Assembly: GCA_963702435.1 (NCBI GenBank)
Contig: CAVPCR010000005.1
Span: 474,688-538,687 of the forward strand
DNA length: 64,000 nucleotides
DNA from: Candidatus Eiseniibacteriota bacterium
GTDB taxonomy: Bacteria > Eisenbacteria > RBG-16-71-46 > CAVPCR01
Reading direction: 5' to 3'
Under the pieces are notes generated by a model. That model was given only the letters and a program-made list of their open reading frames with translations, had not been told where the DNA came from and did no database searches. Position numbers and translations under genes: made by a program. Numbering within the stretch: the first letter of the stretch is position 1; every line of letters begins with the position of its first letter. This document shows, piece after piece, positions 1 through 64,000 of this stretch.

Positions 1-2
1 AG

Positions 3-371
3 GTCCTGCCGATCCTCGACCGCGAGGGCTTCCGCATGAACATCTACGTGGTGACGAGCCCCGGGCTCTTCGATCTCCTGCCCGCGGCCGAGCGCGAGCG
101 CATCTTCCCGGACGCCCGCGCCCGCGAGGCGATGGGCATCACCGGCTTCACCATGGCGACCATGTATCGCTGGGTGACGTCGGCGGAGGGGCGCGCGTTG
201 AGCCTCCACGCCTTCGCGAAGGGGCGCTACCCGGGGAGCGGCCAGGCGCACAAGGTGCTCGAGGAAGCCGGGCTCGACGGCGCGGCGCAGTTCGCAGCGG
301 TGCGCCGCTACATCCAGGAGTTCGCAGCGCGCGGCGAGCACGGCGCCAAGGTGGCGCTCGAAACAGCCTGA
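3..371 (+). CDS. 3' end of a transketolase-like (ThDP-enzyme C-terminal domain) protein; 5' part lies outside the window
   Basis: Frame 3 is open from base 3 (VLPILDREGFRMNIYVV...) to the stop at 369-371. The pattern VVTSPGLFD...ERE..FP...GITGF...FAKGRYPGSGQAHKVLEEAGLD resembles the last ~120 aa of transketolase-family proteins. The family call rests on pattern memory only. Confidence 0.4.
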   Translation, partial: VLPILDREGFRMNIYVVTSPGLFDLLPAAERERIFPDARAREAMGITGFTMATMYRWVTSAEGRALSLHAFAKGRYPGSGQAHKVLEEAGLDGAAQFAAVRRYIQEFAARGEHGAKVALETA

Positions 372-402
372 GAACCGACGGCTGACAGGCGGGCTGGTAC
401 GA

Positions 403-825
403 TCAGGGCACGAGCGGCGCACCCGGGCGCCGCCGTGCCATCTCGGCGAGCGTCATCTCGCCCAGGAAGTCGAGGTAGGCCGTGATCACCGGCTTCCAGC
501 GGTCATGCACGTGGCAGGGATTCTCATCCGAGCAGACGGCCTGGCCGAGGAAGCACTCGCGGCGGGTCGCCGTGCCGTCGAAGAGCTTCACCACGTCGAG
601 GAGCGTCACCGTCTCCGGATCGACCGCGAGCTCGAAGCCGCCGCTCGCCCCGCGCGCCGAGGCGAGGACGCGCGATCGGGCGAGGAGATGCAGGATCTTC
701 GACAGGTAGTTGGCCGGCACCGCGAGCTCCTTGGAGATCTCGCGGGCGAGGACACGGCGGCCGCTCCCGTTCGCCGCGATGTAGGCGAGGGCGCGGATCG
801 CGTATTCGGCGGTCTGCGATATCAT
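403..825 (-). CDS. Rrf2 family transcriptional regulator, probably Fe-S binding
   Basis: 140 aa from the ATG at 825. It has the N-terminal wHTH MISQTAEYAIRALAYIA...ANYLSKILHLLARSRVLASARGASGGFEL typical of IscR/NsrR/Rrf2. Three Cys are spaced C-x6-C-x5-C (CFLGQAVCSDENPC). The listed 278-aa ORF is an upstream over-extension. Confidence 0.85.
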   Translation of the reverse strand: MISQTAEYAIRALAYIAANGSGRRVLAREISKELAVPANYLSKILHLLARSRVLASARGASGGFELAVDPETVTLLDVVKLFDGTATRRECFLGQAVCSDENPCHVHDRWKPVITAYLDFLGEMTLAEMARRRPGAPLVP

Positions 826-903
826 CGGGGGACCACTCGCGGGCAAGGATGCCCAGGGACCGGGACCGATCGGTGGGCGCGGCGCAGCGCGACACGCCCC
901 CGA

Positions 904-923
904 GATTTCATCATCAGCAAATC
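904..923. promoter_or_regulatory. Candidate operator: inverted repeat GATTT-N10-AAATC in the divergent Rrf2/GT2 intergenic region
   Basis: This is the only AT-richer patch (gagatttcatcatcagcaaatcctaatgg) in the 127-bp gap between divergent starts 825 and 953. The 5-bp arms are perfectly complementary. Confidence 0.2.
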
Positions 924-952
924 CTAATGGGCCCCGCGCCGGGCTGTCAAGG

Positions 953-1987
953 ATGGCCGAACCCGACCCCAAACCCCATCCCGAGATCAGCATCCTGACC
1001 GCCGTCCGCGACGGCCTCCCCCATCTCGAGGAGGCAGTCGCCTCGATCCGCGTGCAGACGCATCGCGCCTGGGAGTGGCTCGTCGTCGACGACGGGTCGA
1101 CGGACGGCACCGCGGAACACCTCGACGCCTGGGCGCGGCGCGAGCCCCGCCTCCATGTCATCCACGCGCCGCCGCGCGGTCTCGTCGCGAGCTTGAACGC
1201 AGGCCTCGCCGCCTGCCGCGCGCCGCTCGTCGCGCGCATGGATGCCGACGACGTGGCGCGCCCCGAGCGGCTCGCCGTGCAGATCGCTTATCTCGCCGCG
1301 CACCCGGAAGTCGCCGCGGCCGACGGCCTGGTCGCCCTCTGCGGCGGCCGGCGGAACGCCGGGATGCGCGCCTACGTGGAATGGGTGAACGCGCACGCGA
1401 CAGCGGCCGCAATCGCCGAGGATGTCTTCGTCGAGAGCCCGCTCGTGCATCCCGCCGTCTGCTTCCGCGCCGCCGCGGTGCGGGCGGCGGGCGGCTATCG
1501 GGACGGCGATTTCCCGGAGGACTACGACCTCTGGCTCCGCCTCCACGCAGCCGGACATGCGCTCGGCAAGGCGCCGGCGGTGGTCCTCGACTGGCGCGAC
1601 CGCGCGGGCCGCCTGAGCCGCATCGATCCCCGCTACCGGCGCGCCGCGTTCACCGCGCTCAAGCAGGAGCATCTCGCGGCCCTCGATGGCGAGGCCATTC
1701 GCGGCGCGGGCCTCGCCCTCGCCGGCGCCGCGCCCTTCGCGCGCCCGTGGCGGCAGTGGCTCCGCCGGATCGGCGCGCGCCCCGAGTTCATCGCCGAGAT
1801 CGAGCCGCGGCGGATCGGCGAGCGCATCCTCGACGCGCCGGTCGTCCCGATTGCGGAGCTCCGCGTGCGGCCCTGGCGCTATCTCCTCGTCACGGTGACG
1901 GGGCGTGCCGCGCGCGCGTCGCTCCGCGCGCTCCTCGCCGAGTGGGACCTCGCCGCCGCGCCCGATCGCCGCATCCGCTACGTGTGA
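953..1987 (+). CDS. Family 2 glycosyltransferase
   Basis: 344-aa ORF with ISILTAVRDG..., WLVVDDGSTDGT and ARMDADD motifs characteristic of GT2 (GT-A fold, DxD). Confidence 0.85.
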   Translation: MAEPDPKPHPEISILTAVRDGLPHLEEAVASIRVQTHRAWEWLVVDDGSTDGTAEHLDAWARREPRLHVIHAPPRGLVASLNAGLAACRAPLVARMDADDVARPERLAVQIAYLAAHPEVAAADGLVALCGGRRNAGMRAYVEWVNAHATAAAIAEDVFVESPLVHPAVCFRAAAVRAAGGYRDGDFPEDYDLWLRLHAAGHALGKAPAVVLDWRDRAGRLSRIDPRYRRAAFTALKQEHLAALDGEAIRGAGLALAGAAPFARPWRQWLRRIGARPEFIAEIEPRRIGERILDAPVVPIAELRVRPWRYLLVTVTGRAARASLRALLAEWDLAAAPDRRIRYV

Positions 1988-1997
1988 ACGGTCACGC

Positions 1998-4877
1998 ATG
2001 AACGGGCGCGTGCCGCTTTCACCCGGCGACCGGCTCGTCTATCATGCCCACGAGATGAGCAACGGCGCCGATCGCACATCGCTCTCCGCGCCCGCCGGCG
2101 ATGCGCTCAACCCGGCGGCGGAGGCCGTACATTACAGCCGCCAGGTCGAGGAGATCTGCAGAGCCCTGGCCACGCAGCTCGACCGCGGGCTCCCGGCTGC
2201 GGAGGCCGCGCGCCGCCTTCTCGAGCACGGCGAGAATCGTCTCCCCGAGCCGGCCCGCGTCTCGGCGCTCCGCCTCCTCGCCAAGCAGTTCACCGACTTC
2301 ATGGTGCTCATCCTGATCGGCGCAACGTTGCTCTCGCTCGCCATGCGCGACTTCGTCGACGCCGCCGTCATCGGCGTCGTCGTCCTCGTCAACGCCGCGA
2401 TCGGCTTCATCCAGGAATACAAGGCCGAGCGCACGCTCGCCTCGCTCCGGGACATGGCCGGACCCGAGGCCCGCGTGCGCCGCGACGGGCAGGTGGACCT
2501 GATACCCGCGACCGCTCTCGTGCCGGGCGACGTCGTGTTCCTCGATGAAGGAAACCAGGTGCCGGCCGACATCCGGCTGGCCGAGGTGGTCGGGCTCGAG
2601 ATCGAGGAGTCGGTGCTGACCGGCGAGTCCCTCCCGGTCGAAAAGGGCGTACAGGTCATCTTGAGCAAGCGGGTGCCGCTCGGCGATCGGCGCAACATGG
2701 CCTTCATGGGCACGGTCGTCACCGCCGGCCGCGGCCTGGGGATCGTGGTCGCCACGGGTCGGGCGACCCAGATCGGCCGCATCGCCGACGCGCTCGCCGT
2801 GCCGCTCGAGAAGCCGACGCCGCTCCAGCAGAAGCTCGCCGCCCTCGGCCGCCTCCTCGTGGTCCTGAGCATCGCTCTCTGCGCCCTGATCGCGGCGATC
2901 GGGATCGCGCAGGGACGGGCCATGGGCGAGGTCATCATGACCGCGGTGAGCCTGGCGGTCGCCGTCATTCCCGAAGGCCTCGTCGCCGTCGTCACCATCA
3001 CCATGGCCGTCGGCGTGCAGCGGATGGCCCGCCGCGGCGCCATCGTGCGCCACCTGCCCGCGGTCGAGACGCTCGGCTCGGTGACCACCATCTGTTCGGA
3101 CAAGACCGGGACGCTCACCGAGGGACGCATGTCGGCGACCGATCTGTGGGTGGCCGAGCGCGCGATCTCCGTGACCGGGACCGGCTATCGGCCGCAGGGT
3201 GAGTTCCAGATCGACGGCCGGCCGCTCGCCGAACGCGGCCCCGCCCTCGAGCTCGCGCTCCTGACCGCCGCCCTCTGCAACAACGCCGTGCTGCAGGAGG
3301 ATCCGACCGCCGGCTGGGAAGCGGTGGGGGACACGACCGAGGCCGCGCTCCAGGTGCTCGCCTGGAAGGCGGGGATGGGCAAGCCGCAGCTCGCGGCAAC
3401 GCACGAGTTCCTGACCGAGCTTCCCTTCGACAGCCAGCGCCGGCGGATGAGCGTGATCTACGCGGCGCCGGATGAACGCGTGCTCGTGCTGACCAAGGGC
3501 GCGCCCGAGTCGATCCTCGCCGTCTGTGCAGACTGGCAGCTCGACGATCGGCGCGTGCCGCTCGACGCCGCGGCGCGCCGCCGGATCGATCGCGGCGAAC
3601 AGCGACGCTGGCCGGGCGCGGACTGCGGGTGCTCGGTCTCGCCTGGCGCACGATCGGCGAGTACGATCTCGATCTGGAACCCGAGGATGCCGAGCGGGAG
3701 ATGTCCTTCATCGGACTCGTGGGGCTGAGCGATCCGCCGCGCCCGGAGGCGGCGGCCTCGGTGGCGAGCGCTGCACGCGGCCGGCATCCGGGTCCACATG
3801 ATCACCGGGGACCATCGCGCCACCGCGGCCGCCATCGCCGCCGAGACCGGGATCCTGCCGTCCGCGCCGGAAGCAGCCGACATCGCCGCGGACATCGCCG
3901 GGGCGGGCGCCGTCATCGCCAACGAGCAGCTCGATGCGATGTCCGAGGAATCGCTCGCCGAACTCGCCGTCTTTCCTGCCGTCTTCGCCCGGGTGAGCCC
4001 CGAGAACAAGCTCAAGATCGTGCACGCGCTGAGGAGGCAGGGCCAGATCGTGGCGATGACCGGCGACGGGGTCAACGATGCGCCGGCGATCAAGTACGCC
4101 AATGTCGGCGTCGCCATGGGACGCACCGGCAGCGACGTGACGAAACAGGCTGCAGATCTGATCCTGACCGATGACAACTTCGCGACGATCGTCACCGCGG
4201 TCGAGGAAGGGCGGCGCATCCTCGACAACATCCAGAAGTTCATCATCTATCTGCTTTCGTGCAACATGGCCGAGATCCTGCTCATGCTGCTGACGATGGT
4301 CGCCGGCCTGCCGCTCCCACTCACCGCGATCCAGATCCTCTGGCTCAACCTGGTGACCGACACGCCGCCGGCCCTCGCGCTCGGCGTCGATCCGCCCGAG
4401 CGCGACATCATGCGCCGGCCGCCCCGCCCGCCGCGCGCGAGCCTGTTCCCCGCGCCGGCGATCGTGAGCGTCCTCTATCACGGTCTCGCCATGAGTCTCA
4501 TCACGCTCGGCATTTTCCTGAGCGACGCCGGCGGGACCGAGCACGACATGGCCCGGGCGCGCACCGAGGCCTTCGCCACGCTCGCCATGCTCCAGCTCGT
4601 GCATGCCTTCAATGCGCGCCACGCGACGCGCTCGATCCTGCGCACGGGCCTCGCCTCGAACCGGTGGCTCCTCGCCGGCGTGGCCCTCTCGACCGCGCTC
4701 CTCCTCCTCGGGATCTACGAGCCGTTCCTGAATCGCGTCTTCGGGCAGGAGGAGCTCACCGCCGCGAGCTGGCTCAAGGTGGCGGCCGGCCTCGCCGTCT
4801 TCATGATGCTGGCCGAGGCGTTCAAGCTGGCACGACGGCGCGTACTCGAGCGAGACGACGAAGCCCCGTCCGCATGA
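1998..4877 (+). pseudogene. Cation-transporting P-type ATPase (type II, Ca/Mg-like) interrupted by a compensated frameshift segment
   Basis: Motifs present: ICSDKTGTLT, MITGDH, TGDGVNDAPA and C-terminal TM helices. The reading frame leaves frame 0 near 3594-3608. The conserved block GLRVLGLAWR...FIGLVGLSDPPRPEA is read in another frame (ORF 3629..). Frame 0 resumes near 3767 (ALHAAGIRVHMITGDH). The start is ATG 1998 or ATG 2055 (MSNGADR...). Confidence 0.85.
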
Positions 4878-4896
4878 AAGGGATGAGGAGGGTGCC

Positions 4897-5364
4897 ATGG
4901 CCATCGCGGAGATCCTGAATGAGGAATCGATCCTCCTCGATCTCGACGTGAACGAGAAGGCCGCCGTGCTCGCGGCGCTCGTCGCCCGCGCCGCGGCGGG
5001 CGGTCGCCTCGCGGCGCCGGATGAGACCTCGCGCATCCTCGCCGAGCGCGAGGCGCGGCAGAGCACCCTCGTGATCCCCGGCCTGGCTCTCCCGCACGCG
5101 CGCGTCCCCGGACTCGACCGCAGTCTCTGCGTTTGGGCCCGCCTCGCCCATCCCATATCGTGGGACGAGGAGACGGGCGCCCGCGCGCAGTTCGTCGTCC
5201 TCCTCCTCTCCCCGGTCGCCGATCAGGGCGAGCACTTGCGACTTCTCGCCGCCCTCGCGCGGCTGCTCAAGGACCCGCGCACCTGGGAGTCGCTCGGGAC
5301 CGCGACGTCGCCCGCCGGTCTCCTGGCGACCGTGCGCCGCTTCGAGTCGGCCCGCGTCCTCTAG
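4897..5364 (+). CDS. PTS EIIA type-2 domain protein (PtsN / EIIA-Ntr-like)
   Basis: 155 aa with a GAGGAGG Shine-Dalgarno sequence 7 nt upstream. The N-terminus ILNEESILLDLD and the phospho-His context GLALPHARV are typical of the PTS_EIIA_2 fold. It starts 20 nt after the ATPase stop. Confidence 0.8.
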   Translation: MAIAEILNEESILLDLDVNEKAAVLAALVARAAAGGRLAAPDETSRILAEREARQSTLVIPGLALPHARVPGLDRSLCVWARLAHPISWDEETGARAQFVVLLLSPVADQGEHLRLLAALARLLKDPRTWESLGTATSPAGLLATVRRFESARVL

Positions 5365-5462
5365 TCGGTCGGGGCGGGCCCGGGAACGAAGACGCGGGCG
5401 AGGTCGACTCCGGCGCCGGAACGCCGGATCGATCCCCGCCCGCGAAGGGTGGGCGGAGCGGA

Positions 5463-5597
5463 CTAGCGGACCTGGACCTCGATCTCGGGGGCGGCCGCTG
5501 CGGGATCGAAGGCCACTTGCACCTCCGCACATGCGAAGGCCAGACCGGCGCTCAGGATGAGAGCGAGCACGGCCAGGACATACGTGCGTATGGTCAA
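5463..5597 (-). CDS. Small (44 aa) putative secreted/lipoprotein-like peptide
   Basis: TTG start preceded by GAGGAGGA at 7-nt spacing. It encodes (M)TIRTYVLAVLALILSAGLAFAC-AEVQVAFDPAAAAPEIEVQVR, a hydrophobic signal-like segment ending in Cys. It sits in an otherwise empty intergenic region. The rest of the 637-aa ORF 5463..7376 is an antisense artefact. Confidence 0.35.
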   Translation of the reverse strand: MTIRTYVLAVLALILSAGLAFACAEVQVAFDPAAAAPEIEVQVR

Positions 5598-5822
5598 AGC
5601 GGTTATCCTCCTCAGCCTGTCAGGTCGGGGATCCCCGCGCCGGGGCGGGACGGAAGGAGCAGCAGGCGGCCATCTTGCAAATGATAGGATAGCACGCCGA
5701 TGCGCCTTGGACCCGCCTATGTTCTGAACAGGAGAGCCGGCGCCGACTACCGGCCCGAACCCTGCTGCGCGTCGGAGTAGTGACCGGATGGTTTTCCTGG
5801 GCCCTCTGGAGAGACCCGCATC

Positions 5823-6545
5823 ATGACCGCCGAGTCCCGTCTCTACTTCCGCCAGCTCCTGTGCGGCCGCGAGGTCGCGCCCCGCGACCCGATCGCGGCA
5901 CAGATGCTCAACTTCGTCTATCTGATCGGGGACCGAGAGAAAGGCGAATGCCTGGCCGTCGACCCGGCCTGGGACGTGGACGGCCTCCTCGCCGTGGCGG
6001 AGGCCGACGGCATGCGCGTGACCGGAGCGCTCGCCACGCACTATCACCCCGATCACGTGGGCGGGGACATGTTCGGACACTCGATCGCCGGGCTCGCCCG
6101 TCTCGTCGAGCTGGCCCCCGTGCGCGCGCACGCGCACAAGAACGAGGTCGCCGGCATCCGCCAGGTGACCGGCCTCGGCGCCAGCGACATCGTGCCGCAC
6201 GAGGGCGGCGACGTGATCCAGATTGGGGACGTGGCGATCGAGCTCGTGCACACGCCGGGACACACGCCCGGGAGCCAGTGCTTCCTCGTCGGCGGGCGGC
6301 TCGTCGCCGGGGACACGCTCTTCGTCCAGGGCTGCGGGCGCGTCGATCTTCCGGGCGGGGATCCCGACGAGATGTATCGCACGCTCACCCAGCGCCTCGC
6401 CCGGCTGCCGGAGACGACCGTCCTCTATCCGGGCCACGACTACGGCCCCACCCCCACGTCCACGCTCGCCGACGAGCGGCGAGCGAACGCCTACCTGCGC
6501 GTGCGCTCGCTCGAGGACTGGCGGCGCTTCATGGGCGACTCCTAG
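5823..6545 (+). CDS. MBL-fold metallo-hydrolase (glyoxalase II / persulfide dioxygenase-like)
   Basis: 240 aa with an HYHPDHVGG (HxHxDH) metal motif, a later HTPGHTPG and a GDTLF block. Confidence 0.85.
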   Translation: MTAESRLYFRQLLCGREVAPRDPIAAQMLNFVYLIGDREKGECLAVDPAWDVDGLLAVAEADGMRVTGALATHYHPDHVGGDMFGHSIAGLARLVELAPVRAHAHKNEVAGIRQVTGLGASDIVPHEGGDVIQIGDVAIELVHTPGHTPGSQCFLVGGRLVAGDTLFVQGCGRVDLPGGDPDEMYRTLTQRLARLPETTVLYPGHDYGPTPTSTLADERRANAYLRVRSLEDWRRFMGDS

Positions 6546-6560
6546 GAAGGAGCGCAGCCG

Positions 6561-6998
6561 ATGCTCAAGATCCTCTTCCTGTGTACAGGAAACTCCTGCC
6601 GGAGCCAGATGGCGGAGGGCTTCGCCCGCCATCTGCGCGGAGCCGAGATCGATGCGTACTCGGCCGGCACCGCCCCGCACGGGCTCGACCCGCGCGCGGT
6701 CCGGGTCATGGCCGAGGCCGGCATCGACATCGCGGCACAGCGCTCGAAACACGTGGCCGAGCTCGCGAAGATCGCCTTCGACTGGGTCGTCACGGTGTGC
6801 GGGCATGCCGACGAGCAATGCCCGACCTTTCCCGGCTCGACCCGCATCGTGCACGCCGGCTTCGACGACCCGCCGGCGCTCGCCCGCGCCGCAGCGAGCG
6901 AGGAGGAGGCGCTCGCCTCCTACCGGCGGGTGCGCGAGGAGATCCGCGCCTTCATCGAGACCCTGCCGGGATCGCTGGCGTCCCGTTCCTACCGGTAG
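6561..6998 (+). CDS. arsC: Arsenate reductase, LMW-PTPase (thioredoxin-coupled) type
   Basis: MLKILFLCTGNSCRSQMAEG P-loop (CX5R) plus downstream Cys pair CGHADEQCP, as in the Bacillus/Staphylococcus-type ArsC family. Confidence 0.8.
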   Translation: MLKILFLCTGNSCRSQMAEGFARHLRGAEIDAYSAGTAPHGLDPRAVRVMAEAGIDIAAQRSKHVAELAKIAFDWVVTVCGHADEQCPTFPGSTRIVHAGFDDPPALARAAASEEEALASYRRVREEIRAFIETLPGSLASRSYR

Positions 6999-9919
6999 GC
7001 GAAGATCACCGCGTAGATGATCAGCCCGACCAGCGAGCAGGCCGATCGCAGAGCGCGGTGAACCCGAAGATCCGCCAGCTGCGCACGGTCTTCGGGTCGA
7101 GCGGCGGATCGACGAGGTGGCTCTCGAGCGTGCCCGCTGGCCACCAGCTCCGCGTACTCGCGCGGCCGGTCGATCTTGAACTCCTCGAGCGGCACGCGGC
7201 CGGTGAAGATGACCGGGTCCATGGGGAACTTCTCCGGGCGGAAGTGCGTGTTGAAGAAGTGGATGGTGAAGATGAAGCCGACCGCGAGCAGCGCCTCGTC
7301 GCTGTGGATGATGGTGGCCACGTTGAGCAGCCGAGCCCGGCAGGAAGCGGGTGAAGAACTCGGGGAACCAGAGCATGAGCCCGGTCGACGCCGATCATCG
7401 CCACGCCCCAGAAGACCGCGAAGTAGTCGAACTTCTCCCAGTAGGTCCAGCGGCCGTAGTCGGGCCGCGGGCCCCGGCCGAGGAACCACTTGAGCGAGCC
7501 GACGAACTCCCTGCAGGTCGGTCGAGGTTCGGCAGCATGCTGTTCGGGCCGAGCGACGAGCTTCTTCATGCCGCCCGCCTCGCACGCGCTTGCGCCGCAG
7601 CAGGTCCCAGATGTGGAGCCCGAAGTAGGCGAAGGTGATGACCGCGCAGACGCGGTGGATGAAGCCGGCGGTCTCGAAGCCGCCGAAGAGCCGCGCCAGG
7701 ACGCTGCGCCCAGCCGGTGTAGGAGAACTTGAGCGTCATCCCGGTCAGCGCCAGCCCGAGGAAGCTCACGATCACCATCAGGTGGAGCTTGCGTGTAGAA
7801 CGGCGTGAACCGGCGCACGTACGTCTGGCCGGGGCGCTGCGCGTCGGCCTGCTTGAGCTGCCGGCGGTACTGCAGCGAGCGCGGGAGCCAGGCGAGCGTG
7901 TGCAGCCCCGCGAAGGTGAAGCGTCCCGACCAGGAGCCCCGTCATCCCCCAGAAGGTGTAGAAGAGGACCGGGTACTTGCTTCGGGTCGTGGTGCGTGGC
8001 GTGGGTCAGGTAGCCGGCGAAGCGCCGGTTCGAGCCGGGGTGGCACTGCGCGCAGGTCTTCACGATGTTGCTCGCGGCTCAGGTGCGACTTCGGGTTCCA
8101 CGTCGGCAGGATGTCGTGCGCGCCGTGGCAGTCGTAGCACTTGGCGGTCTTCACGTAGCCGAGCTTCGAGACCTTGCCGTGGTAGGTGTCGAAGTAGCTC
8201 TCGGTGATCTCCTCGTGGCAGTCGCCGCACTGCGTCATGATCGTGAGCTTGAAGTCGGTCGCGGTCGGTGCGCTTGATCTCGTGCGCCGAGTGGCAGTCG
8301 CTGCAGTCGGGCAGCTTCTCCTTCGTCTTGGAGACCGCCGGCGAGTGGATGCTGCTCGTCGAACAGCTCGTAGATCCCGCGGTGGCACTGGGCGCAGGTC
8401 TTGGCGACGTTCGCCCGGTTGACGGTCGAGGCCGGATCGCTCGCCGGCAGCTCGCCGTGGGCCGTGTGGCAGTTGGCGCAGGTGGCGGTGACGGTCAGCC
8501 CGCTCTCGAGCAGCCCCTTGCCGTGGATCGACTCGGTGTAGTCTCGACCATCCCGGTCTCGGTGCCCGTGTAGCGGACGCGCCGCCTTCTCTCCCTTGCG
8601 GTGGCACTGGCCGCAGAGGGTCGGGATGTTGCGCGGCGAAGGTCGGCGACTCGGTGTCGCGCCTTGCCCGAGGACGCCGTGGGTGCCGTGGCAGTCCTTG
8701 CAGACCGGGGCGTCGGGGCTGCCCGTCGGCGGCGAGCTTGCCGTGGGTGCTGTCCGGTACTGCTCCACCACCTCGGCGTGGCAGATCGAGCAGTCCACCT
8801 CTCGGCGCACGGTCGCGCAGGGGCGCTCCAGCGACGGCGAGCACTCGGTGTGGCACTGGACGCAGGCCATCCGGGCGTGGCGCGAGTGCGGCCAGCTCGT
8901 CCGCGTCGACGTGGAGCTCGGCGCTCTGGCCATCCCGGCGGTCGACTTGAGGTCGGTCGCGGGCGTGGCAGCTCATGCAGTCCCGGTCGGCCATGCCCTG
9001 CGTGTAGAACACCTTGCGCACCTTGTGCGGCGAGTGGCAGTCGACGCAGGCCGGGATCATGTGGGGCTGCTTCTCCCACAGCTCGCCGCGGATCACCTTG
9101 CGGTGCACGCGCTCGATCTGGGCGTGGCACTTGGTGCAGGTCTTGGCGACCTGTCCGTGCGCGATCGAGGAGCGCGGATCGGTGTGCGGCAGCACGTGGT
9201 GCGCGGTGTGGCAGCTCGTGCAGACCGCGGTGACGATCAGCCCCTTCTTGAACAGCCCCTCGCCGTGGATCGACTCCGAGTAGTTCTCGAGGATGCTGTC
9301 CTGCGGGATCGAGTGCGTGAGCTGGACCGGCGAGCCTTCGCGGTGGCAGCGTGCCGCAGAGGAGCGGGATGTTCATGACGGCGGTCTGGGCGAGCGGGGT
9401 CGGACGGGCGGCGCACGATCGTGCGTCGCCGTGGCAGCTCTTGCAGGTGGGGGCGAGCGGATCGCCGCGCTGCCCGGCCTGACCGTGCAGGCTCTCGTCG
9501 TACTGGGTCTGGATCTCGTCGTGGCAGGTGCCGCAGTCGACCGGCGCGAGCTTCTCCGGGTGCGGCATCTCGACGCCGGCGAGGTCCATGTGGCAGTCGG
9601 TGCAGGCCACCCCCGCATGCGGCGAGGCGAGGAGCGCCGCGGCATCGAACTTGGGCGGCTCGCCGGGGACGCGCCGCCCCTGGCGTCCGGCCACGTGGCA
9701 ATCGACGCAGCCCTCGGCGCCCGGCGGCAAGGCCGCGCTCGGCGTCTGCGCGACGGCCGCGGCGGGACCCACCGCGAGGCGGCCCGTCGAGCCGCGGAGA
9801 TCGGAGATCGAGGGGCCCGCGACCAGAACCGCCACGAGGACAGCAATCCCCGCGGCCGGGAGGATCCAGAACCGCGACCACCCGCGGCTGCGCTTCACAT
9901 CAACCTCGGCGTGTCGCAT
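6989..9919 (-). pseudogene. ~970-aa multiheme cytochrome c (about 19 CXXCH) fused to a cytochrome-b-like membrane domain; broken by at least ~20 frame changes
   Basis: Start MRHAEVDVKRSRGWSRFWILPAAGIAVLV (ATG 9919, SD GAGGTGG). The protein can only be followed by hopping between ORFs 8495..10141, 7942..9195, 8235..8933, 7566..8063, 7021..7818, 6989..7585 and the N-terminus of 5463..7376. One switch is exact: an extra base at 9349 splits a heme motif (tgc ggc acg C tgc cac = CGT-CH). The C-terminal part (..FVGSLKWFLGRGPRPDYGRWTYWEKFDYFAVFWGVAMIG.., ..LLNVATIIHSDEALLAVGFIFTIHFFNTHFRPEKFPMDP..) parallels the b-domain of the intact paralog 9900-11978. Confidence 0.8.
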
Positions 9920-11978
9920 CCTGTTCCACCTCTCGTACCGCCGTGCCGCCCACCCCCGGGTGGTTGCCGCCGTGGCCGTCGCTCGTCGCGCTCCCGGCGC
10001 CGCCGGCAGCGGCCCGGTGCTGATCGTGCTCGGCGGCCCGGTGCTCCCCGTGCCCGCCGTGTCCGCCGTGCCCGCCGTGCTCGGCATGCCCTCCCGCGTG
10101 CACCTTGCCGTAGAGCATCGCGGTGTCGAGCGGATAGACATCGGGATCGAAGATCACCGTGTAGAAGTGCCAGACGAGGATGGCGAGCGAGGCCAGCACC
10201 GCCTCGTAGTAGTGGATGTAGGTCGCCAGATCGGGCATCCAGGCCGGCAGGTTGGCGAGCGTCCAGTTCTTGAAGACGAGGAGCAGGCCGGTGAGCGTCA
10301 TCACCACGCTGCCCCAGACCAGCGCCCAGTACTCGGCCTTCGCCACGTAGCTGAACCCGTGCGGCTCGGGCGCGTGCATCGACGGCACCTTGCCGGTGAA
10401 GAACCCGAGCGCGTGCCCGACGTCCTGGATGCGGAAGGCGAGCCCGACGATGAGCCGCCGCCCCCGCGGCTTCAAGATCACTCGCACCGTGTGCTCGATG
10501 CTGAGGACGACGAAGATGATGGCGAAGAAGCGGTGGAAGTTGCCGCGGAAGGTCTCACCGCCGAGCCACTGGAAAGGCGCCGCCCACCACTCCTTGGGCC
10601 ACTTGATCGCGAAGCCGGAGTAGGCGAGCGCGATGAAGGAGACGAGCAGGAAGACGTGCTCCAGCCGCTCGACCGAGACCCAGCGCTCGTAGCGCCGCGT
10701 CACGCGTTCGCGGGCCAGGTGCCGGCGAAGCTTGCGGAAGAAGTCGAGCGCATGATGGAGGAGCATGCCGCCGATGATGACCGGGATCGCGATCTGGTAG
10801 AAGAGCACGACCCACTGGATGATCGGCACCGACTCCGCCGGGCCGCCGTGCACGGTGAAACCACTGAAGGTGGCTTCCGAGACTCCCGGATGGCACTGGC
10901 CGCAGGTCGTGGGCAGGTTCGCGGTGTTGACCATCGAGCGCGGATCGCTCGAGGGCAGGATGTCGTGCACGCCGTGGCAGCTCGCGCAGTTGGCGACCGT
11001 CGTCTGTCCCGCCTCGGCGGCCAGCCCGTGGTAGCTCTGGCTGTAGCTCTCGACCCGGTTGCCCGGGATCCCGAGCTTCGAGGTGAGCCGCTCGGTGGCA
11101 TGACACCGCGCACAGGTCTCGCTCGAGATCGCCGTCGCGAAGACCGAGGACTTGGGATCGGCGGGGCCGAGGATCGTGTGCTCGCCGTGGCAGTCGGTGC
11201 AGGTGGCTGACTCATCGATCCCGCGGGCGAGCGCCACACCGTGGATGCTCTGGTTGTACGCGGCAGCGATATCACCGTGGCACTTGCTGCAGGTGGCGGC
11301 GATGTTCATGCGGTTGGTCGGCGACTGCGGATTGAGGGGCTTCGAGATGTGGTGCGCCCCATGGCAATCGCTGCAGCTCGCCGCATCGAGATTCCCGCGC
11401 TCGAGGATCGCCCGGCCGTGCACGGTATGCGCATAGCCGGTGCTCGGCATGCTCATGGCGACATCGGGCGGAGTCGCGCTCTCGTGGCAGGTGGCGCACT
11501 GCTTGGGCATGTTCTTCTTGTGCATGAGCGAGCGCTCGTCGCTCGCCGGCAGGAGCGAGTGCACCTCGCCGTGGCACATGGTGCAGGAGAGCGCGCCGGG
11601 TCGCTCCCCGCCATGTCCGTGGTCGCTCGCCCGCACCTCCTTGTCCGCGTCCTCGTGACAGGTCGCGCAGCTCACGACCGGGAGGTCGGGATCGTGCTCG
11701 ACGCCGACCCCCGCATGGCAGTCGACGCAGCTGAACCCGCCGTGCGCCGAGCCGGCAAAGACCGCCGGATCGACCGAGATCGAGATCTCCTGGCCGGCGG
11801 CATTGGTCCCGGTGAGTCCCTCGCTGCCGTGGCAGGCCAGGCAGTCCTCGCTCGTCGGCTGCGCGACCGCGGCGCCGGCGGCGAGGGCCAGGGCGGCGAG
11901 CAACGCGGCCAGCAGGACGGCGCCAGGCGCCGCCCGCCGCCGCGACCCGTTTCCGCTCTTCTCGATCATGCTTCCCAT
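9900..11978 (-). CDS. 11-heme cytochrome c fused to a 5-TM diheme cytochrome-b-like (HydC/FdnI-type) domain; CbcL-like architecture; His-rich C-terminal tail
   Basis: ATG 11978 (MGSMIEK) with an AAGGAG SD, and a signal/anchor LLAALLAALALAAGAAVA. There are 11 CXXCH motifs (CLACH, CVDCH, CATCH, CTMCH, CATCH, CSDCH, CSKCH, CTDCH, CARCH, CASCH, CGQCH). These are followed by 5 hydrophobic helices carrying conserved His (LLHHAL, LEHVF, FHRFF, IEHTV, YIHYYE). The tail is HAGGHAEHGGHGGHGGHGEH. Confidence 0.85.
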   Translation of the reverse strand: MGSMIEKSGNGSRRRAAPGAVLLAALLAALALAAGAAVAQPTSEDCLACHGSEGLTGTNAAGQEISISVDPAVFAGSAHGGFSCVDCHAGVGVEHDPDLPVVSCATCHEDADKEVRASDHGHGGERPGALSCTMCHGEVHSLLPASDERSLMHKKNMPKQCATCHESATPPDVAMSMPSTGYAHTVHGRAILERGNLDAASCSDCHGAHHISKPLNPQSPTNRMNIAATCSKCHGDIAAAYNQSIHGVALARGIDESATCTDCHGEHTILGPADPKSSVFATAISSETCARCHATERLTSKLGIPGNRVESYSQSYHGLAAEAGQTTVANCASCHGVHDILPSSDPRSMVNTANLPTTCGQCHPGVSEATFSGFTVHGGPAESVPIIQWVVLFYQIAIPVIIGGMLLHHALDFFRKLRRHLARERVTRRYERWVSVERLEHVFLLVSFIALAYSGFAIKWPKEWWAAPFQWLGGETFRGNFHRFFAIIFVVLSIEHTVRVILKPRGRRLIVGLAFRIQDVGHALGFFTGKVPSMHAPEPHGFSYVAKAEYWALVWGSVVMTLTGLLLVFKNWTLANLPAWMPDLATYIHYYEAVLASLAILVWHFYTVIFDPDVYPLDTAMLYGKVHAGGHAEHGGHGGHGGHGEHRAAEHDQHRAAAGGAGSATSDGHGGNHPGVGGTAVREVEQDATRRG

Positions 11979-12003
11979 GTCCGCTACTCCTTGCGCGAGG
12001 GGC

Positions 12004-13446
12004 TCACTCGGCATAGAGCCGGCTCACGATCTCCGGGTTGACTTCCTCGATCGCCAGGAGATGGTGGCAGTTCGTGCACTCCTGGCTGATGGTCTTGCCG
12101 TCCGAGCTCACGTGCTGCTCGTCGTGACAGCGGAAGCAACCCGGGGCGCTCTCGTGACCGATGTGGTTCGGATAGGTTCCCCAGGTGACCTTCATTTCGG
12201 GGAACACGTTCCGCCCGTAGATGGTCTTGATCGACTCGACGGCCCGCTCCACCTGGGCGGGGTTCTGTCCCGGCTCCGAGTCACGGTAGAAGGCCCGGAT
12301 CTCGGTGTCGATGGTGGCGAAAGCGGTCTTGCGGTCCGGATACTCGGTCGACAGCACGCGCTCCGCCTCGCGGCGGATGAACGGCAGGTTGCGCGGAATG
12401 GTGCCCAGCCAAATGGCGTCGTTGATGGCCTTGGCCAGCGGCTCGAAGGCGTGGGTCGGCCGGTTGTGGCAGTCCATGCAGTCGAGGGAACGCCGTTCGA
12501 CCCCGGGGCGGGCCTTGGGATCGAAGTCGAGCCCCTCCTTGAGATACTCGGTCGTGTTGCCGGCCGGGTCGGTGACGCCGACCCAGTACATCTCGGTGCG
12601 CGTCGAATCGGCGATGTACTCGATCCGGTTGGCGATGTTCATGTGCCAGTGGATGCCCTCGGCAAAGCCCGACTCGAGGCTGCCGCCGCCGACCTTCAGG
12701 AGCAGCATGGTCGTGAGCTCGGTGTTCTCCCGGTCGCTCGCGAAGCTCTTCTTCACCTTGACGCGATCGCCGTGGAACTTGGCCGGCCAGTGGCACTGCT
12801 CGCAGGTCTCGCGCGCGGGGCGCAGGTTGTGCACCGGATTCGGCAGCGGCCGGTGGTACGTATCGAGCGTCACCGCCACCACCTGGCGGAGTCCGGAGAG
12901 CTTCGACTTGACGAACCACCCGGCGCCCGGACCGATGTGGCAGTCCACGCACTCGACGCGGGCGTGCGGCGACGCCTCATAGGCGGTGTACTCGGGGATC
13001 ATCACCTTGTGGCAGACGAGCCCGCAGAACTCGCTCGAGTCCATGTAGTGCACCGCCTGGAACCCGGCCACGCCCAGGATCATGAGGCTGAGCGCGCTCA
13101 TGATGAGGACGGCGTTCAGCCGCCGCCGGTGATCGGGGCGGTTCAGATCGATGATGGCGAAGGGGGCCCTGCCCTGGGCCTCCTTCTGCCGCATGTAGAG
13201 GCGCCGGCCGATGATGATGAGGATGATGCCGAAGACGAAGAGCCCAGGCAGCACCAGGTAGGCCAGGATGCCGATGTACGGGTTGGTCTCGACGCCGATC
13301 AGCTCGACCACGAGGAAGAACAGGAAGAGGACCACCGAGAACATGACCAGGTTCGCCCCGAGGAGCCCCACCGGGTGGCGCGAGGCGTGGCTCATCAGGT
13401 CGCGGATGCTCCCGATCGCGGTCTTCACCGGTCTGAGCGGACTCAT
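12004..13446 (-). CDS. Membrane-anchored 6-heme NapC/NirT-like cytochrome c (ImcH-like architecture)
   Basis: 480 aa with three N-terminal hydrophobic helices, then CGLVCH directly after the last helix (the NapC/NirT hallmark). Further motifs are CVDCH, CEQCH, CMDCH, CFRCH and CTNCH. Confidence 0.8.
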   Translation of the reverse strand: MSPLRPVKTAIGSIRDLMSHASRHPVGLLGANLVMFSVVLFLFFLVVELIGVETNPYIGILAYLVLPGLFVFGIILIIIGRRLYMRQKEAQGRAPFAIIDLNRPDHRRRLNAVLIMSALSLMILGVAGFQAVHYMDSSEFCGLVCHKVMIPEYTAYEASPHARVECVDCHIGPGAGWFVKSKLSGLRQVVAVTLDTYHRPLPNPVHNLRPARETCEQCHWPAKFHGDRVKVKKSFASDRENTELTTMLLLKVGGGSLESGFAEGIHWHMNIANRIEYIADSTRTEMYWVGVTDPAGNTTEYLKEGLDFDPKARPGVERRSLDCMDCHNRPTHAFEPLAKAINDAIWLGTIPRNLPFIRREAERVLSTEYPDRKTAFATIDTEIRAFYRDSEPGQNPAQVERAVESIKTIYGRNVFPEMKVTWGTYPNHIGHESAPGCFRCHDEQHVSSDGKTISQECTNCHHLLAIEEVNPEIVSRLYAE

Positions 13447-13537
13447 CGTTTCTCCTCTGGCCCCTTCTCTTCTCTGTTCTCTCTACGGTCTTCTCGTCCC
13501 GAGTCCTCTCGACGCGAACCGCCCGCGAAACGGGCGG
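13447..13537 (-). other. Intercistronic leader: ~64-nt polypurine (GA-rich) tract plus a 7-bp GC hairpin upstream of the NapC/NirT-like gene
   Basis: The plus strand at 13447-13510 is almost pure C/T (tttctcctctggccccttctcttctctgttctctctacggtcttctcgtcccgagtcctctc), so it is G/A-rich on the coding strand. Hairpin CCGCCCG-cgaaa-CGGGCGG lies at 13519-13537. Confidence 0.3.
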
Positions 13538-13635
13538 AGCCCGAGCCCGGTCCCGACGTCAGACTGGGCTCGAGCTCCAGCACGGTCAGGGCTAGAGAAG
13601 GCAGGGCGCCGGGCGCCCCGCCGGTCCTTTCGCCG

Positions 13636-15300
13636 TCAATCACGCAGGATGTACGCCCGGCGTGGCATCTTCCCCGGATTCAGCGCCAGCGTGCTCTGCT
13701 GGAGAAGCTGGATCGCGTAGGTCGTGTTGTGCACGCCGTGCGATCCGTCGTATTCGACGAAGAAGTAATTGTATCCCGCCTCGCGCTGATCGCGGGTCGT
13801 GATGTTGGTATCCCCGACCGCGACCGAGAATTCCTCGGCGGTGACCAGGGCCAGGCTGTCCTCAGGGCTCGCGCTGGCGTCGATGATCGCCGTCTTGAGG
13901 ATCCCGAGGAGGCCGTGGATCTCGTCCTGCACGCCCTGGATCTGGCCGCTTCCGTCGAAGTCCTCCTTGGCCAGGATCTGGTCGAAGTCGGTGATCGCGC
14001 CGTGACACTCGGCGCACGCCTCGACGGTCGGGAGGAAGCCGTGTCCGGTGTAGACCACGTCCCCCTCGTGTCCGTGCGTGTGGCAGTGCACGCAGCCCTC
14101 GCGCACCGCGAGGTGCCGGCTCGAGGTCCACGGGAACCCCGGCATGAGACCCTCGTAGGCGCCGGTACCGGCGAGCATGTCGCCCTGATTCGAGTGATGC
14201 GGACCGAAGTGCTCGCTGCCGTTCGCGAGCTGGCCCTCGATGCTGGTCGGCGTCCGCCGGCCGTTGTGGCAGGCCATGCAGAGCCGGCCGGCGCCCGCCT
14301 CCGGTACCACGCTCCCGTCAGGGAGGACGACGTCGGTGGCCGCGGCGTTGCGCAGGTTGGCGAGGTTGTCGTTCCCGTGCGGGTCGTGGCACACGGCGCA
14401 GGTGATGGCCAGCGTGTCCTCGACCGCAGGCGGGTTCACGAAGCCGCCGGGGTTGTCCAGATACGTGCCGGCGTAGACGCCGTTGTGGCACTTGGCGCAG
14501 CCGGCGCTCTCCGCCGCCTCCACGATCACGCTGTTGTGCGGCGACGAACCCCACTCGTCGAAGGTCGGATGGTGCGGCCCGTTGTGGCAGGAACCGCACA
14601 ACCCGGCCGCCGTCACCACGTCCACCGAGCCGGGATCGGGGTTCGGATGCGAGCTCCCCGGACCGTGGCAGTTCTCGCATTGCACGCCGTAGAGGCGGGC
14701 GACTGCCATCTCGTCGTACCCGCCGTTGTTGAGCGCCGGATCGGCATTGACCGCCTTCGCGCCGACGGTGTGGCAGGGTAAGCAGACGTTGTTCCGCCCG
14801 TTGCCGATCGCATTCAGGGTCTCCCAGGCCCCCTGATGCCCCGTCTGCTCCCACGCATCGTACACATCGTCATGGCAGCCGTTGCAGTAGCTCGCCCCGC
14901 GATAGTACGGGCTGGCCGCCGGCACATAGGTGTCGACCCCGAGCGTCCTGGTCCCGACTCCCGCGTCCTGGTTGTTCGTCACGGTGCAAGCGATGTCGTA
15001 GAGCCCCGAGGCCTCGGGCGCCGTCCACTGGGTGGTGTCATTCGACGTGGTCGCGAACGAGCCCCCGCTCGCCGCCCAGCTGTAGGTCAAGGGCGCCGTG
15101 GACCCGCTCTCGACGTCGGCCTTGGCCACGAGCGTGACCGTGCCCCCACCCGCCACCGAATCGGCCGTTGAGGAGACCGTGACCGTGATCGCCGGTGCCG
15201 GCACCACGATCTCGTCATCGCCCTCGCAGCCGCCCAGCAGGGCCATGGCCGCAAGCGCGGCCAGCGCGAGATGAATGAATGGACGAACCGATCGCATCAT
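13636..15300 (-). CDS. 9-heme cytochrome c lipoprotein with an N-terminal Ig-like (PKD/Big-like) domain
   Basis: Signal plus lipobox MMRSVRPFIHLALAALAAMALLGGC. A ~100-aa beta-rich domain follows (TVTVSSTADSVAGGGTVTLVAKA...YDIACTVTNNQ). There are 9 CXXCH motifs (CNGCH, CLPCH, CENCH, CGSCH, CAKCH, CAVCH, CMACH, CVHCH, CAECH). SD GGAGGGAGG precedes the ATG. Confidence 0.85.
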   Translation of the reverse strand: MMRSVRPFIHLALAALAAMALLGGCEGDDEIVVPAPAITVTVSSTADSVAGGGTVTLVAKADVESGSTAPLTYSWAASGGSFATTSNDTTQWTAPEASGLYDIACTVTNNQDAGVGTRTLGVDTYVPAASPYYRGASYCNGCHDDVYDAWEQTGHQGAWETLNAIGNGRNNVCLPCHTVGAKAVNADPALNNGGYDEMAVARLYGVQCENCHGPGSSHPNPDPGSVDVVTAAGLCGSCHNGPHHPTFDEWGSSPHNSVIVEAAESAGCAKCHNGVYAGTYLDNPGGFVNPPAVEDTLAITCAVCHDPHGNDNLANLRNAAATDVVLPDGSVVPEAGAGRLCMACHNGRRTPTSIEGQLANGSEHFGPHHSNQGDMLAGTGAYEGLMPGFPWTSSRHLAVREGCVHCHTHGHEGDVVYTGHGFLPTVEACAECHGAITDFDQILAKEDFDGSGQIQGVQDEIHGLLGILKTAIIDASASPEDSLALVTAEEFSVAVGDTNITTRDQREAGYNYFFVEYDGSHGVHNTTYAIQLLQQSTLALNPGKMPRRAYILRD

Positions 15301-15480
15301 GACGCAACCTCCCTCCGGTTGCTTGAACCCGCTCCCCGGCCCCCCGGTCGGGTGAGCGGAGCATCCCTGCCCGGGACCTGGTCAGGAGCCCGAGGATGGG
15401 TCCGGACCAGCCAGTTCTCTGGTTGCACCGCGCGTGCCGCCACCCCGCACGGTGTCCAGAAGGCACTGCATACACGTAAG

Positions 15481-15497
15481 ATATTGTTTTACAATAT
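15481..15497. promoter_or_regulatory. Perfect palindrome ATATTGT-TTT-ACAATAT in the AT-rich core of the divergent cytochrome promoter region
   Basis: The arms are 7 bp with a 3-bp spacer. It is embedded in acacgtaagATATTGTTTTACAATATtttacagaatacc, the lowest-GC stretch seen in the window. It also overlaps a direct repeat TTTTACA x2. Confidence 0.35.
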
Positions 15498-15636
15498 TTT
15501 ACAGAATACCACGCCGGGCCCCATGGTCCGCCGGATCGGATCACTGCCCCGGCTCTCCAGACAAGATCGCGGAATGGATTCAACACTACCGACAAGATGT
15601 CAAGACCGACGGTCGGAAAGTCCCGACTTGTCCACA

Positions 15637-15685
15637 CTCTGACCAGAGGGCACTATGTCAGAGGAATCAAACCAGCCCTCTGACA
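15637..15685 (+). promoter_or_regulatory. Nested, mutually exclusive inverted repeats sharing a CTCTGAC/GTCAGAG core (possible leader RNA switch or operator cluster)
   Basis: CAGAGGGC (15644-15651) pairs with GCCCTCTG (15675-15682). TGTCAGAGG (15656-15664) pairs with CCTCTGACA (15677-15685), so the 3' arm is shared. A third copy, CTCTGAC, lies at 15637-15643. The cluster is ~210 nt upstream of the barrel-cytochrome operon start. Confidence 0.3.
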
Positions 15686-15892
15686 GATTGTCTTTCGCTC
15701 GGGCCCGAGACGTCCGAAACGACCGCGGATAGGCCACCTAAATGACACTTCACCAATTACTTAGGAAGTCGTCGCGGCATCCCGGCCGTTGGTGCATCCT
15801 TCTTGCGTTGCATGTCCAAGGCAAACGGTCCCGGATCACGCCCCTGTAGAATGCCCCCGGGCGGCAGCATGCCCGGTCCAGGGAGGAAGGTC

Positions 15893-17227
15893 ATGAAGCT
15901 CTCCGCGCGCATCCCCCCGCTCGCGGCCATCGCCCTCACCGTCGTAGTCGCAGCTCTGGCGGCGCTGCCGGCCAGCGGGCAGACCTTTCACGGACGCCTG
16001 ACCACCTCGTTCTACCGCTATGACCGGGCGCCGACCGATTCGACCGATCACGACTACGTCCGGGCCTACGCGCTCGGCATCTTCCACCTCGAAGGGCTCG
16101 CCGACCGGCGCTTCTCGCTGCACACCTACCTGAACGGCCAGCAAGATCTCGCCACGGTGAACCACGACGAATTCGACTACCGCGTGCTGAACCTCTACGC
16201 GCAGTGGAAGGACAAGCCGCAGGGGTACGAGCTCCGCGGCGGGCGCATGCGCATCTTCGCCGGCGTCGCCAACGTGGCCCTCGACGGCGGATACGGGAGC
16301 TACCGCTTCCGCGATCTGGCGACCCTCGAGGCCTTCGTCGGGGTGCAGGCGCCGCTCACCGGGGCGTTCAAGGTCGCCGACTGGGACAACAGCTCCTACG
16401 GCGGCCGGCTCACCTTGCACACGCCCGCGAACCTGACGACCGCCGTGAGCTTCGCCCGCCAGAACCGCGAGCCGTTCACCTATGGCGAGCCCGGCGAGTT
16501 CACCGGACGCGAGCTCGAACTGCCGGCGGACCAGGAAGAGCTCTACGGCGCGAACGCCTCCTGGCGCTTCGAGCCGGGATCGACGGTGTACGGGCGCGTC
16601 GAGTGGGATCGGCTGCAGTGGCGCCTCAAGTACGTCGGCGGCGCGCTCAACATGGCGCGCCCCGGAGAGAAGTGGAGCACCGATCTCGAGTACTTCCACC
16701 GGGCGCCCTCGCTCTACGCCAACTCGCTCCTCTCGGTCTTCAACCAGGGCGACATCGATGAGATCGGAGTCCGGGCGAGCTACCTCGTGACGCCCGCGGT
16801 TCGCGCCTTCGGCAACGTGAACCTCACCTACCTCGACGGCGACTCGGGCCAGCGCTTCGGGGTCGGCGCCGGGCAGGGGCCCTGGAGCGTCTCCTACACG
16901 CACCGCATGGGCTACACCGGCGACTCCGACGCGGTGATCGGGTCCTACCAGCGCGAGATCACCGCGGAGGCCGGCGTCCGCGCCCAGATCGGCTACACGA
17001 GCTACGAGCTCTACGCCGATCAGGAGGAGCGCAACGACTCGTTCGTCCTCGGCCTCGGCGGTGAGCTCCGGCCGCTGCGCACGCTGGCCTTCGACCTGGA
17101 GATCCAGAACCTGAGTCAGGAACTGAGCACGCAGCCGGCATTCGCCGGCTACGAACATGACTGGCGCGGGCACGTTCGCATCACCTACTGGTTCTTCACC
17201 GGGCGCGGTCTCACGGAGGTCTTCTGA
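15893..17227 (+). CDS. Putative outer-membrane beta-barrel (porin-like) protein of the cytochrome operon
   Basis: ATG 15893 with a GGGAGGAAGG SD, and signal peptide MKLSARIPPLAAIALTVVVAALAALPASGQ. The 444-aa protein is rich in alternating hydrophobic/polar strands (VSFARQN, ASWRFE, VYGRVEW, VRASYLV, VNLTYLD, WSVSYTH, RAQIGYTSYELY, LAFDLEIQNL, HVRITYWFF) and ends in ...EVF. Its stop overlaps the next start (TGATG). No family is recognised. Confidence 0.6.
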   Translation: MKLSARIPPLAAIALTVVVAALAALPASGQTFHGRLTTSFYRYDRAPTDSTDHDYVRAYALGIFHLEGLADRRFSLHTYLNGQQDLATVNHDEFDYRVLNLYAQWKDKPQGYELRGGRMRIFAGVANVALDGGYGSYRFRDLATLEAFVGVQAPLTGAFKVADWDNSSYGGRLTLHTPANLTTAVSFARQNREPFTYGEPGEFTGRELELPADQEELYGANASWRFEPGSTVYGRVEWDRLQWRLKYVGGALNMARPGEKWSTDLEYFHRAPSLYANSLLSVFNQGDIDEIGVRASYLVTPAVRAFGNVNLTYLDGDSGQRFGVGAGQGPWSVSYTHRMGYTGDSDAVIGSYQREITAEAGVRAQIGYTSYELYADQEERNDSFVLGLGGELRPLRTLAFDLEIQNLSQELSTQPAFAGYEHDWRGHVRITYWFFTGRGLTEVF

Positions 17228-18483
17228 TGGGACTCGGTGGCCGGATCCAATCGCGCCGCGGTCTGCGGATCGGTCTCCTCGTGGCCGGCGCGCTCATCCT
17301 CACGGCCGGCGCGGTCGCCGCGGCCCGCTACCGGGCGGCCGGGAGCTGGGCGAGCCCACAGGATGAAAGCGCCCTCATCAACTTCTCCCACCAGAAGCAC
17401 GCGGCCATCGGCACCGCCTGTCAGGAATGCCACGGCGGCATCGAGGCGAGCACGAAAGCCGCGGACGACTTCACGCCGCGCATGAAGACCTGCTACGCGT
17501 GCCACGACGAGAACTCGACCGAGTGCTCGTTCTGCCACAAGGAGCCGGGCCCGGAGTACACGGCCTTCGCCCCGGCCGAGCGCGAGGTCCTCTTCAATCA
17601 CAAGCTCCACGTCGAGAAGGGGCTAACCTGCGACCACTGCCATCGCGGCGTCGCCGCGGTCGACCACGCCGGTGCCGCGCAGATGCCGATGATGGCCGAC
17701 TGCACGACCTGCCACGACGGGGCGCAGGCGCCGGCCAACTGCGAGATCTGCCACTCGAACCTGAGCGACCTGTGGCCGAGCACGCATACCGATGAGTGGA
17801 TGCACCGCCATCAGAGCTTCACGAGCGACGACGCGAAGGACGATTGCGCGGCGTGCCACGGCGCCCGCTCCGCCGGGATCACCGACTGCCAGGAGTGCCA
17901 CGAGGGTGAGGTGCTGGCGCGCTCGGGCACGAAGTCCGCCGATCACTTCGCGCCCTACGATCCAAACGCCGCGCGCCGCGGCAAGCCGCTCGTGCTCGAG
18001 CGGGTGCACGCCCTCGACTACGCCTACACCCACGGCCAGGATGCCCGCGGCAAGGAGACCGATTGCCAGTCCTGCCACGAGCCGGCCACCTTCTGCGCCG
18101 AGTGCCATCAGGGGCAGGGCGGAATCCCCCAGGCCAGGCCGCTCTGGCACGGCGGGGCCGACTGGGGCGCCGTTTCCGGCGGCGTGGGTACGGGCGGCGG
18201 CCGGCACGGCGAGATGGCCCGGCGCGACATCGAGAACTGCGCCGCGTGCCATGACGTGCAGGGCCAGGATCCGGTCTGCCTCAGCTGCCACATGGACCGG
18301 CAGCCCGGCGTCGGCAACGATCCGCGCACGCACGAGTCGGGCTTCATGCGCGACGTGAAGGGGCCGTGGCACTACGACCTGAACGAGACCTGCTTCGCTT
18401 GCCACCAGCCTTCGCCGTTCTCGGCGCCCGGTTTCTGCACGTACTGCCACGGGCCACAAGAGCAAGGGAAGGAGGGGAGGTAG
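17227..18483 (+). CDS. 14-heme periplasmic cytochrome c (c3/c7-type repeats)
   Basis: 418 aa with an N-terminal anchor/signal LRIGLLVAGALILTAGAVAAA. There are 14 CXXCH motifs (CQECH, CYACH, CSFCH, CDHCH, CTTCH, CEICH, CAACH, CQECH, CQSCH, CAECH, CAACH, CLSCH, CFACH, CTYCH). Confidence 0.9.
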   Translation: MGLGGRIQSRRGLRIGLLVAGALILTAGAVAAARYRAAGSWASPQDESALINFSHQKHAAIGTACQECHGGIEASTKAADDFTPRMKTCYACHDENSTECSFCHKEPGPEYTAFAPAEREVLFNHKLHVEKGLTCDHCHRGVAAVDHAGAAQMPMMADCTTCHDGAQAPANCEICHSNLSDLWPSTHTDEWMHRHQSFTSDDAKDDCAACHGARSAGITDCQECHEGEVLARSGTKSADHFAPYDPNAARRGKPLVLERVHALDYAYTHGQDARGKETDCQSCHEPATFCAECHQGQGGIPQARPLWHGGADWGAVSGGVGTGGGRHGEMARRDIENCAACHDVQGQDPVCLSCHMDRQPGVGNDPRTHESGFMRDVKGPWHYDLNETCFACHQPSPFSAPGFCTYCHGPQEQGKEGR

Positions 18484-18485
18484 CC

Positions 18486-18881
18486 ATGGAGCGACGTCGT
18501 GGGTTCCGGGGTACTACCTCGGTGATCGCCCTCGCCGCGATCGCCCTGGCCGCGGCCTGCGCCGAGCGGCGCGATCTGCCGGCCTCGCCGGCCCCTCCCG
18601 ACCGCGTGACCTATGAGGCCGACGTCAAATCGATCTTCGACGCGAGATGCATCTCGTGTCACAGCGGAGCCAGCCCGGCTGGGCAATACGACATGACGAC
18701 TCTCGACGGGATCCAGGGCAACGGGCTCGACGGCACGCCGAACGCGATCGCCGGCGACCCGCAAAGCCTGCTTATCGTCGAGTCGCAGCCGGGTGGTAGC
18801 ATGAACTCGTTTTACTCCAGTCCGGACGAGGTGGCGCTGGTCGAGCGCTGGGTAGTGGAGGACAGCCTGGCTGCGCGCTAA
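18486..18881 (+). CDS. Monoheme cytochrome c lipoprotein (planctomycete-type cytochrome c domain-like)
   Basis: ATG 18486 lies 2 nt after the upstream stop, behind a GGAAGGAGGGGAGG SD. Lipobox IALAAAC. Single motif VKSIFDARCISCHSG. Confidence 0.7.
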   Translation: MERRRGFRGTTSVIALAAIALAAACAERRDLPASPAPPDRVTYEADVKSIFDARCISCHSGASPAGQYDMTTLDGIQGNGLDGTPNAIAGDPQSLLIVESQPGGSMNSFYSSPDEVALVERWVVEDSLAAR

Positions 18882-18944
18882 CAGCCAGGCCGGGACCGGA
18901 CCGGAGATGTACGCAAGGCCCCGAGCAAGGAGGAGGAAGTCAAG

Positions 18945-19550
18945 GTGAGAGCAACCTACCTGTTGGTTCTCGGACTCGTCGCATTCGTGGTCCTGGCCGC
19001 CTACTGGTTCACGCCGACCCCGGCGGTCGGCGCCGACGAGCCGGCCAAGGCCCCCGCGGCAGCGACCGGCAAGTTCGACTACGTCGGTTCGGCCAAGTGT
19101 GGGATGTGCCACAAGAGCGACGCCAAGGGCAACCAGCTCAAGGTGTGGCAGGCGAGCCCGCATGCCAAGGCGTATGCGACGCTCCAGGGCGAAGCGGCCA
19201 AGAAGATCGCCACGGAGAAGAAGCTGGCCAAGCCGGCCCACGAGTCGCCCGAGTGCCTGAAGTGCCATGCGACCGCGGCGATGACGGCCGCTCCGGCCAC
19301 CGCCAAGGTCAAGATGGACGAGGGCGTGAGCTGCGAGTCCTGCCACGGCCCGGGCAGCGCCTACCAGGCGATGAACGTCATGAAGGCGATCACGGCCGGC
19401 ACCCAGGACGTGAAGGCGGTCGGCTTCGTCAAGGCCGACGCGACGACCTGCACCAAGTGCCACAACGATCAGAGCCCGACCTTCAAGGGCTTCAAGTACG
19501 AAGAGTACGTGAAGAAGATCGCCCACCCGGATCCGACCCAGAAGAAGTAG
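18945..19550 (+). CDS. Tetraheme cytochrome c (c554-like family)
   Basis: GTG start behind an AAGGAGGAGGAAG SD, and signal LLVLGLVAFVVLAAYWF. Motifs CGMCH, CLKCH, CESCH and CTKCH. The context GSAKCGMCH...W..S.HA..Y is typical of the cytochrome c554/multiheme family. Confidence 0.8.
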   Translation: MRATYLLVLGLVAFVVLAAYWFTPTPAVGADEPAKAPAAATGKFDYVGSAKCGMCHKSDAKGNQLKVWQASPHAKAYATLQGEAAKKIATEKKLAKPAHESPECLKCHATAAMTAAPATAKVKMDEGVSCESCHGPGSAYQAMNVMKAITAGTQDVKAVGFVKADATTCTKCHNDQSPTFKGFKYEEYVKKIAHPDPTQKK

Positions 19551-19606
19551 GCAGATCCGGACGCTCGGCCCCCTCGGCGCGACTGGACACGGAAAGGGAG
19601 ACAGCA

Positions 19607-20956
19607 TTGAGAGCGCTGTGGAAGACCCTTAACTCGACCAGGTTCGTCATCATCCTGCTCATTCTCCTGGCGGTGGCGTCGATCGGCGGCATCGTGCTCG
19701 GCGAGAAGTTTCCCGTCGGGTTCTACGGGGCCGAGGAGCACTACCGCGCCAAGTACGGAGATCGCACCTTCGAGACGCTGGCCGCGCTGGGGGTCTTCCA
19801 GCCGTTCCGGTCGTTCTGGTTTCACACGCTCCTCACCCTGCTCTCGGCCAGCCTCGTGGCGTGCAGCGTGAGCCGTCTCCGCGTGACCGTGAAGACCGCC
19901 CTCGGCCTTCACTTCCGGCAGTCACCGGGGGAGCTCATGAGCTTGAAGCACCACGCGCGGCTGGCTCTCGCGGACGGTGCGAGCGCCGATGCCGAGAAGA
20001 TCGGCCGGGCGCTCCGCCGGCGCGGCTTCGCGGTGCGGCGAGCGCCGGGCTCCGAAAGCACGGCGCTCGCCGCATCCCGCGGCGGCCTGTCCCGGACCGG
20101 GCCCTATCTCACGCATGTGGGTCTCCTTCTCCTCATCTTCGGCGGCATGGCGAGCGGCATCCTCGGCCGCTCCGAGTGGGTGTGGCTCGAGCCCGGCGAG
20201 ACCTGGTCCGGGATGGGGAAGGACTTCTCGATCAAGCTCGCCCGCTTCGAGGTGCCGGCGAACGCGCGCGGCGAGATCATGCAGTTCAACTCGACGGTCG
20301 AGGTGACCGCCCCCGGCCGCGAGAGCTTCACCCAGACGATCGCGGTCAACCACCCGCTCCGCCTCGACGGAGTGAGCTTCTACCAGTCGTCGTACAAGAC
20401 CTTGCCCGGGAAGGTTGCGAGCCTGGATCTGAAGATCGGGGACCGCGTGGTGAGTGTCCCCTTCGACGCGCAGACCACGCTTCCTGACGGCCGCACGATC
20501 GCCGTCGACCAGTTCGTGGCCGACTTCCGCATGACGGCGGACGGCATCGTCTCGGCCTCCGATGAGCTCAGGAATCCCGCCGTGCGCGTCGTCCTCTACG
20601 AGGGCGGCGAGGCGGCCGGGGCCCGCTGGCTCTTTCTCCATCATCCGGAGTTCGCTCACGCCGGATCCGGCCTCGGCGATCTGAGCCTGGCCGGCGCCAC
20701 GCCCGTCTATTCAACCGGGCTCCAGGCCCGCACGAGCCCCGGGAGCCCCCCCATCTGGGCCGGCTTCGTGGTCGCCACCCTCGGTCTCATCTTCTCCTTC
20801 TATCTGACGCACCGGAAGGTGTGGGTCGTCCTCGAGCCCGGCGCCGTCTACCTGGCCGGTCTCACGAGCGGCAATCGCGACGCCTTCCGCCGCGAGTTCG
20901 CGGCGATCGAGAACGCGATCGCGGCGACCATCGAGCAGCAGAGGAAAGCAGCATGA
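19607..20956 (+). CDS. resB: Cytochrome c biogenesis protein ResB/Ccs1 (System II)
   Basis: TTG start after GGAAAGGGAG. The N-terminus LRALWKTLNSTRFVIILLILLAVASIGGIV...FQPFRSFWFHTLLTLLSASLVACS is characteristic of ResB, followed by a large periplasmic domain and a C-terminal TM. The upstream part of the 619-aa ORF overlaps the previous gene out of frame. Confidence 0.8.
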   Translation: MRALWKTLNSTRFVIILLILLAVASIGGIVLGEKFPVGFYGAEEHYRAKYGDRTFETLAALGVFQPFRSFWFHTLLTLLSASLVACSVSRLRVTVKTALGLHFRQSPGELMSLKHHARLALADGASADAEKIGRALRRRGFAVRRAPGSESTALAASRGGLSRTGPYLTHVGLLLLIFGGMASGILGRSEWVWLEPGETWSGMGKDFSIKLARFEVPANARGEIMQFNSTVEVTAPGRESFTQTIAVNHPLRLDGVSFYQSSYKTLPGKVASLDLKIGDRVVSVPFDAQTTLPDGRTIAVDQFVADFRMTADGIVSASDELRNPAVRVVLYEGGEAAGARWLFLHHPEFAHAGSGLGDLSLAGATPVYSTGLQARTSPGSPPIWAGFVVATLGLIFSFYLTHRKVWVVLEPGAVYLAGLTSGNRDAFRREFAAIENAIAATIEQQRKAA

Positions 20957-21762
20957 CGCCCGACGTTCATCTGTTCACCGTGAGCCTCTGGCTCTACCTG
21001 GCCGCTTTCGTCCTGTTCACGGCCTACTTCGCGCTCCGCCACGTGAGCCTCGGCCGGCTCGCTGCCGTCGTGCTCTTCGCCGGCGGCGGTTTCCAGACCG
21101 CGGGCCTCGGCCTGCGCTGGAACCTGGCCGGGCACATCCCGCTCTCGAACATGTTCGAGTACGCGACGGCGATGTCCTGGATGGCCGTGGTGTCATTCGG
21201 GCTGCTCCTCTGGCGCTACCGGAAGCTCGTGGTCGGCGTCTTCGTGGCGCCGCTCGTCTTCGCGCTCGTCGTCGCCGCCTCGATGCTGCCGAAGGACATC
21301 ACGCAGCAGCTCGTGCCGGCTCTCCAGAGCTACTGGCTCACGATCCACGTCTCGCTCGCCGCCCTCGGCGAGGGCGCCTTCGCCGTCGCCTTCGCGGTGA
21401 GCGTCATGTACCTCGTGACCGCGAGGCTCGGCGGCGGCGGCAAACGACGGCTGCCTTCTCCGGACCTGCTCGACGAGATCAACTACCGCGCGATCGCCAT
21501 CGGGTACCCGCTGTTCACGATCGGCGCCCTCTTCGCCGGCGCCATCTGGGCGCACAACGCCTGGGGCGCCTTCTGGAGCTGGGATCCGAAGGAAGTCGGG
21601 TCGCTCATCATCTGGCTCTTCTACACCGGCTACCTGCACGCCCGCCTGCAGCGCGACTGGCGCGGCACGCGCGCCGCCTGGATGTCGATCATCGGCTTCC
21701 TGATGACGGTGCTCTCCTTCGTCGGCAACATCTTCCTGGGCGGCAATCACGCCTACGGTTAG
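20953..21762 (+). CDS. ccsA: Cytochrome c assembly protein CcsA/ResC (System II heme lyase subunit)
   Basis: ATGA overlap with resB. Polytopic membrane protein with the W-rich heme-handling motif WAHNAWGAFWSWDPKE and conserved His residues. Confidence 0.85.
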   Translation: MTPDVHLFTVSLWLYLAAFVLFTAYFALRHVSLGRLAAVVLFAGGGFQTAGLGLRWNLAGHIPLSNMFEYATAMSWMAVVSFGLLLWRYRKLVVGVFVAPLVFALVVAASMLPKDITQQLVPALQSYWLTIHVSLAALGEGAFAVAFAVSVMYLVTARLGGGGKRRLPSPDLLDEINYRAIAIGYPLFTIGALFAGAIWAHNAWGAFWSWDPKEVGSLIIWLFYTGYLHARLQRDWRGTRAAWMSIIGFLMTVLSFVGNIFLGGNHAYG

Positions 21763-21851
21763 AGCCGGGCGCGCGCGGGCCGGCCGGGATGCCGGCCCGC
21801 TCCTCTCGGCAGCTCGAGCCGGCGCTGCGAACCCGGCCCTGGAGATCGGAC

Positions 21852-22970
21852 ATGGATCGCGCTCGTTTGCGCCGCCCGCGCCGCGCGAGACTCGCTCTCG
21901 CCGCGCGCGGGCTTCTTCTGGTCGCCGCCGTTCTCGCGGCAGCGGGCGCCGGCTGCCAGCGCTCGGCCCGGGAGAAGGCGCCGGCCACGGTGAACTGGGA
22001 AGCGGATAACCCGGTCGTTCCCCTGCCCACGCCCCCGCTCGGCGTCGAGGCCGACTTCTCGGCGCTCGAGTTCGTGACGCCGGAGAAGGTGCGACTCGGG
22101 AGGTGGCTCTTCTACGATCCGCGGCTGTCGAGCGACGGCCGGGTGTCGTGCGCCACCTGCCACCGCCCGGAGAACGCCTTCTCCGAGCCGACCCCCCATT
22201 CGACGGGGGTCGGCGGGCAGATCGGAACGCGGAAGTCTCCCACCTTCGTCAACGGAGCCTGGCCCCTCTACGACCACTTCTTCTGGGACGGGCGCGCGCG
22301 CTCCCTCATCGAACAGGCGCAAGGACCGATGGCGAACCCGGCCGAGATGGGCAGCACGCACGAGGTCGTGGTCTCGACGGTGAGCGGGATCGCCGGCTAC
22401 CGGCGGATGTTCGCCGCGGTCTACAGCGACGAGACGATCGACATCGATCGCATCGCGGAATCGCTTGCCGCCTACGAGGCGACCCGCCTCTCCGGCAACT
22501 CGCCCTGGGACCGCTACGAGAACGGCGATCGCTCGGCGCTCTCACCCGCGGCGAAGCTCGGGGCCGAGCTCTTCTACGGCCGGGCCGAGTGCAGCCAGTG
22601 TCACGTCGGCTGGAACTTCACCGATTCCAAGTTCCACAATCTCGGGATCGGCTGGGATCAGGCGGCCGGAGTCTTCGCCGACTCGGGACGCGTCCGCGTG
22701 AGCGGCTTGCCCGAGGACACGGGCGCATTCAAGACGCCCACGCTCCGCGAGGTGACGAAGCACGCCCCCTACATGCACGACGGGTCGGTCGGCACGCTCG
22801 CCGAGACGGTCGAGCACTACAACCGCGGTGGGACGCCGAACCCGCACCTGAGCCCGAAGGTCCGCCCGCTCGGTCTCTCTCCGCGCGAGGTGGAGGCCCT
22901 CGTCGCCTTCATGCAGGCGCTCGACGGCGAGGGATATCTGGATACGCCGCCCGGGTCGTTCCCGCAGTAA
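21852..22970 (+). CDS. Diheme cytochrome c peroxidase (CCP/MauG family), lipoprotein
   Basis: Lipobox AAAGAGC. Motifs CATCHRPENAFSEP and CSQCHVGWNFTD, plus FKTPTLREVTKHAPYMHDGS, are hallmarks of bacterial CCP. Confidence 0.9.
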   Translation: MDRARLRRPRRARLALAARGLLLVAAVLAAAGAGCQRSAREKAPATVNWEADNPVVPLPTPPLGVEADFSALEFVTPEKVRLGRWLFYDPRLSSDGRVSCATCHRPENAFSEPTPHSTGVGGQIGTRKSPTFVNGAWPLYDHFFWDGRARSLIEQAQGPMANPAEMGSTHEVVVSTVSGIAGYRRMFAAVYSDETIDIDRIAESLAAYEATRLSGNSPWDRYENGDRSALSPAAKLGAELFYGRAECSQCHVGWNFTDSKFHNLGIGWDQAAGVFADSGRVRVSGLPEDTGAFKTPTLREVTKHAPYMHDGSVGTLAETVEHYNRGGTPNPHLSPKVRPLGLSPREVEALVAFMQALDGEGYLDTPPGSFPQ

Positions 22971-22972
22971 GG

Positions 22973-23040
22973 GGCGCCGCGAGCAGAGCGGTGCGGCGCG
23001 GGTGGCTCTCCGCGCCGGCGAGCGGCGCGCTCGCGGCGCC
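22973..23040. terminator. Long GC-rich hairpin between convergent genes (candidate bidirectional terminator)
   Basis: The outer arms GGCGCCGCGAGC (22973-22984) and GCTCGCGGCGCC (23029-23040) are perfect complements. There is an inner pair CGGCGCGG/CCGCGCCG. There is no U-tract. Confidence 0.4.
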
Positions 23041-23047
23041 GCCCGCG

Positions 23048-23467
23048 CTACGACAGGAACCGGACCTTGATCTCGCCCCAGGTCTGATTCCTGATGTGAC
23101 CGGCGAACCCGCCGCGCGCCTCCGGCGACTCCCGGCACCAGCGCGCGACCGCGGCCCGGAAGGCCGGATGCCGCGTCGTCAGGCAACCCGCCGTGCGGAG
23201 CGCCGCGCGCTCCGGCGCCGGCAGGGCGAGAATGAGCGTGTGCACATCATCGGGATCCGTGATCCGCGCGATCTCGATGCCGCCCACCTCGAGCACGAGC
23301 GGCGGCACGGCGTACTCCGGACGCACGGCCGCGGGGGCGAGCGGCCGCTCACCCGAGCAGCCGGCACCGAGGATAGAGGTGAGGAGCGGGAGAATCGCGG
23401 CGCGGAGAACGAGCCCGCGCCACGCGGGCGTACGGGACAACGTGCAAGAGCGGTCCGAGCGAGGCAT
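23048..23467 (-). CDS. Hypothetical lipoprotein
   Basis: 139 aa from ATG 23467. The signal plus lipobox is WRGLVLRAAILPLLTSILGAGCSG. No family is recognised, and the upstream part of ORF 23048..23773 is discarded. Confidence 0.45.
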   Translation of the reverse strand: MPRSDRSCTLSRTPAWRGLVLRAAILPLLTSILGAGCSGERPLAPAAVRPEYAVPPLVLEVGGIEIARITDPDDVHTLILALPAPERAALRTAGCLTTRHPAFRAAVARWCRESPEARGGFAGHIRNQTWGEIKVRFLS

Positions 23468-23756
23468 TGGCCACCTCCGGAACTGCACATGATGGTCGCC
23501 GCGGGTCGCCTCGGATCGGAAAGCAAGTCCCGGGCCAGACCGGACATGACGGCGCTCGGGGCCTGGACCGCAGCAGGCCACTGGATCGGGACGCCGCCGT
23601 GTCGCGCCGCCGACAGCGCGTCGGCTCCGGCCCACGGGAGTCACGCGCAGCACGGCTCGCCTTCCACGCGGTAACGTGGTGTGATATCCGGGCGCCACGA
23701 CGCGAGGAATCGAGCCGGCGCTGCGTTGCCGCCCGGGGCGCACGACCGCTGGAGGA

Positions 23757-24461
23757 GTGGAACCGATGGCCACGGTCGGACTGGTCGGCGGGCTGGGTCC
23801 GGAATCGACGATCGACTACTACCGCCGCATTCTCGAGCTGTGGGAGAAGGAGAATCCTTCCACCGCCCCCTCGGTCGTCATCGACAGCCTCGATGTGCGC
23901 CGGGCTCTCCGCCTGGTCGCCGAGGACAAGGGCGCGCTGACCGAGTACCTGTCGGAATCGCTCCGCCGGCTCGCGGGAGCGGGGGTCGACTTCGCCGCGA
24001 TCACCGCCAATACGCCCCACATCGTGTTCGACGACCTCGCGGCGCGCTCACCGGTGCCCCTGGTAAGCATCGTGGACGCATGCGCCCGCCATGTGCGCGA
24101 GCGCGGCCTCGTCCGCCTGGCGCTCCTCGGCACGCGGTTCACCATGGAGGCCCCCTTCTATCCCACGGTGTGCGCGCGCCACGGCATCGCCGTCATCAGT
24201 CCCGATGCGTCGGAGCGGGCCTGGGTTCACGAGCGGTACGTGGGGGAGCTCTTGCGGGGCGACTTCCGCGATGACACCCGGCGGCTGTTCATCTCGCTCA
24301 TCGACCGTCTTCGGGAGCGGGAAGCCGTCGACGGAGTCATCCTCGCGGGGACCGAGCTGCCCTTGCTCCTGTCCACGCCCGTGATCGCCGGGCTTCCCGC
24401 GCTCGACACCACGGCGCTGCATGTCGCCGCGATCGTCGCGCGGATGCGACTCCTCGAGTGA
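23757..24461 (+). CDS. Aspartate/glutamate racemase family protein
   Basis: The N-terminus VGLVGGLGPESTIDYYRRI and the second half-domain GVILAGTELPLL match the Asp/Glu/hydantoin racemase fold. Confidence 0.8.
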   Translation: MEPMATVGLVGGLGPESTIDYYRRILELWEKENPSTAPSVVIDSLDVRRALRLVAEDKGALTEYLSESLRRLAGAGVDFAAITANTPHIVFDDLAARSPVPLVSIVDACARHVRERGLVRLALLGTRFTMEAPFYPTVCARHGIAVISPDASERAWVHERYVGELLRGDFRDDTRRLFISLIDRLREREAVDGVILAGTELPLLLSTPVIAGLPALDTTALHVAAIVARMRLLE

Positions 24462-24465
24462 GCCC

Positions 24466-26571
24466 TCAGCGCCGTGCTGCGGCCACGGCCTCGAGCTCGG
24501 CCAGCATCACGGCGGCATCGCTCGTCGGCAGCCGGCAGGCATGGTCGCGGCAAACATAGGCTAGTCCCCCCTCGCCCGCCGGCGCATGGGCGGCGAGGAA
24601 AGGAGCGAGCTCCGCCAGTCGGGCGCCCGCCGCGCCGCCGGGATGGAGCGCGGCGACCACATGCGGCAGGAAGCGCCGGTCGAGCGCCGCCCGGAACGCC
24701 ATGATCGCGGGATGCTCCGGCTTTCCGGCGAGGACCACCTCGGCACCCGGCCCGTGCGCGAAATCGAGCGCGATGAGCATCTGCGGGAAGGCGAGGGGGC
24801 TCGCCTCGAGGACCCCGGCGAAGGCGTTCACGATGTCGCGCCCCGCGGCCGCGAGCTCCGGATCCGCGAGGAGCGCGCCGAGCCGGAGGAGAACGAGCGC
24901 CGCGATCGCGTTTCCCGAGGGGACGGCGCCGTCGTAGACCTCCTTGGTGCGGACGAGAAGGCTCTCGCCGTCGCTCGCGCTGAAGAAGAGACCGCCGTCC
25001 TTCTCGTCGTGAAACAGGCGCAGCATGTCGCGGGCGAGCGCGCGCGCCTGCTCTAGGTGGAGGGGATCGAAGGTCGCCGCGTAGAGCTCGAGAAGCCCGT
25101 GGGCGAGGAAGGCGTGATCGTCGAGATAGGCGGGAATCGCCGCCTCGCCGTCGCGGTACCGGCGGAGGAGCCGGCCATCGGCCCGCCGGAGCTTGGTCGC
25201 GATGAACGCGGCGGCCCGCTCGGCCGCGCTCATGTACTCCGGCACACCGAGGATGCGTCCGGCGGCGGCCATGGTGCCGATCATGAGCCCGTTCCAGTCG
25301 GTCAGGATCTTGTCGTCGCGGTGCGGCCGGATGCGCTGATTGCGTGTTGCCAGGAGCGCCCCGCGCGCACGGTCGAGGCGCGCGGCGAGCGCGGCCTCCG
25401 TGCTTCCCTGCGCCGCGGCCACGGCGGAAAGCGGGCGCGGCAGGTGCAGGATGCTGCTCCCATGCTCGAAATTTCCCTGGGCGGTCACTCCATACACGGC
25501 GCCAAAGAAGTCGCCCTCCTCGCGCCCGAGGACGGTCTGGATCTCCTCCGGCGTGAAGACGTAGAACTTCCCCTCCTCCCCCTCCGAGTCGGCATCCTCG
25601 GCCGCATAGAAGCCGCCCTCGGGCGAGGTGAGGTCGCGGAGCACGTAGTCGAGGGTGCGGCGGGCGACCCGGGCGTACTCCTCCTTCCCCGTGACCTGAT
25701 GGGCCTCGAGATACGTGCGCGCGAGCAGCGCCTGGTCGTAGAGCATCTTCTCGAAATGCGGGACCAGCCAGCGCTCGTCGGTCGAGTAGCGATGGAAGCC
25801 GCCGCCCAGGTGATCCTGGAGGCCGCCGCGCGCCATGCGGTCGAGCGTCACCTCGACCATGCCGAGGGTGTCCGGATCGCCGCTCCGCGCGTGCGCCGCG
25901 AGGAGGAAGGAGAGCCCGTGGCTTCGCGGGAACTTGGGAGCAGGACCGAATCCGCCGTGGACCGCGTCGAAACGCGCCCGCGACTGCTCGACGCCGCGCT
26001 GGATTGTCGCCGCGCCGAGCGGCGCCTTGGCGGCCGTGTGCGCCGCCCTGCTCTGCTCCTCGACGTGGGCCATGAGCTTGGCGGCGGAGTCGAGGATCTC
26101 CGCGCGCCGCGTCCGCCAGGTATCGGCGAGCGCGATCAGGATGCGGCGGAACCCGGGGCGGCCGTAGCGATCGTCCGGCGGAAAGTAGGTGCCCCCCCAG
26201 AACGGGCGGCCGTCCGCGGCGAGAAAGGCCGAGAGCGGCCAGCCGCCCTGGCCGGTCATGATCTGGATCGCCTGCATGTAGACCTGGTCCACATCCGGCC
26301 GCTCCTCGCGATCCACCTTGATCGGCACATAGAGCGCATTGAGGAGCGCGGCGGTCTCCTCGTCCTCGAACGACTCCCGCTCCATCACATGGCACCAGTG
26401 ACAGGTCGAGTAGCCGATCGAGAGGAAGACGGGCTTGTCCTCCGCCCGGGCCCTGGCGAACGCCTCCTCGCCCCACGGGAACCAGTCCACCGGATTGTGC
26501 GCGTGCTGGAGGAGATAGGGGCTCTTCTCGTGGATCAGTCGGTTCGGAGTCCGATCGGCCTGGCTGGACAT
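24466..26571 (-). CDS. Thioredoxin-domain protein (DUF255/YyaL-like) with an (alpha/alpha)6 barrel
   Basis: [59 protein letters not shown] is the hallmark N-terminus of this family. About 700 aa. ATG 26571 (MSSQADR) is preferred over 26607. Confidence 0.85.
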
Positions 26572-26667
26572 GGCGTGGATTCCCCGGCGCGAACGCCTCG
26601 AGCGCAAAACGAAGGCGCCAGGCGCGGGACTCCGGGCGGAGTCGCGGGCCTGGCGCGCGGCGGGTCG

Positions 26668-27324
26668 TTACTTGCCGGCGGCTTCTGTGGTCTTCTGCAC
26701 CGCCTCGATCGCGATCTCGACCGCGACGTCGTCACCGAGCAGGGTACCACCCTGGTCGAACGTCTTGTTCCACTCGATGCCGAAGTCCTTGCGGTTGATG
26801 GTCGTCGACGCCGTGAACCCGGCGCGCTTGGCGCCCCCGGGGCCGGCCATGGTGCCGCCGACCTCGCCGGTGAGCGTGACCGGCCTGGTCACCCCGTGCA
26901 TGGTGAGGTCGCCTTCCACCGCGAGCTTCTTGCCGTCGATCTTGACCGCCCGTGACTTGAAGCGCATCTCCGGATTCTTGCCGACATCGAAGAAGTCTGG
27001 ACTCTGGAGATGGCCGTCGCGCTTGGCGTCGTTGGTATCGATGCTCGCGGGATCAATCGTGACCTCGACGCTCGAGGCCGCCGGATTCGCCTCATCGTGA
27101 ACGATGGTGCCCGCGAACTTGTTGAACTGCCCCGAGACCCGGCCGACCAGATGGCGGATCTGGAACCCGACGTGGGAGTGGGAGACATCGATCTCGTACG
27201 TCTCGGGCGTGGCCTGGGCGGGCCGCGGGCCCGCCACCGGAAGCGGCGCCGTGCCGAGCAGAAGGGCCGCCAGCAGCGCCAGGGCGCCCGCGGGGCGAGC
27301 CAGGAAGGGGCGAATGGAAGCCAA
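26668..27324 (-). CDS. YceI family periplasmic protein (copy 1)
   Basis: TTG start with an AAGGAGA SD. Signal ASIRPFLARPAGALALLAALLLG. YEID.SHS.VGF.I.HL.V..V.G.F..F and TMHGVT motifs of YceI. Confidence 0.85.
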   Translation of the reverse strand: MASIRPFLARPAGALALLAALLLGTAPLPVAGPRPAQATPETYEIDVSHSHVGFQIRHLVGRVSGQFNKFAGTIVHDEANPAASSVEVTIDPASIDTNDAKRDGHLQSPDFFDVGKNPEMRFKSRAVKIDGKKLAVEGDLTMHGVTRPVTLTGEVGGTMAGPGGAKRAGFTASTTINRKDFGIEWNKTFDQGGTLLGDDVAVEIAIEAVQKTTEAAGK

Positions 27325-27510
27325 GAGCGTATCTCCTTCGCGAAATGGGTGGAAAACGTGGATTGCGGGGGCCCGATTCGACTCCTTGGACCCCAAGGGC
27401 CGGAGGCCGACTGTCCTGCTACTGACTAGGACAGCGCCAACGGCGCCGGCGTTTGTAAACAACATATGAAGAGACGGGAGGGTCGGTGCCGGGCCCCACA
27501 CGCGGCGGCC

Positions 27511-27573
27511 CTAGGGTGCGGTCTCCACCGCGGCCAACGGCCGGTAGGCCATGCCGAGCTCGGTCAACGCGAT
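27511..27573 (-). pseudogene. Duplicated fragment of the 3' end of the S9 peptidase gene (last ~20 codons plus stop)
   Basis: It reads IALTELGMAYRPLAAVETAP*, versus the genuine C-terminus FLVTELGVAYRPVAGAEGAETAP* ending at 28435. The flanking ggcggccctaggg is identical at both sites. This marks the edge of a ~925-bp tandem duplication. Confidence 0.6.
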
Positions 27574-27594
27574 CTACCTGGCGCCGCCGGTCTC

Positions 27595-28260
27595 CTATGT
27601 CTTCAGCACCGCCTCGATCGCGATCTCAACTTCGACGTCCTTGTCCAGGAGCGTGCCGCCCTCGTAGCTCTTGGTGGTCGAGGCCTTCGGTGGATTGGCC
27701 TGATCGAACGTCTTGTTCCACTGGACACCGAAGTCCTCGCGGTTGATCGTGGTCGCCACCGTGAACCCGGCGCGCTTGGCCTCGCCGGAGCCCTGCACGA
27801 TGCCGCCGACCTCGCCGGTGAGCGCGACCGGCTTGGTCACCCCGTGCATGGTGAGATCGCCTTCCACCGAGAGCTTCGCGCCGTCGATCTTGATCGCCCG
27901 CGACTTGAACCGCATTTCCGGATAGGTGGCGACATCGAAGAAGTCGGGGCTCCGGAGATGGCCGTCGCGCTTCGCGTCGTTGGTGTCGATGCTCGCCGGA
28001 TCGATCGTGACCTCGACACTGGAGGCCGCCGGGTTTTCCTCATCGTAGACGACGGTGCCCGCAAACTTGTTGAACTGCCCGGAGACCTTGCCGACGAGGT
28101 GGCCGATCCGGAATCCGACATAGGAGTGAGACTGGTCGATCTCGTACGTGTCGGGAGCCGCCTGGGCGGGACGCAGGCCGGCGACCGGAAGCGGCGCGGC
28201 GCCGAGAAGGAGTGCGAACGCGAACGCGGGGCGAGCAAAGAAGGGGCGAGTGGAATTCAA
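27595..28260 (-). CDS. YceI family periplasmic protein (copy 2)
   Basis: TTG start with a GAGGGAGA SD. It appears ~80% identical by eye to copy 1, with a 12-aa insertion (ANPPKASTTKSYE) near the C-terminus. Confidence 0.85.
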   Translation of the reverse strand: MNSTRPFFARPAFAFALLLGAAPLPVAGLRPAQAAPDTYEIDQSHSYVGFRIGHLVGKVSGQFNKFAGTVVYDEENPAASSVEVTIDPASIDTNDAKRDGHLRSPDFFDVATYPEMRFKSRAIKIDGAKLSVEGDLTMHGVTKPVALTGEVGGIVQGSGEAKRAGFTVATTINREDFGVQWNKTFDQANPPKASTTKSYEGGTLLDKDVEVEIAIEAVLKT

Positions 28261-28434
28261 AAGGCTTGTTCTCCCTCGATGGATGGAAGCAGGGGGCCGA
28301 CTCGGCGCCCGAGGCCACGCCGGCATGCAGCCGGCTGTCCCGACGTTGTTTGGGACAACCGCACCCGGCTGGCGGTCGCAGACTATACCTCGAGTCGGAC
28401 GGAGGATGTGATCCCGGTGCCGAGCCCGGCGGCC

Positions 28435-30671
28435 CTAGGGCGCGGTCTCCGCGCCCTCGGCCCCGGCGACCGGCCGGTAGGCCACGCCCAGCTCGGTGAC
28501 GAGAAAGGCGTAGGCGTCGGCCTCCTCCGCGTTCCGGCTTGCGAGCGGTGTGCCGATCCCATGCCCCGTGTGGGCGTCCGTCCGGAGGAGAACGGGTCGG
28601 CCGGAGCTCGTCGCCGCCTTGAGCCGCGCGGTCATCTTCCGCGAGTGCATGGGATCGACCCGCGGGTCGTTGGCCCCGGTCATGAACAGGACCGCCGGAT
28701 AGGGCGTGCCCTCCCGCACGTGGTGGTACGGCGAATAGGCGGAGAGCGCCATGAACTGCTCCCGGTCCTTCACCGTTCCGAACTCGGTCGTGTTGAACTC
28801 GCCATTCGGGGTCTCCTCGGCCCGGAGCATGTCGTAGACCCCCACCCGGGACACGACGGCGCGGCAGAGATCCGGGTGCTGGACGAGGGTCGCGCCCATC
28901 AACGTCCCGCCGTTCGAGGCGCCGGCGGCAGCCAGCCGCTCCCGCGACGTGTAGCGATTCGCGATCAAGTACTCGGCGCACGCGGCGAAATCGTCGAACA
29001 CGTTCTGCTTCCGCGTCAGGTTCCCCGCGTGATGCCACGAGCGGCCGAATTCTCCCCGCCGCGCAGGTTGGCCACGGCGTAGATCCCGCCCTGCTCGAGC
29101 CACAGGCGGCGGGTCGCATCGAAGCCCGGCTTCTCGGCGATGCCGTAGCCGCCATAGCCATAGAGGATCGCCGGCGCCGTGCCGTCGACCGGGGTGCCCT
29201 TGCGGAGAAGAATGTTGATGGGAATGCGGGTGCCGTCCTTCGACAGCGCGAACTCGCGGCGGACCTCGACATCGCTGAAGTCCGCGGGGGAGCGCATGAG
29301 GAGCCGCGTCGGGACGACCTTCCAGGTCGCGGGATCGAAGCGATACCAGCCGCCGGGCTCCACGTAGCTCTCGCGCTCGAAGAGAAGATCGTCGACGGCG
29401 AGCGGCACGAGCCGGCGGACCGCGGCATGGACCGGCAAGGGAACGAACCCGAGCTGCGTCCCCGCGTGATCGAAGACGCGGAGCCGCGAGGGTCCGCCCG
29501 CCTGGTCGAGCACGTAGAGGCGGGTGGCCGCCACCGCGAAGTCCTCGATCGCAACATCGCTTCCCGGCACGGCGATCTCGGCCCGCGCCAGATCCGGCGC
29601 GCCGAGCGGCAGGCGCAGGATCTTCCCGTTCGGCGTACCCTGATAGGACAGGAGGTAGAGGCTCCGATCGAGGCCGGCCCCGAGGCGGGCGCGCAAGCAT
29701 TCATCGCCGAAGGTGGTCAGCTGTCGCCAGGCCCCGGTGTCCGGGTCGAGGAGCCAGAACGCGTGCTCGCCGCCGTCGCCGTTCAGCACGTCGGCGAGTA
29801 TCTCGCGACCGCCGTCCCGCGTCGTGAGCAGGATCTCGGCGATGCGCGGGAACTCGCGTCCGAGCACATGAGCTGTCGTCCCCGGCCGCGGTGCCGAGCC
29901 GATGATGGAAGATCTGCTGGTGGAAGCAATGCGCGTCCGGCGAATGCGGATCCGGATCGGGATAGCGCGTGTGATAGAAGCCCTGTCCGTCCGCCGTCCA
30001 GGCCACCGCCCCGCCCGCCGTCCCGCCGTGACGCGCGGCACCGAGTCGGGAAGACGCTGTCCGCCGACCGTCTCGAACACGGAGACCGTGCCGTCCTCGG
30101 TCCCGCCGGTCGACAGCGAGACGGCAACCAGGGATCCGTCCGGTGACGGCTCGAAGAAATCGATCGACGTGTCGCCGCTCGGATCGAGGACGTTCGGATC
30201 GACGAGGACGCGCTCGCTCGCCGGATCGGTCAGGGAATCGAAGACGATGAGGAATGGCTGTTGCTTCGGCGGCTCATCCTTGAGCGCGAAGAACCGCGCG
30301 CCGCGGCGGACCAGACCGAAGTAGCTCGGTGCGAGGTGCCGCGTGAGCGCGTCGAGCCGGGCGAGGATGGCGGGGCGCGCCGGCACCCGGTCGAAATAGG
30401 CGCGCGCGCGGGCGTTCTCGGCATCGCTCCAGGCCTGAACGCGAGGATCGCTCCCGTCCTCGAGCCATTGATAGTCGTCAGCGACGGTGACCCCGTGGTA
30501 GGTGGTGGTCACAGGCTGCTTCATGGTCGTGGCCTCCGTGGCGCGCGCGGTGTCGCGGCCGGCGGTGAAGGCGAGGGCGGTGATGGCGAGGGCGGTGATC
30601 AAGAGGATGATCGGCAGAGCGAGAATCGCCCCGGGCATGAAGGCGGCTCCAGGCGAGCACGGTCGGCGCAT
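28435..30671 (-). pseudogene. Prolyl oligopeptidase family (S9A) serine peptidase with three frameshifts
   Basis: Signal MRRPCSPGAAFMPGAILALPIILLITALAITALA. N-terminus YHGVTVADDYQWLED, beta-propeller region, and catalytic part GGEFGRSWHHAGNLTRKQNVFDDF...GASNGGTLMGA...DPRV...HGIG. Frame changes occur near 30028 and 29872 (the out-of-frame block AVAWTADGQGFYHTRYPDPDPHS... is read by ORF 29701..30006). A third is at the C4 run 29054-29057, where RGGGEFG requires five C. Confidence 0.8.
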
Positions 30672-30783
30672 GACACCACTCCTCCCTGCGCGGGAGCATA
30701 TCGGCAGCCTCCGGAACCGGCAATCGTGTATCATCGGGCAGGTCCACCATCCTGGCACATCCCTGTGACCGAAGAGGTCGTTC

Positions 30784-31932
30784 ATGTCTGCCCTGCCGAA
30801 ACTCTCGACATCGAGCCTGATCGCGCTCCTGATCCCGGCCCTGTCCCTCGCCGCCACGATCCGCGTGCCGGCCGATCAGCCCACCATCCAGGCCGGCATC
30901 GACGCTGCGGCTACCGGCGACGAGGTCCTGGTCGCCGCGGGCACCTACACGGGCCCCGGCAACCGCGATCTCGATTTCGGGGGTAAGACGATCGCGCTGC
31001 GCTCCGAGGCGGGCGCCGCCGCGACCGTCATCGACTGCCAGAGCCAGGGTCGCGGGCTGTGGCTCCACTCGGGGGAGCCGAGCGCGGCGACGGTCGATGG
31101 CTTCACGATCACCGGCGGCCTGGCCGACGAGGGTGGCGGCATGCTCCTCGCGGGCGCCTCGCCCACCATCCGCAACTGCGTCTTCACGCTCAACTACTCG
31201 GCCGATATCGGCGGCGGGGCGATCAGCAGCGAGGGCGGCTCGCCGGCGTTCATCGACTGCGTGTTCGCCGAGAACGTGGGCGACCATGGCAATGGCGGCG
31301 CCGTTCTGTGCCAAGGCGGAGCGATGACCTTCACGCGATGTGAATTCCGGCGCAACAACTCCTCCTTCCAGGGCGGCTGCTTCTACGTGCAGTCGGCGAG
31401 CGTGACGCTCGTCGACTGCGTCCTCGACCGGAACAGGACGCTCGGCTATGGCGGCGCCCTGCTCACCAAGTCGACCACCCTGGTCCTCGATCGGTGCACG
31501 CTGTACGGCAACGCGGCGACCTTCGGTGGCGGCGGCGGCGGCCTGAGCCTCGATGACGCCTCGACCGCGACCATCACGAACACGATCATCGCCTTCTCGG
31601 CCGACGGCGAGGCGGTGAACTGCCGGGACGGCTCAAGCGCGACGCTCGTTTGCTGCGACGTGTTCGGGAACGCGGACGGCGACTGGACGAGCTGTCTTGC
31701 GGGCCAGCAGGGACAGAACGACAACTTCGCGCTCGATCCGCTCTTCTGCGACGCCCCGAACGGCGATCTGAGCCTGAACGCCGCCTCGCCCTGCCAGCCG
31801 GCGAATGCGCCCGGCGCGTGCGGGCTCATCGGAGCGCTCGGCGTCGGATGCGGGACGGCGGCGGTGCCCGACCCGGGCGCAGCCCCGCTCACACCCTCGA
31901 CGTGGGGCGCGATCAAGGCGCGCGGGCGCTAG
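30784..31932 (+). CDS. Secreted right-handed parallel beta-helix (PbH1/pectate-lyase-fold) repeat protein
   Basis: Signal LIALLIPALSLAATIRVP, start motif IQAGIDAAATGDEVLVAAGTY, and repeated GGA(I/L)...S.(P/V).(I/L).(N/D)C.F..N coils. Confidence 0.7.
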   Translation: MSALPKLSTSSLIALLIPALSLAATIRVPADQPTIQAGIDAAATGDEVLVAAGTYTGPGNRDLDFGGKTIALRSEAGAAATVIDCQSQGRGLWLHSGEPSAATVDGFTITGGLADEGGGMLLAGASPTIRNCVFTLNYSADIGGGAISSEGGSPAFIDCVFAENVGDHGNGGAVLCQGGAMTFTRCEFRRNNSSFQGGCFYVQSASVTLVDCVLDRNRTLGYGGALLTKSTTLVLDRCTLYGNAATFGGGGGGLSLDDASTATITNTIIAFSADGEAVNCRDGSSATLVCCDVFGNADGDWTSCLAGQQGQNDNFALDPLFCDAPNGDLSLNAASPCQPANAPGACGLIGALGVGCGTAAVPDPGAAPLTPSTWGAIKARGR

Positions 31933-31938
31933 TCCAGT

Positions 31939-33249
31939 CTAGGAGCTCGCGGTGCCCGATCCCGCCGCGCTCGACCCGGCCTCGCCCGATCCCGCCGCGG
32001 CCAGCCGGCCGATCGCGGGCACCAGCTGCGCGAGCGCATGGGCGGCGGGCGGCAAGAGACACGGCAAGAGCACGAAGCTGTAGCGCGCCTCGGTCACCGT
32101 GAGCGAGTAGAGCGCCGCGTGGTAGAGAACGAGGAGCCAGAGCAGGCGCCCCGCTGCAACCCACGGCCCGCGGTGGCGGAGGAACGCCAGCGCCACGAGC
32201 GCGAGCAGGAAGCCCTGGATCCAGAACACGCCCCAGCTCCGCCACGAGATCTCCCCGTAGCCGAAGCTCAGCTGCAGGAAGAACCGGAGGAGCTTCGGAC
32301 CCACGCTCAGCACATACAGCCCCGGGTGCTCGCGGATCACCTCGACCGCGCTCTCGCGCATGTACTTCTCGCCAGCCACTTCCCCGAGCTCGCGCCAGCG
32401 CTCCCAGTCCGCGGCCGGAATGGAGTGCAGCCCCGTCATCGACCACCAGTCCCCGACCCGGATCCCGCCCACGCCCTCGTTGAGCACCACCCCGCCCAGC
32501 GTCGATAGCGGCACGAACGCGTGGTGCACGCGGTAATTGCGGACCGCCCACGGCGCGATCACAAGGAAGCAGGCGAGGGCGAGCGCAAGCGCGGCGCCGG
32601 CGCGGCGGAGGAGCGGCGGTCGAGCGCGCGGAACCGCCTGCGTCGCGCCGACGCCGGAGAGCGTCGGGAGGAGGACGAAGACCATGGCGAAGGGCAGGAA
32701 GAGCTGCGGCGTCGGACGGACGAGGAGATCGAGACCGAAGACCAGCCCGGCGAGCGCGCCGCGACCGACAGTCGGCCGTTCCGCCGCGCGAAAGGTCAGG
32801 ATGAGAAACGAGGTGAGCAGGAAGGCGGCCAGCGCCTCGGTGCCGAGCGCCGCCACCTGGATCGCGGGCAGCGGATGCAGCGCGTAGGCGAGCCCGGCGA
32901 GCCAGGCGATGCGGGCGGGAAACAGCCGCCGCCCGAGCACGACGACGAGGAGCGCCGTCGCCGCGTCGATGAACGCCTGCGATATCTGGACCGGGCGGCG
33001 AGCCGGACCGAACAGGCCCGCATGAGCGGCGAGGAAGAGCGGATACCCGGGCGTGCGCCAGCTCTTCGGATGCCATAGCGGATCGCCGGGCGTGCCCGAG
33101 TCGAAGCCCGCTCCGCGGAGGATGTTGGTCGCGATGCGCTGGTACTCGGCGGCATCCCCGGTCGGCAGGAAGCCCGGGTCGACGGCGACCACCGCGAACC
33201 GCACCAGGAGACCGAGCGCAAAGAGGATGAGGAGGCTTCTTCTGGACAT
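31939..33249 (-). CDS. GT-C fold membrane glycosyltransferase (ArnT/PMT_2, GT39/83-like)
   Basis: ATG 33249 with a GGGAGGAG SD. 436 aa with more than 9 hydrophobic helices. The first loop GDAAEYQRIATNIL matches the D/E-x-x-Y loop of this family. The 748-aa ORF is over-extended upstream. Confidence 0.7.
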   Translation of the reverse strand: MSRRSLLILFALGLLVRFAVVAVDPGFLPTGDAAEYQRIATNILRGAGFDSGTPGDPLWHPKSWRTPGYPLFLAAHAGLFGPARRPVQISQAFIDAATALLVVVLGRRLFPARIAWLAGLAYALHPLPAIQVAALGTEALAAFLLTSFLILTFRAAERPTVGRGALAGLVFGLDLLVRPTPQLFLPFAMVFVLLPTLSGVGATQAVPRARPPLLRRAGAALALALACFLVIAPWAVRNYRVHHAFVPLSTLGGVVLNEGVGGIRVGDWWSMTGLHSIPAADWERWRELGEVAGEKYMRESAVEVIREHPGLYVLSVGPKLLRFFLQLSFGYGEISWRSWGVFWIQGFLLALVALAFLRHRGPWVAAGRLLWLLVLYHAALYSLTVTEARYSFVLLPCLLPPAAHALAQLVPAIGRLAAAGSGEAGSSAAGSGTASS

Positions 33250-33341
33250 GAGCTCCTCCCGATCGGCGCCGCGCCGTGCGGCGCGCGGCGGCATCATAGC
33301 GCAGGCCACGCCGGCGCGGGCACCTGTGTTATCCTCGCGAC

Positions 33342-33713
33342 ATGAGCGCGGATCCGCTGACGAGCCCGACCCGACCGGTCGACATCGCCCAGATCGGGCG
33401 GGCCGCGCTGCGCGTGAGCTGGGCCGATGGACATGCGAGCGAGTTTCCGCTGCCGCTCCTCCGGCGGAACTGCCGCTGCGCCGCCTGCCGGGACGCGGAA
33501 CAGACGCCGGCGAGCGCGAGCCCATTCCGGGTGCTCGGGCCCGAGCCGGCGACCGCCCCGGCCGCGCTCGAGCAGGTCGGCAACTACGGCCTCGGCGTGC
33601 ACTGGGCCGACGGTCACTACTCGATCTATGCGTTCGACGCGCTGCGCAACGACTGCCCGTGCCCGCAGTGCCGGCACGGAGCGGCGGCACAGCGCAGCGC
33701 GACCTCATCCTGA
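33342..33713 (+). CDS. DUF971 domain protein (gamma-butyrobetaine hydroxylase N-terminal-like, zinc-binding)
   Basis: Duplicated W.DGH.S.(F/Y) motifs (VSWADGHASEF, VHWADGHYSIY) with Cys pairs CRCAAC and CPCPQC. Confidence 0.7.
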   Translation: MSADPLTSPTRPVDIAQIGRAALRVSWADGHASEFPLPLLRRNCRCAACRDAEQTPASASPFRVLGPEPATAPAALEQVGNYGLGVHWADGHYSIYAFDALRNDCPCPQCRHGAAAQRSATSS

Positions 33714-33723
33714 TCCTCCCGCG

Positions 33724-34383
33724 ATGCCCGCCTCGAATGCCGACCGCACCCCGCTCGCTTCCGCCGAGATGGTCCCGATCGTGCTCGCCGGCGGGAGGGG
33801 CGAGCGTTTGGGCGGAAACAAGGCGCTCCTCGACGTGGCCGGCCGGCCGGCGCTCTGCCGCATCCTCCGCGCCGCGGCCGGCGCCGGGCTCGGGCGGCCG
33901 GTGGTCGTGCTCGGACATGCCGCCGAGCGCGTTCGCGCCATGATTGACGCCGAAGCGCAAGAGTTTGCGGTGCGCTGCGTGGTGAACCCGGACCCCGACC
34001 GCGGGCAGACCAGCTCGGTCCAGTGCGGCATCGCGGCGCTCGCCGCCGGCGCCGGGGCTGCGCTCGTGTGGCCGGTGGATCATCCGCTCGTCACGAGCGA
34101 TGACGCGGCGGCCATCGCCGCGGCAGCCTCCGCCCATCCGGGAGCTACGGTCGTCCTTCCAGTTCACGGCGGCCGGGCCGGACATCCGGTCCTCATCCGC
34201 CGCGCGCTCTTTCCGGCCGTCGTCGCGCTCGACGCCGGTGCGCCGCTTCGCGATCTCCTCCGTAGCGAGCGGGAGCGCACCGTCTTCGTCGAGCGGCCGA
34301 CCGATCTCGTCCTCCGTGATCTCGACACCCCGGCGGACCTCGCGGCCGCGCGGGCGCTCCTCGGCCAGGAACCGCCGGCATGA
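33724..34383 (+). CDS. MobA/MocA-like nucleotidyltransferase (molybdenum cofactor cytidylyl/guanylyl-transferase family)
   Basis: IVLAGGRGERLGGNKALL (the LAGG.S.R.G signature), a later VWPVDHPLV, and C-terminal DLDTPADL. ATG 33724. Confidence 0.75.
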   Translation: MPASNADRTPLASAEMVPIVLAGGRGERLGGNKALLDVAGRPALCRILRAAAGAGLGRPVVVLGHAAERVRAMIDAEAQEFAVRCVVNPDPDRGQTSSVQCGIAALAAGAGAALVWPVDHPLVTSDDAAAIAAAASAHPGATVVLPVHGGRAGHPVLIRRALFPAVVALDAGAPLRDLLRSERERTVFVERPTDLVLRDLDTPADLAAARALLGQEPPA

Positions 34384-35174
34384 ATCCCGCGCTCCTCGCG
34401 GCGATCGTGGATCTCGAGCGGCGAGGCGTGCGCTTCGCGGTCGCGACCGTGGTCGAGACCGTGGGCTCGGTCCCGGGAAAGCTCGGCGCCCGCCTGATCC
34501 TCACCGCCGACGGGCACGAGCTCGGCACGGTGGGCGGCGCCGGGCTCGAGGAGAAGGTGCAGGCGCTCCTCCGCGCGGCGCTCGCCGGCGGGCGCGGCGC
34601 CGGACTCCATCGCTTCGATCTCGCCCGGCAGAAGCCGGACGGGCTCGACTCGGTCTGTGGCGGCTCCGCAACCATCTTCATCGAGATCATGAATCCGAGA
34701 CCTCACCTCGTCCTCTTCGGCGGCGGGCACGTCGCGCTCGCCGTGGCTCGCCTCTGCGATCTCCTCGAGTACCGCTACACGGTCGTCGACGACCGGTCCG
34801 ACTACGCGACGCGCGAGCGCTTCCCGCACGCGATCGAGACGATCGCCGGCCACGCCGAGGACTTCTTCCGCGGGCGCGACTTGACGCCTTACACGCACGT
34901 CTATGTGCTCGGCTATTCGCACCACGAGGACGAGGCGACCCTCGCCGCGGCGCTCTCCGCGTTCACCGGCCCGATCGGGCTCATCGGCTCGCGGGCCAAA
35001 CGCGAGGATCTCCGCGTGCGCATCGCCGCGCGCGGGATCGATGCCGCCACCTTCGATGCCCGCGTCAGCTGCCCGATAGGACTCCCGATCGGCGCGGAGA
35101 CGCCGGCCGAGATCGCGGTCGCGATCCTCGGCGAGGTGATCAAGGGCTACCGCGCCGCGAGCGCGCCGCGCTAG
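34380..35174 (+). CDS. XdhC/CoxI family molybdoenzyme maturation protein
   Basis: ATGA overlap with the previous gene. The N-terminal domain is FAVATVVETVGSVPGKLGARLILTADG...GTVGGAG, followed by the Rossmann part LVLFGGGHVALAVARL. Confidence 0.8.
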   Translation: MNPALLAAIVDLERRGVRFAVATVVETVGSVPGKLGARLILTADGHELGTVGGAGLEEKVQALLRAALAGGRGAGLHRFDLARQKPDGLDSVCGGSATIFIEIMNPRPHLVLFGGGHVALAVARLCDLLEYRYTVVDDRSDYATRERFPHAIETIAGHAEDFFRGRDLTPYTHVYVLGYSHHEDEATLAAALSAFTGPIGLIGSRAKREDLRVRIAARGIDAATFDARVSCPIGLPIGAETPAEIAVAILGEVIKGYRAASAPR

Positions 35175-35258
35175 AATACCGCCGCGTCCAGCGGCGTCCC
35201 GGGTCCTTCTTCACGCCGTTGTCACGTCACGCCAAACAAGACAGAGGAGAAAATCAAC

Positions 35259-35923
35259 ATGCCTTCAAGGCTGGACTTCCGCCATTCCGGCCGCTTGCCC
35301 TCGTGGCTGGCATCACCGTTCTGTGTGCGGCCGCTCCTGATCGCCGGCTGTCAATCGCAGCCCGGCGGGGAGACCCCGCAGTCGGGCGCGCCGGCGGCAA
35401 CAAGCGCGGCAGCCGCGGCGAGCGCGGCAGCTGCGGTCGATCCCGTCGCGCGCGGCCAGTATCTCGTCAATGCGATCGGCTGCGACGACTGCCACACGCC
35501 CGCACAAGCTCGGCCCGAACGGCCTCGAGCCCGACCTGGAACGCCGCCTCTCCGGGCATCCGGCCTCGCTCATCTTGCCGCCGCCGCCCGCGCTCGGCGA
35601 CGGGCCCTGGGTCGCTTCGGTCACGGGCACCCTCACCGCGTACGCCGGACCCTGGGGGATCTCCTACGCCTCGAACCTGACCCCGCACGAGCCGACGGGG
35701 CTCGCGGTGTGGACCGAGGAGATGTTCCTGCAGGCGATGCGCACCGGGCGGCACATGGGGACCTCGCGTCCGATCATGCCGCCCATGCCGTGGCGCTACT
35801 ACGGCCGCCTGAACGATGAAGATCTGAAGGGCATCTTCGCCTACCTGCGCACGCTGCCGCCGATCGAGAACCGCGTCCCGAGAACGCGCCGCCGACCGCG
35901 CGCCGGCGGCGGGAGCAGACTAG
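35259..35923 (+). pseudogene. Lipoprotein c-type cytochrome, frameshifted
   Basis: Lipobox LLIAGCQS and heme motif GCDDCHTP. One extra base at ~35502 moves the conserved continuation HKLGPNGLEPDLERRLSGHP...WTEEMFLQAMRTGRHMG..RPIMPPMPWRYYGRLNDEDLKGIFAYLRTLPPIENRVP into ORF 35470... The end at TAG 35921-35923 is inferred from the hairpin that follows and would need a further shift. The signal peptide may also be shifted, because an alternative frame reads FKAGLPPFRPLALVAGITVLCAAAP. Confidence 0.6.
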
Positions 35924-35944
35924 GCCCATGGCAGCGCGAAGAAA

Positions 35945-35972
35945 GCGGGGCAGGCCGACAAGCCTGCCCCGC
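35945..35972 (+). terminator. Perfect 11-bp GC hairpin (candidate terminator) after the cytochrome c gene
   Basis: GCGGGGCAGGC-cgacaa-GCCTGCCCCGC. It is followed by cttcgcttg, so the U-tract is weak. Confidence 0.5.
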
Positions 35973-35993
35973 CTTCGCTTGTCCAGGTCGGAA

Positions 35994-36022
35994 TTGCGTC
36001 GAAACGTCAGGTCGTCTAGATT
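35994..36022 (+). promoter_or_regulatory. Candidate sigma70-type promoter for the MacAB-like operon
   Basis: TTGCGT-N17-TAGATT, followed by an 8-bp palindrome TTGATCAA (36021-36028), in a locally AT-rich patch ~115 nt upstream of ATG 36137. Confidence 0.3.
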
Positions 36023-36136
36023 GATCAATACTATATCCGGGACACTGAAGGTCGTCGCTGAACGAAGAAGCGTCGCCCGGGGGTCGCCTAGCGGGCGCCC
36101 CCGCGGGGACCCTGCCCCTCCCGCAGGGAATCGCCC

Positions 36137-37477
36137 ATGACCCTGAACATCGATCGGATTACCGTGGCACCTGCCAAGCCTCTGCCGGAGAAGAACCTCG
36201 CGGAAGACCTCGCGCGCCTGCGCATCGATCGGGGGCCGCTCGCCACCGGATCGGGCGAAGGCCAACAGGGTCTCCGGAGGCGGCGGCGGCGCTCGCGCCT
36301 CCTGCCCTGGGTCGTCGTGGCCGTACTCCTCGGAGCGGCGTATCTGCTCTTCTCGAGCGACCTCCTCCCCTTCCGCCGGCCGCTCGTGACGGTCGCCCTC
36401 GCCCGCGCCACCGAGAACGGCGGAGGCCCCGCGGCCGGGGCACCGATCCTCTCGGCCACGGGCTACGTGGTCGCGCGCGTGCGAGCGGCGGTGGCGCCCG
36501 AGGTGACGGGCCGTCTCGTCGAGCTCCGCGCCGATGTCGGCGATCAAGTCGCGAAGGGCGCCCTGATCGGACGCCTCGCCGACGAGGACCTCGTCGCCCG
36601 CGCCCGCGAGGCCGAGGCCGTGATCGCCGCTGCCGAGGCGGCGCTCGTCGAGGAGACGGTGCGGCGCGACGATCTCGTGCGCGAGGCGACGCGCCAGCGC
36701 GAGCTCCTCGCCCGCGGGCTCACCTCGCAGTCGCGGCACGATGCGGTCGCTACCGACGCCGCGGCGGCCGAGGCGCGCATCGCCTCCGCCGCCGCCCGCC
36801 TCGAAACGGGGCGCGCGAGCCTGAACGTGGTGCGCGCGCAGATCGAGAAGATGCGGATCCGCGCCCCGTTCGACGGCACGGTGCTCGAGAAGAACGCGGA
36901 GCTCGGCGAGGTCGTCGGTCCCGCGTTCGGCGGCTCGGCGGCGAGCGGGGGCGGCGTGCCGGTCGTCACGATGGCCGATCTCGCGTCCACCGAGGTCGAG
37001 GTGGACGTGAACGAGACCTACATCGGGCGCCTGACCCCGGGCATGCCGGCGACGATCACCCTCGACGCGTACCCCGACCACAACTACCCGGCCGAGGTGC
37101 GTCAGATCGTGCCCACGGCCGACCGCCAGAAGGCGACCGTGCAGGTGAAGGTCGCCTTCCGCGAGCGCGACGTGCGCGTCCTCCCGGAGATGGGGGCGCG
37201 GGTCTCGTTCCTGTCGCCGGCGCCCGCGGCGGGCAGCGTCGAGCGGAGCGTGCAGGTCTGGGTCCCGCGCGACGCGGTGCGCCGCGACGCGCAGAACGGG
37301 ACCGCCGTATATCTCCTGCGCGAGGATCGCGTGGTCTCGACGCCGGTCGAGGTCGGCCCGCAGGTCGGCGGCGACGTGCAGATCTTGAGCGGGATCGGTC
37401 CCGGCGAGCGTGTGGTGGTCGGCAACGAGCCGGCGGTCGCGCCCGGCCAGCGGGTGCGCGTGCGCCAGTCGTCGTAG
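36137..37477 (+). CDS. Efflux transporter periplasmic adaptor (HlyD/MacA family)
   Basis: 446 aa with an N-terminal TM (LLPWVVVAVLLGAAYLLF), a lipoyl-like segment GRLVELRADVGDQVAKGALIGRL, a long coiled-coil, then IRAPFDGTVLEKNAELGEVV. Confidence 0.85.
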   Translation: MTLNIDRITVAPAKPLPEKNLAEDLARLRIDRGPLATGSGEGQQGLRRRRRRSRLLPWVVVAVLLGAAYLLFSSDLLPFRRPLVTVALARATENGGGPAAGAPILSATGYVVARVRAAVAPEVTGRLVELRADVGDQVAKGALIGRLADEDLVARAREAEAVIAAAEAALVEETVRRDDLVREATRQRELLARGLTSQSRHDAVATDAAAAEARIASAAARLETGRASLNVVRAQIEKMRIRAPFDGTVLEKNAELGEVVGPAFGGSAASGGGVPVVTMADLASTEVEVDVNETYIGRLTPGMPATITLDAYPDHNYPAEVRQIVPTADRQKATVQVKVAFRERDVRVLPEMGARVSFLSPAPAAGSVERSVQVWVPRDAVRRDAQNGTAVYLLREDRVVSTPVEVGPQVGGDVQILSGIGPGERVVVGNEPAVAPGQRVRVRQSS

Positions 37478-37570
37478 CTCTCTCGAGAGCACAAGCGAAG
37501 TCCCAGGTCCCGGTTGCTGGTCGCTAGCCCCGCGCTTACGGCGGGGGGCGGGTGGGCAAGGAGAAGAAAG

Positions 37571-38293
37571 ATGCGCCTCGTCGAGCTCAAGGATGTGACC
37601 AAGGTCTATCACCGGGACGACTTCGAAATCCCGGTCCTCAAGGGCATCAACCTCGATGTCGAGAAGGGCGACTTCTTCGCCCTCATGGGTCCTTCCGGCT
37701 CCGGGAAGACGACCATCCTGAACCTGGTCGGCGGCATCGATGTCGCGAGCTCGGGGCAGGTGATCGTGAACGGGAAGGACCTCGGCACCCTCAACCGGAA
37801 GCAGCTCGCCGAGTACCGCGCCCACAACGTGGGTTTCATCTTCCAGCTCTACAACCTGATCCCGGTCCTGACCGCGTTCCAGAACGTCGAGCTGCCGCTC
37901 CTCCTGCACAAGATGTCGGCGAAGGAGCGGAAGGAACGGGCGCTGACCGCGCTCTCGATCGTCGGCCTCGCGGACCGTGCCGATCACTACCCCCGGCAGC
38001 TCTCCGGCGGGCAGGAGCAGCGAGTCGCCATTGCGCGGGCGGTCGTCGCCGATCCCACCGTGCTCCTCGCGGATGAGCCGACCGGGGATCTCGACTCGCA
38101 GTCGGCGCGCGAGATCCTCGATCTCCTCGATCAGCTCAACCAGCAGTTCGAGAAGACCATCATCATGGTCACGCACGACCCGCATGCCGCCGAGCGCGCC
38201 CACCACATGATCCACCTCGACAAGGGCGTCCTCTCGCGCATCGAGACCTCGCCCCGCCAGCGCGAGCGCGCCGCCGCCAGGGCCGAGGCATGA
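37571..38293 (+). CDS. ABC transporter ATP-binding protein (MacB/LolD-type)
   Basis: Walker [11 protein letters not shown]-loop, signature [14 protein letters not shown], Walker [12 protein letters not shown] and H-loop MVTHD. ATG 37571 with an AAGGAGAAG SD. Confidence 0.9.
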
Positions 38294-39435
38294 AGCTCCT
38301 CGGCCTCGCGCGCATGAACATGCTCCGGAGCAAGCGCCGGACCATCCTCACCATCCTTAGCGTGATGGTGGCGCTCTTTCTCTACTCGACGCTGCGCACC
38401 GTGATCACCTCGTTCCAGGCCGGGGTCGACTTTGCCGACGTGAACCGGCTCGTGGTGCGGAACGCGACGAGCCTCATCTTCACGGTCCCGCTCGCCTACC
38501 GGGAGCGCATCGCAGGAGTGGACGGCATCTCGGCCGTCACCCACGCCAACTGGTTCGGCGGCACCTACATCGACGAGCGCAACTTCTTCGCCCAGTTCGC
38601 GGTCGACCGCGACACCTACTTCGAGCTCTACCCCGAGCTCGTGATCCCGCCCGATCAGCTCGCCGAGTGGAAGCGCGAGCGCACCGCCGCCATCGCCGGC
38701 GAGGGCCTCGCCAACGAGTTCGGCTGGAAGATCGGCGATCGGATCACGCTCAAGGGCACCATCTACCCGGGCGACTGGGAGCTCACGATCCGCGGCATCT
38801 ACAAGGGCGCCAACGACACGGTCGACAAGCGCCAGCTCTTCTTCCACTGGGACTACCTCGACGAGCGGAACTTCATGGGCCGCGGCAACGTCGGCGTCTA
38901 CATCGTCCAGGTGCGCGACGCGAGCCTGGTGCCGGCGGTGAGCCAGAAGATCGACGCCCTCTTCGCCAACTCCTCGACCGAGACCCGCACCGAGACAGAA
39001 GAGGCGTTCCAGATGGGCTTCATCTCGATGCTCGGGAACATCCAGTTCGCGGTGAACCTGATCGGCTTCGCGGTCATCGTCGCCATCATCCTGGTCGCCA
39101 TGAACACGATGATGATGGCCGCCCGCGAGCGCACGGCGGAGATCGGCGTGCTCAAGATCCTCGGCTTCGAGGACAGCGCCGTCGTGGCCATGCTGGTGGC
39201 GGAGGCGATGCTCATCGCGCTCATCGGCGGCGGGCTCGGCATCCTGATCGCGCGCGTGCTCTTCGATCGCATCGGCTTCACGGGCGGCGGCTTCTTTCCG
39301 AGCTTCATCGTCCAGGAGTCGACCATGCTCGAGGGGCTCGTGATCTCGCTCCTCCTCGGCGCGCTCGCCGCCCTGTGGCCGGCCATTCGTGCGGCGCGGC
39401 TCCGCGAGGTCGAAGCGCTCAGGAACCTGTCGTAG
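38290..39435 (+). CDS. ABC transporter permease, FtsX/MacB-like (1)
   Basis: ATGA overlap with the ATPase gene. An N-terminal TM is followed by a large periplasmic domain and a C-terminal FtsX 3-TM bundle (ERTAEIGVLKILGF). Confidence 0.85.
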   Translation: MKLLGLARMNMLRSKRRTILTILSVMVALFLYSTLRTVITSFQAGVDFADVNRLVVRNATSLIFTVPLAYRERIAGVDGISAVTHANWFGGTYIDERNFFAQFAVDRDTYFELYPELVIPPDQLAEWKRERTAAIAGEGLANEFGWKIGDRITLKGTIYPGDWELTIRGIYKGANDTVDKRQLFFHWDYLDERNFMGRGNVGVYIVQVRDASLVPAVSQKIDALFANSSTETRTETEEAFQMGFISMLGNIQFAVNLIGFAVIVAIILVAMNTMMMAARERTAEIGVLKILGFEDSAVVAMLVAEAMLIALIGGGLGILIARVLFDRIGFTGGGFFPSFIVQESTMLEGLVISLLLGALAALWPAIRAARLREVEALRNLS

Positions 39436-39462
39436 GGCGCCCGGGGCGCTGAGGAGAACGTC

Positions 39463-40635
39463 ATGCAGGCCATGCCGATCGTCTACAACATCCGCAACCT
39501 CGCCGTGCGCAAGGCGTCCACGTTGTTCACCGCGTTCGGGATCGCGCTGGTCGTGTTCATCTTCACCTCGATGCTGGCCTTCGAGCAGGGGCTCCGTGGC
39601 GCGCTGGTCAAGACCGGCCATCCCGAGAACGTGATCGTTCTCCGCGGCGGCGCGACCGGTGAGATCTCGAGCTACGTCCCGCGCGAGGATGCCGCCCTGA
39701 TCCGCGGCCTCCCCGAGGTGGCGCGCGATGCGGGCGGGCAGCCGCTCCTCACGGCCGACCTCCTCGTCGTCGTCAATCATCCGAAGCGCGGCGACGGCGC
39801 GCCGACCAACGTCTCGGTGCGCGGCATCTCGCCGCAAGCCTTCGCCCTCCGCCCGGAGGTCGAGGTCGTGGAGGGGCGCGCCTTCCGCCCTGGCGTGGCC
39901 GAGGTGATGGTCGGCAAGAGCCTCTCGCGCCGCATCCGGGACACCGGCCTCGGGGATCGCATCCGCTTCGGCGGTCAGGAGTGGCAGGTGGTCGGCATCT
40001 TCGCCGCGGACGGCTCGGCGTACGAATCCGAGATCTGGGGCGATGTCGAGCTCTTCCTCCCCGCCTTCGACCGCCCCGGCTATCAGTCCGCCACCTTCCG
40101 CCTCGCCGACCCGGGGCGCTTCGACGAGTTGAAGCGCCGGATCGAGGAGGAGCCGCAGCTCGAGGTGCAGGTGAAGCGCGAGAGCGAGTTCTACGCCGGG
40201 CAGTCGAAGGGCCTCGTCGCGTTGTTGCGAACGCTCGCGGTCTTCATCGGGATCATCATGTCGATCGGAGCGGTCTTCGGCGCCGTGAACACGATGTACG
40301 CGGCGGTCGCGGCGCGCACCCGCGAGATCGGCACGCTCATCGCGCTCGGCTTCACGCCGGGGGCCGTGCTTCGCTCCTTCGTGCTCGAGTCGATGATGAT
40401 CGCCGCGCTCGGTGGCGTGATCGGCTCGCTCCTCGCCTTCCTCGTCACCAACGGCCGCTCGACCGGCACGACGAACTGGGACAACTTCTCCGAGATCACC
40501 TTCCGCCTCGCCGTGACGCCGGGAGTGGTCGGCGCCGGGATCCTGTTCGCGCTCCTCATGGGGCTCGTCGGCGGCTACCTGCCGGCCCGCCGGGCAGCAC
40601 GGCTCCCGGTGGCGGAGGCTGTCCGCGCCGTGTGA
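39463..40635 (+). CDS. ABC transporter permease, FtsX/MacB-like (2)
   Basis: Same architecture as the previous permease, with ARTREIGTLIALGF in the FtsX domain. Confidence 0.85.
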   Translation: MQAMPIVYNIRNLAVRKASTLFTAFGIALVVFIFTSMLAFEQGLRGALVKTGHPENVIVLRGGATGEISSYVPREDAALIRGLPEVARDAGGQPLLTADLLVVVNHPKRGDGAPTNVSVRGISPQAFALRPEVEVVEGRAFRPGVAEVMVGKSLSRRIRDTGLGDRIRFGGQEWQVVGIFAADGSAYESEIWGDVELFLPAFDRPGYQSATFRLADPGRFDELKRRIEEEPQLEVQVKRESEFYAGQSKGLVALLRTLAVFIGIIMSIGAVFGAVNTMYAAVAARTREIGTLIALGFTPGAVLRSFVLESMMIAALGGVIGSLLAFLVTNGRSTGTTNWDNFSEITFRLAVTPGVVGAGILFALLMGLVGGYLPARRAARLPVAEAVRAV

Positions 40636-40693
40636 CGAGACGGGATCGGTGTGGTGGCCCCCTTGCCGGGCTCGCAGCGACCTGGTCAGCCCC

Positions 40694-41321
40694 GCGTCAA
40701 ACGCTGTCGGGTCTTGTGAACTCTCCCTTGGCCGACCCCGCCTGATCGCCCGCGACCTCAGCTGCCCCGCCTTTGGCCGCGGCGCCCGCGCGCGTCAACC
40801 GCTGTCGGGTCTTGTGAACTCTCCTTGGCCGACCCCGCCTGATCGCCCGCGACCTCCGCTGCCCCACCTTGGCCGCGGCGCCCGCGCGCGTCAAACGCTG
40901 TCGGGTCTTGTGAACTCTCCCTTGGCCGACCCCGCCTGATCGCCCGCGACTTCCGCCGCCCCACCTTTGGCCGCGGCGCCCGCGCGCGTCAACCGCTGTC
41001 GGGTCTTGTGAACTCTCCCTTGGCCGACCCCGCCTGATCGCCCGCGACCTCCGCTGCCCCACCTTGGCCGCGGCGCCCGCGCGCGTCAAACGCTGTCGGG
41101 TCTTGTGAACTCTCCTTGGCCGACCCCGCCTGATCGCCCGTGACCCCCGCTGCCCCACCTTGGCCGCGGCGCCCGCGCGCGTCAAACGCTGTCGGGTCTT
41201 GTGAACTCTCCTTGGCCGACCCCGCCTGATCGCCCGCGACCTCAGCTGCCCCGCCTTTGGCCGCGGCGCCCGCGCGCGTCAACCGCTGTCGGGTCTTGTG
41301 AACTCTCCTTGGCGACCCACC
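40694..41321. repeat. Tandem repeat array: 6 full plus 1 partial copies of a 96-98-bp unit (minisatellite)
   Basis: The unit is gcgtcaaMcgctgtcgggtcttgtgaactctcc(c)ttggccgaccccgcctgatcgcccgcgacYYCMgcYgccccRcctt(t)ggccgcggcgcccgcgc. Units start at 40694, 40792, 40888, 40986, 41083, 41179 and 41276. Only about 7 positions vary. A degenerate partial copy precedes the array at ~40660. Confidence 0.9.
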
Positions 41322-41865
41322 TTCCAAGCACAAGACCACGCAAGCGGATCTCGTGATCCGAGCGTTGGCTGCGCTCACACCGATGAATTGCACAAAACGT
41401 GCCACTCCACCACGCGAGATGCGCGATGCCAAAGGCGAATCCGCGCCTGGGGTTCTCCCCTGGCGACCCCGCCACCGAGGTGCGCACGCCGTTGTCACTG
41501 TCGACAACCTCGTTACCAGAACGCCATCGTCGCCAACGCCCGGCGTCGCCGCATCGCTGCCAGCGCCACCACCGCCGCTCGCCCATGCTGCCCACCTACG
41601 AGGAACTCCGGGGCGGCCTCATGGGCGCGAAAGAGCCCGCCGAGCGCGCGCCCGAGCTCGCGCTTACCGCGCTTGGGCTCATCGAACCGCGCCCGCTCCG
41701 GCGCGGGGGAGCTCCCCCGCGAGATCGTGGAAGAGCGCCTCCAGATCGTCGTCGAGCAAGGGGAGAGAGCAAAACCAAGCCTGCGGCCTGCCGATCGCGA
41801 ACACTCCAATCCCGTGGACCCGCGAGAGTCCGAGGAGTAGGATCGATTCATCCGTGCGGTGACTG

Positions 41866-44352
41866 ATGGCGGTCCAGCTAGTCGCAAAGGAGCTGCCCGT
41901 GCCCTCGCCCTTTCGCATACTCGCTTGCGTTTGCCTCATCGTGCCCGCCGCGCACACGGCGTCCGCGATCCCACTCCTCACCGCGCCCTACCTATCGTTC
42001 GATACCGGCATCTTCCCGTCTTCCGTGGCGATCGGCGATCTCGACGGCGACGGGGAGCCGGACCTGGCAGTCGCCAACGAACAGGGGTACACGGTGTCGG
42101 TCCTGCTGGGCAGCGGCGGCGGCGCTTTCGAACCCAAGACCAGCTACGCGACGGCCGGACAGTCCTACTCGGTGGCGATGGGCGATGTGAATGGGGACAG
42201 CAAGCTCGACTTGGTGCTGGCATGTTGGTCCGCCGGCGCGGTATCGGTCCTGCTCGGAAACGGCGATGGAACGTTCGGACCGAGAGCCGACTTCCCCGCC
42301 GGAAACACCACGCTCTCGGTGGCGATCGGGGATCTGAACGGCGACGGCGAGCCCGATCTGGCCGCAGCGAACTACGGTTCGAACGACGTGTCCGTGCTCA
42401 TCGGAAATGGCGACGGCACGTTCGCTCCGAAGACGGACTACGTCGTGGGTCCGGGCGCCAACTTCGTGGTGATAGAAGACATGAACAGAGACGGCCGGCG
42501 GGATCTGGTCGTGTCGGTTTCGAGCTCCAACGCGATCGCGGTCCTGGCGGGAATTGGCAACGGGGCGTTTCTGCCGGCGACCTACACGGCAACCCCCGGC
42601 CCTGCTCAGTCGGTGGCGCTCGGTGACCTCGACGGGGATGGGAAAGTGGACCTCGTGGCGGCGATCAGTCCCAACGCGACGGTGGTGTTGATGGGCCACG
42701 GGGATGGGACGTTCGGAGCGCCGGGCACCTACCACGTGGGCGGCCGGTTCGCGGCGAGCGGAGACCTCAACGGCGACCGGAAGCCGGACATGGCGGCGGT
42801 GGCCGCCTCGTACAATGGCGGCGTATCGGTGCTCCTCGGGCATGGTGACGGCACGTTCGGGCCGCCGGCGACGTTCTCAACGGGAAGGCAGCCCATGTTC
42901 GTGACCGTCGGCGACCTCGACCGGGACGGGCAGCCGGAACTCGCCGTCGCAAACCGCCTGTCCAGTACGGTGACCGTACACCACGGGAATGGAGATGGGA
43001 CGTTTGGACTTGATCGCCAGTGCGAAACGGGATTGAGGCCGCGGTCGGTGGCAATCGGCGATCTGAATGGTGATGGTCTGCTGGATCTCGCCAGCGCGAA
43101 CGAGAACGCGAACACCGCGTCGGTGCTGCTGGCGACCAGCCCCGCGACATTCGGGCCGAAGGTCGATCTTGCGGCCGGACTCCGTCCCCACTTCGTGGCC
43201 CTCGAGGACTTGAACGCCGACGCCAAGCGGGACCTGCTCGTGGGCAACCTGAGCTCGAACACCGTGACCGTGAGGCTCGGCAACGGCGACGGATCATTTG
43301 GCACCGGACTCGATTTCGAAACCGGCGGCGCTCCCATCGCCAGCGCGATCGCCGACCTCAACGGCGACGGGAGGCCTGATCTCGCGGTGGCGGACACGCT
43401 GCGGGCGGTGTCGGTGCTGCTGGGGCGGGGGGATGGGACGTTTGCGCTGCGGACCGACTACGCGACCGGGGATTACTGCGCTTCGGTGGCCGTGGCGGAC
43501 CTCAACGGCGATGACAAGAACGACCTGGTCACCGCGAACGCGGGTAGCCCGCCAAGCTATGTCGGGTCGCTCTCGATCCTGCTCGGAAACGGCGATGGGA
43601 CCTTCGGCCCGAAGACGGATGTCTTTCCCGGAGCTGGGAGCCGGCCTCAATCCGTGGCGATCGGGGATCTTGACCGGGATGGGAAGCAGGATCTTGTCGT
43701 GGCGCTCGGCCGGCTGGCGGTGTTTCGCGGGAATGGCGACGGGACGTTCGGACCCAGGAGCGATGTGGGCCTGCTGCAGAGCGCCCGGTTCGTCGCGACG
43801 CTGGATCTGAACGGCGACGGAATGCTCGACCTCGCGGCGGCGACCGGCTTCTCGTCGATCGACGTCGTGGCGGTGCTGCTCGGCAGCGGGGACGGCACGT
43901 TCGGGACGCGAGTCGACTACGGCGCGGCACAGAATCCTGTGTCGCTGGCGAGCGGGGATCTCAATCGCGATGGCCGGCCCGACCTGGCGGTAGCAAACGC
44001 CAGCTCGAACACGATATCGCTGCTCCTGTCCGCTGCCCCTCCGGTGGTCGCCGTCCCGCCCGGAGCCGCGCCGCACCCGCTCGTGTCGGCTCGCGTCCAT
44101 CCAACACCCGCGCCCGGCGACCTCACCATCGAATTCGCGCTGCCACGTCCCGCCGAAGCGACGATCCGAGTCTACGACGCCACGGGCCGGCTTGTGCGGA
44201 CGCTCGGCGGTGGCGTGTTCGCTGCAGGCGAGCATGCCGTGCGCTGGGATCGGCGCGGCGTACACGGCGCGGCCGCGCCGCCGGGCGTCTACTTTGTCGA
44301 GCTCCGGGTGGGCCGCGAGCGGGTGTCGAAGCAGGCGGTGCTGGTTCGATAG
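41866..44352 (+). CDS. Secreted 14-repeat FG-GAP/VCBS beta-propeller protein with a FlgD/T9SS-type C-terminal sorting domain
   Basis: 828 aa. There are 14 repeats of ..(G/A)DLNGDG.PDL(A/V)VAN....VSVLLG.GDGTF. The C-terminus PGDLTIEFALPRPAEATIRVYDATGRLVRTL...HAVRWDRRG..GAAAPPGVYFVELRVG matches the Por_Secre_tail/FlgD-Ig pattern. Confidence 0.85.
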   Translation: MAVQLVAKELPVPSPFRILACVCLIVPAAHTASAIPLLTAPYLSFDTGIFPSSVAIGDLDGDGEPDLAVANEQGYTVSVLLGSGGGAFEPKTSYATAGQSYSVAMGDVNGDSKLDLVLACWSAGAVSVLLGNGDGTFGPRADFPAGNTTLSVAIGDLNGDGEPDLAAANYGSNDVSVLIGNGDGTFAPKTDYVVGPGANFVVIEDMNRDGRRDLVVSVSSSNAIAVLAGIGNGAFLPATYTATPGPAQSVALGDLDGDGKVDLVAAISPNATVVLMGHGDGTFGAPGTYHVGGRFAASGDLNGDRKPDMAAVAASYNGGVSVLLGHGDGTFGPPATFSTGRQPMFVTVGDLDRDGQPELAVANRLSSTVTVHHGNGDGTFGLDRQCETGLRPRSVAIGDLNGDGLLDLASANENANTASVLLATSPATFGPKVDLAAGLRPHFVALEDLNADAKRDLLVGNLSSNTVTVRLGNGDGSFGTGLDFETGGAPIASAIADLNGDGRPDLAVADTLRAVSVLLGRGDGTFALRTDYATGDYCASVAVADLNGDDKNDLVTANAGSPPSYVGSLSILLGNGDGTFGPKTDVFPGAGSRPQSVAIGDLDRDGKQDLVVALGRLAVFRGNGDGTFGPRSDVGLLQSARFVATLDLNGDGMLDLAAATGFSSIDVVAVLLGSGDGTFGTRVDYGAAQNPVSLASGDLNRDGRPDLAVANASSNTISLLLSAAPPVVAVPPGAAPHPLVSARVHPTPAPGDLTIEFALPRPAEATIRVYDATGRLVRTLGGGVFAAGEHAVRWDRRGVHGAAAPPGVYFVELRVGRERVSKQAVLVR

Positions 44353-44415
44353 CGGCACTGCCTGGCGACAATCGATCACGTCCGATCCAGAACGACCGGT
44401 GAACTTGTCCAGCAA

Positions 44416-44443
44416 GCGGCCCCGCTCGGCTGAGCGGGGCCGC
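44416..44443. terminator. Perfect 12-bp hairpin between convergent genes (bidirectional terminator candidate); member of a repeated hairpin sequence
   Basis: GCGGCCCCGCTC-ggct-GAGCGGGGCCGC. A near-identical 27-mer recurs at 49232-49258. Confidence 0.55.
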
Positions 44444-44503
44444 ACCGCGTGTGGGGGATGAGTCGCCGGAGCGTCGGCCGGCGGCCCCCCAGGTCACGCG
44501 AGC

Positions 44504-46549
44504 CTACTTGAGAATGATCATCCGGCGGGTTTCCGCCATCCCTCCCGCCTCCAGACGATAGGCGTAGATGCCGCTCGGCACCCGCTCTCCGTCCGCATCA
44601 CGGCCGTCCCACCGGACCTCGTGCCTCCCGCTCCCGACCATCTCATTGACGAGCGTCCGCACCGCGCGCCCGGTGACGTCGTAGATGGTGAGCCGAGCGC
44701 GCATCGGAGCCGCCAGCTCGAAGGCGATCTCGGTCGCCGGATTGAAGGGGTTCGGCTGGTTCTGCTCGAGCCGGAGCAACGTGGCGCCGCCGCCGGCCTG
44801 CGGAGTCGGGATCGGGTCCATGATCCCCGCCGTGGCGCGCCCGCACGCGCGCACGTTGTCGATCCAGAGCTCTTGCCCGCCGATCGCGAACTCCTCGATC
44901 GGGCCGACCGCGTAGAGCATGCCGCAGCTCTGCCCGCTCTCGTCGAAGTCGGCGACGATCACCCGCACCCCGCCCACGTTGGCGGTGTTGAGAGCGTTCA
45001 AGTTGTCGACGTTCCGGCAGTCCCCGTTGATCCTCAAGTTCACGTTGCCGCCGAGCTCCCCGTAGTTGAGGACGAGCCAGTCGACCGTGGCGCCGAAATC
45101 GATTCCCACGTTCACGTTGTTCAGTCTGAGCTCGTTGCCGTTGACGCAAGCGACGCCGCCGTTCTCGACCCGGGCTCCAGCGCCGATCACCGGATTCGCG
45201 CAGCCGGCCCCCTGCGGATAGAAGGGGCGGACCCGGTAGGTCGCGGCGCCGCTTGCGAACTGATCGCCGACGCGATAACCCGTCCCCGCCACCTGGTCCT
45301 CGAAGGCCGAACGCAGGAGCGAGGGGCAGTCCTGGCAGTAGCTCAGCGCATCGATGAAGAGACTCTGGCCGCCGATCGAGAGCTCGGTGATCTCGCCGAG
45401 GAGGCGGATGACACCGCAGCCGCCGGGGTCCCCCGAATCGAAGACGCTGATCGCGACTCCGCCCTGGAAGGTGCCATCGAGCGCGGGGAAGTCCTCGACG
45501 GTCTCGCAGTCGCCGTTCACCCCGAGCGACACGGTGCCCGTGTAGTCTCCGTAGTAGATGACGACGTCGTTCACCGTGCCTCCGAAGTCGAATCCGAGGC
45601 TCACGTCGTCGAGGAGGATCTCGTTCCCGGTCCGGCAGGCGTTCTGGAGGCCGGGAACAACCACGGCGGTGCCGCTCGAGAAGAGGCCGCTGCAGGGCCC
45701 GGGCGTGAAGAAGAAGGAGTCGACGTTGACGATCACACCCTCCGCCGCGAAGCTCGAGAACACGGGGTAGATGGCCCCCGGGGTCAGGGCTTCGAACGCC
45801 AGGCGATCGCACGGCTCCTCGTCGCAGATGGTCTCGTTGATCGTGAGATTGTCGATGGCCCCGGTGACCCGCGCCGGCGCCGGGGTGACCGGCGTCGTGA
45901 CCCGGATGCCTTCGACGAGGTCCGTCGATCCGAAGGAGTCATCCCAGGCCAGCTGACCGTCGAGGAGGATCACCCAGCGGTCGTTGACGAGGTCGATCTC
46001 GACCTGGAGGTGAACGACATCGCCCAGGGTGTAGGTGCCGATCACACCGGTGGCACCGTCGGCGAGCCAGACCCTGATCTCGCCGTTCGACTCAAAGTGG
46101 ATACTGCGCACGCCATTGGGCTCGGTGTCGATATCGAAGGTCAGGTCGGCATCCAGATTGTTCTGGGCCTGCGTCACGAGAACGTCCGACTGGAGGCAGT
46201 AGAAGCTCGACGCGGGGAGGTCGTCGAGCCGCAGATCGATCTGATCGCCCCGGCCGTCGAAGCTATCGAGCTTGAGCGGCTGATCGGTGAGCGCACCGAG
46301 GCTCGCGACCACGGTGGGCGTGCCGAACACAATCTCGGAGACCGTCTCCCTGGGGGCCGGGCCGGAGCCGGTGGCCGGCGGCTGCCCGACCGTGTGCGGG
46401 GGAGTCGAGAAGTCCACGTCGTAGAGAAGCGCGTTGGCATCGCGGGCGACGGCGAGCGTGACGCCAGCGACGCAAGCGAGAGTGAGAAGGCGGGTAGCCA
46501 TCCGGCGGGTCGTGATCGGGCATCGATCCAGATGCGGGACGGATCGCAT
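44504..46549 (-). CDS. Secreted protein of unknown function, paralog A: N-terminal jelly-roll-like domain, two internal ~165-aa Cys-bracketed repeats, and a T9SS/FlgD-type C-terminal domain
   Basis: ATG 46549 (MRSVPH) behind an AAGGAGGA SD, with signal ...LLTLACVAGVTLAVARDANA. The internal repeat is visible as ..NGNE(I/L).L(D/N).V..G.DFG.TV....(I/L).YG...G.V.L..NGDC..V......L.....GV...V.D.....CG......I.E..IGGQ.L.ID...C. The C-terminus is LEQNQPNPFNPATEIAFELAAPMRARLTIYDVTGRAV...WDGRDADGERVPSGIYAYRLEAGG...RRMIILK. Confidence 0.75.
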   Translation of the reverse strand: MRSVPHLDRCPITTRRMATRLLTLACVAGVTLAVARDANALLYDVDFSTPPHTVGQPPATGSGPAPRETVSEIVFGTPTVVASLGALTDQPLKLDSFDGRGDQIDLRLDDLPASSFYCLQSDVLVTQAQNNLDADLTFDIDTEPNGVRSIHFESNGEIRVWLADGATGVIGTYTLGDVVHLQVEIDLVNDRWVILLDGQLAWDDSFGSTDLVEGIRVTTPVTPAPARVTGAIDNLTINETICDEEPCDRLAFEALTPGAIYPVFSSFAAEGVIVNVDSFFFTPGPCSGLFSSGTAVVVPGLQNACRTGNEILLDDVSLGFDFGGTVNDVVIYYGDYTGTVSLGVNGDCETVEDFPALDGTFQGGVAISVFDSGDPGGCGVIRLLGEITELSIGGQSLFIDALSYCQDCPSLLRSAFEDQVAGTGYRVGDQFASGAATYRVRPFYPQGAGCANPVIGAGARVENGGVACVNGNELRLNNVNVGIDFGATVDWLVLNYGELGGNVNLRINGDCRNVDNLNALNTANVGGVRVIVADFDESGQSCGMLYAVGPIEEFAIGGQELWIDNVRACGRATAGIMDPIPTPQAGGGATLLRLEQNQPNPFNPATEIAFELAAPMRARLTIYDVTGRAVRTLVNEMVGSGRHEVRWDGRDADGERVPSGIYAYRLEAGGMAETRRMIILK

Positions 46550-46627
46550 TGCAGGAATCCTCCTTGTGTACTTGGGCATCGGCGTGGCGGATGGACGGAC
46601 GATGGCTGTCGAGGAGCCCTCGCACAG

Positions 46628-48664
46628 CTACTTGAGAACGATCATGCGGCGGGTCGCGGCGCGGTCCCCCGCCTCGAGGCGGTAGGCATAGACCCCGCTC
46701 GGTACGCGATCGCCATGCGCATCGCGGCCGTCCCAGCGGACTTCGTGCCGGCCGCCCGCGAGCATCCCGTCGACGAGGGTCTGCACGACCCGCCCGGCGA
46801 CGTCGTAGATGGTGAGCCGGGCGCGCATCGGAGTCGCCAGCTCGAAGGCGATCCCGGTCGCCGGATTGAAGGGGTTCGGCTGGTTCTGCTCGAGCCGCGG
46901 CAAGGCCGCACTCCCGCCGGCCTGGGGAGTCGGGACCGGATCCTCGATCCCGACCGTGGCGCTGGTGCACGCCCGCACGTTGTCGATCAACAAGGTCCCA
47001 CCGATCCCGAACTGGTTGATCGGGCCGATGGCGTAGAACGTGCCGCAGCTCTGTCCGGGGGGGCCGAAGTCGGCGACGATCACCCGCACCCCACCCACTT
47101 CGGCGCCGTTCAGCGCGTTCAAGTTGTCGACGTTCCGGCAGTCACCGTTGATCTGGAGGTTCCTGTTGGTGTTGACGCCGAACTCGCGGTAGTTGAGGAC
47201 GATCCAGTCGGCGGTGTCCCCGAAGTCGATCCGCACATTGGCGAGGATCAAGGCAATCTCGTTCCCGGCGCCGCAAGCTCCCTGGCCGTTCTGGATCTCG
47301 ACCCGGCCATTCACCGCAACCGTACAGCCAGCTCCCGGGGGATAGAACGGGCGGACTTCGTACCTCGCTTCGCCGCTCACGAATTGATCTCCGGACTGGT
47401 AGATCGTCCCCACGGTTTGGTCGTCGAAGGCCGAGTGCAGGCGCGCCGGGCAGCTCCGGCAGTAGCTCAGGGCGTCGATCCAGAGATCCTGCCCGCCGAT
47501 CTTGAGCTCGCTGATCTCTCCGAGGAGGCGGATGGCGCCGCAGCCCCCCGGGGGCCCGTAATCGAAGACCCTGATCGCGACCCCGTTCTGATCGGTGCCG
47601 TCGAGGAGCGGGAAGTCGGCAACCGTCTCGCATTCGCCGTTCACCCCGATTGAGACGGTGCCGCTCAACTCCCCGTAGTAGATGACGACGTCGTTCACCG
47701 GGCCGCCGAAGTCGAAGTCGAGGCTCACGCCGTCGAGATGGATCTCGTTCCCCGTCCGGCAGGCGTTCTGGAGGCCGACCTCGACGTGGGCCGAACCGCT
47801 CGAGAGGATGCCGCTGCAGGGTCCTGGCAGTATGAAGTGGGGATCGACGTCGATGGTCACACCCTCCGAAACGAAGCTCGAGAACACCGGGTAGCTGCTC
47901 CCCGCCGCGAGGTCGTCGAACGCCAGTCGATCGCAGAGCTGATCGCTGCACACGGTCTCATTGACCGTCAGGTTGTCGATGCCTCCCCTGACCCTGGCCG
48001 GTCCCGTGACGCCGGCCGTCGCGACGCGGACCGCCTGGATGGCGTCCACCCAGCCGATCGAGTCATCCAGGGCCAGCTGGCCGTCGAGAGTGATCGTCCA
48101 GTGATCGGTGCCGAGGTCGATTCCGACCTGGAGGCTGACGATGTCGCCGATCGTGTAGTTGCCGATCAGAACCGGAGCCGACGTCACGCCGGAGACGAAG
48201 ATCGCGACCGTGCCATCGCCCTGGAAATGAATGGTGGGAAGGGTCGCGGCGTCGATGGTGAAGTCGAGCTGACCATTCGCATCGGCCTGCGTCACGAGGA
48301 CGTCCGCCTCGAGGCAGTAGTAGTCAGCGGCCGGGAGGTCGTCGATCCGGAAGCTGACCTGGTCTCGCGTGCCGTCGTAGCTCGTGAGCCGGAGGGGCTG
48401 ATCGGTGAGGGCGCCGAGGCTGGCGACGACGGTCGGATTGCCGGCTACGACCTGGGAGACGGTTTCGCGGGGGGCCGGGCCCGCACCGGTGGCCGGTGGC
48501 AGCCCGATCGTGTGCGGGGGAGTCGAGAAGTCCACATCGTAGAGGAGCGCGTGCGCGTCCTGAGCGGCGGCGAGCGCGGCAGAGACCACGATGAGGAGGA
48601 GAAGCGGCCGGGCCATGCGTTGGGCCGTGATCGGCCGGCGGTCGGAGTTCGTGGCGGGTCCCAT
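46628..48664 (-). CDS. Secreted protein of unknown function, paralog B (tandem duplicate of 44504-46549)
   Basis: ATG 48664 (MGPATNS) 7 nt after a GAAGGAGG SD. It has the same domain order and length (678 vs 681 aa) and is collinear with paralog A throughout. The C-terminal domain ends ...RRMIVLK. Confidence 0.75.
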   Translation of the reverse strand: MGPATNSDRRPITAQRMARPLLLLIVVSAALAAAQDAHALLYDVDFSTPPHTIGLPPATGAGPAPRETVSQVVAGNPTVVASLGALTDQPLRLTSYDGTRDQVSFRIDDLPAADYYCLEADVLVTQADANGQLDFTIDAATLPTIHFQGDGTVAIFVSGVTSAPVLIGNYTIGDIVSLQVGIDLGTDHWTITLDGQLALDDSIGWVDAIQAVRVATAGVTGPARVRGGIDNLTVNETVCSDQLCDRLAFDDLAAGSSYPVFSSFVSEGVTIDVDPHFILPGPCSGILSSGSAHVEVGLQNACRTGNEIHLDGVSLDFDFGGPVNDVVIYYGELSGTVSIGVNGECETVADFPLLDGTDQNGVAIRVFDYGPPGGCGAIRLLGEISELKIGGQDLWIDALSYCRSCPARLHSAFDDQTVGTIYQSGDQFVSGEARYEVRPFYPPGAGCTVAVNGRVEIQNGQGACGAGNEIALILANVRIDFGDTADWIVLNYREFGVNTNRNLQINGDCRNVDNLNALNGAEVGGVRVIVADFGPPGQSCGTFYAIGPINQFGIGGTLLIDNVRACTSATVGIEDPVPTPQAGGSAALPRLEQNQPNPFNPATGIAFELATPMRARLTIYDVAGRVVQTLVDGMLAGGRHEVRWDGRDAHGDRVPSGVYAYRLEAGDRAATRRMIVLK

Positions 48665-49070
48665 AGGAAAGCCCTCCTTCGGGCACGGATATGGAGGCGG
48701 CGGACGCACGCGCGAATGGCGAGGCGCGGGGAGCCCGGGGTGGGCCCGGCGTGGCTCCCTCTACCGGGGAAGGCGGGATTCCGGGCCGGGGGCGGACATT
48801 CGTGGGGAAGGCCCACGCCGACCGCGGCGAGCGGGGGACGTGGCGGCGGGGAGGGCACGCGGGTCTGCGGCGGGCACGTGGGTCCGGGGCGGGGACGCAG
48901 GCGTAGTTGCCGGCCATCGCAACCCCGAGAGCCTGGCCGGGCGGATCGACGCTGCCGACGATCAACGGCGCGGTGCCCGCGCCGTTGCCGGCTCGGCGCC
49001 GGGGTCCCAATCGCCATGTCCGCCCGCGGCTGGGGATTCCGCCTTCTCCGGCAGAGCGCCCGGGCGCACG

Positions 49071-49290
49071 GACCCGCGCCCCCGGCCACCGAGATCGCCT
49101 TCGAGCTGGCGGTGCCGATGCGCGCCCGGCTCATGATCTACAAGATGAGCGGGCGGGCGGTGGGACCCTGGTCGACGAGACGGTCGGAGCCGGCAAGCAT
49201 GAGGTCCGCTGATGGCCGCGACGCACGCGGGGCGGCCCTGCTCAGCCGAGCGGGGCCGGGCTCCGCTCCCAAGAAGGATGATCCCATCCC
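49071..49290 (+). pseudogene. Orphan, decayed FlgD/T9SS-type C-terminal domain coding remnant with no protein body upstream
   Basis: It reads ..ATEIAFELAVPMRARLMIYKMSGRAVG / TLVDETVGAGKHEVR / DGRDARG...RRMI only when three frames are combined. It is highly similar at DNA level to the C-terminal domain of 46628-48664 but lacks ~30 nt. Confidence 0.55.
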
Positions 49291-49434
49291 GGGCGCCACG
49301 GTGCGTCTATGGATGGAGGGAGCGGCGCCCCCCCCCGTGCGGGCGGCTCGCCCAGGCGGCGGGCGCCGTCCCCTGGCCTGTCGTGTTCGCCACCAACTAC
49401 TGCTGACCAAACTGAGTCTCCTGGAGGTGCCTCC

Positions 49435-50547
49435 ATGATCCCCAAGTCCCGCTCCGATGAGCGCCAGCCTCGGCGTCCAGGCCGTCACCACCGTTCTGCG
49501 CGCCGGGTCTCAGCGGCCGTGCTCGCGATCACCGGCGCGGCGGCGCTCGCGATCCCCGCTCCTTCCTCCGGCCAGGCCCTTCCCGGCGACGTGTACTTCT
49601 CCGCCGATGTCTTCCAGAGGTTCAAGTACTACGTGTTCGCAAGCAACTACGTCCAATGGGAGGACGAGACCATCGAGGGCACGTCGCTCGTGTACAGCGC
49701 CGTCCACGACACCACGACCCAGCACGGCTCCATTCACATCTCGACCGACGTGCTGGCGGAAGCCGGACGTCTCGAGTTCAACTTGAACTCCGAGATGTCG
49801 CTCAGTGCGCAATTCGGCGTCTTCCACGAAACGTACAACAACCTCACCGCGCGCCTGTACATTCGCGGGCCGAGCGGCACCCCGTACGACATGACGATCA
49901 CGACGAGCGGTATCCTCGAGGCATCACGTGAAGGCGGCCTCCCGGGTACGCTCCGGCCGGTGAACGGCACCTCGATCGCGCAGTTCGAAGAGGACAGGCT
50001 CTGGATCCAGAACGGCGGCACGTTCTCCCTGCCGCTCGATGATTTCGAGGTCGTGTCGGGCACGACCGGCCCGGAGATCCTCATCGACGGCGAGACGTAT
50101 TCCCGGGTCATCCAGCGCGTCTTCACGAGCTACGGCAGCATCTCGCAGGCGCTGTGCGTCCTGGGCTGCATGCAGGCGCCGGCGACCTTCCACTCCCTCG
50201 TCGACGCCCACGTGGCGATCAATGTGTACCCCGGCGGTGTTGCCGGCATGGGCGACGCGGCGGAGGGCCCGGAGCCCGCGGCCACCCCTCGCCTCACGCT
50301 GGCCGCCGCCCCGAACCCGGCCCGCGGCACGACCACCGTCTCCTTCGCCGCGCCTGCGGGCGACGGCGCGGTGGTCGACGTTCTCGACGTCAGCGGCCGG
50401 AAGATCGCGCGGCTCTTCGCCGCGCCGGCCACCGGCCACACGCAGACCGTCTCCTGGGACGCCGCAGGCATCCCCGCCGGCATCTACTTCTTGCGCGCCG
50501 AACAGGGCTCCGCCGCCACGACGACGAAGCTCACGCTGGTAAAATGA
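49435..50547 (+). CDS. Secreted protein of unknown function with a T9SS/FlgD-type C-terminal domain
   Basis: ATG 49435 behind a GGAGG SD, with signal VSAAVLAITGAAALAIPAPSSGQA. The ~270-aa body has no recognised motif. The C-terminus is LAAAPNPARGTTTVSFAAPAGDGAVVDVLDVSGRKIARL...VSWDAAGIPAGIYFLRAEQG...KLTLVK. Confidence 0.7.
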   Translation: MIPKSRSDERQPRRPGRHHRSARRVSAAVLAITGAAALAIPAPSSGQALPGDVYFSADVFQRFKYYVFASNYVQWEDETIEGTSLVYSAVHDTTTQHGSIHISTDVLAEAGRLEFNLNSEMSLSAQFGVFHETYNNLTARLYIRGPSGTPYDMTITTSGILEASREGGLPGTLRPVNGTSIAQFEEDRLWIQNGGTFSLPLDDFEVVSGTTGPEILIDGETYSRVIQRVFTSYGSISQALCVLGCMQAPATFHSLVDAHVAINVYPGGVAGMGDAAEGPEPAATPRLTLAAAPNPARGTTTVSFAAPAGDGAVVDVLDVSGRKIARLFAAPATGHTQTVSWDAAGIPAGIYFLRAEQGSAATTTKLTLVK

Positions 50548-50574
50548 AGATCACGGTCCTGCGGGCGCGGTCGA

Positions 50575-51171
50575 TCACGCTTCCTTGAGCTCTTGCCACA
50601 GCCAAGCCTTGGCGAACTGCCAGTCGCGGCGCACCGTGCGCTCGTTCACTCCGAGCGCGGACGCCGCCTCCTCCTCGGTCAGGCCGGCGAAGTAGATCAT
50701 CTCGACCACTTGCACCTTGCGGGGGTGGGCCTGGCCGAGTCGCTCGAGGGCCCGCTCGAGATCGAGGAGATCCACCGGCGAGCCCGTTTCGTCGAGCAGG
50801 CTCTCACTCAGGGTGACCCGCTCGAGGCCTCCGCCGCGCTTGGCGGCGCGGCGCGCTCGGGCGTAGTCGATGAGCACCCGCCGCATCACGTTGGCGGTGA
50901 CGGCAAGCAGGTGCTCCCGGCCTTGCGGCTGGAAGCCGGCGGCGCCGGCCAGGCGCAGATAGGCCTCATGGGCGAGAGCGGTCGGACGCAGCGTGCGGGC
51001 CGAGCGCTCGCCGCGGAGGAGATAGGCCGCGAGGACACGCATTTCGTCGTACACGGCGGGCAGGAGCTCGTCGAGCGCGGTGGCCGCGGTCTGCGTGGCA
51101 CGGCTCATCACCTCGCGGGCGAACTGCTCGACCAGAGCCGCCTCGCTCCCTGGCCCCGGCGTCTTCTCCAT
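50575..51171 (-). CDS. ECF sigma factor of the Ser/Thr-kinase-associated type (ECF43-like)
   Basis: 198 aa from ATG 51171. Region 2 is ELLPAVYDEMRVLAAYLLRGERSARTLRPTALAHEAYLRL. Region 4 is VEMIYFAGLTEEEAASALGVNERTVRRDWQFAKAWLWQEL. No anti-sigma gene is adjacent. Confidence 0.85.
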   Translation of the reverse strand: MEKTPGPGSEAALVEQFAREVMSRATQTAATALDELLPAVYDEMRVLAAYLLRGERSARTLRPTALAHEAYLRLAGAAGFQPQGREHLLAVTANVMRRVLIDYARARRAAKRGGGLERVTLSESLLDETGSPVDLLDLERALERLGQAHPRKVQVVEMIYFAGLTEEEAASALGVNERTVRRDWQFAKAWLWQELKEA

Positions 51172-51282
51172 TCGACGATCCTCGACTGCCGCCCGGCCGC
51201 CCTGGTGGAAAGCACGTCCCCGGCGGGAGGGGACCATTCTATGCGGCGCCGCGCCGGTGGTCCACCGAGCCGAGGAACGCGT

Positions 51283-54200
51283 TCAGGGCTGTGTATCGAA
51301 GCGGGCCAGGAACGCGGCGAGATCCTGCGTCGCGCCGCGCGCGAAGATGCGGGCGGCCTCCTCGTCGCCGAGCGTGCGCACGAGCTCCTCGCGGAACGGG
51401 AGGAATGACTGGTAGCGGTTCTTGCGCAGGGCGAACTCGCCCGCAAGCCTGCGCTCGGCCCCGCCGACAACTTCCGCGGCCAGCTCTGCGCGCCCATCGC
51501 GGGCGGCGATGCGAGCGAGGGAGATGAGCGTGTAGGCCAACCCCACCCGGTCACCCAGCCGGGACATGAGCCGCGCGGACCGCACCAGGTAGGCGCGCGC
51601 CGGCTCGATCTCGCCTTGCGCCAGGTAGAACTCCCCGAGCTGCTTCTGAGAAGCCGCGATGCCGTGCAGGTCGCGGGTTCCTTCCTGGATCGCCACCGAC
51701 TCCTCGAGCGCAGACCTCGCCTCCTCCACCCGTCCGAGCTGCGTCGCCTCCCACGCGATGTTCGCCAGCGCTTTGGATTGCGTCAGCCGATCGCCCATGT
51801 CCCGGCCCAAGCGCAAGTGCTCCTTGTGATGCTGGAGGGCGGATTCATGGTCTCCGCGCATGCCATGTGCCATCCCGATCCTTCCCGTGCACACCGCCAC
51901 GGCTCTCCGATCCCCCGTTTGCTCGAAACAGCTTCTCGCCTCTCTCCCGTGCCTTTCGGTGCCGTCGGCGTCGCCACCGAGCCAGGCCGCGATGCTCGCC
52001 GCCGCGTGCGCCGTCCCCAGGGACTCCGCATCGCCCACCTCCTGCCCGAGCGCGAGCGCCTCGGCGATCAGGCCGGCGGCCCGCTCCCGCTCCCTGAGGA
52101 GCACGGACAAGAGGCCGGCGTGGCTCAGGATCCTGACCTCCGTGGCGCGCATGGCGTGATCGCCATCACCACTCCCCCCGGCCCGCTGCTCGATCACCCG
52201 ATCCAGCCATCGCCGCCCCTCGTTCCACTGGCCGGTCTGCACCCAGTACATGCCGAGGTGATCCGCCAGCGACCGCGCGACGTCGGTCGGGCCGTCGGCG
52301 AGGGCCATGTCGATCGCGTGGACCAGGTTGGCATACTCCACCTCGATTCGCCCAAACCACACGTTCGGGTCGCTCTTCTCTTCCGGCCGGATCGCCGCGA
52401 TGGAAGCGCAGTGATCGAGGTACCGGCCGCGAACCCCCGACTTCTCTCCCGGATCCTGCCGCAGCCGGTCGCCGGCGAAGGTGCGTATCGTCTCGAGCAT
52501 GCGATAGCGCGCGGGCTGGTTGTCCGCTTCCAGCTCCGCTTCCGCCGGGGCGTCCAGCTCGACGAGGGACCGCTCAGCGAGACGAGCGAGGAGGTCACAT
52601 GCCTCCCACACCTCGATGCCGCCCCACCCGCCGCAGACCTGCTCGGCGGCGGCGAGCGTGCATCCACCGCGGAAGACCGAGAGCCGACGGAGGAAAGCCT
52701 GCTCCTCGGGGGCGAGGAGGCGGTAGCTCCAATCGACCAGCTCGCCAAGCGAGCGATGTCGCGGATGATCGGAGGGCGCCGGCCGGGCCAGCGAATGGCC
52801 CTCGGTCACGCGGCGCAGAATCTCCTCGAGCGGAAACGACCGCGTGTGGCTCGCCGCCAGCTCGATCGCCAGCGGGAGTCCGTCGAGCCCTCTGCAGATG
52901 GCGGCCACGAGATCCATGCCCTTCACGCCCGGGCCGAAGTCCGGCGCCCGCCGCCGCGCCCGCTGGAGGAAGAGCTGAACGGACTCGACATCGGCGACGG
53001 CCCCCGCATCCGCCGCGGGAAGCGCGAGCGGCCGGAGCGGGACCGCCTGCTCCCCCGGCAGGCCGAGCGGCTGGCGGCTGGTGGCCAGGACGACGGCCGG
53101 CGCCGCACGAAGCAAGAGACGCTCGACGAACCCGGTGGCACCGGGGAGCACATGCTCGCAGTTGTCCAGGATGAGGAGCATTCGCTCATCCTGCGCGGCC
53201 GCCGCCACCGCATCCACCACCGCGTCTACGTGGATCTCCCCGCTCGTCTCGCGCACTCCCATCGACCGGGCGACCGCACCGGGGACCGCGGCGGAGTCGA
53301 CGACGCTCGCCAGATCCACGAACCAGCGGCCGCCGGGGAAGAGATGTCCGCAGCGCGACCCGAGCTCAAGGGCGGTGCGGGTCTTGCCCACGCCGCCGGG
53401 CCCCACCAATGTCACGAGGCGCGAGGCGGCGAGATGACGCTCGAGATCCAGGAGCAGCGTCTCGCGCCCGACATACGAGGACCACGGAAGCGGCAAGTTG
53501 TCGCCGCGAGCGCCACCCGCCGCCGGTTGCCCGCTGCGAGGGGCGGGTGCGGGGAAGTAGGTGCGGACCTTGAGCCGGAGGTGCTCCTCTTCGAGCACCT
53601 GCCGCGCAATGGTGGCGGATGCGAGTCGCTGTTCCCGCTCGGGGGCGAGACAGGCGCGCACGAGCTCCGCAACCCGCTCGGACGGAGCCGCCGCCAGACG
53701 GTCGAGGCGTACCTCGCCGCGCGCGTTGGCCCGCAGGAGTTCCTCGAGGGAGTCCCCGCGCACCGCCGGACTCCCCACCAGGCACTCATAGAGGATCGCG
53801 CCGAATGCCCACAGGTCGGTCCGCGAGTCCACGTCCTCTTCCCGGCACTGCTCGGGGCTCATGTAGCCCGGCGTGCCTCCCGGGGATGAAGAGCCTTGCC
53901 GGCCCGCATCCGGCGCCTGGAGCAGCCGCGCGAGCCCGAAGTCGAGGACCTTGACCCAGCCCCCGGGGGAGATCCGGATGTTCTGCGGCTTCAAGTCGCG
54001 ATGCACCACCGACCGGGCATGGGCGGCTTCGAGCGCCGCCGCGATCTGCCGGCCGTAGTCGAGACACAGCTCGGCGGAGAGCGGACCTTCCTCGAGCCTC
54101 TCCGCGAGCGTGGCCCCGGCGACGTACTCCATCGTCAGGATCGTCAGAGGATGGCGTCCGGCGGCCTCCACTTCTTCGACGGAGTGAACCTGCGCCACGT

Positions 54201-54582
54201 TCGGGTGATTGATCCTGGCGAGCGTCCGCGCCTCGTCGCGCAGCCGCGCCGCCAGCGAACGTCCCAGCGCCGCCCGCGCCAGGACCTTGATCGCCACGAA
54301 GCGGCCGAGATCGGGATCGTGTCCGCGATACACGACGCCGAACGCGCCCCGGCCGATCGTGCCCTCGATCGCGTACTTCCCGAGGTGGGTGGGGACTTCG
54401 GCGGAGCCCGCGGGCGGCGGCGCCAGGAATCCCTGGGCCTCGGCGGCGGCCTCGAGCAGACGATTGAGCCTGTCGTGGAGATCCGGGTCGCTCTGCCGGA
54501 GCGCGCGGAGGCGTTCGCGTCGCCCGCCGGCATCGAGGTCGATCAGATCGTTGAACAGCGTTTCGAGCAGGTGGTCGTGCAT
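51283..54582 (-). CDS. Ser/Thr protein kinase fused to a P-loop NTPase (STAND/AAA-like) module and a long TPR array (kinase 1, RD-type)
   Basis: 1099 aa. Kinase motifs are GRGAFGVVY, AIKV, HRDLKPQNI, DFGLAR and GYMSPEQ. These are followed by Walker A GPGGVGKT, Walker B-like LLILDNCEHV, and then >450 aa of TPR-like helices. Confidence 0.9.
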   Translation of the reverse strand: MHDHLLETLFNDLIDLDAGGRRERLRALRQSDPDLHDRLNRLLEAAAEAQGFLAPPPAGSAEVPTHLGKYAIEGTIGRGAFGVVYRGHDPDLGRFVAIKVLARAALGRSLAARLRDEARTLARINHPNVAQVHSVEEVEAAGRHPLTILTMEYVAGATLAERLEEGPLSAELCLDYGRQIAAALEAAHARSVVHRDLKPQNIRISPGGWVKVLDFGLARLLQAPDAGRQGSSSPGGTPGYMSPEQCREEDVDSRTDLWAFGAILYECLVGSPAVRGDSLEELLRANARGEVRLDRLAAAPSERVAELVRACLAPEREQRLASATIARQVLEEEHLRLKVRTYFPAPAPRSGQPAAGGARGDNLPLPWSSYVGRETLLLDLERHLAASRLVTLVGPGGVGKTRTALELGSRCGHLFPGGRWFVDLASVVDSAAVPGAVARSMGVRETSGEIHVDAVVDAVAAAAQDERMLLILDNCEHVLPGATGFVERLLLRAAPAVVLATSRQPLGLPGEQAVPLRPLALPAADAGAVADVESVQLFLQRARRRAPDFGPGVKGMDLVAAICRGLDGLPLAIELAASHTRSFPLEEILRRVTEGHSLARPAPSDHPRHRSLGELVDWSYRLLAPEEQAFLRRLSVFRGGCTLAAAEQVCGGWGGIEVWEACDLLARLAERSLVELDAPAEAELEADNQPARYRMLETIRTFAGDRLRQDPGEKSGVRGRYLDHCASIAAIRPEEKSDPNVWFGRIEVEYANLVHAIDMALADGPTDVARSLADHLGMYWVQTGQWNEGRRWLDRVIEQRAGGSGDGDHAMRATEVRILSHAGLLSVLLRERERAAGLIAEALALGQEVGDAESLGTAHAAASIAAWLGGDADGTERHGREARSCFEQTGDRRAVAVCTGRIGMAHGMRGDHESALQHHKEHLRLGRDMGDRLTQSKALANIAWEATQLGRVEEARSALEESVAIQEGTRDLHGIAASQKQLGEFYLAQGEIEPARAYLVRSARLMSRLGDRVGLAYTLISLARIAARDGRAELAAEVVGGAERRLAGEFALRKNRYQSFLPFREELVRTLGDEEAARIFARGATQDLAAFLARFDTQP

Positions 54583-54861
54583 GGGTTCGCGGGCCGGGTC
54601 CGACGCGATCGATGGCGGCGACGGTCACTGCGCCGTCCTGGGGAGCAGGCTCCACTATAGCTCGAATCGCCGAGTGGTGGCTCGGTTGCCATGGTCCACC
54701 CTGCGCCCCCACCGGCACCGCGACGCGCTGCCGCCGATCACGGCGCGCCGGTGGCAGGCTGCACCCTCAACCGCGCAGACAGGCTTTCCCGAAGACCTGA
54801 AGCGCCTCGGAGTCAAAGCGATCAGGCGAAGCGGCGGCGGCCGGCACCCCAGCACGAACCA

Positions 54862-56475
54862 TCATCGCCGCGTGAGTTCCAGCCGGACGAGGAAGGTCGT
54901 GTACGCCGAGAGGGACTGACCCGATGTCCACCACAACGGAGCATCGACCGGTTGGAAGTAGGCGATACTCATGACATGGATCCAGCTCGTCTTCGTCCAG
55001 TCGGTCTCCGCGTCGAGCGATGAGACACGGGAGCAGTCGAGAGTGATCTCGTGGACTTCCGTGCCGAGGTCCTGATCGGGGATCAGGAGCGGCTCGAGGG
55101 AGATCATGTTGGCGGTGACGTTGATCTCCTGGACCTCGGCGCACGCCGCAAGCTCCGGGCCCGCGATATGGAACCAGTCGGTTTCTCCTCCCGCAGGCAG
55201 GTTCCGCTGGAACGTCCCACCCGTGAACTCCCCGCTCGACGTCTTGATGACGGACGTCGCGGTGACCCGGAACTCCCGGCCTTTCGGCTCCTCGCCCGAA
55301 TCACCGTCGTAATCCACTATGTAGCCCACCCGACGGAACTGGCCGGTGAGTCGGACGTAAGTCTTCAGGTGCTCGGTGTCTAGCTGCAGCTCGTCGTCGT
55401 CGAGGCGGACGCCGACGACCTTGTCGTCGGTGGGTTGCCCGTTGACCTCGAATGCGCTCTTCACCTGCGTGTGCACGAACGCATGGGCGAAGCGGGTAGC
55501 CACCGCCCCGAAGTTGGCCGGCGGATAGGCGCCGCCGGGGTCAAGGGTCGAGCTAGATTCGAGCTGCGCCAGGAGCGAATCGAATGCCGCCCTCCCCGCG
55601 GTGTCATCCCGGCGGATCATCCCGGTGCTCGTGAGCTTGTACGAGGTGACCGCCTTGGCCCGGAAGCGGAAGGCGACTCGCGGCCGCGAGTTGAGGCGCT
55701 GGTTGACCACATCCGCCGTCGCGTTGAAGAGGAACCTCTGCTTCGCTCCCTCCTGCCAGTGGGTGGGCGTGACGTAGACCACCATGGAGAGCCCCTCGAC
55801 GTCCCATGCATCACTCCCCCGCCTGAACTCGTAGGCGTAGTCCTCGGCCATCCGGAAGGTGAGGGCGATGCTGCCGCCGAAACGGGATGTGTAGCTGAGC
55901 GAGTGGAGCCTGAGGAGGAGTTCGTAGATGCGCGGGCTCTGGGGGTTCGGCGAGCCCTGTACGGTGGGCATCGCCCCGGGTACGAGACCGACCGCGGGGG
56001 TGGACTCGATCGGCTGGTTCGCGCCGTAGCGCTGGTAGATCGGAAGGTCGGCGTTCCCGTCGAAGAACTTGTTGAAATACCACCTAGCCGATGCGTCGCC
56101 TCCGGGCGAAGAGCTCAGGAGCACCTGGATCTCCTCGAATCCGTACCCCTCCACGAAGGGCCCCATCGATCCGCGGATCTGGATTCCCGTCGGCCGGCTC
56201 GGGCGAGGCAGCTGCGCGATCCGAGCCATCTCGGCCGCCGCTTCCTCAGGGGTCAATGCCCGCGTTTCCATCCGCATGTATTCGCGGGTGGGGACGAGCA
56301 GCTCTCCGAGCTGGTTCATCTGCAAGTTTGGGAGGGCGGTGTGGATCCCCTCTCGCTTCTGGACCTTCACCGCCTCGCGCTTGTCAGCCGTGGCGGCGGG
56401 CTGCTGCTGGGCCGCAGCCATGGGGACCATGAGAACGCAGGACCAGGCGGCAACCAGCGTGGCGATCCGGCGCAT
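54862..56475 (-). CDS. Secreted protein of unknown function (no recognisable domain), lower GC than flanks
   Basis: ATG 56475 with a GAGGGGA SD, and signal MRRIATLVAAWSCVLMVPMAAAQQQ. 537 aa. Sampled 60-nt lines are ~62-63% GC, versus ~75% in the adjacent kinase genes. The upstream 48 codons of the ORF are discarded. Confidence 0.65.
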   Translation of the reverse strand: MRRIATLVAAWSCVLMVPMAAAQQQPAATADKREAVKVQKREGIHTALPNLQMNQLGELLVPTREYMRMETRALTPEEAAAEMARIAQLPRPSRPTGIQIRGSMGPFVEGYGFEEIQVLLSSSPGGDASARWYFNKFFDGNADLPIYQRYGANQPIESTPAVGLVPGAMPTVQGSPNPQSPRIYELLLRLHSLSYTSRFGGSIALTFRMAEDYAYEFRRGSDAWDVEGLSMVVYVTPTHWQEGAKQRFLFNATADVVNQRLNSRPRVAFRFRAKAVTSYKLTSTGMIRRDDTAGRAAFDSLLAQLESSSTLDPGGAYPPANFGAVATRFAHAFVHTQVKSAFEVNGQPTDDKVVGVRLDDDELQLDTEHLKTYVRLTGQFRRVGYIVDYDGDSGEEPKGREFRVTATSVIKTSSGEFTGGTFQRNLPAGGETDWFHIAGPELAACAEVQEINVTANMISLEPLLIPDQDLGTEVHEITLDCSRVSSLDAETDWTKTSWIHVMSIAYFQPVDAPLWWTSGQSLSAYTTFLVRLELTRR

Positions 56476-56825
56476 GGTAGTTCCCCTCGCGCCCCCGACA
56501 GGGGTTCTCGCGCCTGACCCGCGGCCCCCTTGAGGGCGTCTACGTCGCGGGACTGGCGTCGCCCTCCGCCGCGGAGCGGCGGCGTATGGACGACGGGGGG
56601 ATGATGCGCGCCGCTCCATCCTGAAGGGCGCGTCCGGGAGGGTTGATGACGCGGCGATTCTCCGCCTCCCCCGTCCCGGAAGTCAAGGCGGCACCTGGCC
56701 CCTTGCCGGCAACCTGGCCATTTGCCTGGTGACTGACTCTTGACCAGTCCGAGCCGTCCGGCTTCCGGGGTGGCTCCCCTTTGCCGCAGGAGGATGACGC
56801 TACGAGAGGGCCGAGAATCGCGGGA

Positions 56826-59800
56826 TCACGGCGGGTCTCGCTCGAGATCCAGGCGAAGCCGGGCCAGCATCTTCCCCAGCTCGGATTCGGGGCCGGCGCC
56901 CAGCTCGGCGGCCACAGCTTCAGCCTCGGCGAGAGTGGCGCGCGCCCGGGCGAGGTCACCGCTCGCGCGCTGCAGCTCGGAGCTGATGCAGAGGGCCTTG
57001 GCGAAAGCCGTCCGGTCTGTGTTGCGGAGGATCGCCTGGGCCTGATCGAGAATGTCTCGCGCCGCGTCGAGCCGGCCTTGCTGGAACTGCAAGTGACCGA
57101 GGTTGCCGAGGGAAGCACCCTCGGTCCGCCGGTCGCTCACCTCGCGGGCGATGGCGAGTGCCGCTTCATACTGGGTGCGCGCCTCCTCCATTCGCCCATC
57201 GTCGCGGTGGATGCTGCCGAGAATGTTGCGGACGATAGCCTCGGAGCGCCGGTCGCCCACCTCGCGGTGGATGGCGAGCGCCTCATCCAGGTATGCGCGC
57301 GCTTCCGTCGGGCGCTGCTGTTCGAGACTCACGAGACCCAAGTTGTCGAGGATGATACCCCCGACCCTGCGGTCGCCGAACTCGCGAGCTATGGCCAGCG
57401 CTTGCTCGAAGCAGGCACGTGCCTCCTCCATCCGTCCCTGTTCGGCGTTGAGAGCGCCCAGGATGTTGATCGCAGAACCCTCGCCTGCCCGATCCCCCAG
57501 CTCCCGTGCCAACTCGAGCGCCTCTTCAAGCCGGGCCCTGGCCGACTCGACCCGGCCTTGCTCACGGTCGAGGGATCCCATGTTGAGCAGAGCGATACGT
57601 TCACCGGACCGATCGCCCGCTTCGCGCTTGATGGCGAGCGCGGCCTCATGTGTCGCGCGAGCCTCCTCGGCGCGACCGTGCCGGCTCAGCACCAAACCCA
57701 GGTTTTCCAGGACCACGCTCTCGTGAAGCCGGTCGCCCAGCTCACGGGTCAAGGGAAGAGCCGCTGCGAAACGGCTCAGCGCTTGCTCCATCTTCCCGCA
57801 GCGCCACTCCGCCAGACCGAGCGTGACGAGCGTACTCGCCCGGTCCGCCGGCCCGAGGCCCGGCATTCCCAAAACCTCTTGCCCGAGTTCGACGGCCGCC
57901 CCGAGCGGACCCTTGGCTTCGAGCGCCGCCCACGTAGCTCGCAGCGCCATCGCCGCGACCTCGCCGTCCCCTCGCGCCACACCACGCCGGCACGCCGAGA
58001 CGAGGTTCTCGATCTCCCGACCGAGCACGCGATGCTTCGCGGCTCCTCCGGCGCGGTTCAGCCCCGCCATGGCTTCTTGGGTTCCATGTCGTGCGAACCA
58101 CCGCCCATGCCGCTCCTCCACCGCCCGCGCCAGATCCGGCCCGCTCTCACGCAGCCGCTCTCGCGCGTACTCCTGCAGGCTCAAGTACATCCCGAACCGC
58201 ACATCAGGAGCCGGTCCCTCGGCGCCGCCGTCCGGCACCCACACTCGCAGCAGGCTCTTGTCCACCAGGGACTGCACGACGTCCACCACCCATGGCGCTT
58301 CGGGCCAGGGCGAGAGGTCCACGACCGCCTCCGCCGCTTCCAGGGTGAACCCGGCTTCGAACACGGCGCATTGCGCCCATGCCGCCTGCTCCCACGGAGT
58401 CAAGAGCTCCCATGACACCTCGATCGCCGCCCGGAGACTTGCGTGCCGACCTCGGCGTCCGCCCTGTAGCACCTGCCACCGCTCGCGCATCCGCTTGACG
58501 AGCTCGCGCGGCGTCATGACGCTCATGCGCGCCGCCGCGAGCTCGATCGCAAGCGGCATTCCTTCCGCTTGCCGCACGACCTCGCGCACGGCCGCGAGAT
58601 CCGCGCTCGCAGTCGTGAGACCGGGGTGCTGTCGACCCGCCCGCTCCAGGAACAGCTCCACCCCCGGCTCGAGCCCCAGCGGTTCGACAGCCAGCACTTC
58701 TTCGCCGTGCACCCGGAGCCGCTCGCGGCTGGTCACCAAGAAACGCGCCCGCGCCGCCCGCTCGAGCCAGCAGCTCACGATCTCCGCAGCGTGCGCCGCG
58801 ACCTGCTCGCAGTTGTCGAGGATCACGAGACACCGCTCACGTCCCGCAATCGCGTGCCCGAGCTGTGCGATCGGATCGGCCTTCCCCAACGGCACTCCCA
58901 ACGCAGAGGCCACCGCCGACAGGATCCCGTTCACGCTCCTCGCCTCGGCGAGGTCGCAGACCCAGACTCCACCCGGCCAGTCCATGCGGCTCTGCCACCC
59001 GTAGCGCACCGCGAGCCGCGTCTTCCCCATGCCCGCCGGTGCCAGGAGCGTCACCAGACGCGACCCGCGCGCGAAGCGCGCGGCCATATCCGCGAGCTCC
59101 GCGCCGCGTCCGATGAATGCGTCTCGTTCCGCCGGTAACGCATGGCGCACCTGGGTCGTCGCTTCGCGTGCGCTCGCCGCCACCTGGGTCGACCGCTCGG
59201 CGGTGAGGGTCTCCGCCACCTCCTCGACCCGGGCGAACCGCTCGCGCGGCGAGAGCGCGAGGCAGCGCAGGATGACCGCTTCCCAGCGCGAGTCGAGATC
59301 GGGGACATGGAGGCGCGGGGACGGTGCGGCATCCGTCAGACGGCGCTCCGCCACCTCGAGCGGTGTGCGGCCCGCGAAGGGCAGCTTCGCAGTCATCATC
59401 TCGTAGAGGACCACACCGAGAGCGTAGATGTCCGCCGCCGGTCCCGCGGCCTCCCCTCGCACCTGCTCGGGCGCCATGTAATCGGGCGTCCCGGCGATCC
59501 GGGGCGCCGCCACCGCCTCCTCTGCGCCTGCGAGCCACGAGGCCGCCGCCGGCCCAGCGGTGCGCGCAAGCCCGAAGTCGGTCACCACCGCCCGCTCACC
59601 CGGCCCGTCCCCGATCAGCATGACATTCCCGCTCTTGAAATCGAGGTGCACGACCCCGGCGCGGTGCGCGGCGGCGAGCCCGGCCACCATCTGTTCGACG
59701 AGCAGCATCGCTGCTGTTTCGGTGAACCGCCCGCGGTGCCGCAGGCGGTCGCGGAGCGTCTCCCCGCGCAGGAGCTCCATCGTCAGGAACCACACCGCTC

Positions 59801-60197
59801 CGCCGTTCATCCCATGGCGGCCAAGATCGTAGACGCGGCAGACATGGGGGTGACTGATGGAGCGGGCCAGCAGCAGCTCCAGCTTCAAGCGGCGCAGCGC
59901 GGCCTCGTCCCCGGCGAGGTGGGCGCGAAGAGCTTTCAGCGCCACCGGGACCGAAAGCTCCATGTCGCGGGCTTCGTACACCTCCCCCATACCCCCGGCG
60001 CCAAGGAGCTGCTCGACGCGGTAACGCCCGGCCACGCGCTGGCCGGGCGAAAAGGCGGGAGCCCTCAAGTGGGGAACGGCAAACGCATGAGGCGGCGCAG
60101 TTTCGCTCGCGGAGGCGCTCGGGGCAGAACTCGCAAGCGACAGCAACGCTTCCCCACCAGGACGGTGGTCTCTGCGGCGGCGGCGGTTCTCGCTCAT
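56826..60197 (-). CDS. Ser/Thr protein kinase fused to a P-loop NTPase module and a highly regular TPR array (kinase 2, non-RD)
   Basis: 1123 aa. Kinase motifs are GAGGMGEVY, ALKAL, catalytic loop HLDFKSGNV (Leu replaces the Arg of HRD), DFGLAR and DYMAPEQ. These are followed by Walker A APAGMGKT, LVILDNCEQV, and ~10 near-regular 40-aa TPR units (..A..ALAI.RE.GDR..E...L.NLG...). Confidence 0.9.
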   Translation of the reverse strand: MSENRRRRRDHRPGGEALLSLASSAPSASASETAPPHAFAVPHLRAPAFSPGQRVAGRYRVEQLLGAGGMGEVYEARDMELSVPVALKALRAHLAGDEAALRRLKLELLLARSISHPHVCRVYDLGRHGMNGGAVWFLTMELLRGETLRDRLRHRGRFTETAAMLLVEQMVAGLAAAHRAGVVHLDFKSGNVMLIGDGPGERAVVTDFGLARTAGPAAASWLAGAEEAVAAPRIAGTPDYMAPEQVRGEAAGPAADIYALGVVLYEMMTAKLPFAGRTPLEVAERRLTDAAPSPRLHVPDLDSRWEAVILRCLALSPRERFARVEEVAETLTAERSTQVAASAREATTQVRHALPAERDAFIGRGAELADMAARFARGSRLVTLLAPAGMGKTRLAVRYGWQSRMDWPGGVWVCDLAEARSVNGILSAVASALGVPLGKADPIAQLGHAIAGRERCLVILDNCEQVAAHAAEIVSCWLERAARARFLVTSRERLRVHGEEVLAVEPLGLEPGVELFLERAGRQHPGLTTASADLAAVREVVRQAEGMPLAIELAAARMSVMTPRELVKRMRERWQVLQGGRRGRHASLRAAIEVSWELLTPWEQAAWAQCAVFEAGFTLEAAEAVVDLSPWPEAPWVVDVVQSLVDKSLLRVWVPDGGAEGPAPDVRFGMYLSLQEYARERLRESGPDLARAVEERHGRWFARHGTQEAMAGLNRAGGAAKHRVLGREIENLVSACRRGVARGDGEVAAMALRATWAALEAKGPLGAAVELGQEVLGMPGLGPADRASTLVTLGLAEWRCGKMEQALSRFAAALPLTRELGDRLHESVVLENLGLVLSRHGRAEEARATHEAALAIKREAGDRSGERIALLNMGSLDREQGRVESARARLEEALELARELGDRAGEGSAINILGALNAEQGRMEEARACFEQALAIAREFGDRRVGGIILDNLGLVSLEQQRPTEARAYLDEALAIHREVGDRRSEAIVRNILGSIHRDDGRMEEARTQYEAALAIAREVSDRRTEGASLGNLGHLQFQQGRLDAARDILDQAQAILRNTDRTAFAKALCISSELQRASGDLARARATLAEAEAVAAELGAGPESELGKMLARLRLDLERDPP

Positions 60198-60229
60198 GGT
60201 CGCCCCGCGAGCTTATCAGTTTTCCCTTG

Positions 60230-60407
60230 TCGTCGCGGGTCGCTTGCCGGCGAGGTGGGCCTACCTTGCCAGGCGATGCGCCGCGCTGGCCCGCACGAGC
60301 TGCGGTGGGACGGGCGCGATGACGCCGGCACTCGCGTCGCCGCCGGGATCTACTTCGTGCGCATGGTCGCGGCCTCCGGGACAGCGTCCGCGCGTCTCGT
60401 CCTGGCG
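60230..60407 (+). pseudogene. Orphan remnant of the last part of a T9SS/FlgD-type C-terminal domain
   Basis: It reads ...AGPHELRWDGRDDAGTRVAAGIYFVRMVAASGTASARLVLA (best block 60294-60407). No gene body lies upstream, because the kinase-2 start is at 60197 on the other strand. It overlaps the 3' end of 60350-61594 in antisense. Confidence 0.45.
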
Positions 60408-61594
60408 CCAACTCCCCGCAGCAGGTCGCGGCCGCCCGCCACGAAGAAGGGGATCAAGAGAAAGGAGCAGGATGCGAAGTACCGGGGGGTGGTGTAGATG
60501 GCCGCGTAGAGCACGGACACGTAGACGCAGTAGATGAGGACGATCCGGTGGGCGGCCGAGAGCGGCCAGGCGTGACGAAGGAAGTGCAGGAGAACGACGG
60601 CAAGGAATCCGAGGCGAACCAGGAACAGGAGCGCGTACTTGACGCTCGTTGGCTGGCCGACGAGGAGCACAAAGAGCCGGAAGCCGGCCTGCAGCGCCGC
60701 CCGGCCCGGGTCCGCCCTCATCTCCTGCCAGGCGAGCCGCGCCAGGTAGGCATCGGCCTCGTGCGGCTTGAGACGGAGGGTCGCGGTGCGCACCGCCGGC
60801 GGGATCCTCTCGTCCGAGATGTGGGGAATCTGCTCGCCGAGAATCAAGCTGCCGCGGTAGAGCGAGGTTCCGCTGTTCACGGTCGAGACGATCAAGGCGT
60901 CGAATGTCCTCACGTTGCGCGCAGTCCACAGCGCCGGCAGGCCGAGTCCGACGAGCAGCAACACGAGGATCTGGATGCCGCGCCCGGCGGCGACCGCGCG
61001 CCGCACGCTGAGGGCGGCGATCACCAGCGGGAAGAACACCATGACCGCCTTGATCAGGCCGGCGAGGCCGGCGAGGACCGCGGTCCCGAGCAACGATCGC
61101 CACCCCCATCGCCCGTACCAGCCGAGGAACGCCGCGATGAGGAGCGTCACCAGCAGGATGAAGGTCACCTCCGGCAGCAGCAGGAACACGAAGTGGACGA
61201 GCGGCAGGTAGAGCCCCGCCACGAGGACGGTCCACCAGGATTCGGCTGCACCGAACTGCCGCCTGGCCATCGCCGCCAGCACCCAGGCCGCGCCAAGGTA
61301 CATCGCAATCTGCAGGGCCAGCATCGGGGCGAGGTTGCGAGTCGACATCGTGAACGGACCGACGATCCCCATGCGCATGAACGACGCGATCAAGAGCGGG
61401 TAGAGCGGCTCGCGTCGCGCACTCGGCGTCAGGCCATCGAGGGAGAAGTGCCCCGCCGTCGTCAGATGACTGGCCAGGAGAATGTAGCTTTCGCTGTCCG
61501 GAGCGAACGGGGAACTGCTGTCAACCCGGTAGAGGAAGGCGAGTAACCCCCCGTAGAGGAGCGCAAGGCAAGCGAGGAGAAGGGCCAGACGCAT
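60350..61594 (-). CDS. Polytopic membrane protein, probable GT-C fold glycosyltransferase
   Basis: 414 aa with ~10 hydrophobic helices. The first loop PDSESYILLASHL resembles the D/E-x-x-Y loop of ArnT/PMT_2-type enzymes. It lies directly downstream of a membrane GT2. The function call is weak. Confidence 0.55.
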   Translation of the reverse strand: MRLALLLACLALLYGGLLAFLYRVDSSSPFAPDSESYILLASHLTTAGHFSLDGLTPSARREPLYPLLIASFMRMGIVGPFTMSTRNLAPMLALQIAMYLGAAWVLAAMARRQFGAAESWWTVLVAGLYLPLVHFVFLLLPEVTFILLVTLLIAAFLGWYGRWGWRSLLGTAVLAGLAGLIKAVMVFFPLVIAALSVRRAVAAGRGIQILVLLLVGLGLPALWTARNVRTFDALIVSTVNSGTSLYRGSLILGEQIPHISDERIPPAVRTATLRLKPHEADAYLARLAWQEMRADPGRAALQAGFRLFVLLVGQPTSVKYALLFLVRLGFLAVVLLHFLRHAWPLSAAHRIVLIYCVYVSVLYAAIYTTPRYFASCSFLLIPFFVAGGRDLLRGVGARTRRADAVPEAATMRTK

Positions 61595-61625
61595 GCGAGA
61601 CCGCTGCTCCTTCCTGAGTTCGCGC

Positions 61626-62993
61626 CTAGGTCCTCTTGAGCATGTGGGCGGTGATGACGTGGGTCACGATGAGGAGCCCGTTGGCGCCGAAGGCGGTGAC
61701 AGCCAGGGTCTCCTTCTCGAGCGCCAGGAACATGAAGCCGTTGGCCGCCCAGCGGAGAACGATATGCAAGAACATCGTGATGCTGGCCAGGGCGAAGACG
61801 AGCGACCACCAGAACAGATGGTCCTCACGCAGCCCGAGAATGCGGCGGAGCAGACGCCCGCCGACGCCGGTCCGCAGGCGCCCACCGCCCCCGGTCCGCG
61901 CCGCGAGGACGAGGCCGACGCCCCACATCTGGAGGCCGAAACAGCTGCCCAGGAGCGCGAACATCATGCTGTGGACGCCGCAGATCGAGGCGAATCCCAC
62001 CCTGAACGGTCCGGCCCACAGGCCGATCATCAGGACAAGCCAGCTCGCCGCCAGGAGCGTCAGCCCGAGCGTGGTGAAGAACTCCGGCGAGCCGAGGAAG
62101 ATCTGCAGCAGGTGCCGCATGCCGTCCCGCCAGGTCCGGAGGTGCGGCACCCGCTCGCGCCGGTCCGGCCGCAGCGTGATCGGCACGTGCGAGATGCGGG
62201 CGCCGGTCTTGAGCGCCTTCACCAGCATCTCGGAGGCGAACTCCATCCCCGTGGTCTCGACGGTCCAGCGCCGGAATACGTCCCGCTTGAAGCAGCGGAA
62301 TCCGGAATTGCAGTCCGTCACCTTGGTGCCGCCATGCGCGTACAGCAGGTTGATGAAGAAGTTGAGCACGGGGGTGCCCAGCCGGCGGTGGAGAACCGGC
62401 ATCGCCCCCGGCCGGATGTTGCCGCCGAGCCGCGAGCCGATGACGAGGTCCCGGTCGTTCGCTTCGAGCTCGGCGACAAGGCGCGGGGTCTCGCTGAAGT
62501 CGTAGGTGTTGTCGGCGTCGGCGAAGACGATCACGGCATGCCGCGCGTGCCGGATGCCGCAACGCAGCGCTGCGCCGTAGCCGCGCTCGGCGCAGCGCAC
62601 GACGCGGGCGCCGTGCGCCAGTGCGATGCTCACCGAGTCGTCCGTGCTGCCGTTGTCGGACACCACCACCTCGATCTCCCGGTCCCCGAGCGCGGTGGCC
62701 GAGACGTGGTTGACCGTGTCGAGCACGAGCGGCAGGGTTGCCTGCTCGTTGAGGCAGGGTATGACGAACGAGATCGAGTGGTGAACGGGTCCGCTAGCCG
62801 GCGCGGGATCGGCGGCCGGAGGGGCGGAACGCCGGTGCCGCCCGCGGAGGCTGGGCGCGGCGGCCACGACTGCCAATCCGGCGAGGAGCACCGGCATGTG
62901 CGCCAGCATGACATCGAGCATGCGGTGACGGCCGGCGGCAGCGATGAGCAGCGAGAAGGAGCCGGCGAGGGCGGGGACATGGAGATCGACCAT
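61626..62993 (-). CDS. Family 2 glycosyltransferase with C-terminal TM helices (polyprenyl-phosphate sugar synthase, ArnC/DPM1-like)
   Basis: ISFVIPCLNEQATL, VVVSDNGSTDDS, FADADNTYD (DxD) and ARISHVPITLRPD, followed by 4 TM helices. ATG 62993 (MVDLHV) was chosen, and the ORF extension to 63320 is Arg/Gly/Pro-rich junk. Confidence 0.8.
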   Translation of the reverse strand: MVDLHVPALAGSFSLLIAAAGRHRMLDVMLAHMPVLLAGLAVVAAAPSLRGRHRRSAPPAADPAPASGPVHHSISFVIPCLNEQATLPLVLDTVNHVSATALGDREIEVVVSDNGSTDDSVSIALAHGARVVRCAERGYGAALRCGIRHARHAVIVFADADNTYDFSETPRLVAELEANDRDLVIGSRLGGNIRPGAMPVLHRRLGTPVLNFFINLLYAHGGTKVTDCNSGFRCFKRDVFRRWTVETTGMEFASEMLVKALKTGARISHVPITLRPDRRERVPHLRTWRDGMRHLLQIFLGSPEFFTTLGLTLLAASWLVLMIGLWAGPFRVGFASICGVHSMMFALLGSCFGLQMWGVGLVLAARTGGGGRLRTGVGGRLLRRILGLREDHLFWWSLVFALASITMFLHIVLRWAANGFMFLALEKETLAVTAFGANGLLIVTHVITAHMLKRT

Positions 62994-63082
62994 GAGATCA
63001 TCCTCCAGCGCTTGATGGGCGCCGCGGGAGCTTACAGCCAGCGAGGCGGCAGTCAAGCGGGGCTCGCCGGGAGGGTGTGGGG

Positions 63083-63122
63083 CTCGCGCCGCCCCGCCTC
63101 GCCTCGCGCCGCCCCGCCTCGC
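63083..63122. repeat. Perfect 20-bp tandem duplication (ctcgcgccgccccgcctcgc x2)
   Basis: The direct repeat was read off the sequence in the intergenic region between divergent genes. Confidence 0.8.
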
Positions 63123-63416
63123 CCCTCTCGACGCCGGCCAAGATCGGATGGAAGAGGCACCTGCCAGCTTCGAGCGAGTGCGCCGCACCGGGCCTCCTGA
63201 GCGGGACCAATGCTCTTTGCAAGGGCGAGGGCGATAGGCTCCGCGCTCCGGAGCGGGGCAGCGTTGTAAGTGAAGCGTTCCCACCCGGTCAGCCCGCCGT
63301 CCGATCCACCGCTGAGACACCTCGCCATCGCCCCGGGGGCATGGCGCTTGCAGGCGTCACCGCTGGTTCGCGATCAGCCACGCCGCCCGGTGTGGGAAAC
63401 CGAGGAGGAGGTCGAC

Positions 63417-64000
63417 ATGGCCGCAGCAGCCGCCAACACGAAGAACGCGTTCAGCCAGGGTCCGCTCGATCTGGAACATGCCCGGTTCGATGGCGGCTCA
63501 GCCCCGGCGCTCACCTGTGAGTGCTGCAGCCAGGCCATCGCCCGCGTCTACTTCACAGCCAACAAGAAGGTGCTGTGCGCCTCGTGCAAGGAGAAGCTGA
63601 CGGCGCCGCCCACGGGGAGCGCCGCCGGACGGTGGCTGCGGGCTACGGGCCTTGGCCTCGTGGCGGCGGCCGTGGGCGCCGGGATCTGGTATGCGGTGCG
63701 CGCCCTCACCGGCTACGAGTTCGGGCTGATCGCCGTCGTGATCGGCTTCCTGGTCGGCGCCGCGGTGCGCTTCGGAGCACAAGGCCGCGGTGGGCTCGCG
63801 TATCAGCTGCTGGCTGTCTTCCTCACCTACACGAGCATCACCTCGACCAACGTGCCCTTGATCCTCGAAGAGCTCAAGCAGCAGTCAACAGTCGATGTCG
63901 CCGCGCCGGGAGGAGCCGGTACACCGATCTCCGATCCGGCCGGCGTGGAACCGGATGGGGCGGTCTCCGCCGCGACCTCTCCGGCGGCGGCCGCCGAGGC
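63417..64000 (+). CDS. Membrane protein with an N-terminal CxxC...CxxC zinc-ribbon; 3' end lies outside the window
   Basis: ATG 63417 lies 6 nt after a GAGGAGGAG SD. The frame is open to the window end and is not in the ORF track because there is no stop. It encodes MAAAAANTKNAFSQGPLDLEHARFDGGSAPALTCECCSQAIARVYFTANKKVLCASCKEKL, then two hydrophobic helices (LGLVAAAVGAGIWYAV, FGLIAVVIGFLVGAAV). Confidence 0.6.
   Translation, partial: MAAAAANTKNAFSQGPLDLEHARFDGGSAPALTCECCSQAIARVYFTANKKVLCASCKEKLTAPPTGSAAGRWLRATGLGLVAAAVGAGIWYAVRALTGYEFGLIAVVIGFLVGAAVRFGAQGRGGLAYQLLAVFLTYTSITSTNVPLILEELKQQSTVDVAAPGGAGTPISDPAGVEPDGAVSAATSPAAAAE

Follow-up and report, generated by a model that had tools for sequence, protein, structure and literature searches.

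A predicted porin-cytochrome (Pcc-type) gene cluster for extracellular electron transfer in an uncultured FCB-group bacterium

Results

Two divergent operons carry nearly all heme-binding motifs of the window

The window, by which we mean the whole 64-kb stretch of DNA analysed, comes from an uncultured soil bacterium of the FCB group that is related to Candidatus Eisenbacteria. A six-frame count placed 64 of its 67 CXXCH motifs between 8 and 24 kb, in genes that had already been named in a sequence-only reading of the same DNA, and our recount agreed with the motif numbers given there for each gene (~66 in total). The genes and the spacer between the two operons are as follows:

6989-9919, minus strand: CbcL-like gene 1, 18 intact CXXCH in three different frames and one more split by an indel
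9900-11978, minus strand: CbcL-like gene 2, 11 CXXCH
12004-13446, minus strand: ImcH-like gene, 5 CXXCH and 1 CX3CH (CGLVCH)
13636-15300, minus strand: OcwA-like lipoprotein gene, 9 CXXCH
15301-15892, no strand: spacer between the divergent operons, holding possible joint control sites
15893-17227, plus strand: predicted barrel gene, 444 aa, signal peptide, C-terminal Phe
17227-18483, plus strand: c7-repeat cytochrome gene, 14 CXXCH
18486-18881, plus strand: monoheme lipoprotein gene, 1 CXXCH
18945-19550, plus strand: c554-like cytochrome gene, 4 CXXCH
19607-20956, plus strand: ResB gene (PF05140)
20953-21762, plus strand: CcsA/CcsB gene (TIGR03144, PF01578)
21852-22970, plus strand: CCP/MauG-family gene, 2 CXXCH (PF03150)

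The word "island", which had been applied to this cluster, is usable as a description only: GC content is 0.655-0.71 within the cluster versus ~0.70 outside, a tRNA search found none, and another Eisenbacteria MAG shows synteny on the right flank. FlgD Ig-like C-terminal domains are present, as had been noticed before, on three other proteins in the window.

The spacer between the operons holds GACA-N3-TGTC palindromes at 15591-15601 and 15682-15692 with a near-copy at ~15651, as well as an AT-rich palindrome at 15476-15502. Exact matches to GACANNNTGTC occur only twice in the 64 kb, both in the spacer (0.69 expected per 64 kb), and the corresponding spacer of a second Eisenbacteria MAG (locus L002) has three palindrome copies at aligned positions. 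These palindromes are candidates for control sites shared by the divergent operons.

A predicted outer-membrane barrel is encoded directly upstream of a 14-heme cytochrome

The 444-aa protein had been put forward as a possible barrel, with the worry that it was too short for the role. Its signal peptide and C-terminal Phe were confirmed, and no relative was found for its sequence in Pfam, NCBIfam or the PDB sequences; some members of its family, which comprises 392 cluster representatives, gave weak generic OMP matches. An AF2 model (pLDDT 79.4, pTM 0.72) is all-beta with 24 beta elements after the signal helix, and every top Foldseek match to this model is an outer-membrane barrel, the best TM-scores being those to the 24-strand ushers PapC (0.55) and FimD (0.51). 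The protein is thus modelled as a large outer-membrane beta-barrel, predicted to have 22-24 strands and short loops, and we found neither a non-barrel prediction nor membership of an unrelated characterised family. The worry about its length was unfounded: Geobacter-type Pcc barrels are normally of such a length, with 18-22 strands predicted and a size far below that of MtrB. The barrel aligns over its full length with an Ignavibacteriaceae barrel (27% identity, E = 8e-36), and a putative kinship to Geobacter OmbB is drawn from what has been published on Ignavibacteria from BLAST/HMM comparisons.

Comparing the window with seven independent loci (L002, L003, L006, L007 and L009, together with L010, which is from Ignavibacteriaceae, and L011, which is from Gemmatimonadota; barrel-family profile E <= 1e-127, 12-14-heme family E <= 1e-109), we found the barrel gene directly followed by a 12-14-heme cytochrome gene in 8/8 cases, at identities down to ~22%, and the two genes frequently overlap. 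The overlap of the barrel stop and the 14-heme start in the window (TGATG) was confirmed, and the 14-heme gene is, judging by it, translationally coupled to the barrel gene.

All 14 CXXCH motifs of this partner (across 46 homologs) and ~12 further His residues are conserved. Its closest solved relative is GSU1996 (3OV0, E = 4.3e-30), followed by c7, ActA and MtrA/C/F (MtrA 6r2q_A, E = 1.5e-5), while NrfA is matched at only E ~0.01-0.02; the protein therefore sides with electron-transfer cytochromes and not with catalytic enzymes, as the sequence-only reading had expected of a conduit. The AF2 model of the 14-heme protein is poor (pLDDT 63.6), which leaves an elongated, MtrA-like shape hypothetical, and a fold search with it returned weak ActA matches only. 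The protein fits the description of IALB_1838 of Ignavibacterium album, a Pcc periplasmic cytochrome of 400 aa and 14 hemes (PMC4245776, 2014), and is a candidate for a periplasmic wire threaded through the barrel.

The nonaheme lipoprotein is remotely homologous to OcwA

The lipoprotein nature of the 9-heme protein is borne out by its lipobox (LGGC), and the Ig-like domain that had been ascribed to it comes down to a weak PKD/Ig-like match (E = 0.008, below the Pfam cut-off). Its nearest solved relative is OcwA (6I5B, E = 5.2e-13, four collinear segments); c554 follows at E = 3e-4 and HAO at E = 0.03, both weak matches. No CXXCK motif and no match to the NrfA, HAO or OTR family models of Pfam/NCBIfam was found among the window proteins. 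OcwA is the cell-surface terminal reductase of Thermincola, which reduces iron oxides and electrodes; it belongs to the NrfA/c554 superfamily and also slowly turns over nitrite, by reduction (kcat 1 per min), and hydroxylamine, by reduction as well as oxidation. This wider kinship, which the sequence-only reading had missed, makes a catalytic role conceivable. We regard the 9-heme lipoprotein as the candidate surface terminal oxidoreductase.

The lipobox Cys is followed by an acidic run (EGDDE) that is kept in orthologs. Such a run resembles the surface-lipoprotein export signal of Bacteroidota, and from this rule, applied by analogy to another FCB phylum, we infer that the protein would be exposed on the surface. 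In L002, L003 and PBfrrd4q the orthologs are encoded divergently from the barrel operon, and the loci compared show that the outer cytochrome has been swapped non-orthologously between lineages. The equivalent 9-heme cytochrome of the Ignavibacteriaceae locus carries a T9SS sorting tail, which indicates export to the cell surface.

The inner-membrane genes resemble CbcL and ImcH, and one of them is frame-damaged

CbcL-like gene 2 encodes a signal peptide, 11 CXXCH, five TM helices and a His-rich C-terminal tail; its membrane domain is cytochrome b561/FdnI-like (PF01292 at 35.8 bits, cut-off 30.1; TIGR01583 at E = 7.6e-10, under the cut-off of that model). CbcL-like gene 1 specifies 19 heme motifs and then a b-type membrane domain. 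The five-helix, His-bearing domain that had been recognised before is real, its five His residues being invariant across paralogs and orthologs, and both genes show the published CbcL architecture.

The third gene encodes a 480-aa protein with three TM helices, a CX3CH adjoining TM3 and then five CXXCH, which is the published ImcH signature (PMC6295460) and agrees with the NapC/NirT-like assignment made earlier (PF03264 at 38.3 bits, cut-off 24.1, residues 111-198; NrfH 2J7A_C, E = 9e-4). By homology it is an ImcH-like inner-membrane quinol oxidoreductase, with quinol coupling presumed from the likeness.

One of these three inner-membrane genes is frame-broken in the assembly. The interval 6989-9919, for which ~19 motifs had been counted after frame repair, is not an intact ORF and needs ~20 single-base frame corrections: frame tracing gave ~22 shifts versus 0-2 for intact neighbours, and the heme motifs are scattered over three frames, across which the paralog and the L002 ortholog align. 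The 19th motif (CGTCH) is restored by deleting one extra base at ~9349, where the L002 ortholog has CGRCH, and no in-frame stops are needed once the indels are skipped. The L002 ortholog is itself in pieces (520, 311 and 72 aa). Substitutions between these two broken orthologs fall on the three codon positions at 0.162/0.137/0.322 (0.208/0.169/0.361 for an intact neighbour gene), and this third-position excess shows purifying selection. A P-type ATPase gene in the window likewise has compensating frame errors, which point to assembly or consensus error as the source of the indels. The ~20 indels are thus probably consensus errors of the assembly; the other ten cluster genes are all intact.

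The plus-strand operon also encodes small cytochromes, System II and a peroxidase

The monoheme lipoprotein (PF07635, PSCyt1, 25.2 bits, cut-off 22) has the lipobox AAAC, lacks an acidic run after the Cys and is conserved in L002, L003 and PBfrrd4q. The tetraheme c554-like protein (PF13435, E = 4.3e-17), a homolog of which (183-222 aa) is encoded near the barrel in 7/8 loci, is a candidate periplasmic shuttle.

The resB/ccsA and peroxidase assignments made earlier were corroborated by Pfam/NCBIfam: ResB (CcsB-type System II cytochrome c maturation; PF05140, E = 1.4e-73), the heme-handling CcsA/CcsB subunit of System II (TIGR03144 at 224.7 bits, cut-off 187.6; PF01578 matches too) and a di-heme CCP/MauG-family protein (PF03150, E = 3.3e-53) that is conserved in L002 and that may be a lipoprotein from the Cys ending its signal sequence. 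For ResB the start had been placed at 19550; the TTG at 19607, with GGGAG upstream, is most likely the start.

Discussion

[quoted passage not shown] All three elements are present in the cluster and co-conserved, which supports the earlier reading as a porin-cytochrome module. We put the probability that the cluster encodes a Pcc-type extracellular electron transfer pathway running outward at roughly three in four; the complex, its surface exposure, quinol coupling and direction are what we infer in this reading. Menaquinol would be oxidised at the inner membrane by the ImcH-like protein and the two CbcL-like c/b-type fusion cytochromes, and the electrons would pass to periplasmic carriers (the tetraheme c554-like and di-heme CCP-type proteins, and possibly the monoheme lipoprotein) and on to the 14-heme c7-repeat cytochrome sitting inside the 22-24-strand barrel. 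They would leave through the OcwA-like nonaheme surface lipoprotein to acceptors that are insoluble or lie outside the cell, for example Fe(III)/Mn(IV) oxides, humics and partner cells, and the embedded System II (ResB/CcsA) would meet the heavy demand for heme attachment. In other lineages, too, the barrel module has quinol-oxidoreductase modules beside it: a CbcL plus ImcH-like pair (L008), NrfD/Fer4 (L003, L007, L009) or Rieske/cyt b (L009, PBfrrd4q).

The same apparatus could work inward, with Fe(II), a cathode, reduced humics or a syntrophic partner as the electron source, and feed the quinone pool or periplasmic reductases, like PioAB/MtoAB. Porin-cytochrome conduits are bidirectional in principle, and since members of the CbcL/MtrH/MtoC family are known both from bacteria that reduce Fe(III) and from bacteria that oxidise Fe(II) (PMC6295460), the direction of flow is not readable from sequence. 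Possible electron sinks exist in the embedded cytochrome c peroxidase and in the NrfA/NrfH nitrite reductase pair adjoining the cluster in L003, and a potential for Fe oxidation of the Cyc2 type has been suggested for MAGs of Eisenbacteria (PMC9769843). We nevertheless consider inward flow unlikely: ImcH homologs are so far known from Fe(III) reducers only, OcwA, the nearest characterised relative of the surface partner, is a terminal reductase, and the oxidising PioAB and MtoAB conduits usually lack an outer cytochrome, whereas the window cluster has one.

Quite improbable, in our view, is respiration of a soluble substrate (of the nitrite, hydroxylamine, sulfite or polysulfide type) by a periplasm-facing OcwA-like nonaheme reductase or oxidase, the barrel serving as a substrate/product porin and not as a cytochrome sheath. 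The structural relation of OcwA to NrfA and c554, its activity on nitrite and hydroxylamine and the weak c554 and HAO matches of the 9-heme protein would suit such a system, and a lipid anchor by itself is no proof of surface exposure. However, the conserved partner of the barrel (~22-68% identity) is the 14-heme and not the 9-heme cytochrome, the latter being replaced non-orthologously between lineages; the window proteins lack CXXCK and matches to the enzyme models; nitrite turnover by OcwA is very slow; a 22-24-strand, short-loop barrel far exceeds what a small-anion porin needs; and the Ignavibacteriaceae counterpart, to judge by its T9SS tail, is extracellular. Decay or loss of function of the locus in its host, as the broken 19-heme gene and its broken ortholog might suggest, is very improbable given ten intact genes, the third-position bias, a reading free of in-frame stops once the indels are skipped, and the ATPase frame errors.

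The outward Pcc-type reading places the cluster among known systems. Pcc pathways of this kind are already known genomically from Ignavibacteria and experimentally from Geobacter, and the cluster would add one from an uncultured FCB-group bacterium. The barrel/14-heme pair belongs to the Pcc type that was first recognised in the genome of Ignavibacterium album and described in 2014, a match that had escaped the sequence-only reading. MtrA inside MtrB is the proposed model for the 14-heme cytochrome inside its much smaller, Pcc-type barrel. As ImcH and CbcL of Geobacter serve acceptors of differing redox potential, their homologs in the window may likewise do so.

Heme motifs of the locus gather in two divergent operons

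Of the 67 CXXCH motifs that a six-frame count finds in the 64-kb window, 64 lie at 8-24 kb. The two divergently transcribed operons of this region comprise the following genes:

6989-9919, minus: CbcL-like gene 1; 18 CXXCH spread over three frames, 19 after repair
9900-11978, minus: CbcL-like gene 2; 11 CXXCH
12004-13446, minus: ImcH-like protein (480 aa); 5 CXXCH and one CX3CH
13636-15300, minus: OcwA-like lipoprotein; 9 CXXCH
15893-17227, plus: predicted outer-membrane barrel (444 aa)
17227-18483, plus: 14-heme cytochrome; 14 CXXCH
18486-18881, plus: monoheme lipoprotein; 1 CXXCH
18945-19550, plus: c554-like tetraheme cytochrome; 4 CXXCH
19607-20956, plus: ResB (start probably TTG 19607)
20953-21762, plus: CcsA/CcsB
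21852-22970, plus: di-heme CCP/MauG peroxidase; 2 CXXCH

The sequence-only reading had counted the heme motifs gene by gene, and its counts are correct, as judged from direct counting and from the 19th motif of the first gene (CGTCH), which is restored by removing one extra base near 9349, where the ortholog of L002 (the locus of another Eisenbacteria MAG) encodes CGRCH. The TGATG overlap between the barrel stop and the 14-heme start, the signal peptides, the lipoboxes and the numbers of TM helices are likewise as it described, and ResB, CcsB and CCP genes are indeed embedded in the operon. Thus, its observation of a heme-motif island with divergent operons is confirmed, while its interpretation as an electron conduit from the inner membrane to the surface is supported.

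The GC content is ~70% across the entire window. We rejected a horizontally acquired island as an explanation, as we saw no compositional deviation, tRNA or integrase and as L002 shows synteny with the right flank. No Rfam family matched anywhere in the window. That flank encodes a ~720-730-aa protein with DsbH-like thioredoxin (DUF255) domains in both Eisenbacteria genomes (window 24466-26667, minus; L002 17648-19801). This protein may provide the thiol reduction that System II needs to mature cytochromes, and in the window it is followed by two tandem YceI-like proteins (26668-27510 and 27595-28434). Three large secreted proteins of the window end in FlgD Ig-like domains (41863-44352, plus; 44504-46627 and 46628-48760, minus), one with 12 FG-GAP repeats and two being tandem paralogs of 707 and 710 aa that have no other Pfam domain, which fits a T9SS-type secretion background. 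Farther on lie two ~1,100-aa proteins of STAND-like architecture with Ser/Thr kinase, AAA/NB-ARC and TPR domains (51283-54624 and 56826-60212, minus), with an unannotated 606-aa ORF (54862-56682) between them.

A predicted outer-membrane barrel and its 14-heme partner

The 444-aa protein begins with a signal peptide and ends in Phe, and in its AF2 model from an alignment of 17 homologs (pLDDT 79.4, pTM 0.72) 24 beta elements follow the helix of the signal peptide; since two of these are short, we estimate 22-24 strands for the modelled barrel. A Foldseek search of the PDB with this model returned 352 matches at E <= 0.001, the best 50 of which are all outer-membrane barrels, with the highest TM-scores for two usher pores of 24 strands, PapC (0.55) and FimD (0.51), and lower ones for AlgE (18 strands, ~0.42) and 16-strand porins (~0.32). 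The model is consistent with a protein integral to the outer membrane that crosses it in beta-strands, one of the parts of a porin-cytochrome (Pcc) conduit. Standard annotation leaves the protein unnamed, as no Pfam or NCBIfam model matched it in the scans run, and a few family members gave weak generic OMP matches. Kinship with MtrB/PioB was rejected, as neither Pfam models nor PDB sequences gave a match and MtrB is not among the best 50 fold matches; the barrel profile matched nothing among PDB sequences, MtrB included.

An exhaustive profile search collected 392 cluster representatives of the barrel family at E <= 0.001, nearly all of 400-460 aa and none with an informative name, to which a word-indexed search with the wide barrel profile A2 added only three further proteins, also unnamed. 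Cluster look-ups gave very few organism names, just Zixibacteria for the barrel and Ignavibacteriaceae and Bacteroidota for its partner cytochrome, and a scan of species genomes found a single relative, in the Eisenbacteria MAG MFD09779.bin.1.77.

The partner cytochrome (418 aa) starts with a signal/anchor helix and contains 14 CXXCH motifs, all of which are kept, along with ~12 extra His, in 46 homologs. Among solved structures, GSU1996, a periplasmic cytochrome built of c7 repeats, is closest to it (3OV0, E = 4.3e-30 in a profile search; the structure's identity was confirmed), followed by ActA, c7/PpcA, MtrF/MtrC and MtrA, the last (6r2q_A) by a weak and local match (E = 1.5e-5). This combination of signal/anchor helix, conserved motifs and c7-type kinship is that of a Pcc periplasmic cytochrome. 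Ignavibacteriaceae, KSB1, Gemmatimonadota and Bacteroidota have homologs that are 384-432 aa long, further homologs are named from 'FCB group' MAGs, and the family has at least 297 members. The AF2 model (pLDDT 63.6) is too low in confidence over the C-terminal half, and a fold search with it gave marginal ActA matches only, which we set aside as evidence.

Two lipoproteins as predicted outer partners

The 9-heme and the monoheme proteins have lipoboxes (LGGC and AAAC, respectively), and lipidation and outer-membrane location are predicted for both, which would make them the redox lipoproteins of a Pcc conduit. Among solved structures, the 9-heme protein is closest to OcwA from Thermincola potens (6I5B, E = 5.2e-13): both have nine heme motifs, and the two sequences can be aligned in collinear order between the first heme and the C-terminal helix (segments, in order, 129-156, 149-240, 138-316 and 505-545). 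OcwA, a terminal reductase at the cell surface, acts on iron oxides and electrodes and has two penta-coordinated hemes (distal His H281/H282 and H380/H381). A lipobox is retained in the orthologs, in which the residues after its Cys read EGDDE, EDDDD or GDEDA, an acidic run that we take to resemble the surface-lipoprotein export signal of Bacteroidota. From the lipobox, this conserved run and a T9SS-tailed analogue in an Ignavibacteriaceae locus (L010), we infer that the 9-heme protein is located at the cell surface.

The monoheme lipoprotein is without an acidic run after its Cys; a regular expression recognizes the lipobox in its L003 ortholog only, and the L002 ortholog retains the Cys. We dismissed a PccH-like identity for this protein, since the sole match is a sub-threshold stretch of 24 residues at the heme site.

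Predicted inner-membrane quinol oxidoreductases and a frame-broken gene

Likeness to ImcH and CbcL was judged by published signature and architecture. The 480-aa protein has three N-terminal TM helices (hydrophobic segments 34-52, 60-78 and 110-128), a CGLVCH motif directly after TM3 and CXXCH motifs at 166, 215, 323, 437 and 457, a pattern that is also present in the L002 and L003 orthologs and that matches the published ImcH signature (PMC6295460). Its NapC/NirT-like region (PF03264, 38.3 bits, residues 111-198) spans TM3 and the first hemes, and NrfH (2J7A_C) matches residues 108-233 (E = 9e-4).

Both CbcL-like proteins are fusions of a multiheme domain and a cytochrome b561/FdnI-like domain; the latter has 5 TM helices and contains five invariant His. 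Their motif numbers (11 in gene 2 and, after repair, 19 in gene 1) fall within the published range of 3-23 CX2CH for the N-terminal c domain of the CbcL type (PMC6295460), and a HydC/FdnI-like di-heme b domain is recognized by PF01292 (35.8 bits, cut-off 30.1), the TIGR01583 match (E = 7.6e-10) being below the model cut-off. The 11-heme protein ends in a His-rich tail (HAGGHAEHGGHGGHGGHGEH...HDQH; window ~10010-10100, minus), which lies after the fifth TM helix and is predicted to be cytoplasmic; the L002 ortholog has a much shorter one.

The 19-heme gene needs ~20 single-base corrections, mostly removal of an extra base that is often a C after a codon-final G, versus 0-2 in its intact neighbours. 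The L002 ortholog (1038-3929) is likewise frame-broken, at other positions. Substitutions between the two are biased towards the third codon position (0.162/0.137/0.322, compared to 0.208/0.169/0.361 for the intact paralog), which indicates purifying selection on the gene and rules out an old pseudogene. The indels are therefore most likely errors of the long-read consensus, in our judgement, possibly at a strain-variable locus. A P-type cation ATPase gene elsewhere in the window (1899-4877, plus) is split into ORFs of 609 and 382 aa by a compensating pair of frame errors; the canonical GLSDPPRPE motif is read in a third frame, flanked by shifts of -1 (near 3600) and +1 (near 3767). This again points to local indel errors in the assembly.

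Candidate control sites in the divergent spacer

The spacer between the operons (15301-15892) is 592 bp long and contains neither a sigma-70 consensus promoter nor an intrinsic terminator. The only two exact GACANNNTGTC sites of the 64-kb window, both GACA-N3-TGTC palindromes, are located in it (15591-15601 and 15682-15692), together with a near-copy at ~15651-15661, and L002 has three copies at aligned positions (9694, 9753 and 9786), making these repeats a candidate operator. Moreover, an AT-rich patch in this 70% GC DNA (15476-15502) holds the palindrome GTAAGATATTGT / ACAATATTTTAC, a possible promoter or regulator-binding site of both operons. Together, the repeats and the palindrome are candidate shared control sites of both operons.

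The barrel/14-heme pair is conserved across lineages

In all eight loci compared, with barrel identities of ~22-100%, the barrel gene adjoins a gene for a 12-14-heme cytochrome, the clustering and co-inheritance that mark Pcc genes. A five-gene core, in which the 9-heme lipoprotein gene diverges from those of the barrel and the 14-, 1- and 4-heme proteins, recurs in L002, L003/L004 and PBfrrd4q, where the barrel is 51-68% identical to that of the window. In five distant loci (L006, L007, L009, the Ignavibacteriaceae locus L010 and the Gemmatimonadota locus L011; 21-27% barrel identity), the 12-14-heme gene is still directly 3' of the barrel gene, and both products match the family profiles at E <= 1e-109. 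A c554-like tetraheme gene is nearby in 7/8 loci.

The surface partner differs by lineage. Distant loci encode, downstream, a cytochrome of ~280-300 aa with 6 CXXCH and one atypical motif, whose lipobox is recognizable in L006 and L010, whereas in the Eisenbacteria clade the downstream gene is that of the monoheme lipoprotein, and the OcwA-like 9-heme PKD lipoprotein is transcribed divergently. L010 also encodes, beside its barrel module, a 672-aa 9-heme cytochrome (3955-5973) with Por_Secre_tail/FlgD_ig (T9SS sorting) domains and no lipobox. Since a T9SS tail stands here in place of a lipobox, FCB lineages appear to use different export routes to put the outer cytochrome on the surface.

The inner-membrane module varies as well, being either a CbcL-like and ImcH-like pair, or NrfD/Fer4, or Rieske/cytochrome b. 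NrfD and 4Fe-4S proteins are found beside the barrel/14-heme pair in L003 (15303-17779), L007 (11432-13432) and L009 (1924-5664), and a Rieske/cytochrome b module in L009 (1924-5664) and PBfrrd4q (3153-4830). L003 also harbours an NrfA/NrfH pair (1933-3926). In Geobacter conduits, too, the barrel and the periplasmic cytochrome are conserved and the outer lipoproteins replaceable (PMC6148476).

A probable outward route and its rivals

[quoted passage not shown] We assign this whole outward path a probability of about 0.75. Its main rival, inward electron uptake, we consider unlikely: by analogy with their counterparts, the ImcH-like and OcwA-like components favour outward flow.

A catalytic system acting on a soluble substrate was also weighed, OcwA being structurally related to NrfA and c554 and slowly turning over nitrite. 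However, the constant partner of the barrel is the c7-repeat wire and not the OcwA-like protein, and signatures of catalytic families are absent: no cluster protein has a CXXCK motif or matches PF02335 or the NrfA, HAO and OTR models, and neither a family HMM nor a CXXCK/P460-type motif points to a catalytic multiheme enzyme (NrfA, HAO or OTR/MccA). HAO matches the 9-heme protein at E = 0.03 only, and NrfA the 14-heme profile at only E ~0.01-0.02. On both counts such a system is improbable. A decaying locus, which the frame-broken 19-heme gene might suggest, is very improbable, given the purifying selection on that gene and the likely origin of its indels in the consensus.

For the outward path, a more specific reading is possible, though we hold it only tentatively: the Eisenbacteria clade may have a distinct conduit of the FCB type, in which a lipid-anchored OcwA-type reductase, exported to the surface by a Bacteroidota-like acidic signal, would be docked on a 22-24-strand barrel with a 14-heme c7-repeat wire. 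In the literature searched, the OcwA family is characterized on Gram-positive cell walls only. If true, this would mean a path of ~23 hemes across the outer membrane (the docked OcwA-type protein and the 14-heme wire), a terminal extracellular electron transfer (EET) module common to diderm and monoderm systems, and a metal- or humic-respiring lineage in the uncultured soil phylum Eisenbacteria. To our knowledge, this phylum has no cultured representative; among the papers searched, none attributes such a conduit to it, with only Cyc2 homologs being mentioned. A complete and conserved route that links the inner membrane with the surface predicts respiration of insoluble or extracellular acceptors, or electron exchange with minerals or partner cells, in soils. 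Moreover, the barrel/14-heme pair defines a large family in MAGs labelled Eisenbacteria, Ignavibacteriaceae, Gemmatimonadota, Zixibacteria, KSB1 and Bacteroidota, for which the papers found contain no biochemical characterization, and its profile would be usable as a marker of EET potential in FCB-group genomes.

Comparison with known conduits

With Shewanella MtrCAB, PioAB and MtoAB the cluster has the proposed mechanism in common, a barrel-threaded cytochrome that would touch a surface cytochrome, but not the parts. The window barrel has no PF11854 or PDB sequence match that would link it to MtrB, which is also missing from the best 50 Foldseek matches, and no member of the barrel family matches the MtrB_PioB Pfam model. 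At 444 aa it is far shorter than MtrB (~700 aa; 26-28 strands in the MtrB/PioB family), and the inner cytochrome has 14 hemes, compared to the 10 of MtrA. The cluster thus has neither an MtrB/PioB-family barrel nor a decaheme MtrA-type cytochrome.

The Geobacter conduits OmbB-OmaB-OmcB, ExtABCD and ExtEFG follow the same three-part logic of clustered genes for an outer-membrane barrel, a periplasmic multiheme cytochrome and lipoprotein cytochromes, with the same gene order of barrel, then periplasmic cytochrome, although these conduits share no homology among themselves (PMC6148476). Purification and electron transfer in proteoliposomes were carried out for the Geobacter Pcc complex. Pcc barrels have 18-22 predicted strands and are much smaller than MtrB, with 5-14 hemes in the periplasmic cytochromes (PMC4245776); the window barrel (22-24 strands by AF2) is similarly small, and its periplasmic partner has c7-type repeats, as does Geobacter GSU1996. 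The periplasmic hemes number 14 in the window versus 8 in OmaB and 12 in ExtA/ExtG, and the outer cytochrome resembles OcwA, not OmcB. A possible link of the barrel to Geobacter OmbB comes from published BLAST/HMM statements on Ignavibacteria.

OcwA itself (TherJR_2595, PDB 6I5B) has nine CXXCH, as does the collinear window protein, and both contain a c554-like N-terminal module (PF13435), yet identity between them is low. Moreover, OcwA comes from a Gram-positive bacterium and is not lipidated, whereas the window protein has, in addition, a lipobox, an export-like acidic run and a PKD-like domain, and its gene neighbours that of an outer-membrane barrel.

At the inner membrane, the CbcL-like genes (11 and 19 motifs) share with Geobacter CbcL (GSU0274) the union of a multiheme c domain with a HydC/FdnI-like b domain, but they are two tandem paralogs. 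They are adjacent to the ImcH-like gene in one operon with a surface-cytochrome gene, whereas Geobacter ImcH (GSU3259) and CbcL (GSU0274) are encoded at separate loci. Five TM helices are predicted in the window proteins, compared to six in Geobacter CbcL (PMC6295460).

The closest counterpart by description is the Pcc cluster of Ignavibacterium album (IALB_1837/1838 and a porin; Shi, Fredrickson & Zachara 2014, PMC4245776), in which a short porin-like barrel is likewise followed by a ~400-aa 14-heme cytochrome; IALB_1838 was singled out as the 400-aa, 14-heme periplasmic cytochrome of a Pcc (PMC4245776), and 'OmbB-like' PCCs are reported in Ignavibacteria MAGs (PMC7399161). The window protein (418 aa, 14 CXXCH) fits that description of IALB_1838, and its Ignavibacteriaceae homologs (402-405 aa) conserve 14/14 motifs. 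The window barrel is homologous over its full length to the L010 barrel (6719-7990; 27% identity, E = 8e-36), which is encoded directly upstream of a 14-heme gene in an Ignavibacteriaceae MAG, so that the homology to an Ignavibacteria Pcc porin is to this MAG protein rather than to that of I. album itself. The outer partners set the lineages apart, with the cytochrome of 6 CXXCH and an atypical motif in Ignavibacteria, Gemmatimonadota and the distant loci (L010 also having its T9SS 9-heme protein) and with the monoheme and OcwA-like lipoproteins in the Eisenbacteria clade. Because its barrel is homologous to one encoded upstream of a 14-heme gene in Ignavibacteriaceae and its cytochrome agrees with the description of IALB_1838, the cluster belongs, on sequence grounds, to the already recognized, experimentally uncharacterized FCB-group type of Pcc.

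Follow-up and report, generated by a model that had tools for sequence, protein, structure and literature searches.

The closest described counterpart of the gene analysed here is CbcL (GSU0274) of Geobacter sulfurreducens, an inner-membrane bc-type cytochrome with nine CxxCH motifs that acts as a menaquinol oxidase of extracellular electron transfer (PMC6295460). CbcL joins an N-terminal periplasmic multiheme c domain to a C-terminal HydC/FdnI-like (b561) b-type membrane domain (PMC6295460), and a similar layout is predicted for a ~971-aa cytochrome encoded in the window, by which we mean the whole stretch of 64,000 nucleotides that was analysed from a Candidatus Eiseniibacteriota genome: an N-terminal signal/TM segment, a 19-heme periplasmic domain and a C-terminal cytochrome-b membrane domain. 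The likeness extends to the surroundings of the gene, which adjoins other multiheme cytochromes and a NapC/NirT-type protein. The window protein differs from CbcL in having 19 CxxCH motifs instead of nine, in its host phylum (Candidatus Eisenbacteria) and in its model matches, since no CbcL-specific model matched it and its b domain scored 26.9 bits with Ni_hydr_CYTB (PF01292), below the Pfam cut-off of 30.1. The protein also matched Cytochrome_C7, Cytochrom_c3_2 and Paired_CXXCH_1 in Pfam and reached 35.7 bits with TIGR01583 (cut-off 115.85); the label 'cytochrome b subunit of formate dehydrogenase' is borne by many of its homologues in the databases. The features of the locus, in window coordinates, are as follows.

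5823-6545, plus strand: metallo-beta-lactamase-fold protein, intact, convergent with the cytochrome gene
6561-6998, plus strand: low-molecular-weight phosphatase/ArsC-like protein, intact, convergent with the cytochrome gene
6989-9919, minus strand: multiheme/cytochrome-b gene for a ~971-aa inner-membrane bc-type cytochrome
7008-9430, no strand: error-dense patch of ~2.4 kb that contains every frame change of this gene (~1.1 per 100 nt, nearly all +1)
9431-9919, minus strand: clean 5' part of the cytochrome gene (~490 nt), with the start codon, the TM segment and hemes 1-4 and no frame change
9900-12014, minus strand: upstream paralogue of 704 aa, intact, with 11 CxxCH motifs, a cytochrome-b domain and a C-terminal tail rich in His
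12004-13446, minus strand: NapC/NirT/NrfH-like membrane-anchored multiheme cytochrome of 480 aa, intact
13636-15300, minus strand: periplasmic or outer multiheme cytochrome of 554 aa, intact, with MtrC/MtrF-domain and c554-like model matches

In the assembly, the full-length protein of 6989-9919 can be read only with 26-29 frame changes. These were called by three-frame translation of 9960..6960 on the minus strand, together with frameshift-aware protein-to-DNA alignment against intact orthologues; the adjacent paralogue had been considered as a guide for frame calling and was set aside as too distant (~30% identity). The approximate sites are 9424, 9417, 9383, 9350, 8952, 8926, 8886, 8752, 8724 and 8668 in the high-coordinate part, 8631, 8576, 8541, 8357, 8260, 8070, 7976, 7915, 7788 and 7700 in the middle, and 7582, 7551, 7526, 7510, 7386, 7325, 7132, 7047 and 7034 in the low-coordinate part. 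An earlier note on this DNA had listed 22 switch points, all of which were recovered within ~25 nt (most within 10 nt), and a few sites were added. Single-base insertions (+1) make up 22-24 of the ~26 changes, which all fall between 7034 and 9427, the only single-base losses being those at ~8752 and ~8541, and no slippery motif or homopolymer shared by the shift sites was found. Joining 28 correct-frame segments yields a protein of 971 aa with 19 CxxCH motifs and no stop, as the same note had described from the letters. One detail of that description needs correction: there is indeed an extra base near 9349, but its placement between 'CGT' and 'CH' is less likely, because the orthologues, including that of the same-genus genome, read C-G-R-C-H at this point, so that the Gly codon a few nucleotides upstream is the likelier position. 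At the rate of the patch, about five events would be expected in the clean ~490 nt (Poisson P of none ~0.005); the damaged tract therefore starts inside the cytochrome gene. The end of the 704-aa paralogue, with its stop, and the start of the damaged gene share 20 nt. This paralogue, whose Ni_hydr_CYTB match (35.8 bits) lies above the cut-off, and the next two cytochrome genes had been reported as intact, and they are: all three are uninterrupted open reading frames, colinear with the same-genus genome and with 0 frameshifts.

The orthologues of the cytochrome gene in related genomes are single open reading frames in 11 of 11 cases, each of 944-1011 aa with 19 CxxCH motifs, and the rebuilt protein matches them over its whole length with 52-75% identity (E = 0); the frame-joined protein is thus not a product of chance. 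Only short, weak paralogue matches to the gene were found elsewhere in the genome, and no second copy. In the same-genus bin MFD09779.bin.1.77 (hereafter G001), the orthologous gene itself carries six frameshifts, all +1, none of which lies demonstrably at a site of the window gene, two being within a few codons of window events; rpoC of this bin is also broken. The cytochrome gene is hence frameshifted in both same-genus bins, while its immediate neighbours are clean in both, and a hit on the same gene in both calls for a systematic cause. Relaxed selection was not found in the cytochrome gene, with 19 of 19 CxxCH motifs kept, no stop and a dN/dS of 0.21 against G001, inside the range of the five intact neighbours (0.12-0.31); the suggestion that it is not an old pseudogene is borne out by this value. 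Nor is there a step in identity to the same-genus genome at the patch borders along the locus.

The damage is not peculiar to this gene. A codon-usage HMM was run over all 4.98 Mb of the assembly, a highly contiguous metagenome bin of six contigs with 85% estimated completeness, a cluster being defined as at least five frame switches on the same strand; with a switch penalty of 20 the model labelled the cytochrome locus non-coding, and a penalty of 8 was used instead. It found 40 frame-switch clusters, which together cover ~60 kb and occur on each of the six contigs, so the singularity that the earlier note had implied is not supported: the cytochrome patch is one island among ~40. One cluster was considered as a possible rRNA operon, which was ruled out, the operon being located at C3:~414-419 kb. 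Patches span 0.5-5 kb (one is ~20 kb) and have a density of about 1-1.5 single-base indels per 100 nt; insertions predominate, the +1:-1 ratio being 349:147 inside clusters versus 799:1032 outside. The insertions lie mostly outside homopolymers and prefer third codon positions or the bases beside them, only 6 of 45 resolved insertions falling at codon position 2 alone where 15 were expected. Patches are enriched in conserved genes; for instance, they include genes for ClpC, NuoLMN, an RND pump and ABC transporters and the whole ribosomal-protein/rpoB/rpoC region at C4:710-733 kb. The single copy of rpoC, which is one open frame in seven related genomes, is here split into at least seven pieces: within its 3.9 kb there are 58 frameshift events, of which 42 are +1. 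For an essential gene that is present once, such a state cannot be real.

An independent assembly is available in the form of three Logan contigs (L104, L105 and L106) of run ERR11561443, which are 100% identical to the bin outside the patches over 1,730 nt, 1,914 nt and ~1,084 nt, respectively, and which end in or at patches. L104 shows no difference from the window at 5278-7007, and so matches the two convergent genes (5823..6998) letter for letter; over the ~220 nt that start at 7008, it differs 30 times. The three extra bases near 7037, 7049 and 7137 are missing from L104, which reads through an open 77-aa C-terminus. Its overlap with the gene covers the last ~220 nt only, i.e. three of the ~26 events, and with ~11% substitution divergence there, it could derive from a co-occurring strain and not from the same genome. 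L106 behaves similarly at another patch: it diverges from the bin across C3:238812-239529, largely inside the HMM patch C3:238338-239301, and carries an intact ORF of 250 aa, for which four frameshifts are required in the bin, with ~25% substitution divergence in the patch between identical flanks. Searches of a collection of 5.8 billion proteins with the heme region, the b domain and the C-terminus as queries yielded no independent copy of the patch haplotype, the best identity being 83%.

Taken together, these data make it very probable (about 90%) that the frame changes are consensus errors of the assembly and are absent from the DNA of the organism, in which the cytochrome gene is most likely intact. 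We base this reading on the +1 bias and the sharp extent of the damage within 7008-9430, the first 490 nt being clean; on the ~40 similar insertion-biased patches, single-copy rpoC included; on the single open frames of the orthologues and the different shifts of G001; on a dN/dS like that of the intact neighbours; and on L104 and L106, which are identical to the bin in their flanks and free of the frameshifts that they cover. Against this reading stand the short overlap and the divergence of L104, the hits on the same gene in both same-genus bins and the unusual kind of error. Nanopore consensus sequences typically suffer from homopolymer-length errors with an excess of deletions, but the patches show an excess of insertions, mostly outside homopolymers and near third codon positions; such a pattern suggests mixed haplotypes or mis-polishing as the cause, instead of plain homopolymer error. 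We propose that most of the assembly is accurate, with ~40 tracts of poor consensus, of which ~7008-9430 of the window would be one, falling by chance in the cytochrome gene. In the likeliest mechanism, the contig would in such tracts follow reads from a divergent minor haplotype or a related population, or would have been polished with them, where coverage was low or mixed; this would be favoured in conserved genes, and the read-level indels would never be averaged out. One hypothesis is that each insertion represents two SNP alleles written side by side, which fits the codon-position bias and does not fit at least one site compared with L104. The window genome is itself probably a Nanopore-only Flye/Medaka product, since the one relative known in its genus, G001, comes from the Microflora Danica long-read catalogue, which was assembled with Flye (--meta --nano-hq) and given one Medaka round and no short-read polishing (PMC12313526). 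Coding density is reported to have been checked in that catalogue, and patches of this kind are, as far as we know, not described in the paper (PMC12313526). Nanopore-only MAGs with residual indels or with locally mis-polished or chimeric tracts are the systems that the window bin resembles in its contiguity, its depressed completeness estimate (85%) and its split conserved and essential genes, and in frameshifts that orthologues do not share and that, in the short stretches compared, an independent assembly lacks. It differs from them in the concentration of errors in ~40 patches, in the insertion bias, in the position of most errors outside homopolymers and in the substitution divergence from the independent contig.

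Of the competing explanations, the one that survives best, though improbable, is a real and very recent pseudogene, in which one strain of the population would carry the ~26 small indels, for example through a loss of selection or a burst of local mutation, and would be faithfully assembled. The earlier note had left this branch and the artefact branch both open; the signature in rpoC and in the other patches, together with the three shifts missing from L104, strongly favours the latter. A pseudogene would agree with the presence of the indels in the deposited consensus, with the frameshifts of the same-genus bin in the cytochrome gene and not in its neighbours, and with a patch haplotype distinct from the independent contig, which implies that a divergent strain exists. 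The same dense, +1-biased signature nevertheless occurs in single-copy rpoC, in rpoB and in ribosomal-protein operons, which cannot be pseudogenes; the dN/dS of the cytochrome gene is like that of its intact neighbours; the tract starts within the gene; and, no G001 indel being demonstrably at a window site, there is no sign that the indels descend from a shared ancestor. Twenty-six indels accompanied by no nonsense or motif-destroying substitution also correspond to no mutational outcome known to us. Frameshift pseudogenes of host-restricted or recently niche-shifted bacteria likewise have several frameshifts and intact orthologues, but the window gene lacks relaxed selection, stops and motif loss, and here the tract ignores gene borders and rpoB and rpoC are damaged too.

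Even less probable is the broader idea that a living strain truly has the extra bases in its DNA, either through a local burst of single-base insertions or as dozens of +1 sites that are tolerated or bypassed, in rpoB and rpoC as well. A milder version, in which two cytochrome alleles ~11% apart would lie between identical flanks through recombinational replacement and the frameshifts would be errors in the minor allele, is likelier than real insertions. We give very little weight to an artefact by another route, namely patches in which the bin's own genome had very low coverage or which the polisher skipped, with chimeric Logan contigs. The indel density, ~1-1.5%, is comparable to the error of raw long reads, and the ends of the Logan contigs in or at patches show graph complexity, yet low coverage alone does not explain abrupt substitution divergence of 11-25% beside 1-1.9 kb of zero differences, and the enrichment of patches in conserved genes also speaks against it. 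Finally, programmed +1 ribosomal frameshifting, transcriptional slippage or RNA editing might bypass real extra bases and allow the full-length protein to be made. This would suit the near-uniform +1 direction and the perfectly kept coding potential of every segment, but is scarcely credible given the lack of a conserved site (11 of 11 orthologues in one frame, the six shifts of G001 not demonstrably at the same sites) or of a common slippery motif or homopolymer, the absence from L104 of the three sites it spans, and the number of recoding events required, above 25 in this one gene and 58 in rpoC, for which we know of no precedent in bacteria.

The main value of these observations lies in quality control. 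In a representative genome, ~40 error-dense patches (~1% of its length) break conserved genes and lower the completeness estimate, and they would yield false pseudogenes in annotation or pangenome work; the other frameshift islands of this genome are to be read in the same way. The odd signature of the patches, with its excess of insertions near wobble positions and its abrupt divergence from the independent contig, may also interest developers of polishing and strain-aware assembly tools. As for the organism, the gene at 6989-9919 is most likely, by analogy with CbcL, an intact and functional 19-heme/cytochrome-b quinol oxidoreductase within a four-gene multiheme cytochrome cluster. Its architecture and gene neighbourhood suggest a quinol oxidase activity that would feed periplasmic or extracellular electron transfer, in what is probably a member of a widespread and unstudied cytochrome family.

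Three-frame translation of the gene for a 19-heme/cytochrome-b protein (6989-9919, minus strand) reveals no single open frame, only clean coding segments that move between frames along its length; 28 of these, once joined, encode a 971-aa protein with 19 CxxCH motifs, a C-terminal multi-helix domain and zero stop codons, and the frame-switching gene described in the earlier note is thus borne out. Using our own frameshift-tolerant protein-to-DNA aligner, guided by the three closest orthologues, we located ~26 frame-change events between 9427 and 7034, comprising 22-24 single extra bases and two single-base losses; all switch points listed previously were recovered, plus a few more. No event falls within the gene's initial ~490 nt (9919-9431), where ~5 would be expected at the rate of the error-dense tract (~7008-9430, hereafter the patch). 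The damaged stretch of DNA therefore starts within the gene, and the gene is not damaged as a unit. It belongs to a four-gene multiheme cluster, and the upstream cytochrome genes are intact, as had also been claimed:

6989-9919, minus strand: frame-broken 19-heme/cytochrome-b gene
9900-12014: intact paralogue, 704 aa, 11 hemes plus b domain, upstream of the damaged gene
12004-13446: NapC/NirT-like gene, intact, upstream of the damaged gene
13636-15300: multiheme cytochrome gene, intact, upstream of the damaged gene

The intact paralogue closes with a His-rich tail (HAGGHAEHGGHGGHGGHGEH...; 9900-10112) and shares 20 nt with the damaged gene, its stop overlapping the other's start.

We put at about 0.9 the probability that the frameshifts in the cytochrome gene are an assembly or consensus artefact and not a real feature. 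Full-length orthologues were found when 40 related genomes were searched in six frames; the 11 that were examined are 52-75% identical to the stitched protein, and every one of them is a single open frame (944-1011 aa) that encodes 19 CxxCH motifs. G001 ('Candidatus Eisenbacteria bacterium MFD09779.bin.1.77'), the sole genome from the same genus, is syntenic with the window at 75-81% nucleotide identity. After removal of the codons beside shifts, dN/dS between the two genomes is 0.21 for the cytochrome gene, within the 0.12-0.31 of five intact neighbours; the coding sequence is therefore under ordinary purifying selection.

The cytochrome island is not unique in the assembly. A codon log-odds table trained on 1,215 long ORFs of this genome was used in a 7-state Viterbi model (three frames per strand plus non-coding) that scanned each of the six contigs; at a low switch penalty, this codon-usage HMM recovers most shifts of the cytochrome locus. 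When clusters are defined as at least five same-strand frame switches spaced by <400 nt, 40 are found genome-wide, together ~60 kb (one lies at C5:167,772-172,677), with a +1:-1 ratio of 349:147 inside clusters versus 799:1032 outside; some balanced clusters may be noise. Along the HMM path, their gene content includes ClpC, NuoL/M/N, an RND pump, MacB-like permeases, a sugar ABC transporter locus, acyl-CoA dehydratase activators and rpoB/rpoC. Within the window, the HMM also marks paired or isolated same-strand switches at 3600-3765, 29049-30021 and 33690-33720, which probably represent consensus errors of the same type.

The largest patch of the assembly is C4:710,000-733,000, where the entire ribosomal-protein/rpoBC/str-operon region is dense in frame switches, and it is a likely reason for the 85% completeness estimate. 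The single-copy rpoC (C4:719,456-723,338) is split into at least seven pieces; alignment to one orthologue places 58 frameshifts in 3.9 kb, of which 42 are +1. In seven relatives, rpoC occupies one frame of ~1,100-1,456 aa. A genome could not really carry an essential single-copy gene in so broken a state, so the damage signature must be a property of the assembly. G001 is a bin from the Microflora Danica long-read catalogue, a Nanopore-only resource assembled by Flye (--meta --nano-hq) with one Medaka polishing round (PMC12313526). Judging by this relative's name and by its own assembly statistics, the genome of the window is probably of like origin. The rpoC of G001 is also split, with +1 frameshifts (G001:C3:549,093-551,126), and its cytochrome orthologue (G001:C4:299,366-302,200) carries six frameshifts, all +1. 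Both genes checked are hence damaged in both same-genus bins, and no frameshifts were found in the genes neighbouring the G001 cytochrome. Between the two cytochrome genes, no shift site is demonstrably common; two G001 shifts fall only a few codons away from events in the window. In independent bins, error patches thus seem to hit the same conserved genes again.

Logan contigs of run ERR11561443, located through exact-protein look-ups with neighbour genes, provide independently assembled sequence from the same population. The first, L104 (1,945 nt), has zero differences to window 5278-7007 and, from 7008 onward (19 nt within the cytochrome 3' end), 30 differences in ~220 nt. Its span covers three of the ~26 events, where it holds a different allele: the insertions near 7037, 7049 and 7137 are missing, and an open 77-aa C-terminus matches the stitched reading at 66/76 residues. 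It could derive from a co-occurring strain. A second contig, L105, matches the bin without any difference along 1,914 nt lying outside a patch. The third, L106, is identical over ~1,084 nt, after which it has 177 differences in ~720 nt (C3:238812-239529), mostly inside HMM patch C3:238338-239301; a 250-aa ORF intact in L106 needs four frameshifts in the bin. In the L104 and L106 cases, the bin is faithful outside the patch and departs inside it from the independent assembly, by substitutions as well as indels. At 7008 and at C3:239529/239530, the switch is abrupt to one position: 1-1.9 kb with 0 differences give way to sequence that is 11-25% divergent. Such edges imply either two coexisting haplotypes with identical flanks (recombination) or one assembly that is chimeric there. 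No near-identical copy of the patch interior was found in the protein collection. Many homologues of the ~980-aa protein are 170-400 aa fragments on 0.1-1 Mb contigs (ENA/NCBI), although the length filter favoured fragments; this gives a hint that the gene is frameshift-split in other long-read assemblies too.

At ~1-1.5%, the indel density of the patches is comparable to the error rate of raw long reads, and conserved genes are enriched among patches. The simplest account would be that reads from a divergent minor haplotype, or from a related population, shaped the contig or its polishing in these tracts, where depth was low or mixed, so that the consensus never converged. The insertions lie mainly outside homopolymers and favour the third codon position or the next base, position 2 alone accounting for 6 of 45 resolved events versus 15 expected. 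Many are C/G pairs of which either base can often be removed to leave a synonymous codon (window 7034-9427; C4:719,456-723,338). In rpoC, several sites share a '...GCAAG' context. The codon-position preference would be expected if the two alleles of a synonymous SNP were both written into the consensus, but comparison with L104 gives at least one site that does not fit.

On the stitched protein, Pfam recognizes Cytochrome_C7, Cytochrom_c3_2 and Paired_CXXCH_1, with Ni_hydr_CYTB slightly below cut-off, and NCBIfam gives only sub-threshold matches, to decaheme families and formate dehydrogenase gamma. By its architecture, the protein appears to be a CbcL-like bc-cytochrome. CbcL, with nine hemes, fuses a periplasmic multiheme domain to a HydC/FdnI-like b-type membrane domain (PMC6295460). 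The window protein, with 19 hemes, appears to share this fusion. In the protein collection, its family counts thousands of proteins from metagenomes of soil and sediment, and this cytochrome is predicted to take part, as its likely role, in quinol-linked transfer of electrons to acceptors in the periplasm or outside the cell.

What the first reader, a model, noticed from the sequence alone, without database searches (positions are those of the whole stretch)
40694..41321. 6.5 tandem copies of a ~97-bp GC-rich unit between the ABC exporter and the secretome genes
Unit lengths are 98, 96, 98, 97, 96 and 97 bp, so the array cannot be a coding repeat. Copies are more than 92% identical.

Variation is concentrated at about seven positions: A/C after TCAA, a C indel in CTCC(C)TTGG, CTCA/CTCC/TTCC/CCCC, G/A in CCCCRCC, and a T indel. 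Units 1 and 6 share the same variant combination at the CTCA / CCCCGCC / T-indel sites.

It is not CRISPR-like because there are no unique spacers, and I do not recognise any IS/MITE termini. It is followed by ~540 bp with no convincing ORF.

Candidate roles include an array of protein-binding sites, a tandem small-RNA or decoy locus, or a hypervariable minisatellite.
Basis: seen in the sequence. Interest (0 to 1): 0.6.

Follow-up and report, generated by a model that had tools for sequence, protein, structure and literature searches.

The report
Sigma-54-driven repeat arrays matching nuclease gene
The 97-bp repeat array is real and is one of about 31 similar non-coding units scattered through this uncultured bacterium's genome, each sitting behind the same type of switchable (sigma-54) promoter, and its invariant 31-base core is the same sequence that a multi-copy DNA-cutting-enzyme gene carries inside itself, which points to an undescribed partnership between a repeat family and a nuclease.

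Summary
**Observation:** confirmed. The array spans 40693-41318, with period 97, 6.5 copies and 95 % identity.

**What it is:** one member of a genome-wide family of 133 copies of an invariant 31-nt core at 36 loci.
In 29 of 31 intergenic loci a sigma-54 -24/-12 element lies 38-221 nt beyond the array and points into it (window: 41389-41404, minus strand).
- A conserved enhancer-like dyad block sits about 100 nt further upstream (41480-41517). This accounts for the "540 bp without ORF".
- Arrays are non-coding. They match no Rfam family and show little selected RNA structure.

**Link to a nuclease gene:** the same core lies in-frame, written in rare codons, in the disordered linker of a five-copy gene for a ParB-like/HNH nuclease.
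- The same-genus genome G097 has homologous sigma-54 modules with a different core.
- That core matches G097's own copies of the gene, so array core and in-gene motif co-vary.

**Evolution:** modules differ in copy number, presence and orientation between close relatives, and in position between congeners.

**Best reading (inferred):** a promoter-led, transcribed multi-site platform or decoy for whatever reads this motif, probably the nuclease.

The parts
40693..41318 (-). Tandem array of 6.5 units of 96-98 nt. The sense strand is the minus strand. Each unit is a 31-nt core followed by about 66 nt of array-specific, G-rich sequence containing an imperfect hairpin around a GGCGGGG/GGUGGGG loop.
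   Evidence: TRF. Register and periods. Strand assignment from the sigma-54 element. Sense-strand composition G 44 %, C 28 %. Hairpin in register at 84.5 % paired versus 21-56 % when slid.
40693..40723 (-). The promoter-distal copy of the seven 31-nt cores (GAGTTCACAAGACCCGACAGCGTTTGACGCG). The other six lie at 40791-40821, 40887-40917, 40985-41015, 41082-41112, 41178-41208 and 41275-41305. Three of the seven (40791, 40985, 41275) carry a T-to-G change at a position that is T in 159 of 164 family members.
   Evidence: Coordinates. Per-position conservation over 164 instances, with 13 positions invariant. Variant table.
41306..41378 (-). Leader of about 73 nt between the inferred transcription start (about 12 nt downstream of the -12 GC) and the first core.
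   Evidence: Inferred from the promoter position. No experimental TSS is available.
41389..41404 (-). Sigma-54-type -24/-12 promoter element, TGGCACGTTTTGTGCA, pointing into the array.
   Evidence: Regex GG[CT]A[CT][GA]N4NTGC[ATC] gives 197 hits genome-wide. 27 of 36 arrays have exactly one hit 38-221 nt beyond the array, always on this strand, and two more appear with a relaxed last base. rpoN and about 22 bEBP genes are present.
41480..41517 (-). Conserved 38-nt UAS-like block, GGTAACGAGGTTGTCGACAGTGACAACGGCGTGCGCAC. It contains the dyad GTTGTC-N6-GACAAC (41491-41508) and the palindrome GTGCGCAC, centred about 100 nt upstream of the -24 element.
   Evidence: 25 occurrences genome-wide, 23 of them beside arrays. 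Not coding, because the downstream frames are unconserved. Retained in orthologous modules of relatives while the spacers diverge.
40636..40692 (-). 57-nt tail between the last core and the stop codon of the convergent ABC permease gene. No canonical terminator is present.
   Evidence: Sequence. Terminator scan found none here.
39463..40635 (+). Context: MacB/FtsX-type ABC permease gene, convergent with the array transcript.
   Evidence: Pfam MacB_PCD and FtsX.
41866..44352 (+). Context: FG-GAP repeat protein with a T9SS-type C-terminal domain, divergent from the module. Its start lies about 350 nt beyond the UAS block.
   Evidence: Pfam FG-GAP_3, FG-GAP, FlgD_ig, and a weak Por_Secre_tail hit.

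Best explanation
The array is the repeat body of a lineage-specific, dispersed, non-coding transcription unit.

**Architecture (shown):**
- About 31 intergenic loci in this genome share one layout. An enhancer-like dyad block lies about 100 nt upstream of a sigma-54 -24/-12 promoter. A 40-220-nt leader follows, then 1-9 tandem units.
- Each unit begins with an invariant 31-nt core and continues with array-specific G-rich sequence.
- In the window the unit reads right to left on the minus strand and ends against the 3' end of the ABC permease gene.
- The core is the same nucleotide motif that a five-copy ParB-like/HNH nuclease gene carries, in the same polarity and written in rare codons, in its disordered linker.
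- In the same-genus genome, homologous modules carry a different core that matches that genome's own copies of the gene.

**Function (inferred):** the core is the recognition element of a trans-acting reader, most likely the ParB-like/HNH protein itself. The arrays would then be bEBP-inducible multi-site platforms for it. When the cognate enhancer-binding protein fires, each locus would produce a G-rich RNA displaying up to nine unstructured core copies. Transcription could equally act by exposing the cores in the DNA.
For: **Family and architecture:**
- 133 cores at 36 loci, with 13 core positions invariant in 164 instances.
- The sigma-54 element is strictly coupled to the arrays in position and orientation. 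27 of 36 arrays have it against about 0.008 expected per array, and 29 of 31 intergenic loci have it with a relaxed regex.
- The UAS block occurs 25 times, 23 of them at arrays.
- rpoN and about 22 bEBP genes are present.

**Conservation:** UAS, promoter and core are retained block-wise while the spacers diverge, both between paralogues and between orthologous loci in relatives.

**Autonomy of the unit:** downstream genes are functionally unrelated, and about 40 % of modules face a convergent gene.

**Core reads as primary sequence:** units are no more structured than shuffles, apart from one hairpin.

**Link to the nuclease gene:**
- The in-gene core uses rare codons TCA, ACA and TTT, at 2.7 %, 2.9 % and 4.6 % usage.
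- Homologues keep the same TTT/GCA spelling.
- Co-variation: G097 arrays carry CACGAACGCGTTTGCAG / GCGAACGCGTTTGCAGCGG downstream of their own sigma-54 element, and this matches G097's gene copies.
- The protein shows ParB/Noc-like DNA-binding folds and an HNH domain.

**Functional precedent:** CrcZ is an RpoN/CbrB-dependent RNA with repeated motifs that titrates Hfq (PMC4063720).
Against: - There is no expression data.
- No binding partner has been demonstrated.
- A ParB-type helix-turn-helix domain suggests a DNA reader rather than an RNA reader, which favours the DNA-level rival.
- Thirty-one decoy genes is far more than any known sponge system has.
- Array number does not scale with nuclease gene copy number. 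This genome has 5 genes and 133 cores, G097 has at least 4 genes and about 12 cores, and G083 has at least 8 genes and 3 extra-genic copies.
- The co-variation could arise from gene conversion between the gene's internal repeats (period 78-111 nt) and the arrays (92-103 nt) without any shared reader.
- One module has a promoter and UAS but no core (upstream of ruvB), and two arrays lack a promoter, so the coupling is not absolute.
- RNA covariation support is weak.
Confidence: 0.42

Rival explanations
1. DNA-level repeat-enzyme partnership, REPIN/RAYT-like. The core is the duplex-DNA recognition or cleavage site of the ParB-like/HNH nuclease. Cutting and recombinational repair would homogenise cores genome-wide against the in-gene copy. 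The same process would expand and contract arrays and move or invert modules. On this reading the arrays are essentially selfish or a by-product. Their link to sigma-54 promoters would exist because transcription (R-loops on the G-rich non-template strand) is needed to expose the site, or because the promoter hitch-hikes within the mobile unit.
For: - The protein has ParB/Noc-type DNA-binding folds plus an HNH domain.
- Core identity across 36 loci is extreme while everything around it diverges, as expected from concerted evolution.
- The core co-varies with the resident gene between congeners.
- Copy number, presence, orientation and position of modules change between relatives, and a 41.7-kb rearrangement abuts the window's array.
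- Degenerate cores occur at array edges and in leaders.
- REPIN/RAYT provides a precedent for cognate repeat-enzyme pairs (PMC3116915, PMC3337134).
Against: - The strict position and orientation downstream of a conserved sigma-54 promoter and UAS (29 of 31) is not required by a DNA-site model.
- The core is neither palindromic nor internally repeated, unlike parS or REP sites.
- Nuclease cassettes are not inserted at or next to arrays, and no cassette remnants flank arrays.
- UAS and promoter blocks are also conserved, which nuclease-driven homogenisation of the core would not explain.
Confidence: 0.3
2. Cis-acting leader repeats. The arrays would be long 5' untranslated leaders that tune expression of the downstream gene after sigma-54 initiation. 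Possible mechanisms are Rho loading on the C-rich, unstructured cores set in otherwise G-rich RNA, or binding of a translational regulator. The match to the nuclease gene would be incidental gene conversion.
For: - About 18 modules are followed by a co-directional gene 0-700 nt away.
- In a relative, a module heads a six-gene CoA-dependent catabolic operon and lies divergent from an aryl-CoA ligase gene.
- In L030 the module reads into a gene that also has its own sigma-70-like promoter.
Against: - About 11 modules, including the one in the window, have no co-directional gene and run into a convergent gene's 3' end.
- Downstream genes are unrelated housekeeping, respiratory and secreted functions.
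- The distance from the last core to the start codon is not constrained.
- This reading does not explain the rare-codon conservation of the motif inside the nuclease gene or the cross-species co-variation.
Confidence: 0.12
3. Functionless hypervariable minisatellite. The arrays would be neutral tandem expansions of a sequence that happened to be duplicated along with a promoter, and the copy number in this assembly could be partly an artefact.
For: - The family is lineage-restricted. The core is absent from 205 other genomes of the phylum and from GTDB representative genomes.
- Arrays turn over rapidly between relatives.
- Short-read contigs break at arrays.
- The homopolymer indels between units may be sequencing error.
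- Similar promoter-bearing dispersed arrays have been noted in other phyla in this scan. These are unchecked notes.
Against: - Block-wise conservation of UAS, promoter and core contrasts with saturated divergence of the spacers, both in paralogues and in orthologues.
- 13 core positions are invariant in 164 copies.
- The core co-varies with the nuclease gene motif across species.
- Arrays of the same family appear in independent assemblies.
Confidence: 0.1

Closest known systems
REPIN/REP sequences with their RAYT transposases (PMC3116915, PMC3337134)
   Same: A short non-coding repeat family is dispersed through intergenic regions, often in clusters. It is confined to a lineage and is tied to one resident enzyme gene whose cognate sequence changes together with the repeats between species.
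   Different: - REPs are 20-40-nt palindromes that flank the RAYT gene. Here the core is non-palindromic and lies inside the enzyme's coding sequence.
- The enzyme here is a ParB-like/HNH protein, not an IS200/IS605-type tyrosine (HUH) transposase.
- The repeats here are head-to-tail arrays behind a sigma-54 promoter and UAS, not inverted doublets.
MIRU minisatellites of Mycobacterium tuberculosis (46-101-bp tandem repeats at 41 loci; PMC3914561)
   Same: Tandem units of about 50-100 bp occur in two size classes at a few dozen intergenic loci, with copy-number variation between strains.
   Different: - No sequence relationship to MIRUs was found; this was not tested by alignment beyond the Rfam and literature searches.
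- To my knowledge MIRUs have no dedicated promoter or UAS module, no invariant core with a free remainder, and no cognate enzyme gene.
BOX elements of Streptococcus pneumoniae (boxA-(boxB)n-boxC; PMC3049150)
   Same: A modular dispersed element with a variable number of tandem internal units, transcribed and able to affect neighbouring genes.
   Different: BOX has defined terminal modules and predicted stable folds. The units here show no selected overall structure. They are bounded on one side by a sigma-54 promoter and have no conserved distal end.
Protein-sponge RNAs: CrcZ (RpoN/CbrB-dependent, titrates Hfq; PMC4063720) and CsrB/RsmZ (own knowledge)
   Same: A sigma-54 promoter with a bEBP site drives a non-coding RNA whose only conserved feature is a short, unstructured motif repeated several times. 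This is what the array would work like.
   Different: - Known sponges are present as 1-5 genes, not about 31.
- Their motifs are short (A-rich tracts or GGA). Here the motif is 31 nt, GGA is not universal, and the binding partner is unknown.
- No sponge is known to share its motif with a nuclease gene.
CRISPR arrays
   Same: A leader-proximal promoter is followed by a 28-37-nt direct repeat alternating with 20-70-nt intervening segments, with many arrays per genome. The associated protein family has an HNH domain weakly resembling the IscB/Cas9-type HNH.
   Different: - Intervening segments within an array are near-identical rather than unique, and share a hairpin between arrays.
- No cas genes lie beside the array.
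- Degenerate repeats lie at the promoter-proximal end.
- The HNH similarity is at domain level only, 28 bits against a 175-bit cut-off.
ParB-type centromere arrays such as sopC of plasmid F (12 x 43-bp repeats bound by SopB; own knowledge) and I-TevI autorepression through a homing-site-like operator (own knowledge)
   Same: Tandem direct repeats each carry one binding site for a ParB-family DNA binder. Separately, there is precedent for a nuclease that binds a copy of its recognition sequence in its own gene.
   Different: - sopC is a single plasmid locus with a palindromic site in each unit, whereas here there are 36 chromosomal loci with a non-palindromic core behind promoters.
- Binding of the protein to the core has not been tested.

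Membership tests
CRISPR array | Unique spacers between identical repeats | tested here: not met
   Inter-core segments within each array are 90-100 % identical to each other and share a hairpin module across arrays.
CRISPR array | cas genes adjacent or elsewhere in the genome | tested here: inconclusive
   The neighbours of the window array are an ABC permease and an FG-GAP protein, and no recurrent partner gene lies within 4 kb of any array. A genome-wide cas search was not run.
Sigma-54-dependent promoter with bEBP enhancer | GG at -24 and GC at -12 with canonical spacing | tested here: met
   The window has TGGCACG-N4-GTGCA. The same form occurs at 27-29 arrays, from only 197 genome-wide hits.
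Sigma-54-dependent promoter with bEBP enhancer | rpoN and enhancer-binding proteins encoded | tested here: met
   PF04552 hit at C2:462667-463144. 28 PF00158 matches, corresponding to about 22 genes.
Sigma-54-dependent promoter with bEBP enhancer | Conserved dyad about 80-150 nt upstream | tested here: met
   A 38-nt block containing GTTGTC-N6-GACAAC lies about 100 nt upstream at 23 arrays and is conserved in orthologues.
Sigma-54-dependent promoter with bEBP enhancer | Mapped transcription start and dependence on sigma-54 and a bEBP | not testable with these tools
Dispersed minisatellite (MIRU/BOX-type class) | Tandem 40-100-bp units at many intergenic loci | tested here: met
   31 intergenic loci with periods of 50-67 and 92-103 nt.
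Dispersed minisatellite (MIRU/BOX-type class) | Copy-number polymorphism between strains or relatives | tested here: met
   Orthologous loci differ. C1:1078682 has periods 113/112/59 where L026/L028 have 67 x3, and C2:422610 has 1 core where L033 has 2.
Protein-sponge sRNA (CsrB/RsmZ, CrcZ) | Known motif of the cognate protein (GGA in loops for CsrA; A-rich ARN tracts for Hfq) | tested here: not met
   GGA at the unit junction is not universal, and the core is neither GGA-centred nor A-rich. A CsrA gene does exist.
Protein-sponge sRNA (CsrB/RsmZ, CrcZ) | Repeated, accessible, sequence-conserved motif on one transcript | tested here: met
   1-9 invariant cores per array. Units are no more structured than shuffles, with mean z of -0.98 (long units) and +0.21 (short units).
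REPIN/RAYT-type repeat-enzyme partnership | Repeat sequence co-varies with a resident enzyme gene across lineages | tested here: met
   In G000 the core matches the G000 gene linker. In G097 a different core matches the G097 gene linkers. G083 is tentative.
REPIN/RAYT-type repeat-enzyme partnership | Enzyme is an IS200/IS605-like tyrosine transposase flanked by palindromic REPs | tested here: not met
   The protein has no Pfam family. Its fold resembles ParB/Noc DNA-binding domains plus an HNH domain. The motif lies inside the ORF and is not palindromic.
Any Rfam family | Covariance-model match | tested here: not met
   cmscan of 39500-43000 at E<=10 returned only a chance hit inside the ABC gene.

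The most novel reading that the evidence does not exclude
The arrays and the ParB-like/HNH gene form a new kind of repeat-nuclease system in which transcription is part of the mechanism. An enhancer-binding protein would switch on about 30 sigma-54 promoters. Each would drive RNA polymerase through G-rich tandem repeats that display the nuclease's 31-nt recognition core, either on the RNA or in the resulting R-loops.

Two outcomes are possible. One is inducible titration and control of a selfish nuclease by host-encoded decoy RNAs. The other is inducible, site-directed nicking and recombination at the arrays, a bacterial analogue of promoter-driven switch regions. The second would account for the array turnover, the inversions and the 41.7-kb rearrangement seen at array borders.
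Probability: 0.2. Interest if true: 0.9.

Novelty: new variant of a known kind. Interest (0 to 1): 0.68.

Why it matters
If the reading holds, this is a repeat-enzyme partnership of a type not described before. A sigma-54/enhancer-controlled family of repeat transcripts carries a core that tracks a motif hidden, in rare codons, inside a multi-copy ParB-like/HNH nuclease gene.

- **Function of an orphan gene family.** It would give a first functional handle on a widespread, unannotated nuclease family related to DUF222/13E12-type HNH genes, which is multi-copy in several Eisenbacteria genomes.
- **Use of sigma-54 promoters.** These modules account for about one seventh of the matches to the sigma-54 promoter motif in this genome (27 of 197). 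That would be an unusual use of this regulatory machinery.
- **Direct testability.** The 31-nt core and the protein are defined, so binding and cleavage assays, and reporter assays in a laboratory host, can test the idea.
- **Practical uses.** The arrays are natural VNTR markers for this uncultured lineage, and they explain why short-read assemblies of it fragment.

Tried and rejected
- **Known RNA family:** rejected. The Rfam scan at E<=10 found nothing.
- **CRISPR:** rejected, because the spacers are not unique.
- **Coding repeat:** rejected. Only 39 % of periods are divisible by 3, and stops occur in the only plausible frame.
- **UAS block as the start of a conserved divergent gene:** rejected. 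An apparently synonymous variation pattern suggested this, but the downstream frames are unconserved junk.
- **Long antisense seed:** rejected. There is no excess of complementary 12-14-mers outside the arrays compared with shuffled cores.
- **CsrA sponge:** disfavoured. A CsrA gene exists, but GGA is not a constant feature of the units.
- **Arrays as decayed insertions of the nuclease cassette:** rejected. tblastn finds no protein remnants near the arrays, and blastn finds no similarity between the UAS or leader and the cassette.
- **Recurrent partner gene next to modules:** none found beyond the abundant T9SS cargo genes.
- **Strongly selected RNA fold:** not supported.
- **Sporadic exact 13-mers in other genomes as in-gene copies:** these are chance hits.
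- **Distant paralogue at C3:211258:** it lacks the motif.
- **Positional orthology of G097 and G000 modules:** none.
- **Arrays in the 22 kb around homologue P0006, and on the short P0002/P0003 contigs:** uninformative.
- **Literature searches for sigma-54 plus tandem-repeat sRNAs and for Eisenbacteria:** no description of such a family.
Full report
**1. Observation**

Tandem Repeats Finder reports a single array at window 40693-41318, with period 97, 6.5 copies, 95 % matches and score 1120.

The array lies between a MacB/FtsX-type ABC permease gene (39463-40635, plus strand) and an FG-GAP/T9SS-type secreted protein gene (41866-44352, plus strand). The window is C5:474688-538687 of a six-contig, 4.98-Mb, 70 % GC genome. 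Earlier unchecked notes of this scan assign it to Candidatus Eisenbacteria.

**2. A genome-wide family**

A search of the whole genome with the unit showed that only its first 31 nt recur, and they do so massively. With up to 4 mismatches in a 26-nt query there are 133 copies at 36 loci. They form arrays of 1-9 copies with periods in two classes, about 50-67 nt and about 92-103 nt, and some arrays mix the two.

Over 164 instances, including relatives, the conserved block is GAGTTCACAAGACCCGACAGCGTTTGACGCG, written on what turns out to be the sense strand. Thirteen of its positions are invariant.

The rest of each unit is array-specific and strongly G-rich on that strand. The skew is +0.18 overall, and in the window array G is 44 % and C is 28 %. 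Long units share one further module, a hairpin around a GGGUGGGG-type loop.

**3. Strand and control region**

Its reverse complement, GGCAYG-N4-GTGCA, has the GG and GC dinucleotides of a sigma-54 promoter at the canonical spacing.

A regex for this motif has 197 hits in the genome, or 0.02 per kb per strand. 27 of 36 arrays have exactly one hit 38-221 nt beyond the array, always on the opposite strand and so pointing into the array. None has a hit in any other configuration.

Relaxing the last base adds two more loci. Five of the remaining loci lie inside a protein gene (section 6). One lies 800 nt downstream of another array and may share its promoter.

About 85-120 nt upstream of the promoter element there is a 38-nt conserved block, GGTAACGAAGTTGTCGAAAGTGACAACGGCGTGCGCAC. 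It contains the dyad GTTGTC-N6-GACAAC. It has 25 occurrences genome-wide, 23 of them at arrays. A minority of modules carry a variant, GTGACAACGCCGTTGGCGG.

The variation in this block looked synonymous in one frame. However, the frames downstream of it are unconserved, so it is not coding.

The genome encodes RpoN and about 22 enhancer-binding proteins. In the window the promoter element is at 41389-41404 and the UAS block at 41480-41517, both on the minus strand. The inferred transcript starts near 41378, enters the first core at 41305, and runs leftwards through seven cores to within 57 nt of the ABC gene's stop codon.

**4. What the units are not**

- No Rfam family matches.
- The units are not coding. 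Only 39 % of periods are divisible by 3, and stops occur in the one open-looking frame.
- They are not CRISPR, because the intervening segments within an array are near-identical.
- There is no excess of complementary sites elsewhere in the genome that would indicate a long antisense seed.
- Selected RNA structure is weak. The long-unit hairpin is in register, at 84.5 % paired versus 21-56 % when slid, and contains many G-U pairs that would be A-C mismatches on the other strand. However, compensatory changes do not clearly beat shuffles.
- Folding-energy z-scores are -0.98 (sense) and -0.59 (antisense) for long units, and +0.21 and -0.32 for short units.

The conserved entity is therefore the primary sequence of the core.

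**5. Evolution and context**

*Lineage restriction.*
- The core is absent, at up to 2 mismatches, from 150 other genomes of the phylum, and absent from all GTDB representative genomes.
- The invariant 13-mer occurs 105 times here and 0-3 times in 205 other genomes, where the hits are chance.

*Metagenomic relatives.*
- Fourteen metagenome contigs carry the core. Their flanks are 84-94 % identical to this genome, so they come from close relatives, and they show the same UAS-promoter-leader-array layout.
- At orthologous loci the UAS, promoter and core are retained while the spacers diverge, in one case beyond alignment. Unit type and copy number differ.

*The window's own locus.* In relatives L029/L030 the same ABC gene is followed by a module in the opposite orientation with a different unit type, and then by a gene that lies 41.7 kb away in this genome.

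*Neighbouring genes.*
- In this genome about 18 modules precede a co-directional gene. These genes are functionally unrelated and include RsgA, ValS, cytochrome bd, peptidases, a recombinase and others.
- About 11 modules, including the window's, face a convergent gene.
- In a relative, one module heads a six-gene catabolic operon that this genome has lost.
- No partner gene recurs next to the modules.

*Separability.* One UAS-promoter copy has no core and lies upstream of ruvB, and another retains only half a core. Promoter and array are therefore separable but nearly always coupled.

**6. The link to a nuclease gene**

*The gene.*
- Five loci with two cores each lie inside a five-copy cassette of about 2.5 kb, whose copies are 97.5-98 % identical. 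The cassette has its own sigma-70-like promoter and encodes a protein of about 750 aa.
- The protein has no significant Pfam family.
- Its C-terminal region is an HNH domain. The similarity to IscB HNH is weak and at domain level only: NF040563 at E 9.5e-7 with 28 bits against a cut-off of 175, and PDB 9k2z at E 0.034.
- An AlphaFold model has mean pLDDT 59, with two confident helical domains and a disordered linker at residues 478-534. Its best PDB matches are 18 ParB/Noc/Spo0J DNA-binding domains, with probability up to 0.94 and TM 0.62 but weak E-values.

*The in-gene core.*
- The two cores lie in the linker, in the sense orientation and in frame, encoding SHDPTAFDA twice. The spacer between them is 78-99 nt here and 111 nt in a relative, which is the same period as the long array units.
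- The peptide motif (x)TAF occurs one to three times in the linker of all homologues, down to 40 % identity.
- The constraint acts on nucleotides. The core is spelled with TCA, ACA and TTT, at 2.7 %, 2.9 % and 4.6 % usage. Two of the gene's three TTT codons lie in the cores.
- Homologues keep GCG-TTT-G(C/A) with the rare TTT and GCA codons.
- The arrays are not remnants of decayed cassettes.

**7. Co-variation**

The gene family is multi-copy in relatives, with at least 4 copies in the same-genus genome G097 and at least 8 in the same-order genome G083.

*G097.*
- The linkers of G097's copies read GCC GCG AAC GCG TTT GCA GCG and TCC ACG AAC GCG TTT GCC.
- A 12-nt pattern for this version has 15 hits in G097 against 2 in the control. 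Five are in the genes, and the rest form tandem clusters at four other loci.
- Those loci have the same architecture as here. A UAS-like block, AGAAGTGACAACGGCGTTGGCGG, shares AGTGACAACGGCGT with ours and nearly equals this genome's minority UAS class. It lies about 95 nt upstream of a sigma-54 element (GGCATGATCCGTGCT). A conserved leader of about 220 nt follows, then 2-4 cores, CACGAACGCGTTTGCAG or GCGAACGCGTTTGCAGCGG, in the same polarity.
- So homologous modules carry, in each species, the version of the motif found in that species' own nuclease genes.
- The G097 modules lie at positions that have no array in this genome, which means modules relocate on the genus timescale.

*G083.* This genome gives only tentative support. 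Three tandem copies of its version lie outside the genes, but without a recognisable sigma-54 element and possibly inside a coding region.

**8. Interpretation**

*Shown:* the family, the module architecture, the strand, the block-wise conservation, the identity of the core with the in-gene motif, the nucleotide-level constraint on that motif, and the two-species co-variation.

*Inferred:* that the modules are transcribed, and what the core does.

The best-supported reading is that the core is the recognition element of a trans-acting reader, most plausibly the ParB-like/HNH protein. The arrays would then be inducible multi-site platforms or decoys for it. CrcZ is a functional precedent: an RpoN/CbrB-dependent RNA with repeated motifs that titrates Hfq (PMC4063720).

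The main rival is a DNA-level, REPIN/RAYT-like partnership, in which the nuclease homogenises and mobilises its cognate repeats (PMC3116915, PMC3337134).
- For the RNA-level reading: the fixed promoter-array orientation, and the shared polarity with the gene's mRNA.
- For the DNA-level reading: the ParB-type fold, and the rapid array turnover.

I put these two readings at 0.42 and 0.30. A pure cis-leader function gets 0.12 and a neutral minisatellite 0.10.

**9. Comparison and novelty**

As a class the arrays resemble MIRUs, which are 46-101-bp repeats at 41 loci (PMC3914561), and BOX elements (PMC3049150). They differ in having a dedicated sigma-54/UAS module, an invariant core with a free remainder, and a cognate enzyme gene.

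Unchecked notes from this scan describe promoter-bearing dispersed arrays, and one repeat-nuclease pair, in other phyla. This lowers the surprise of the general theme. However, I found no described system combining sigma-54-led arrays with a motif embedded in a nuclease gene.

I therefore class this as a new variant of a known kind.

**10. Limits**
- The co-variation rests on two species plus one tentative case.
- Protein-core binding is untested.
- The structure model is only partly confident.
- The assembly may contain homopolymer errors.

Noticed in passing
G000 C6:86223-88553(-), C1:307980-310295(-), C1:396288-398534(+), C1:740049-742382(+), C4:198046-200379(-): A cassette of about 2.5 kb is present in five copies that are 97.5-98 % identical. 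It encodes an unannotated protein of about 750 aa, with ParB/Noc-like helical domains, a disordered repeat linker and an HNH domain, and it has its own TTGACA-N17-TAGGTT promoter. The cassette ends inside the 3' end of the ORF, so each copy has a different C-terminal tail. The family is also multi-copy in G097 (at least 4 copies) and G083 (at least 8).
   Followed up: partly
G000 C2:462667-463144 (-): The RpoN DNA-binding-domain match is split into two adjacent hits in different frames. This is either a real frameshift or an indel error in the assembly. It bears on how far 1-nt homopolymer differences in this assembly can be trusted.
   Followed up: no
window 40636 onward; G000 C5:515320-557054, compared with L029/L030: In close relatives the ABC permease gene is followed, after a module in the opposite orientation, directly by the gene at C5:557054. 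This genome has 41.7 kb of mostly secreted-protein genes in between, so a large insertion, deletion or rearrangement has a border at the window's array.
   Followed up: partly
L030:1255-1340: In the relative, the last 19 bp of the ABC permease gene, including its stop codon (GCGCGGTGTAGCGGCGGCC), are tandemly repeated about four times immediately after the gene.
   Followed up: no
G000 C3:373525 region (minus strand): A complete UAS plus sigma-54 element of the family type (GGCACGGTTCGTGCA), with no core array, lies about 300 nt upstream of ruvB.
   Followed up: partly
G000 C5:556940-557055: Another minisatellite, with units such as CCTCGCTGCCG(A/C)CCCACGCG, fills the gap between a T9SS-cargo gene and the leaderless-type promoter (TTGACC-N17-GATAAT) of the next gene.
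   Followed up: no
L032:2145-4226 and L027:1-6500, compared with G000 C2:653900-654030: Relatives carry an aryl-CoA ligase gene divergent from a module-led six-gene operon (amidase, SDR, RidA, enoyl-CoA hydratase, acyl-CoA dehydrogenase, flavin monooxygenase/OYE fusion). This genome has a deletion of about 7.5 kb that removes the operon and truncates the ligase gene.
   Followed up: partly
G000 C2:216860-219100 (downstream of array C2:216567): The valyl-tRNA synthetase reading frame contains an internal stretch that translates as Arg/Gly-rich junk between well-conserved parts. This suggests a pair of compensating frameshifts, either an assembly error or a real lesion.
   Followed up: no
L087 (G083 C1:2809560-2809670): Three tandem copies of GCGCCCACGTTTGCAC, which is G083's version of the nuclease-gene linker motif, lie outside any homologue of that gene. 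They have no sigma-54 element, and the stretch is open in a frame that reads APTFAP three times.
   Followed up: partly
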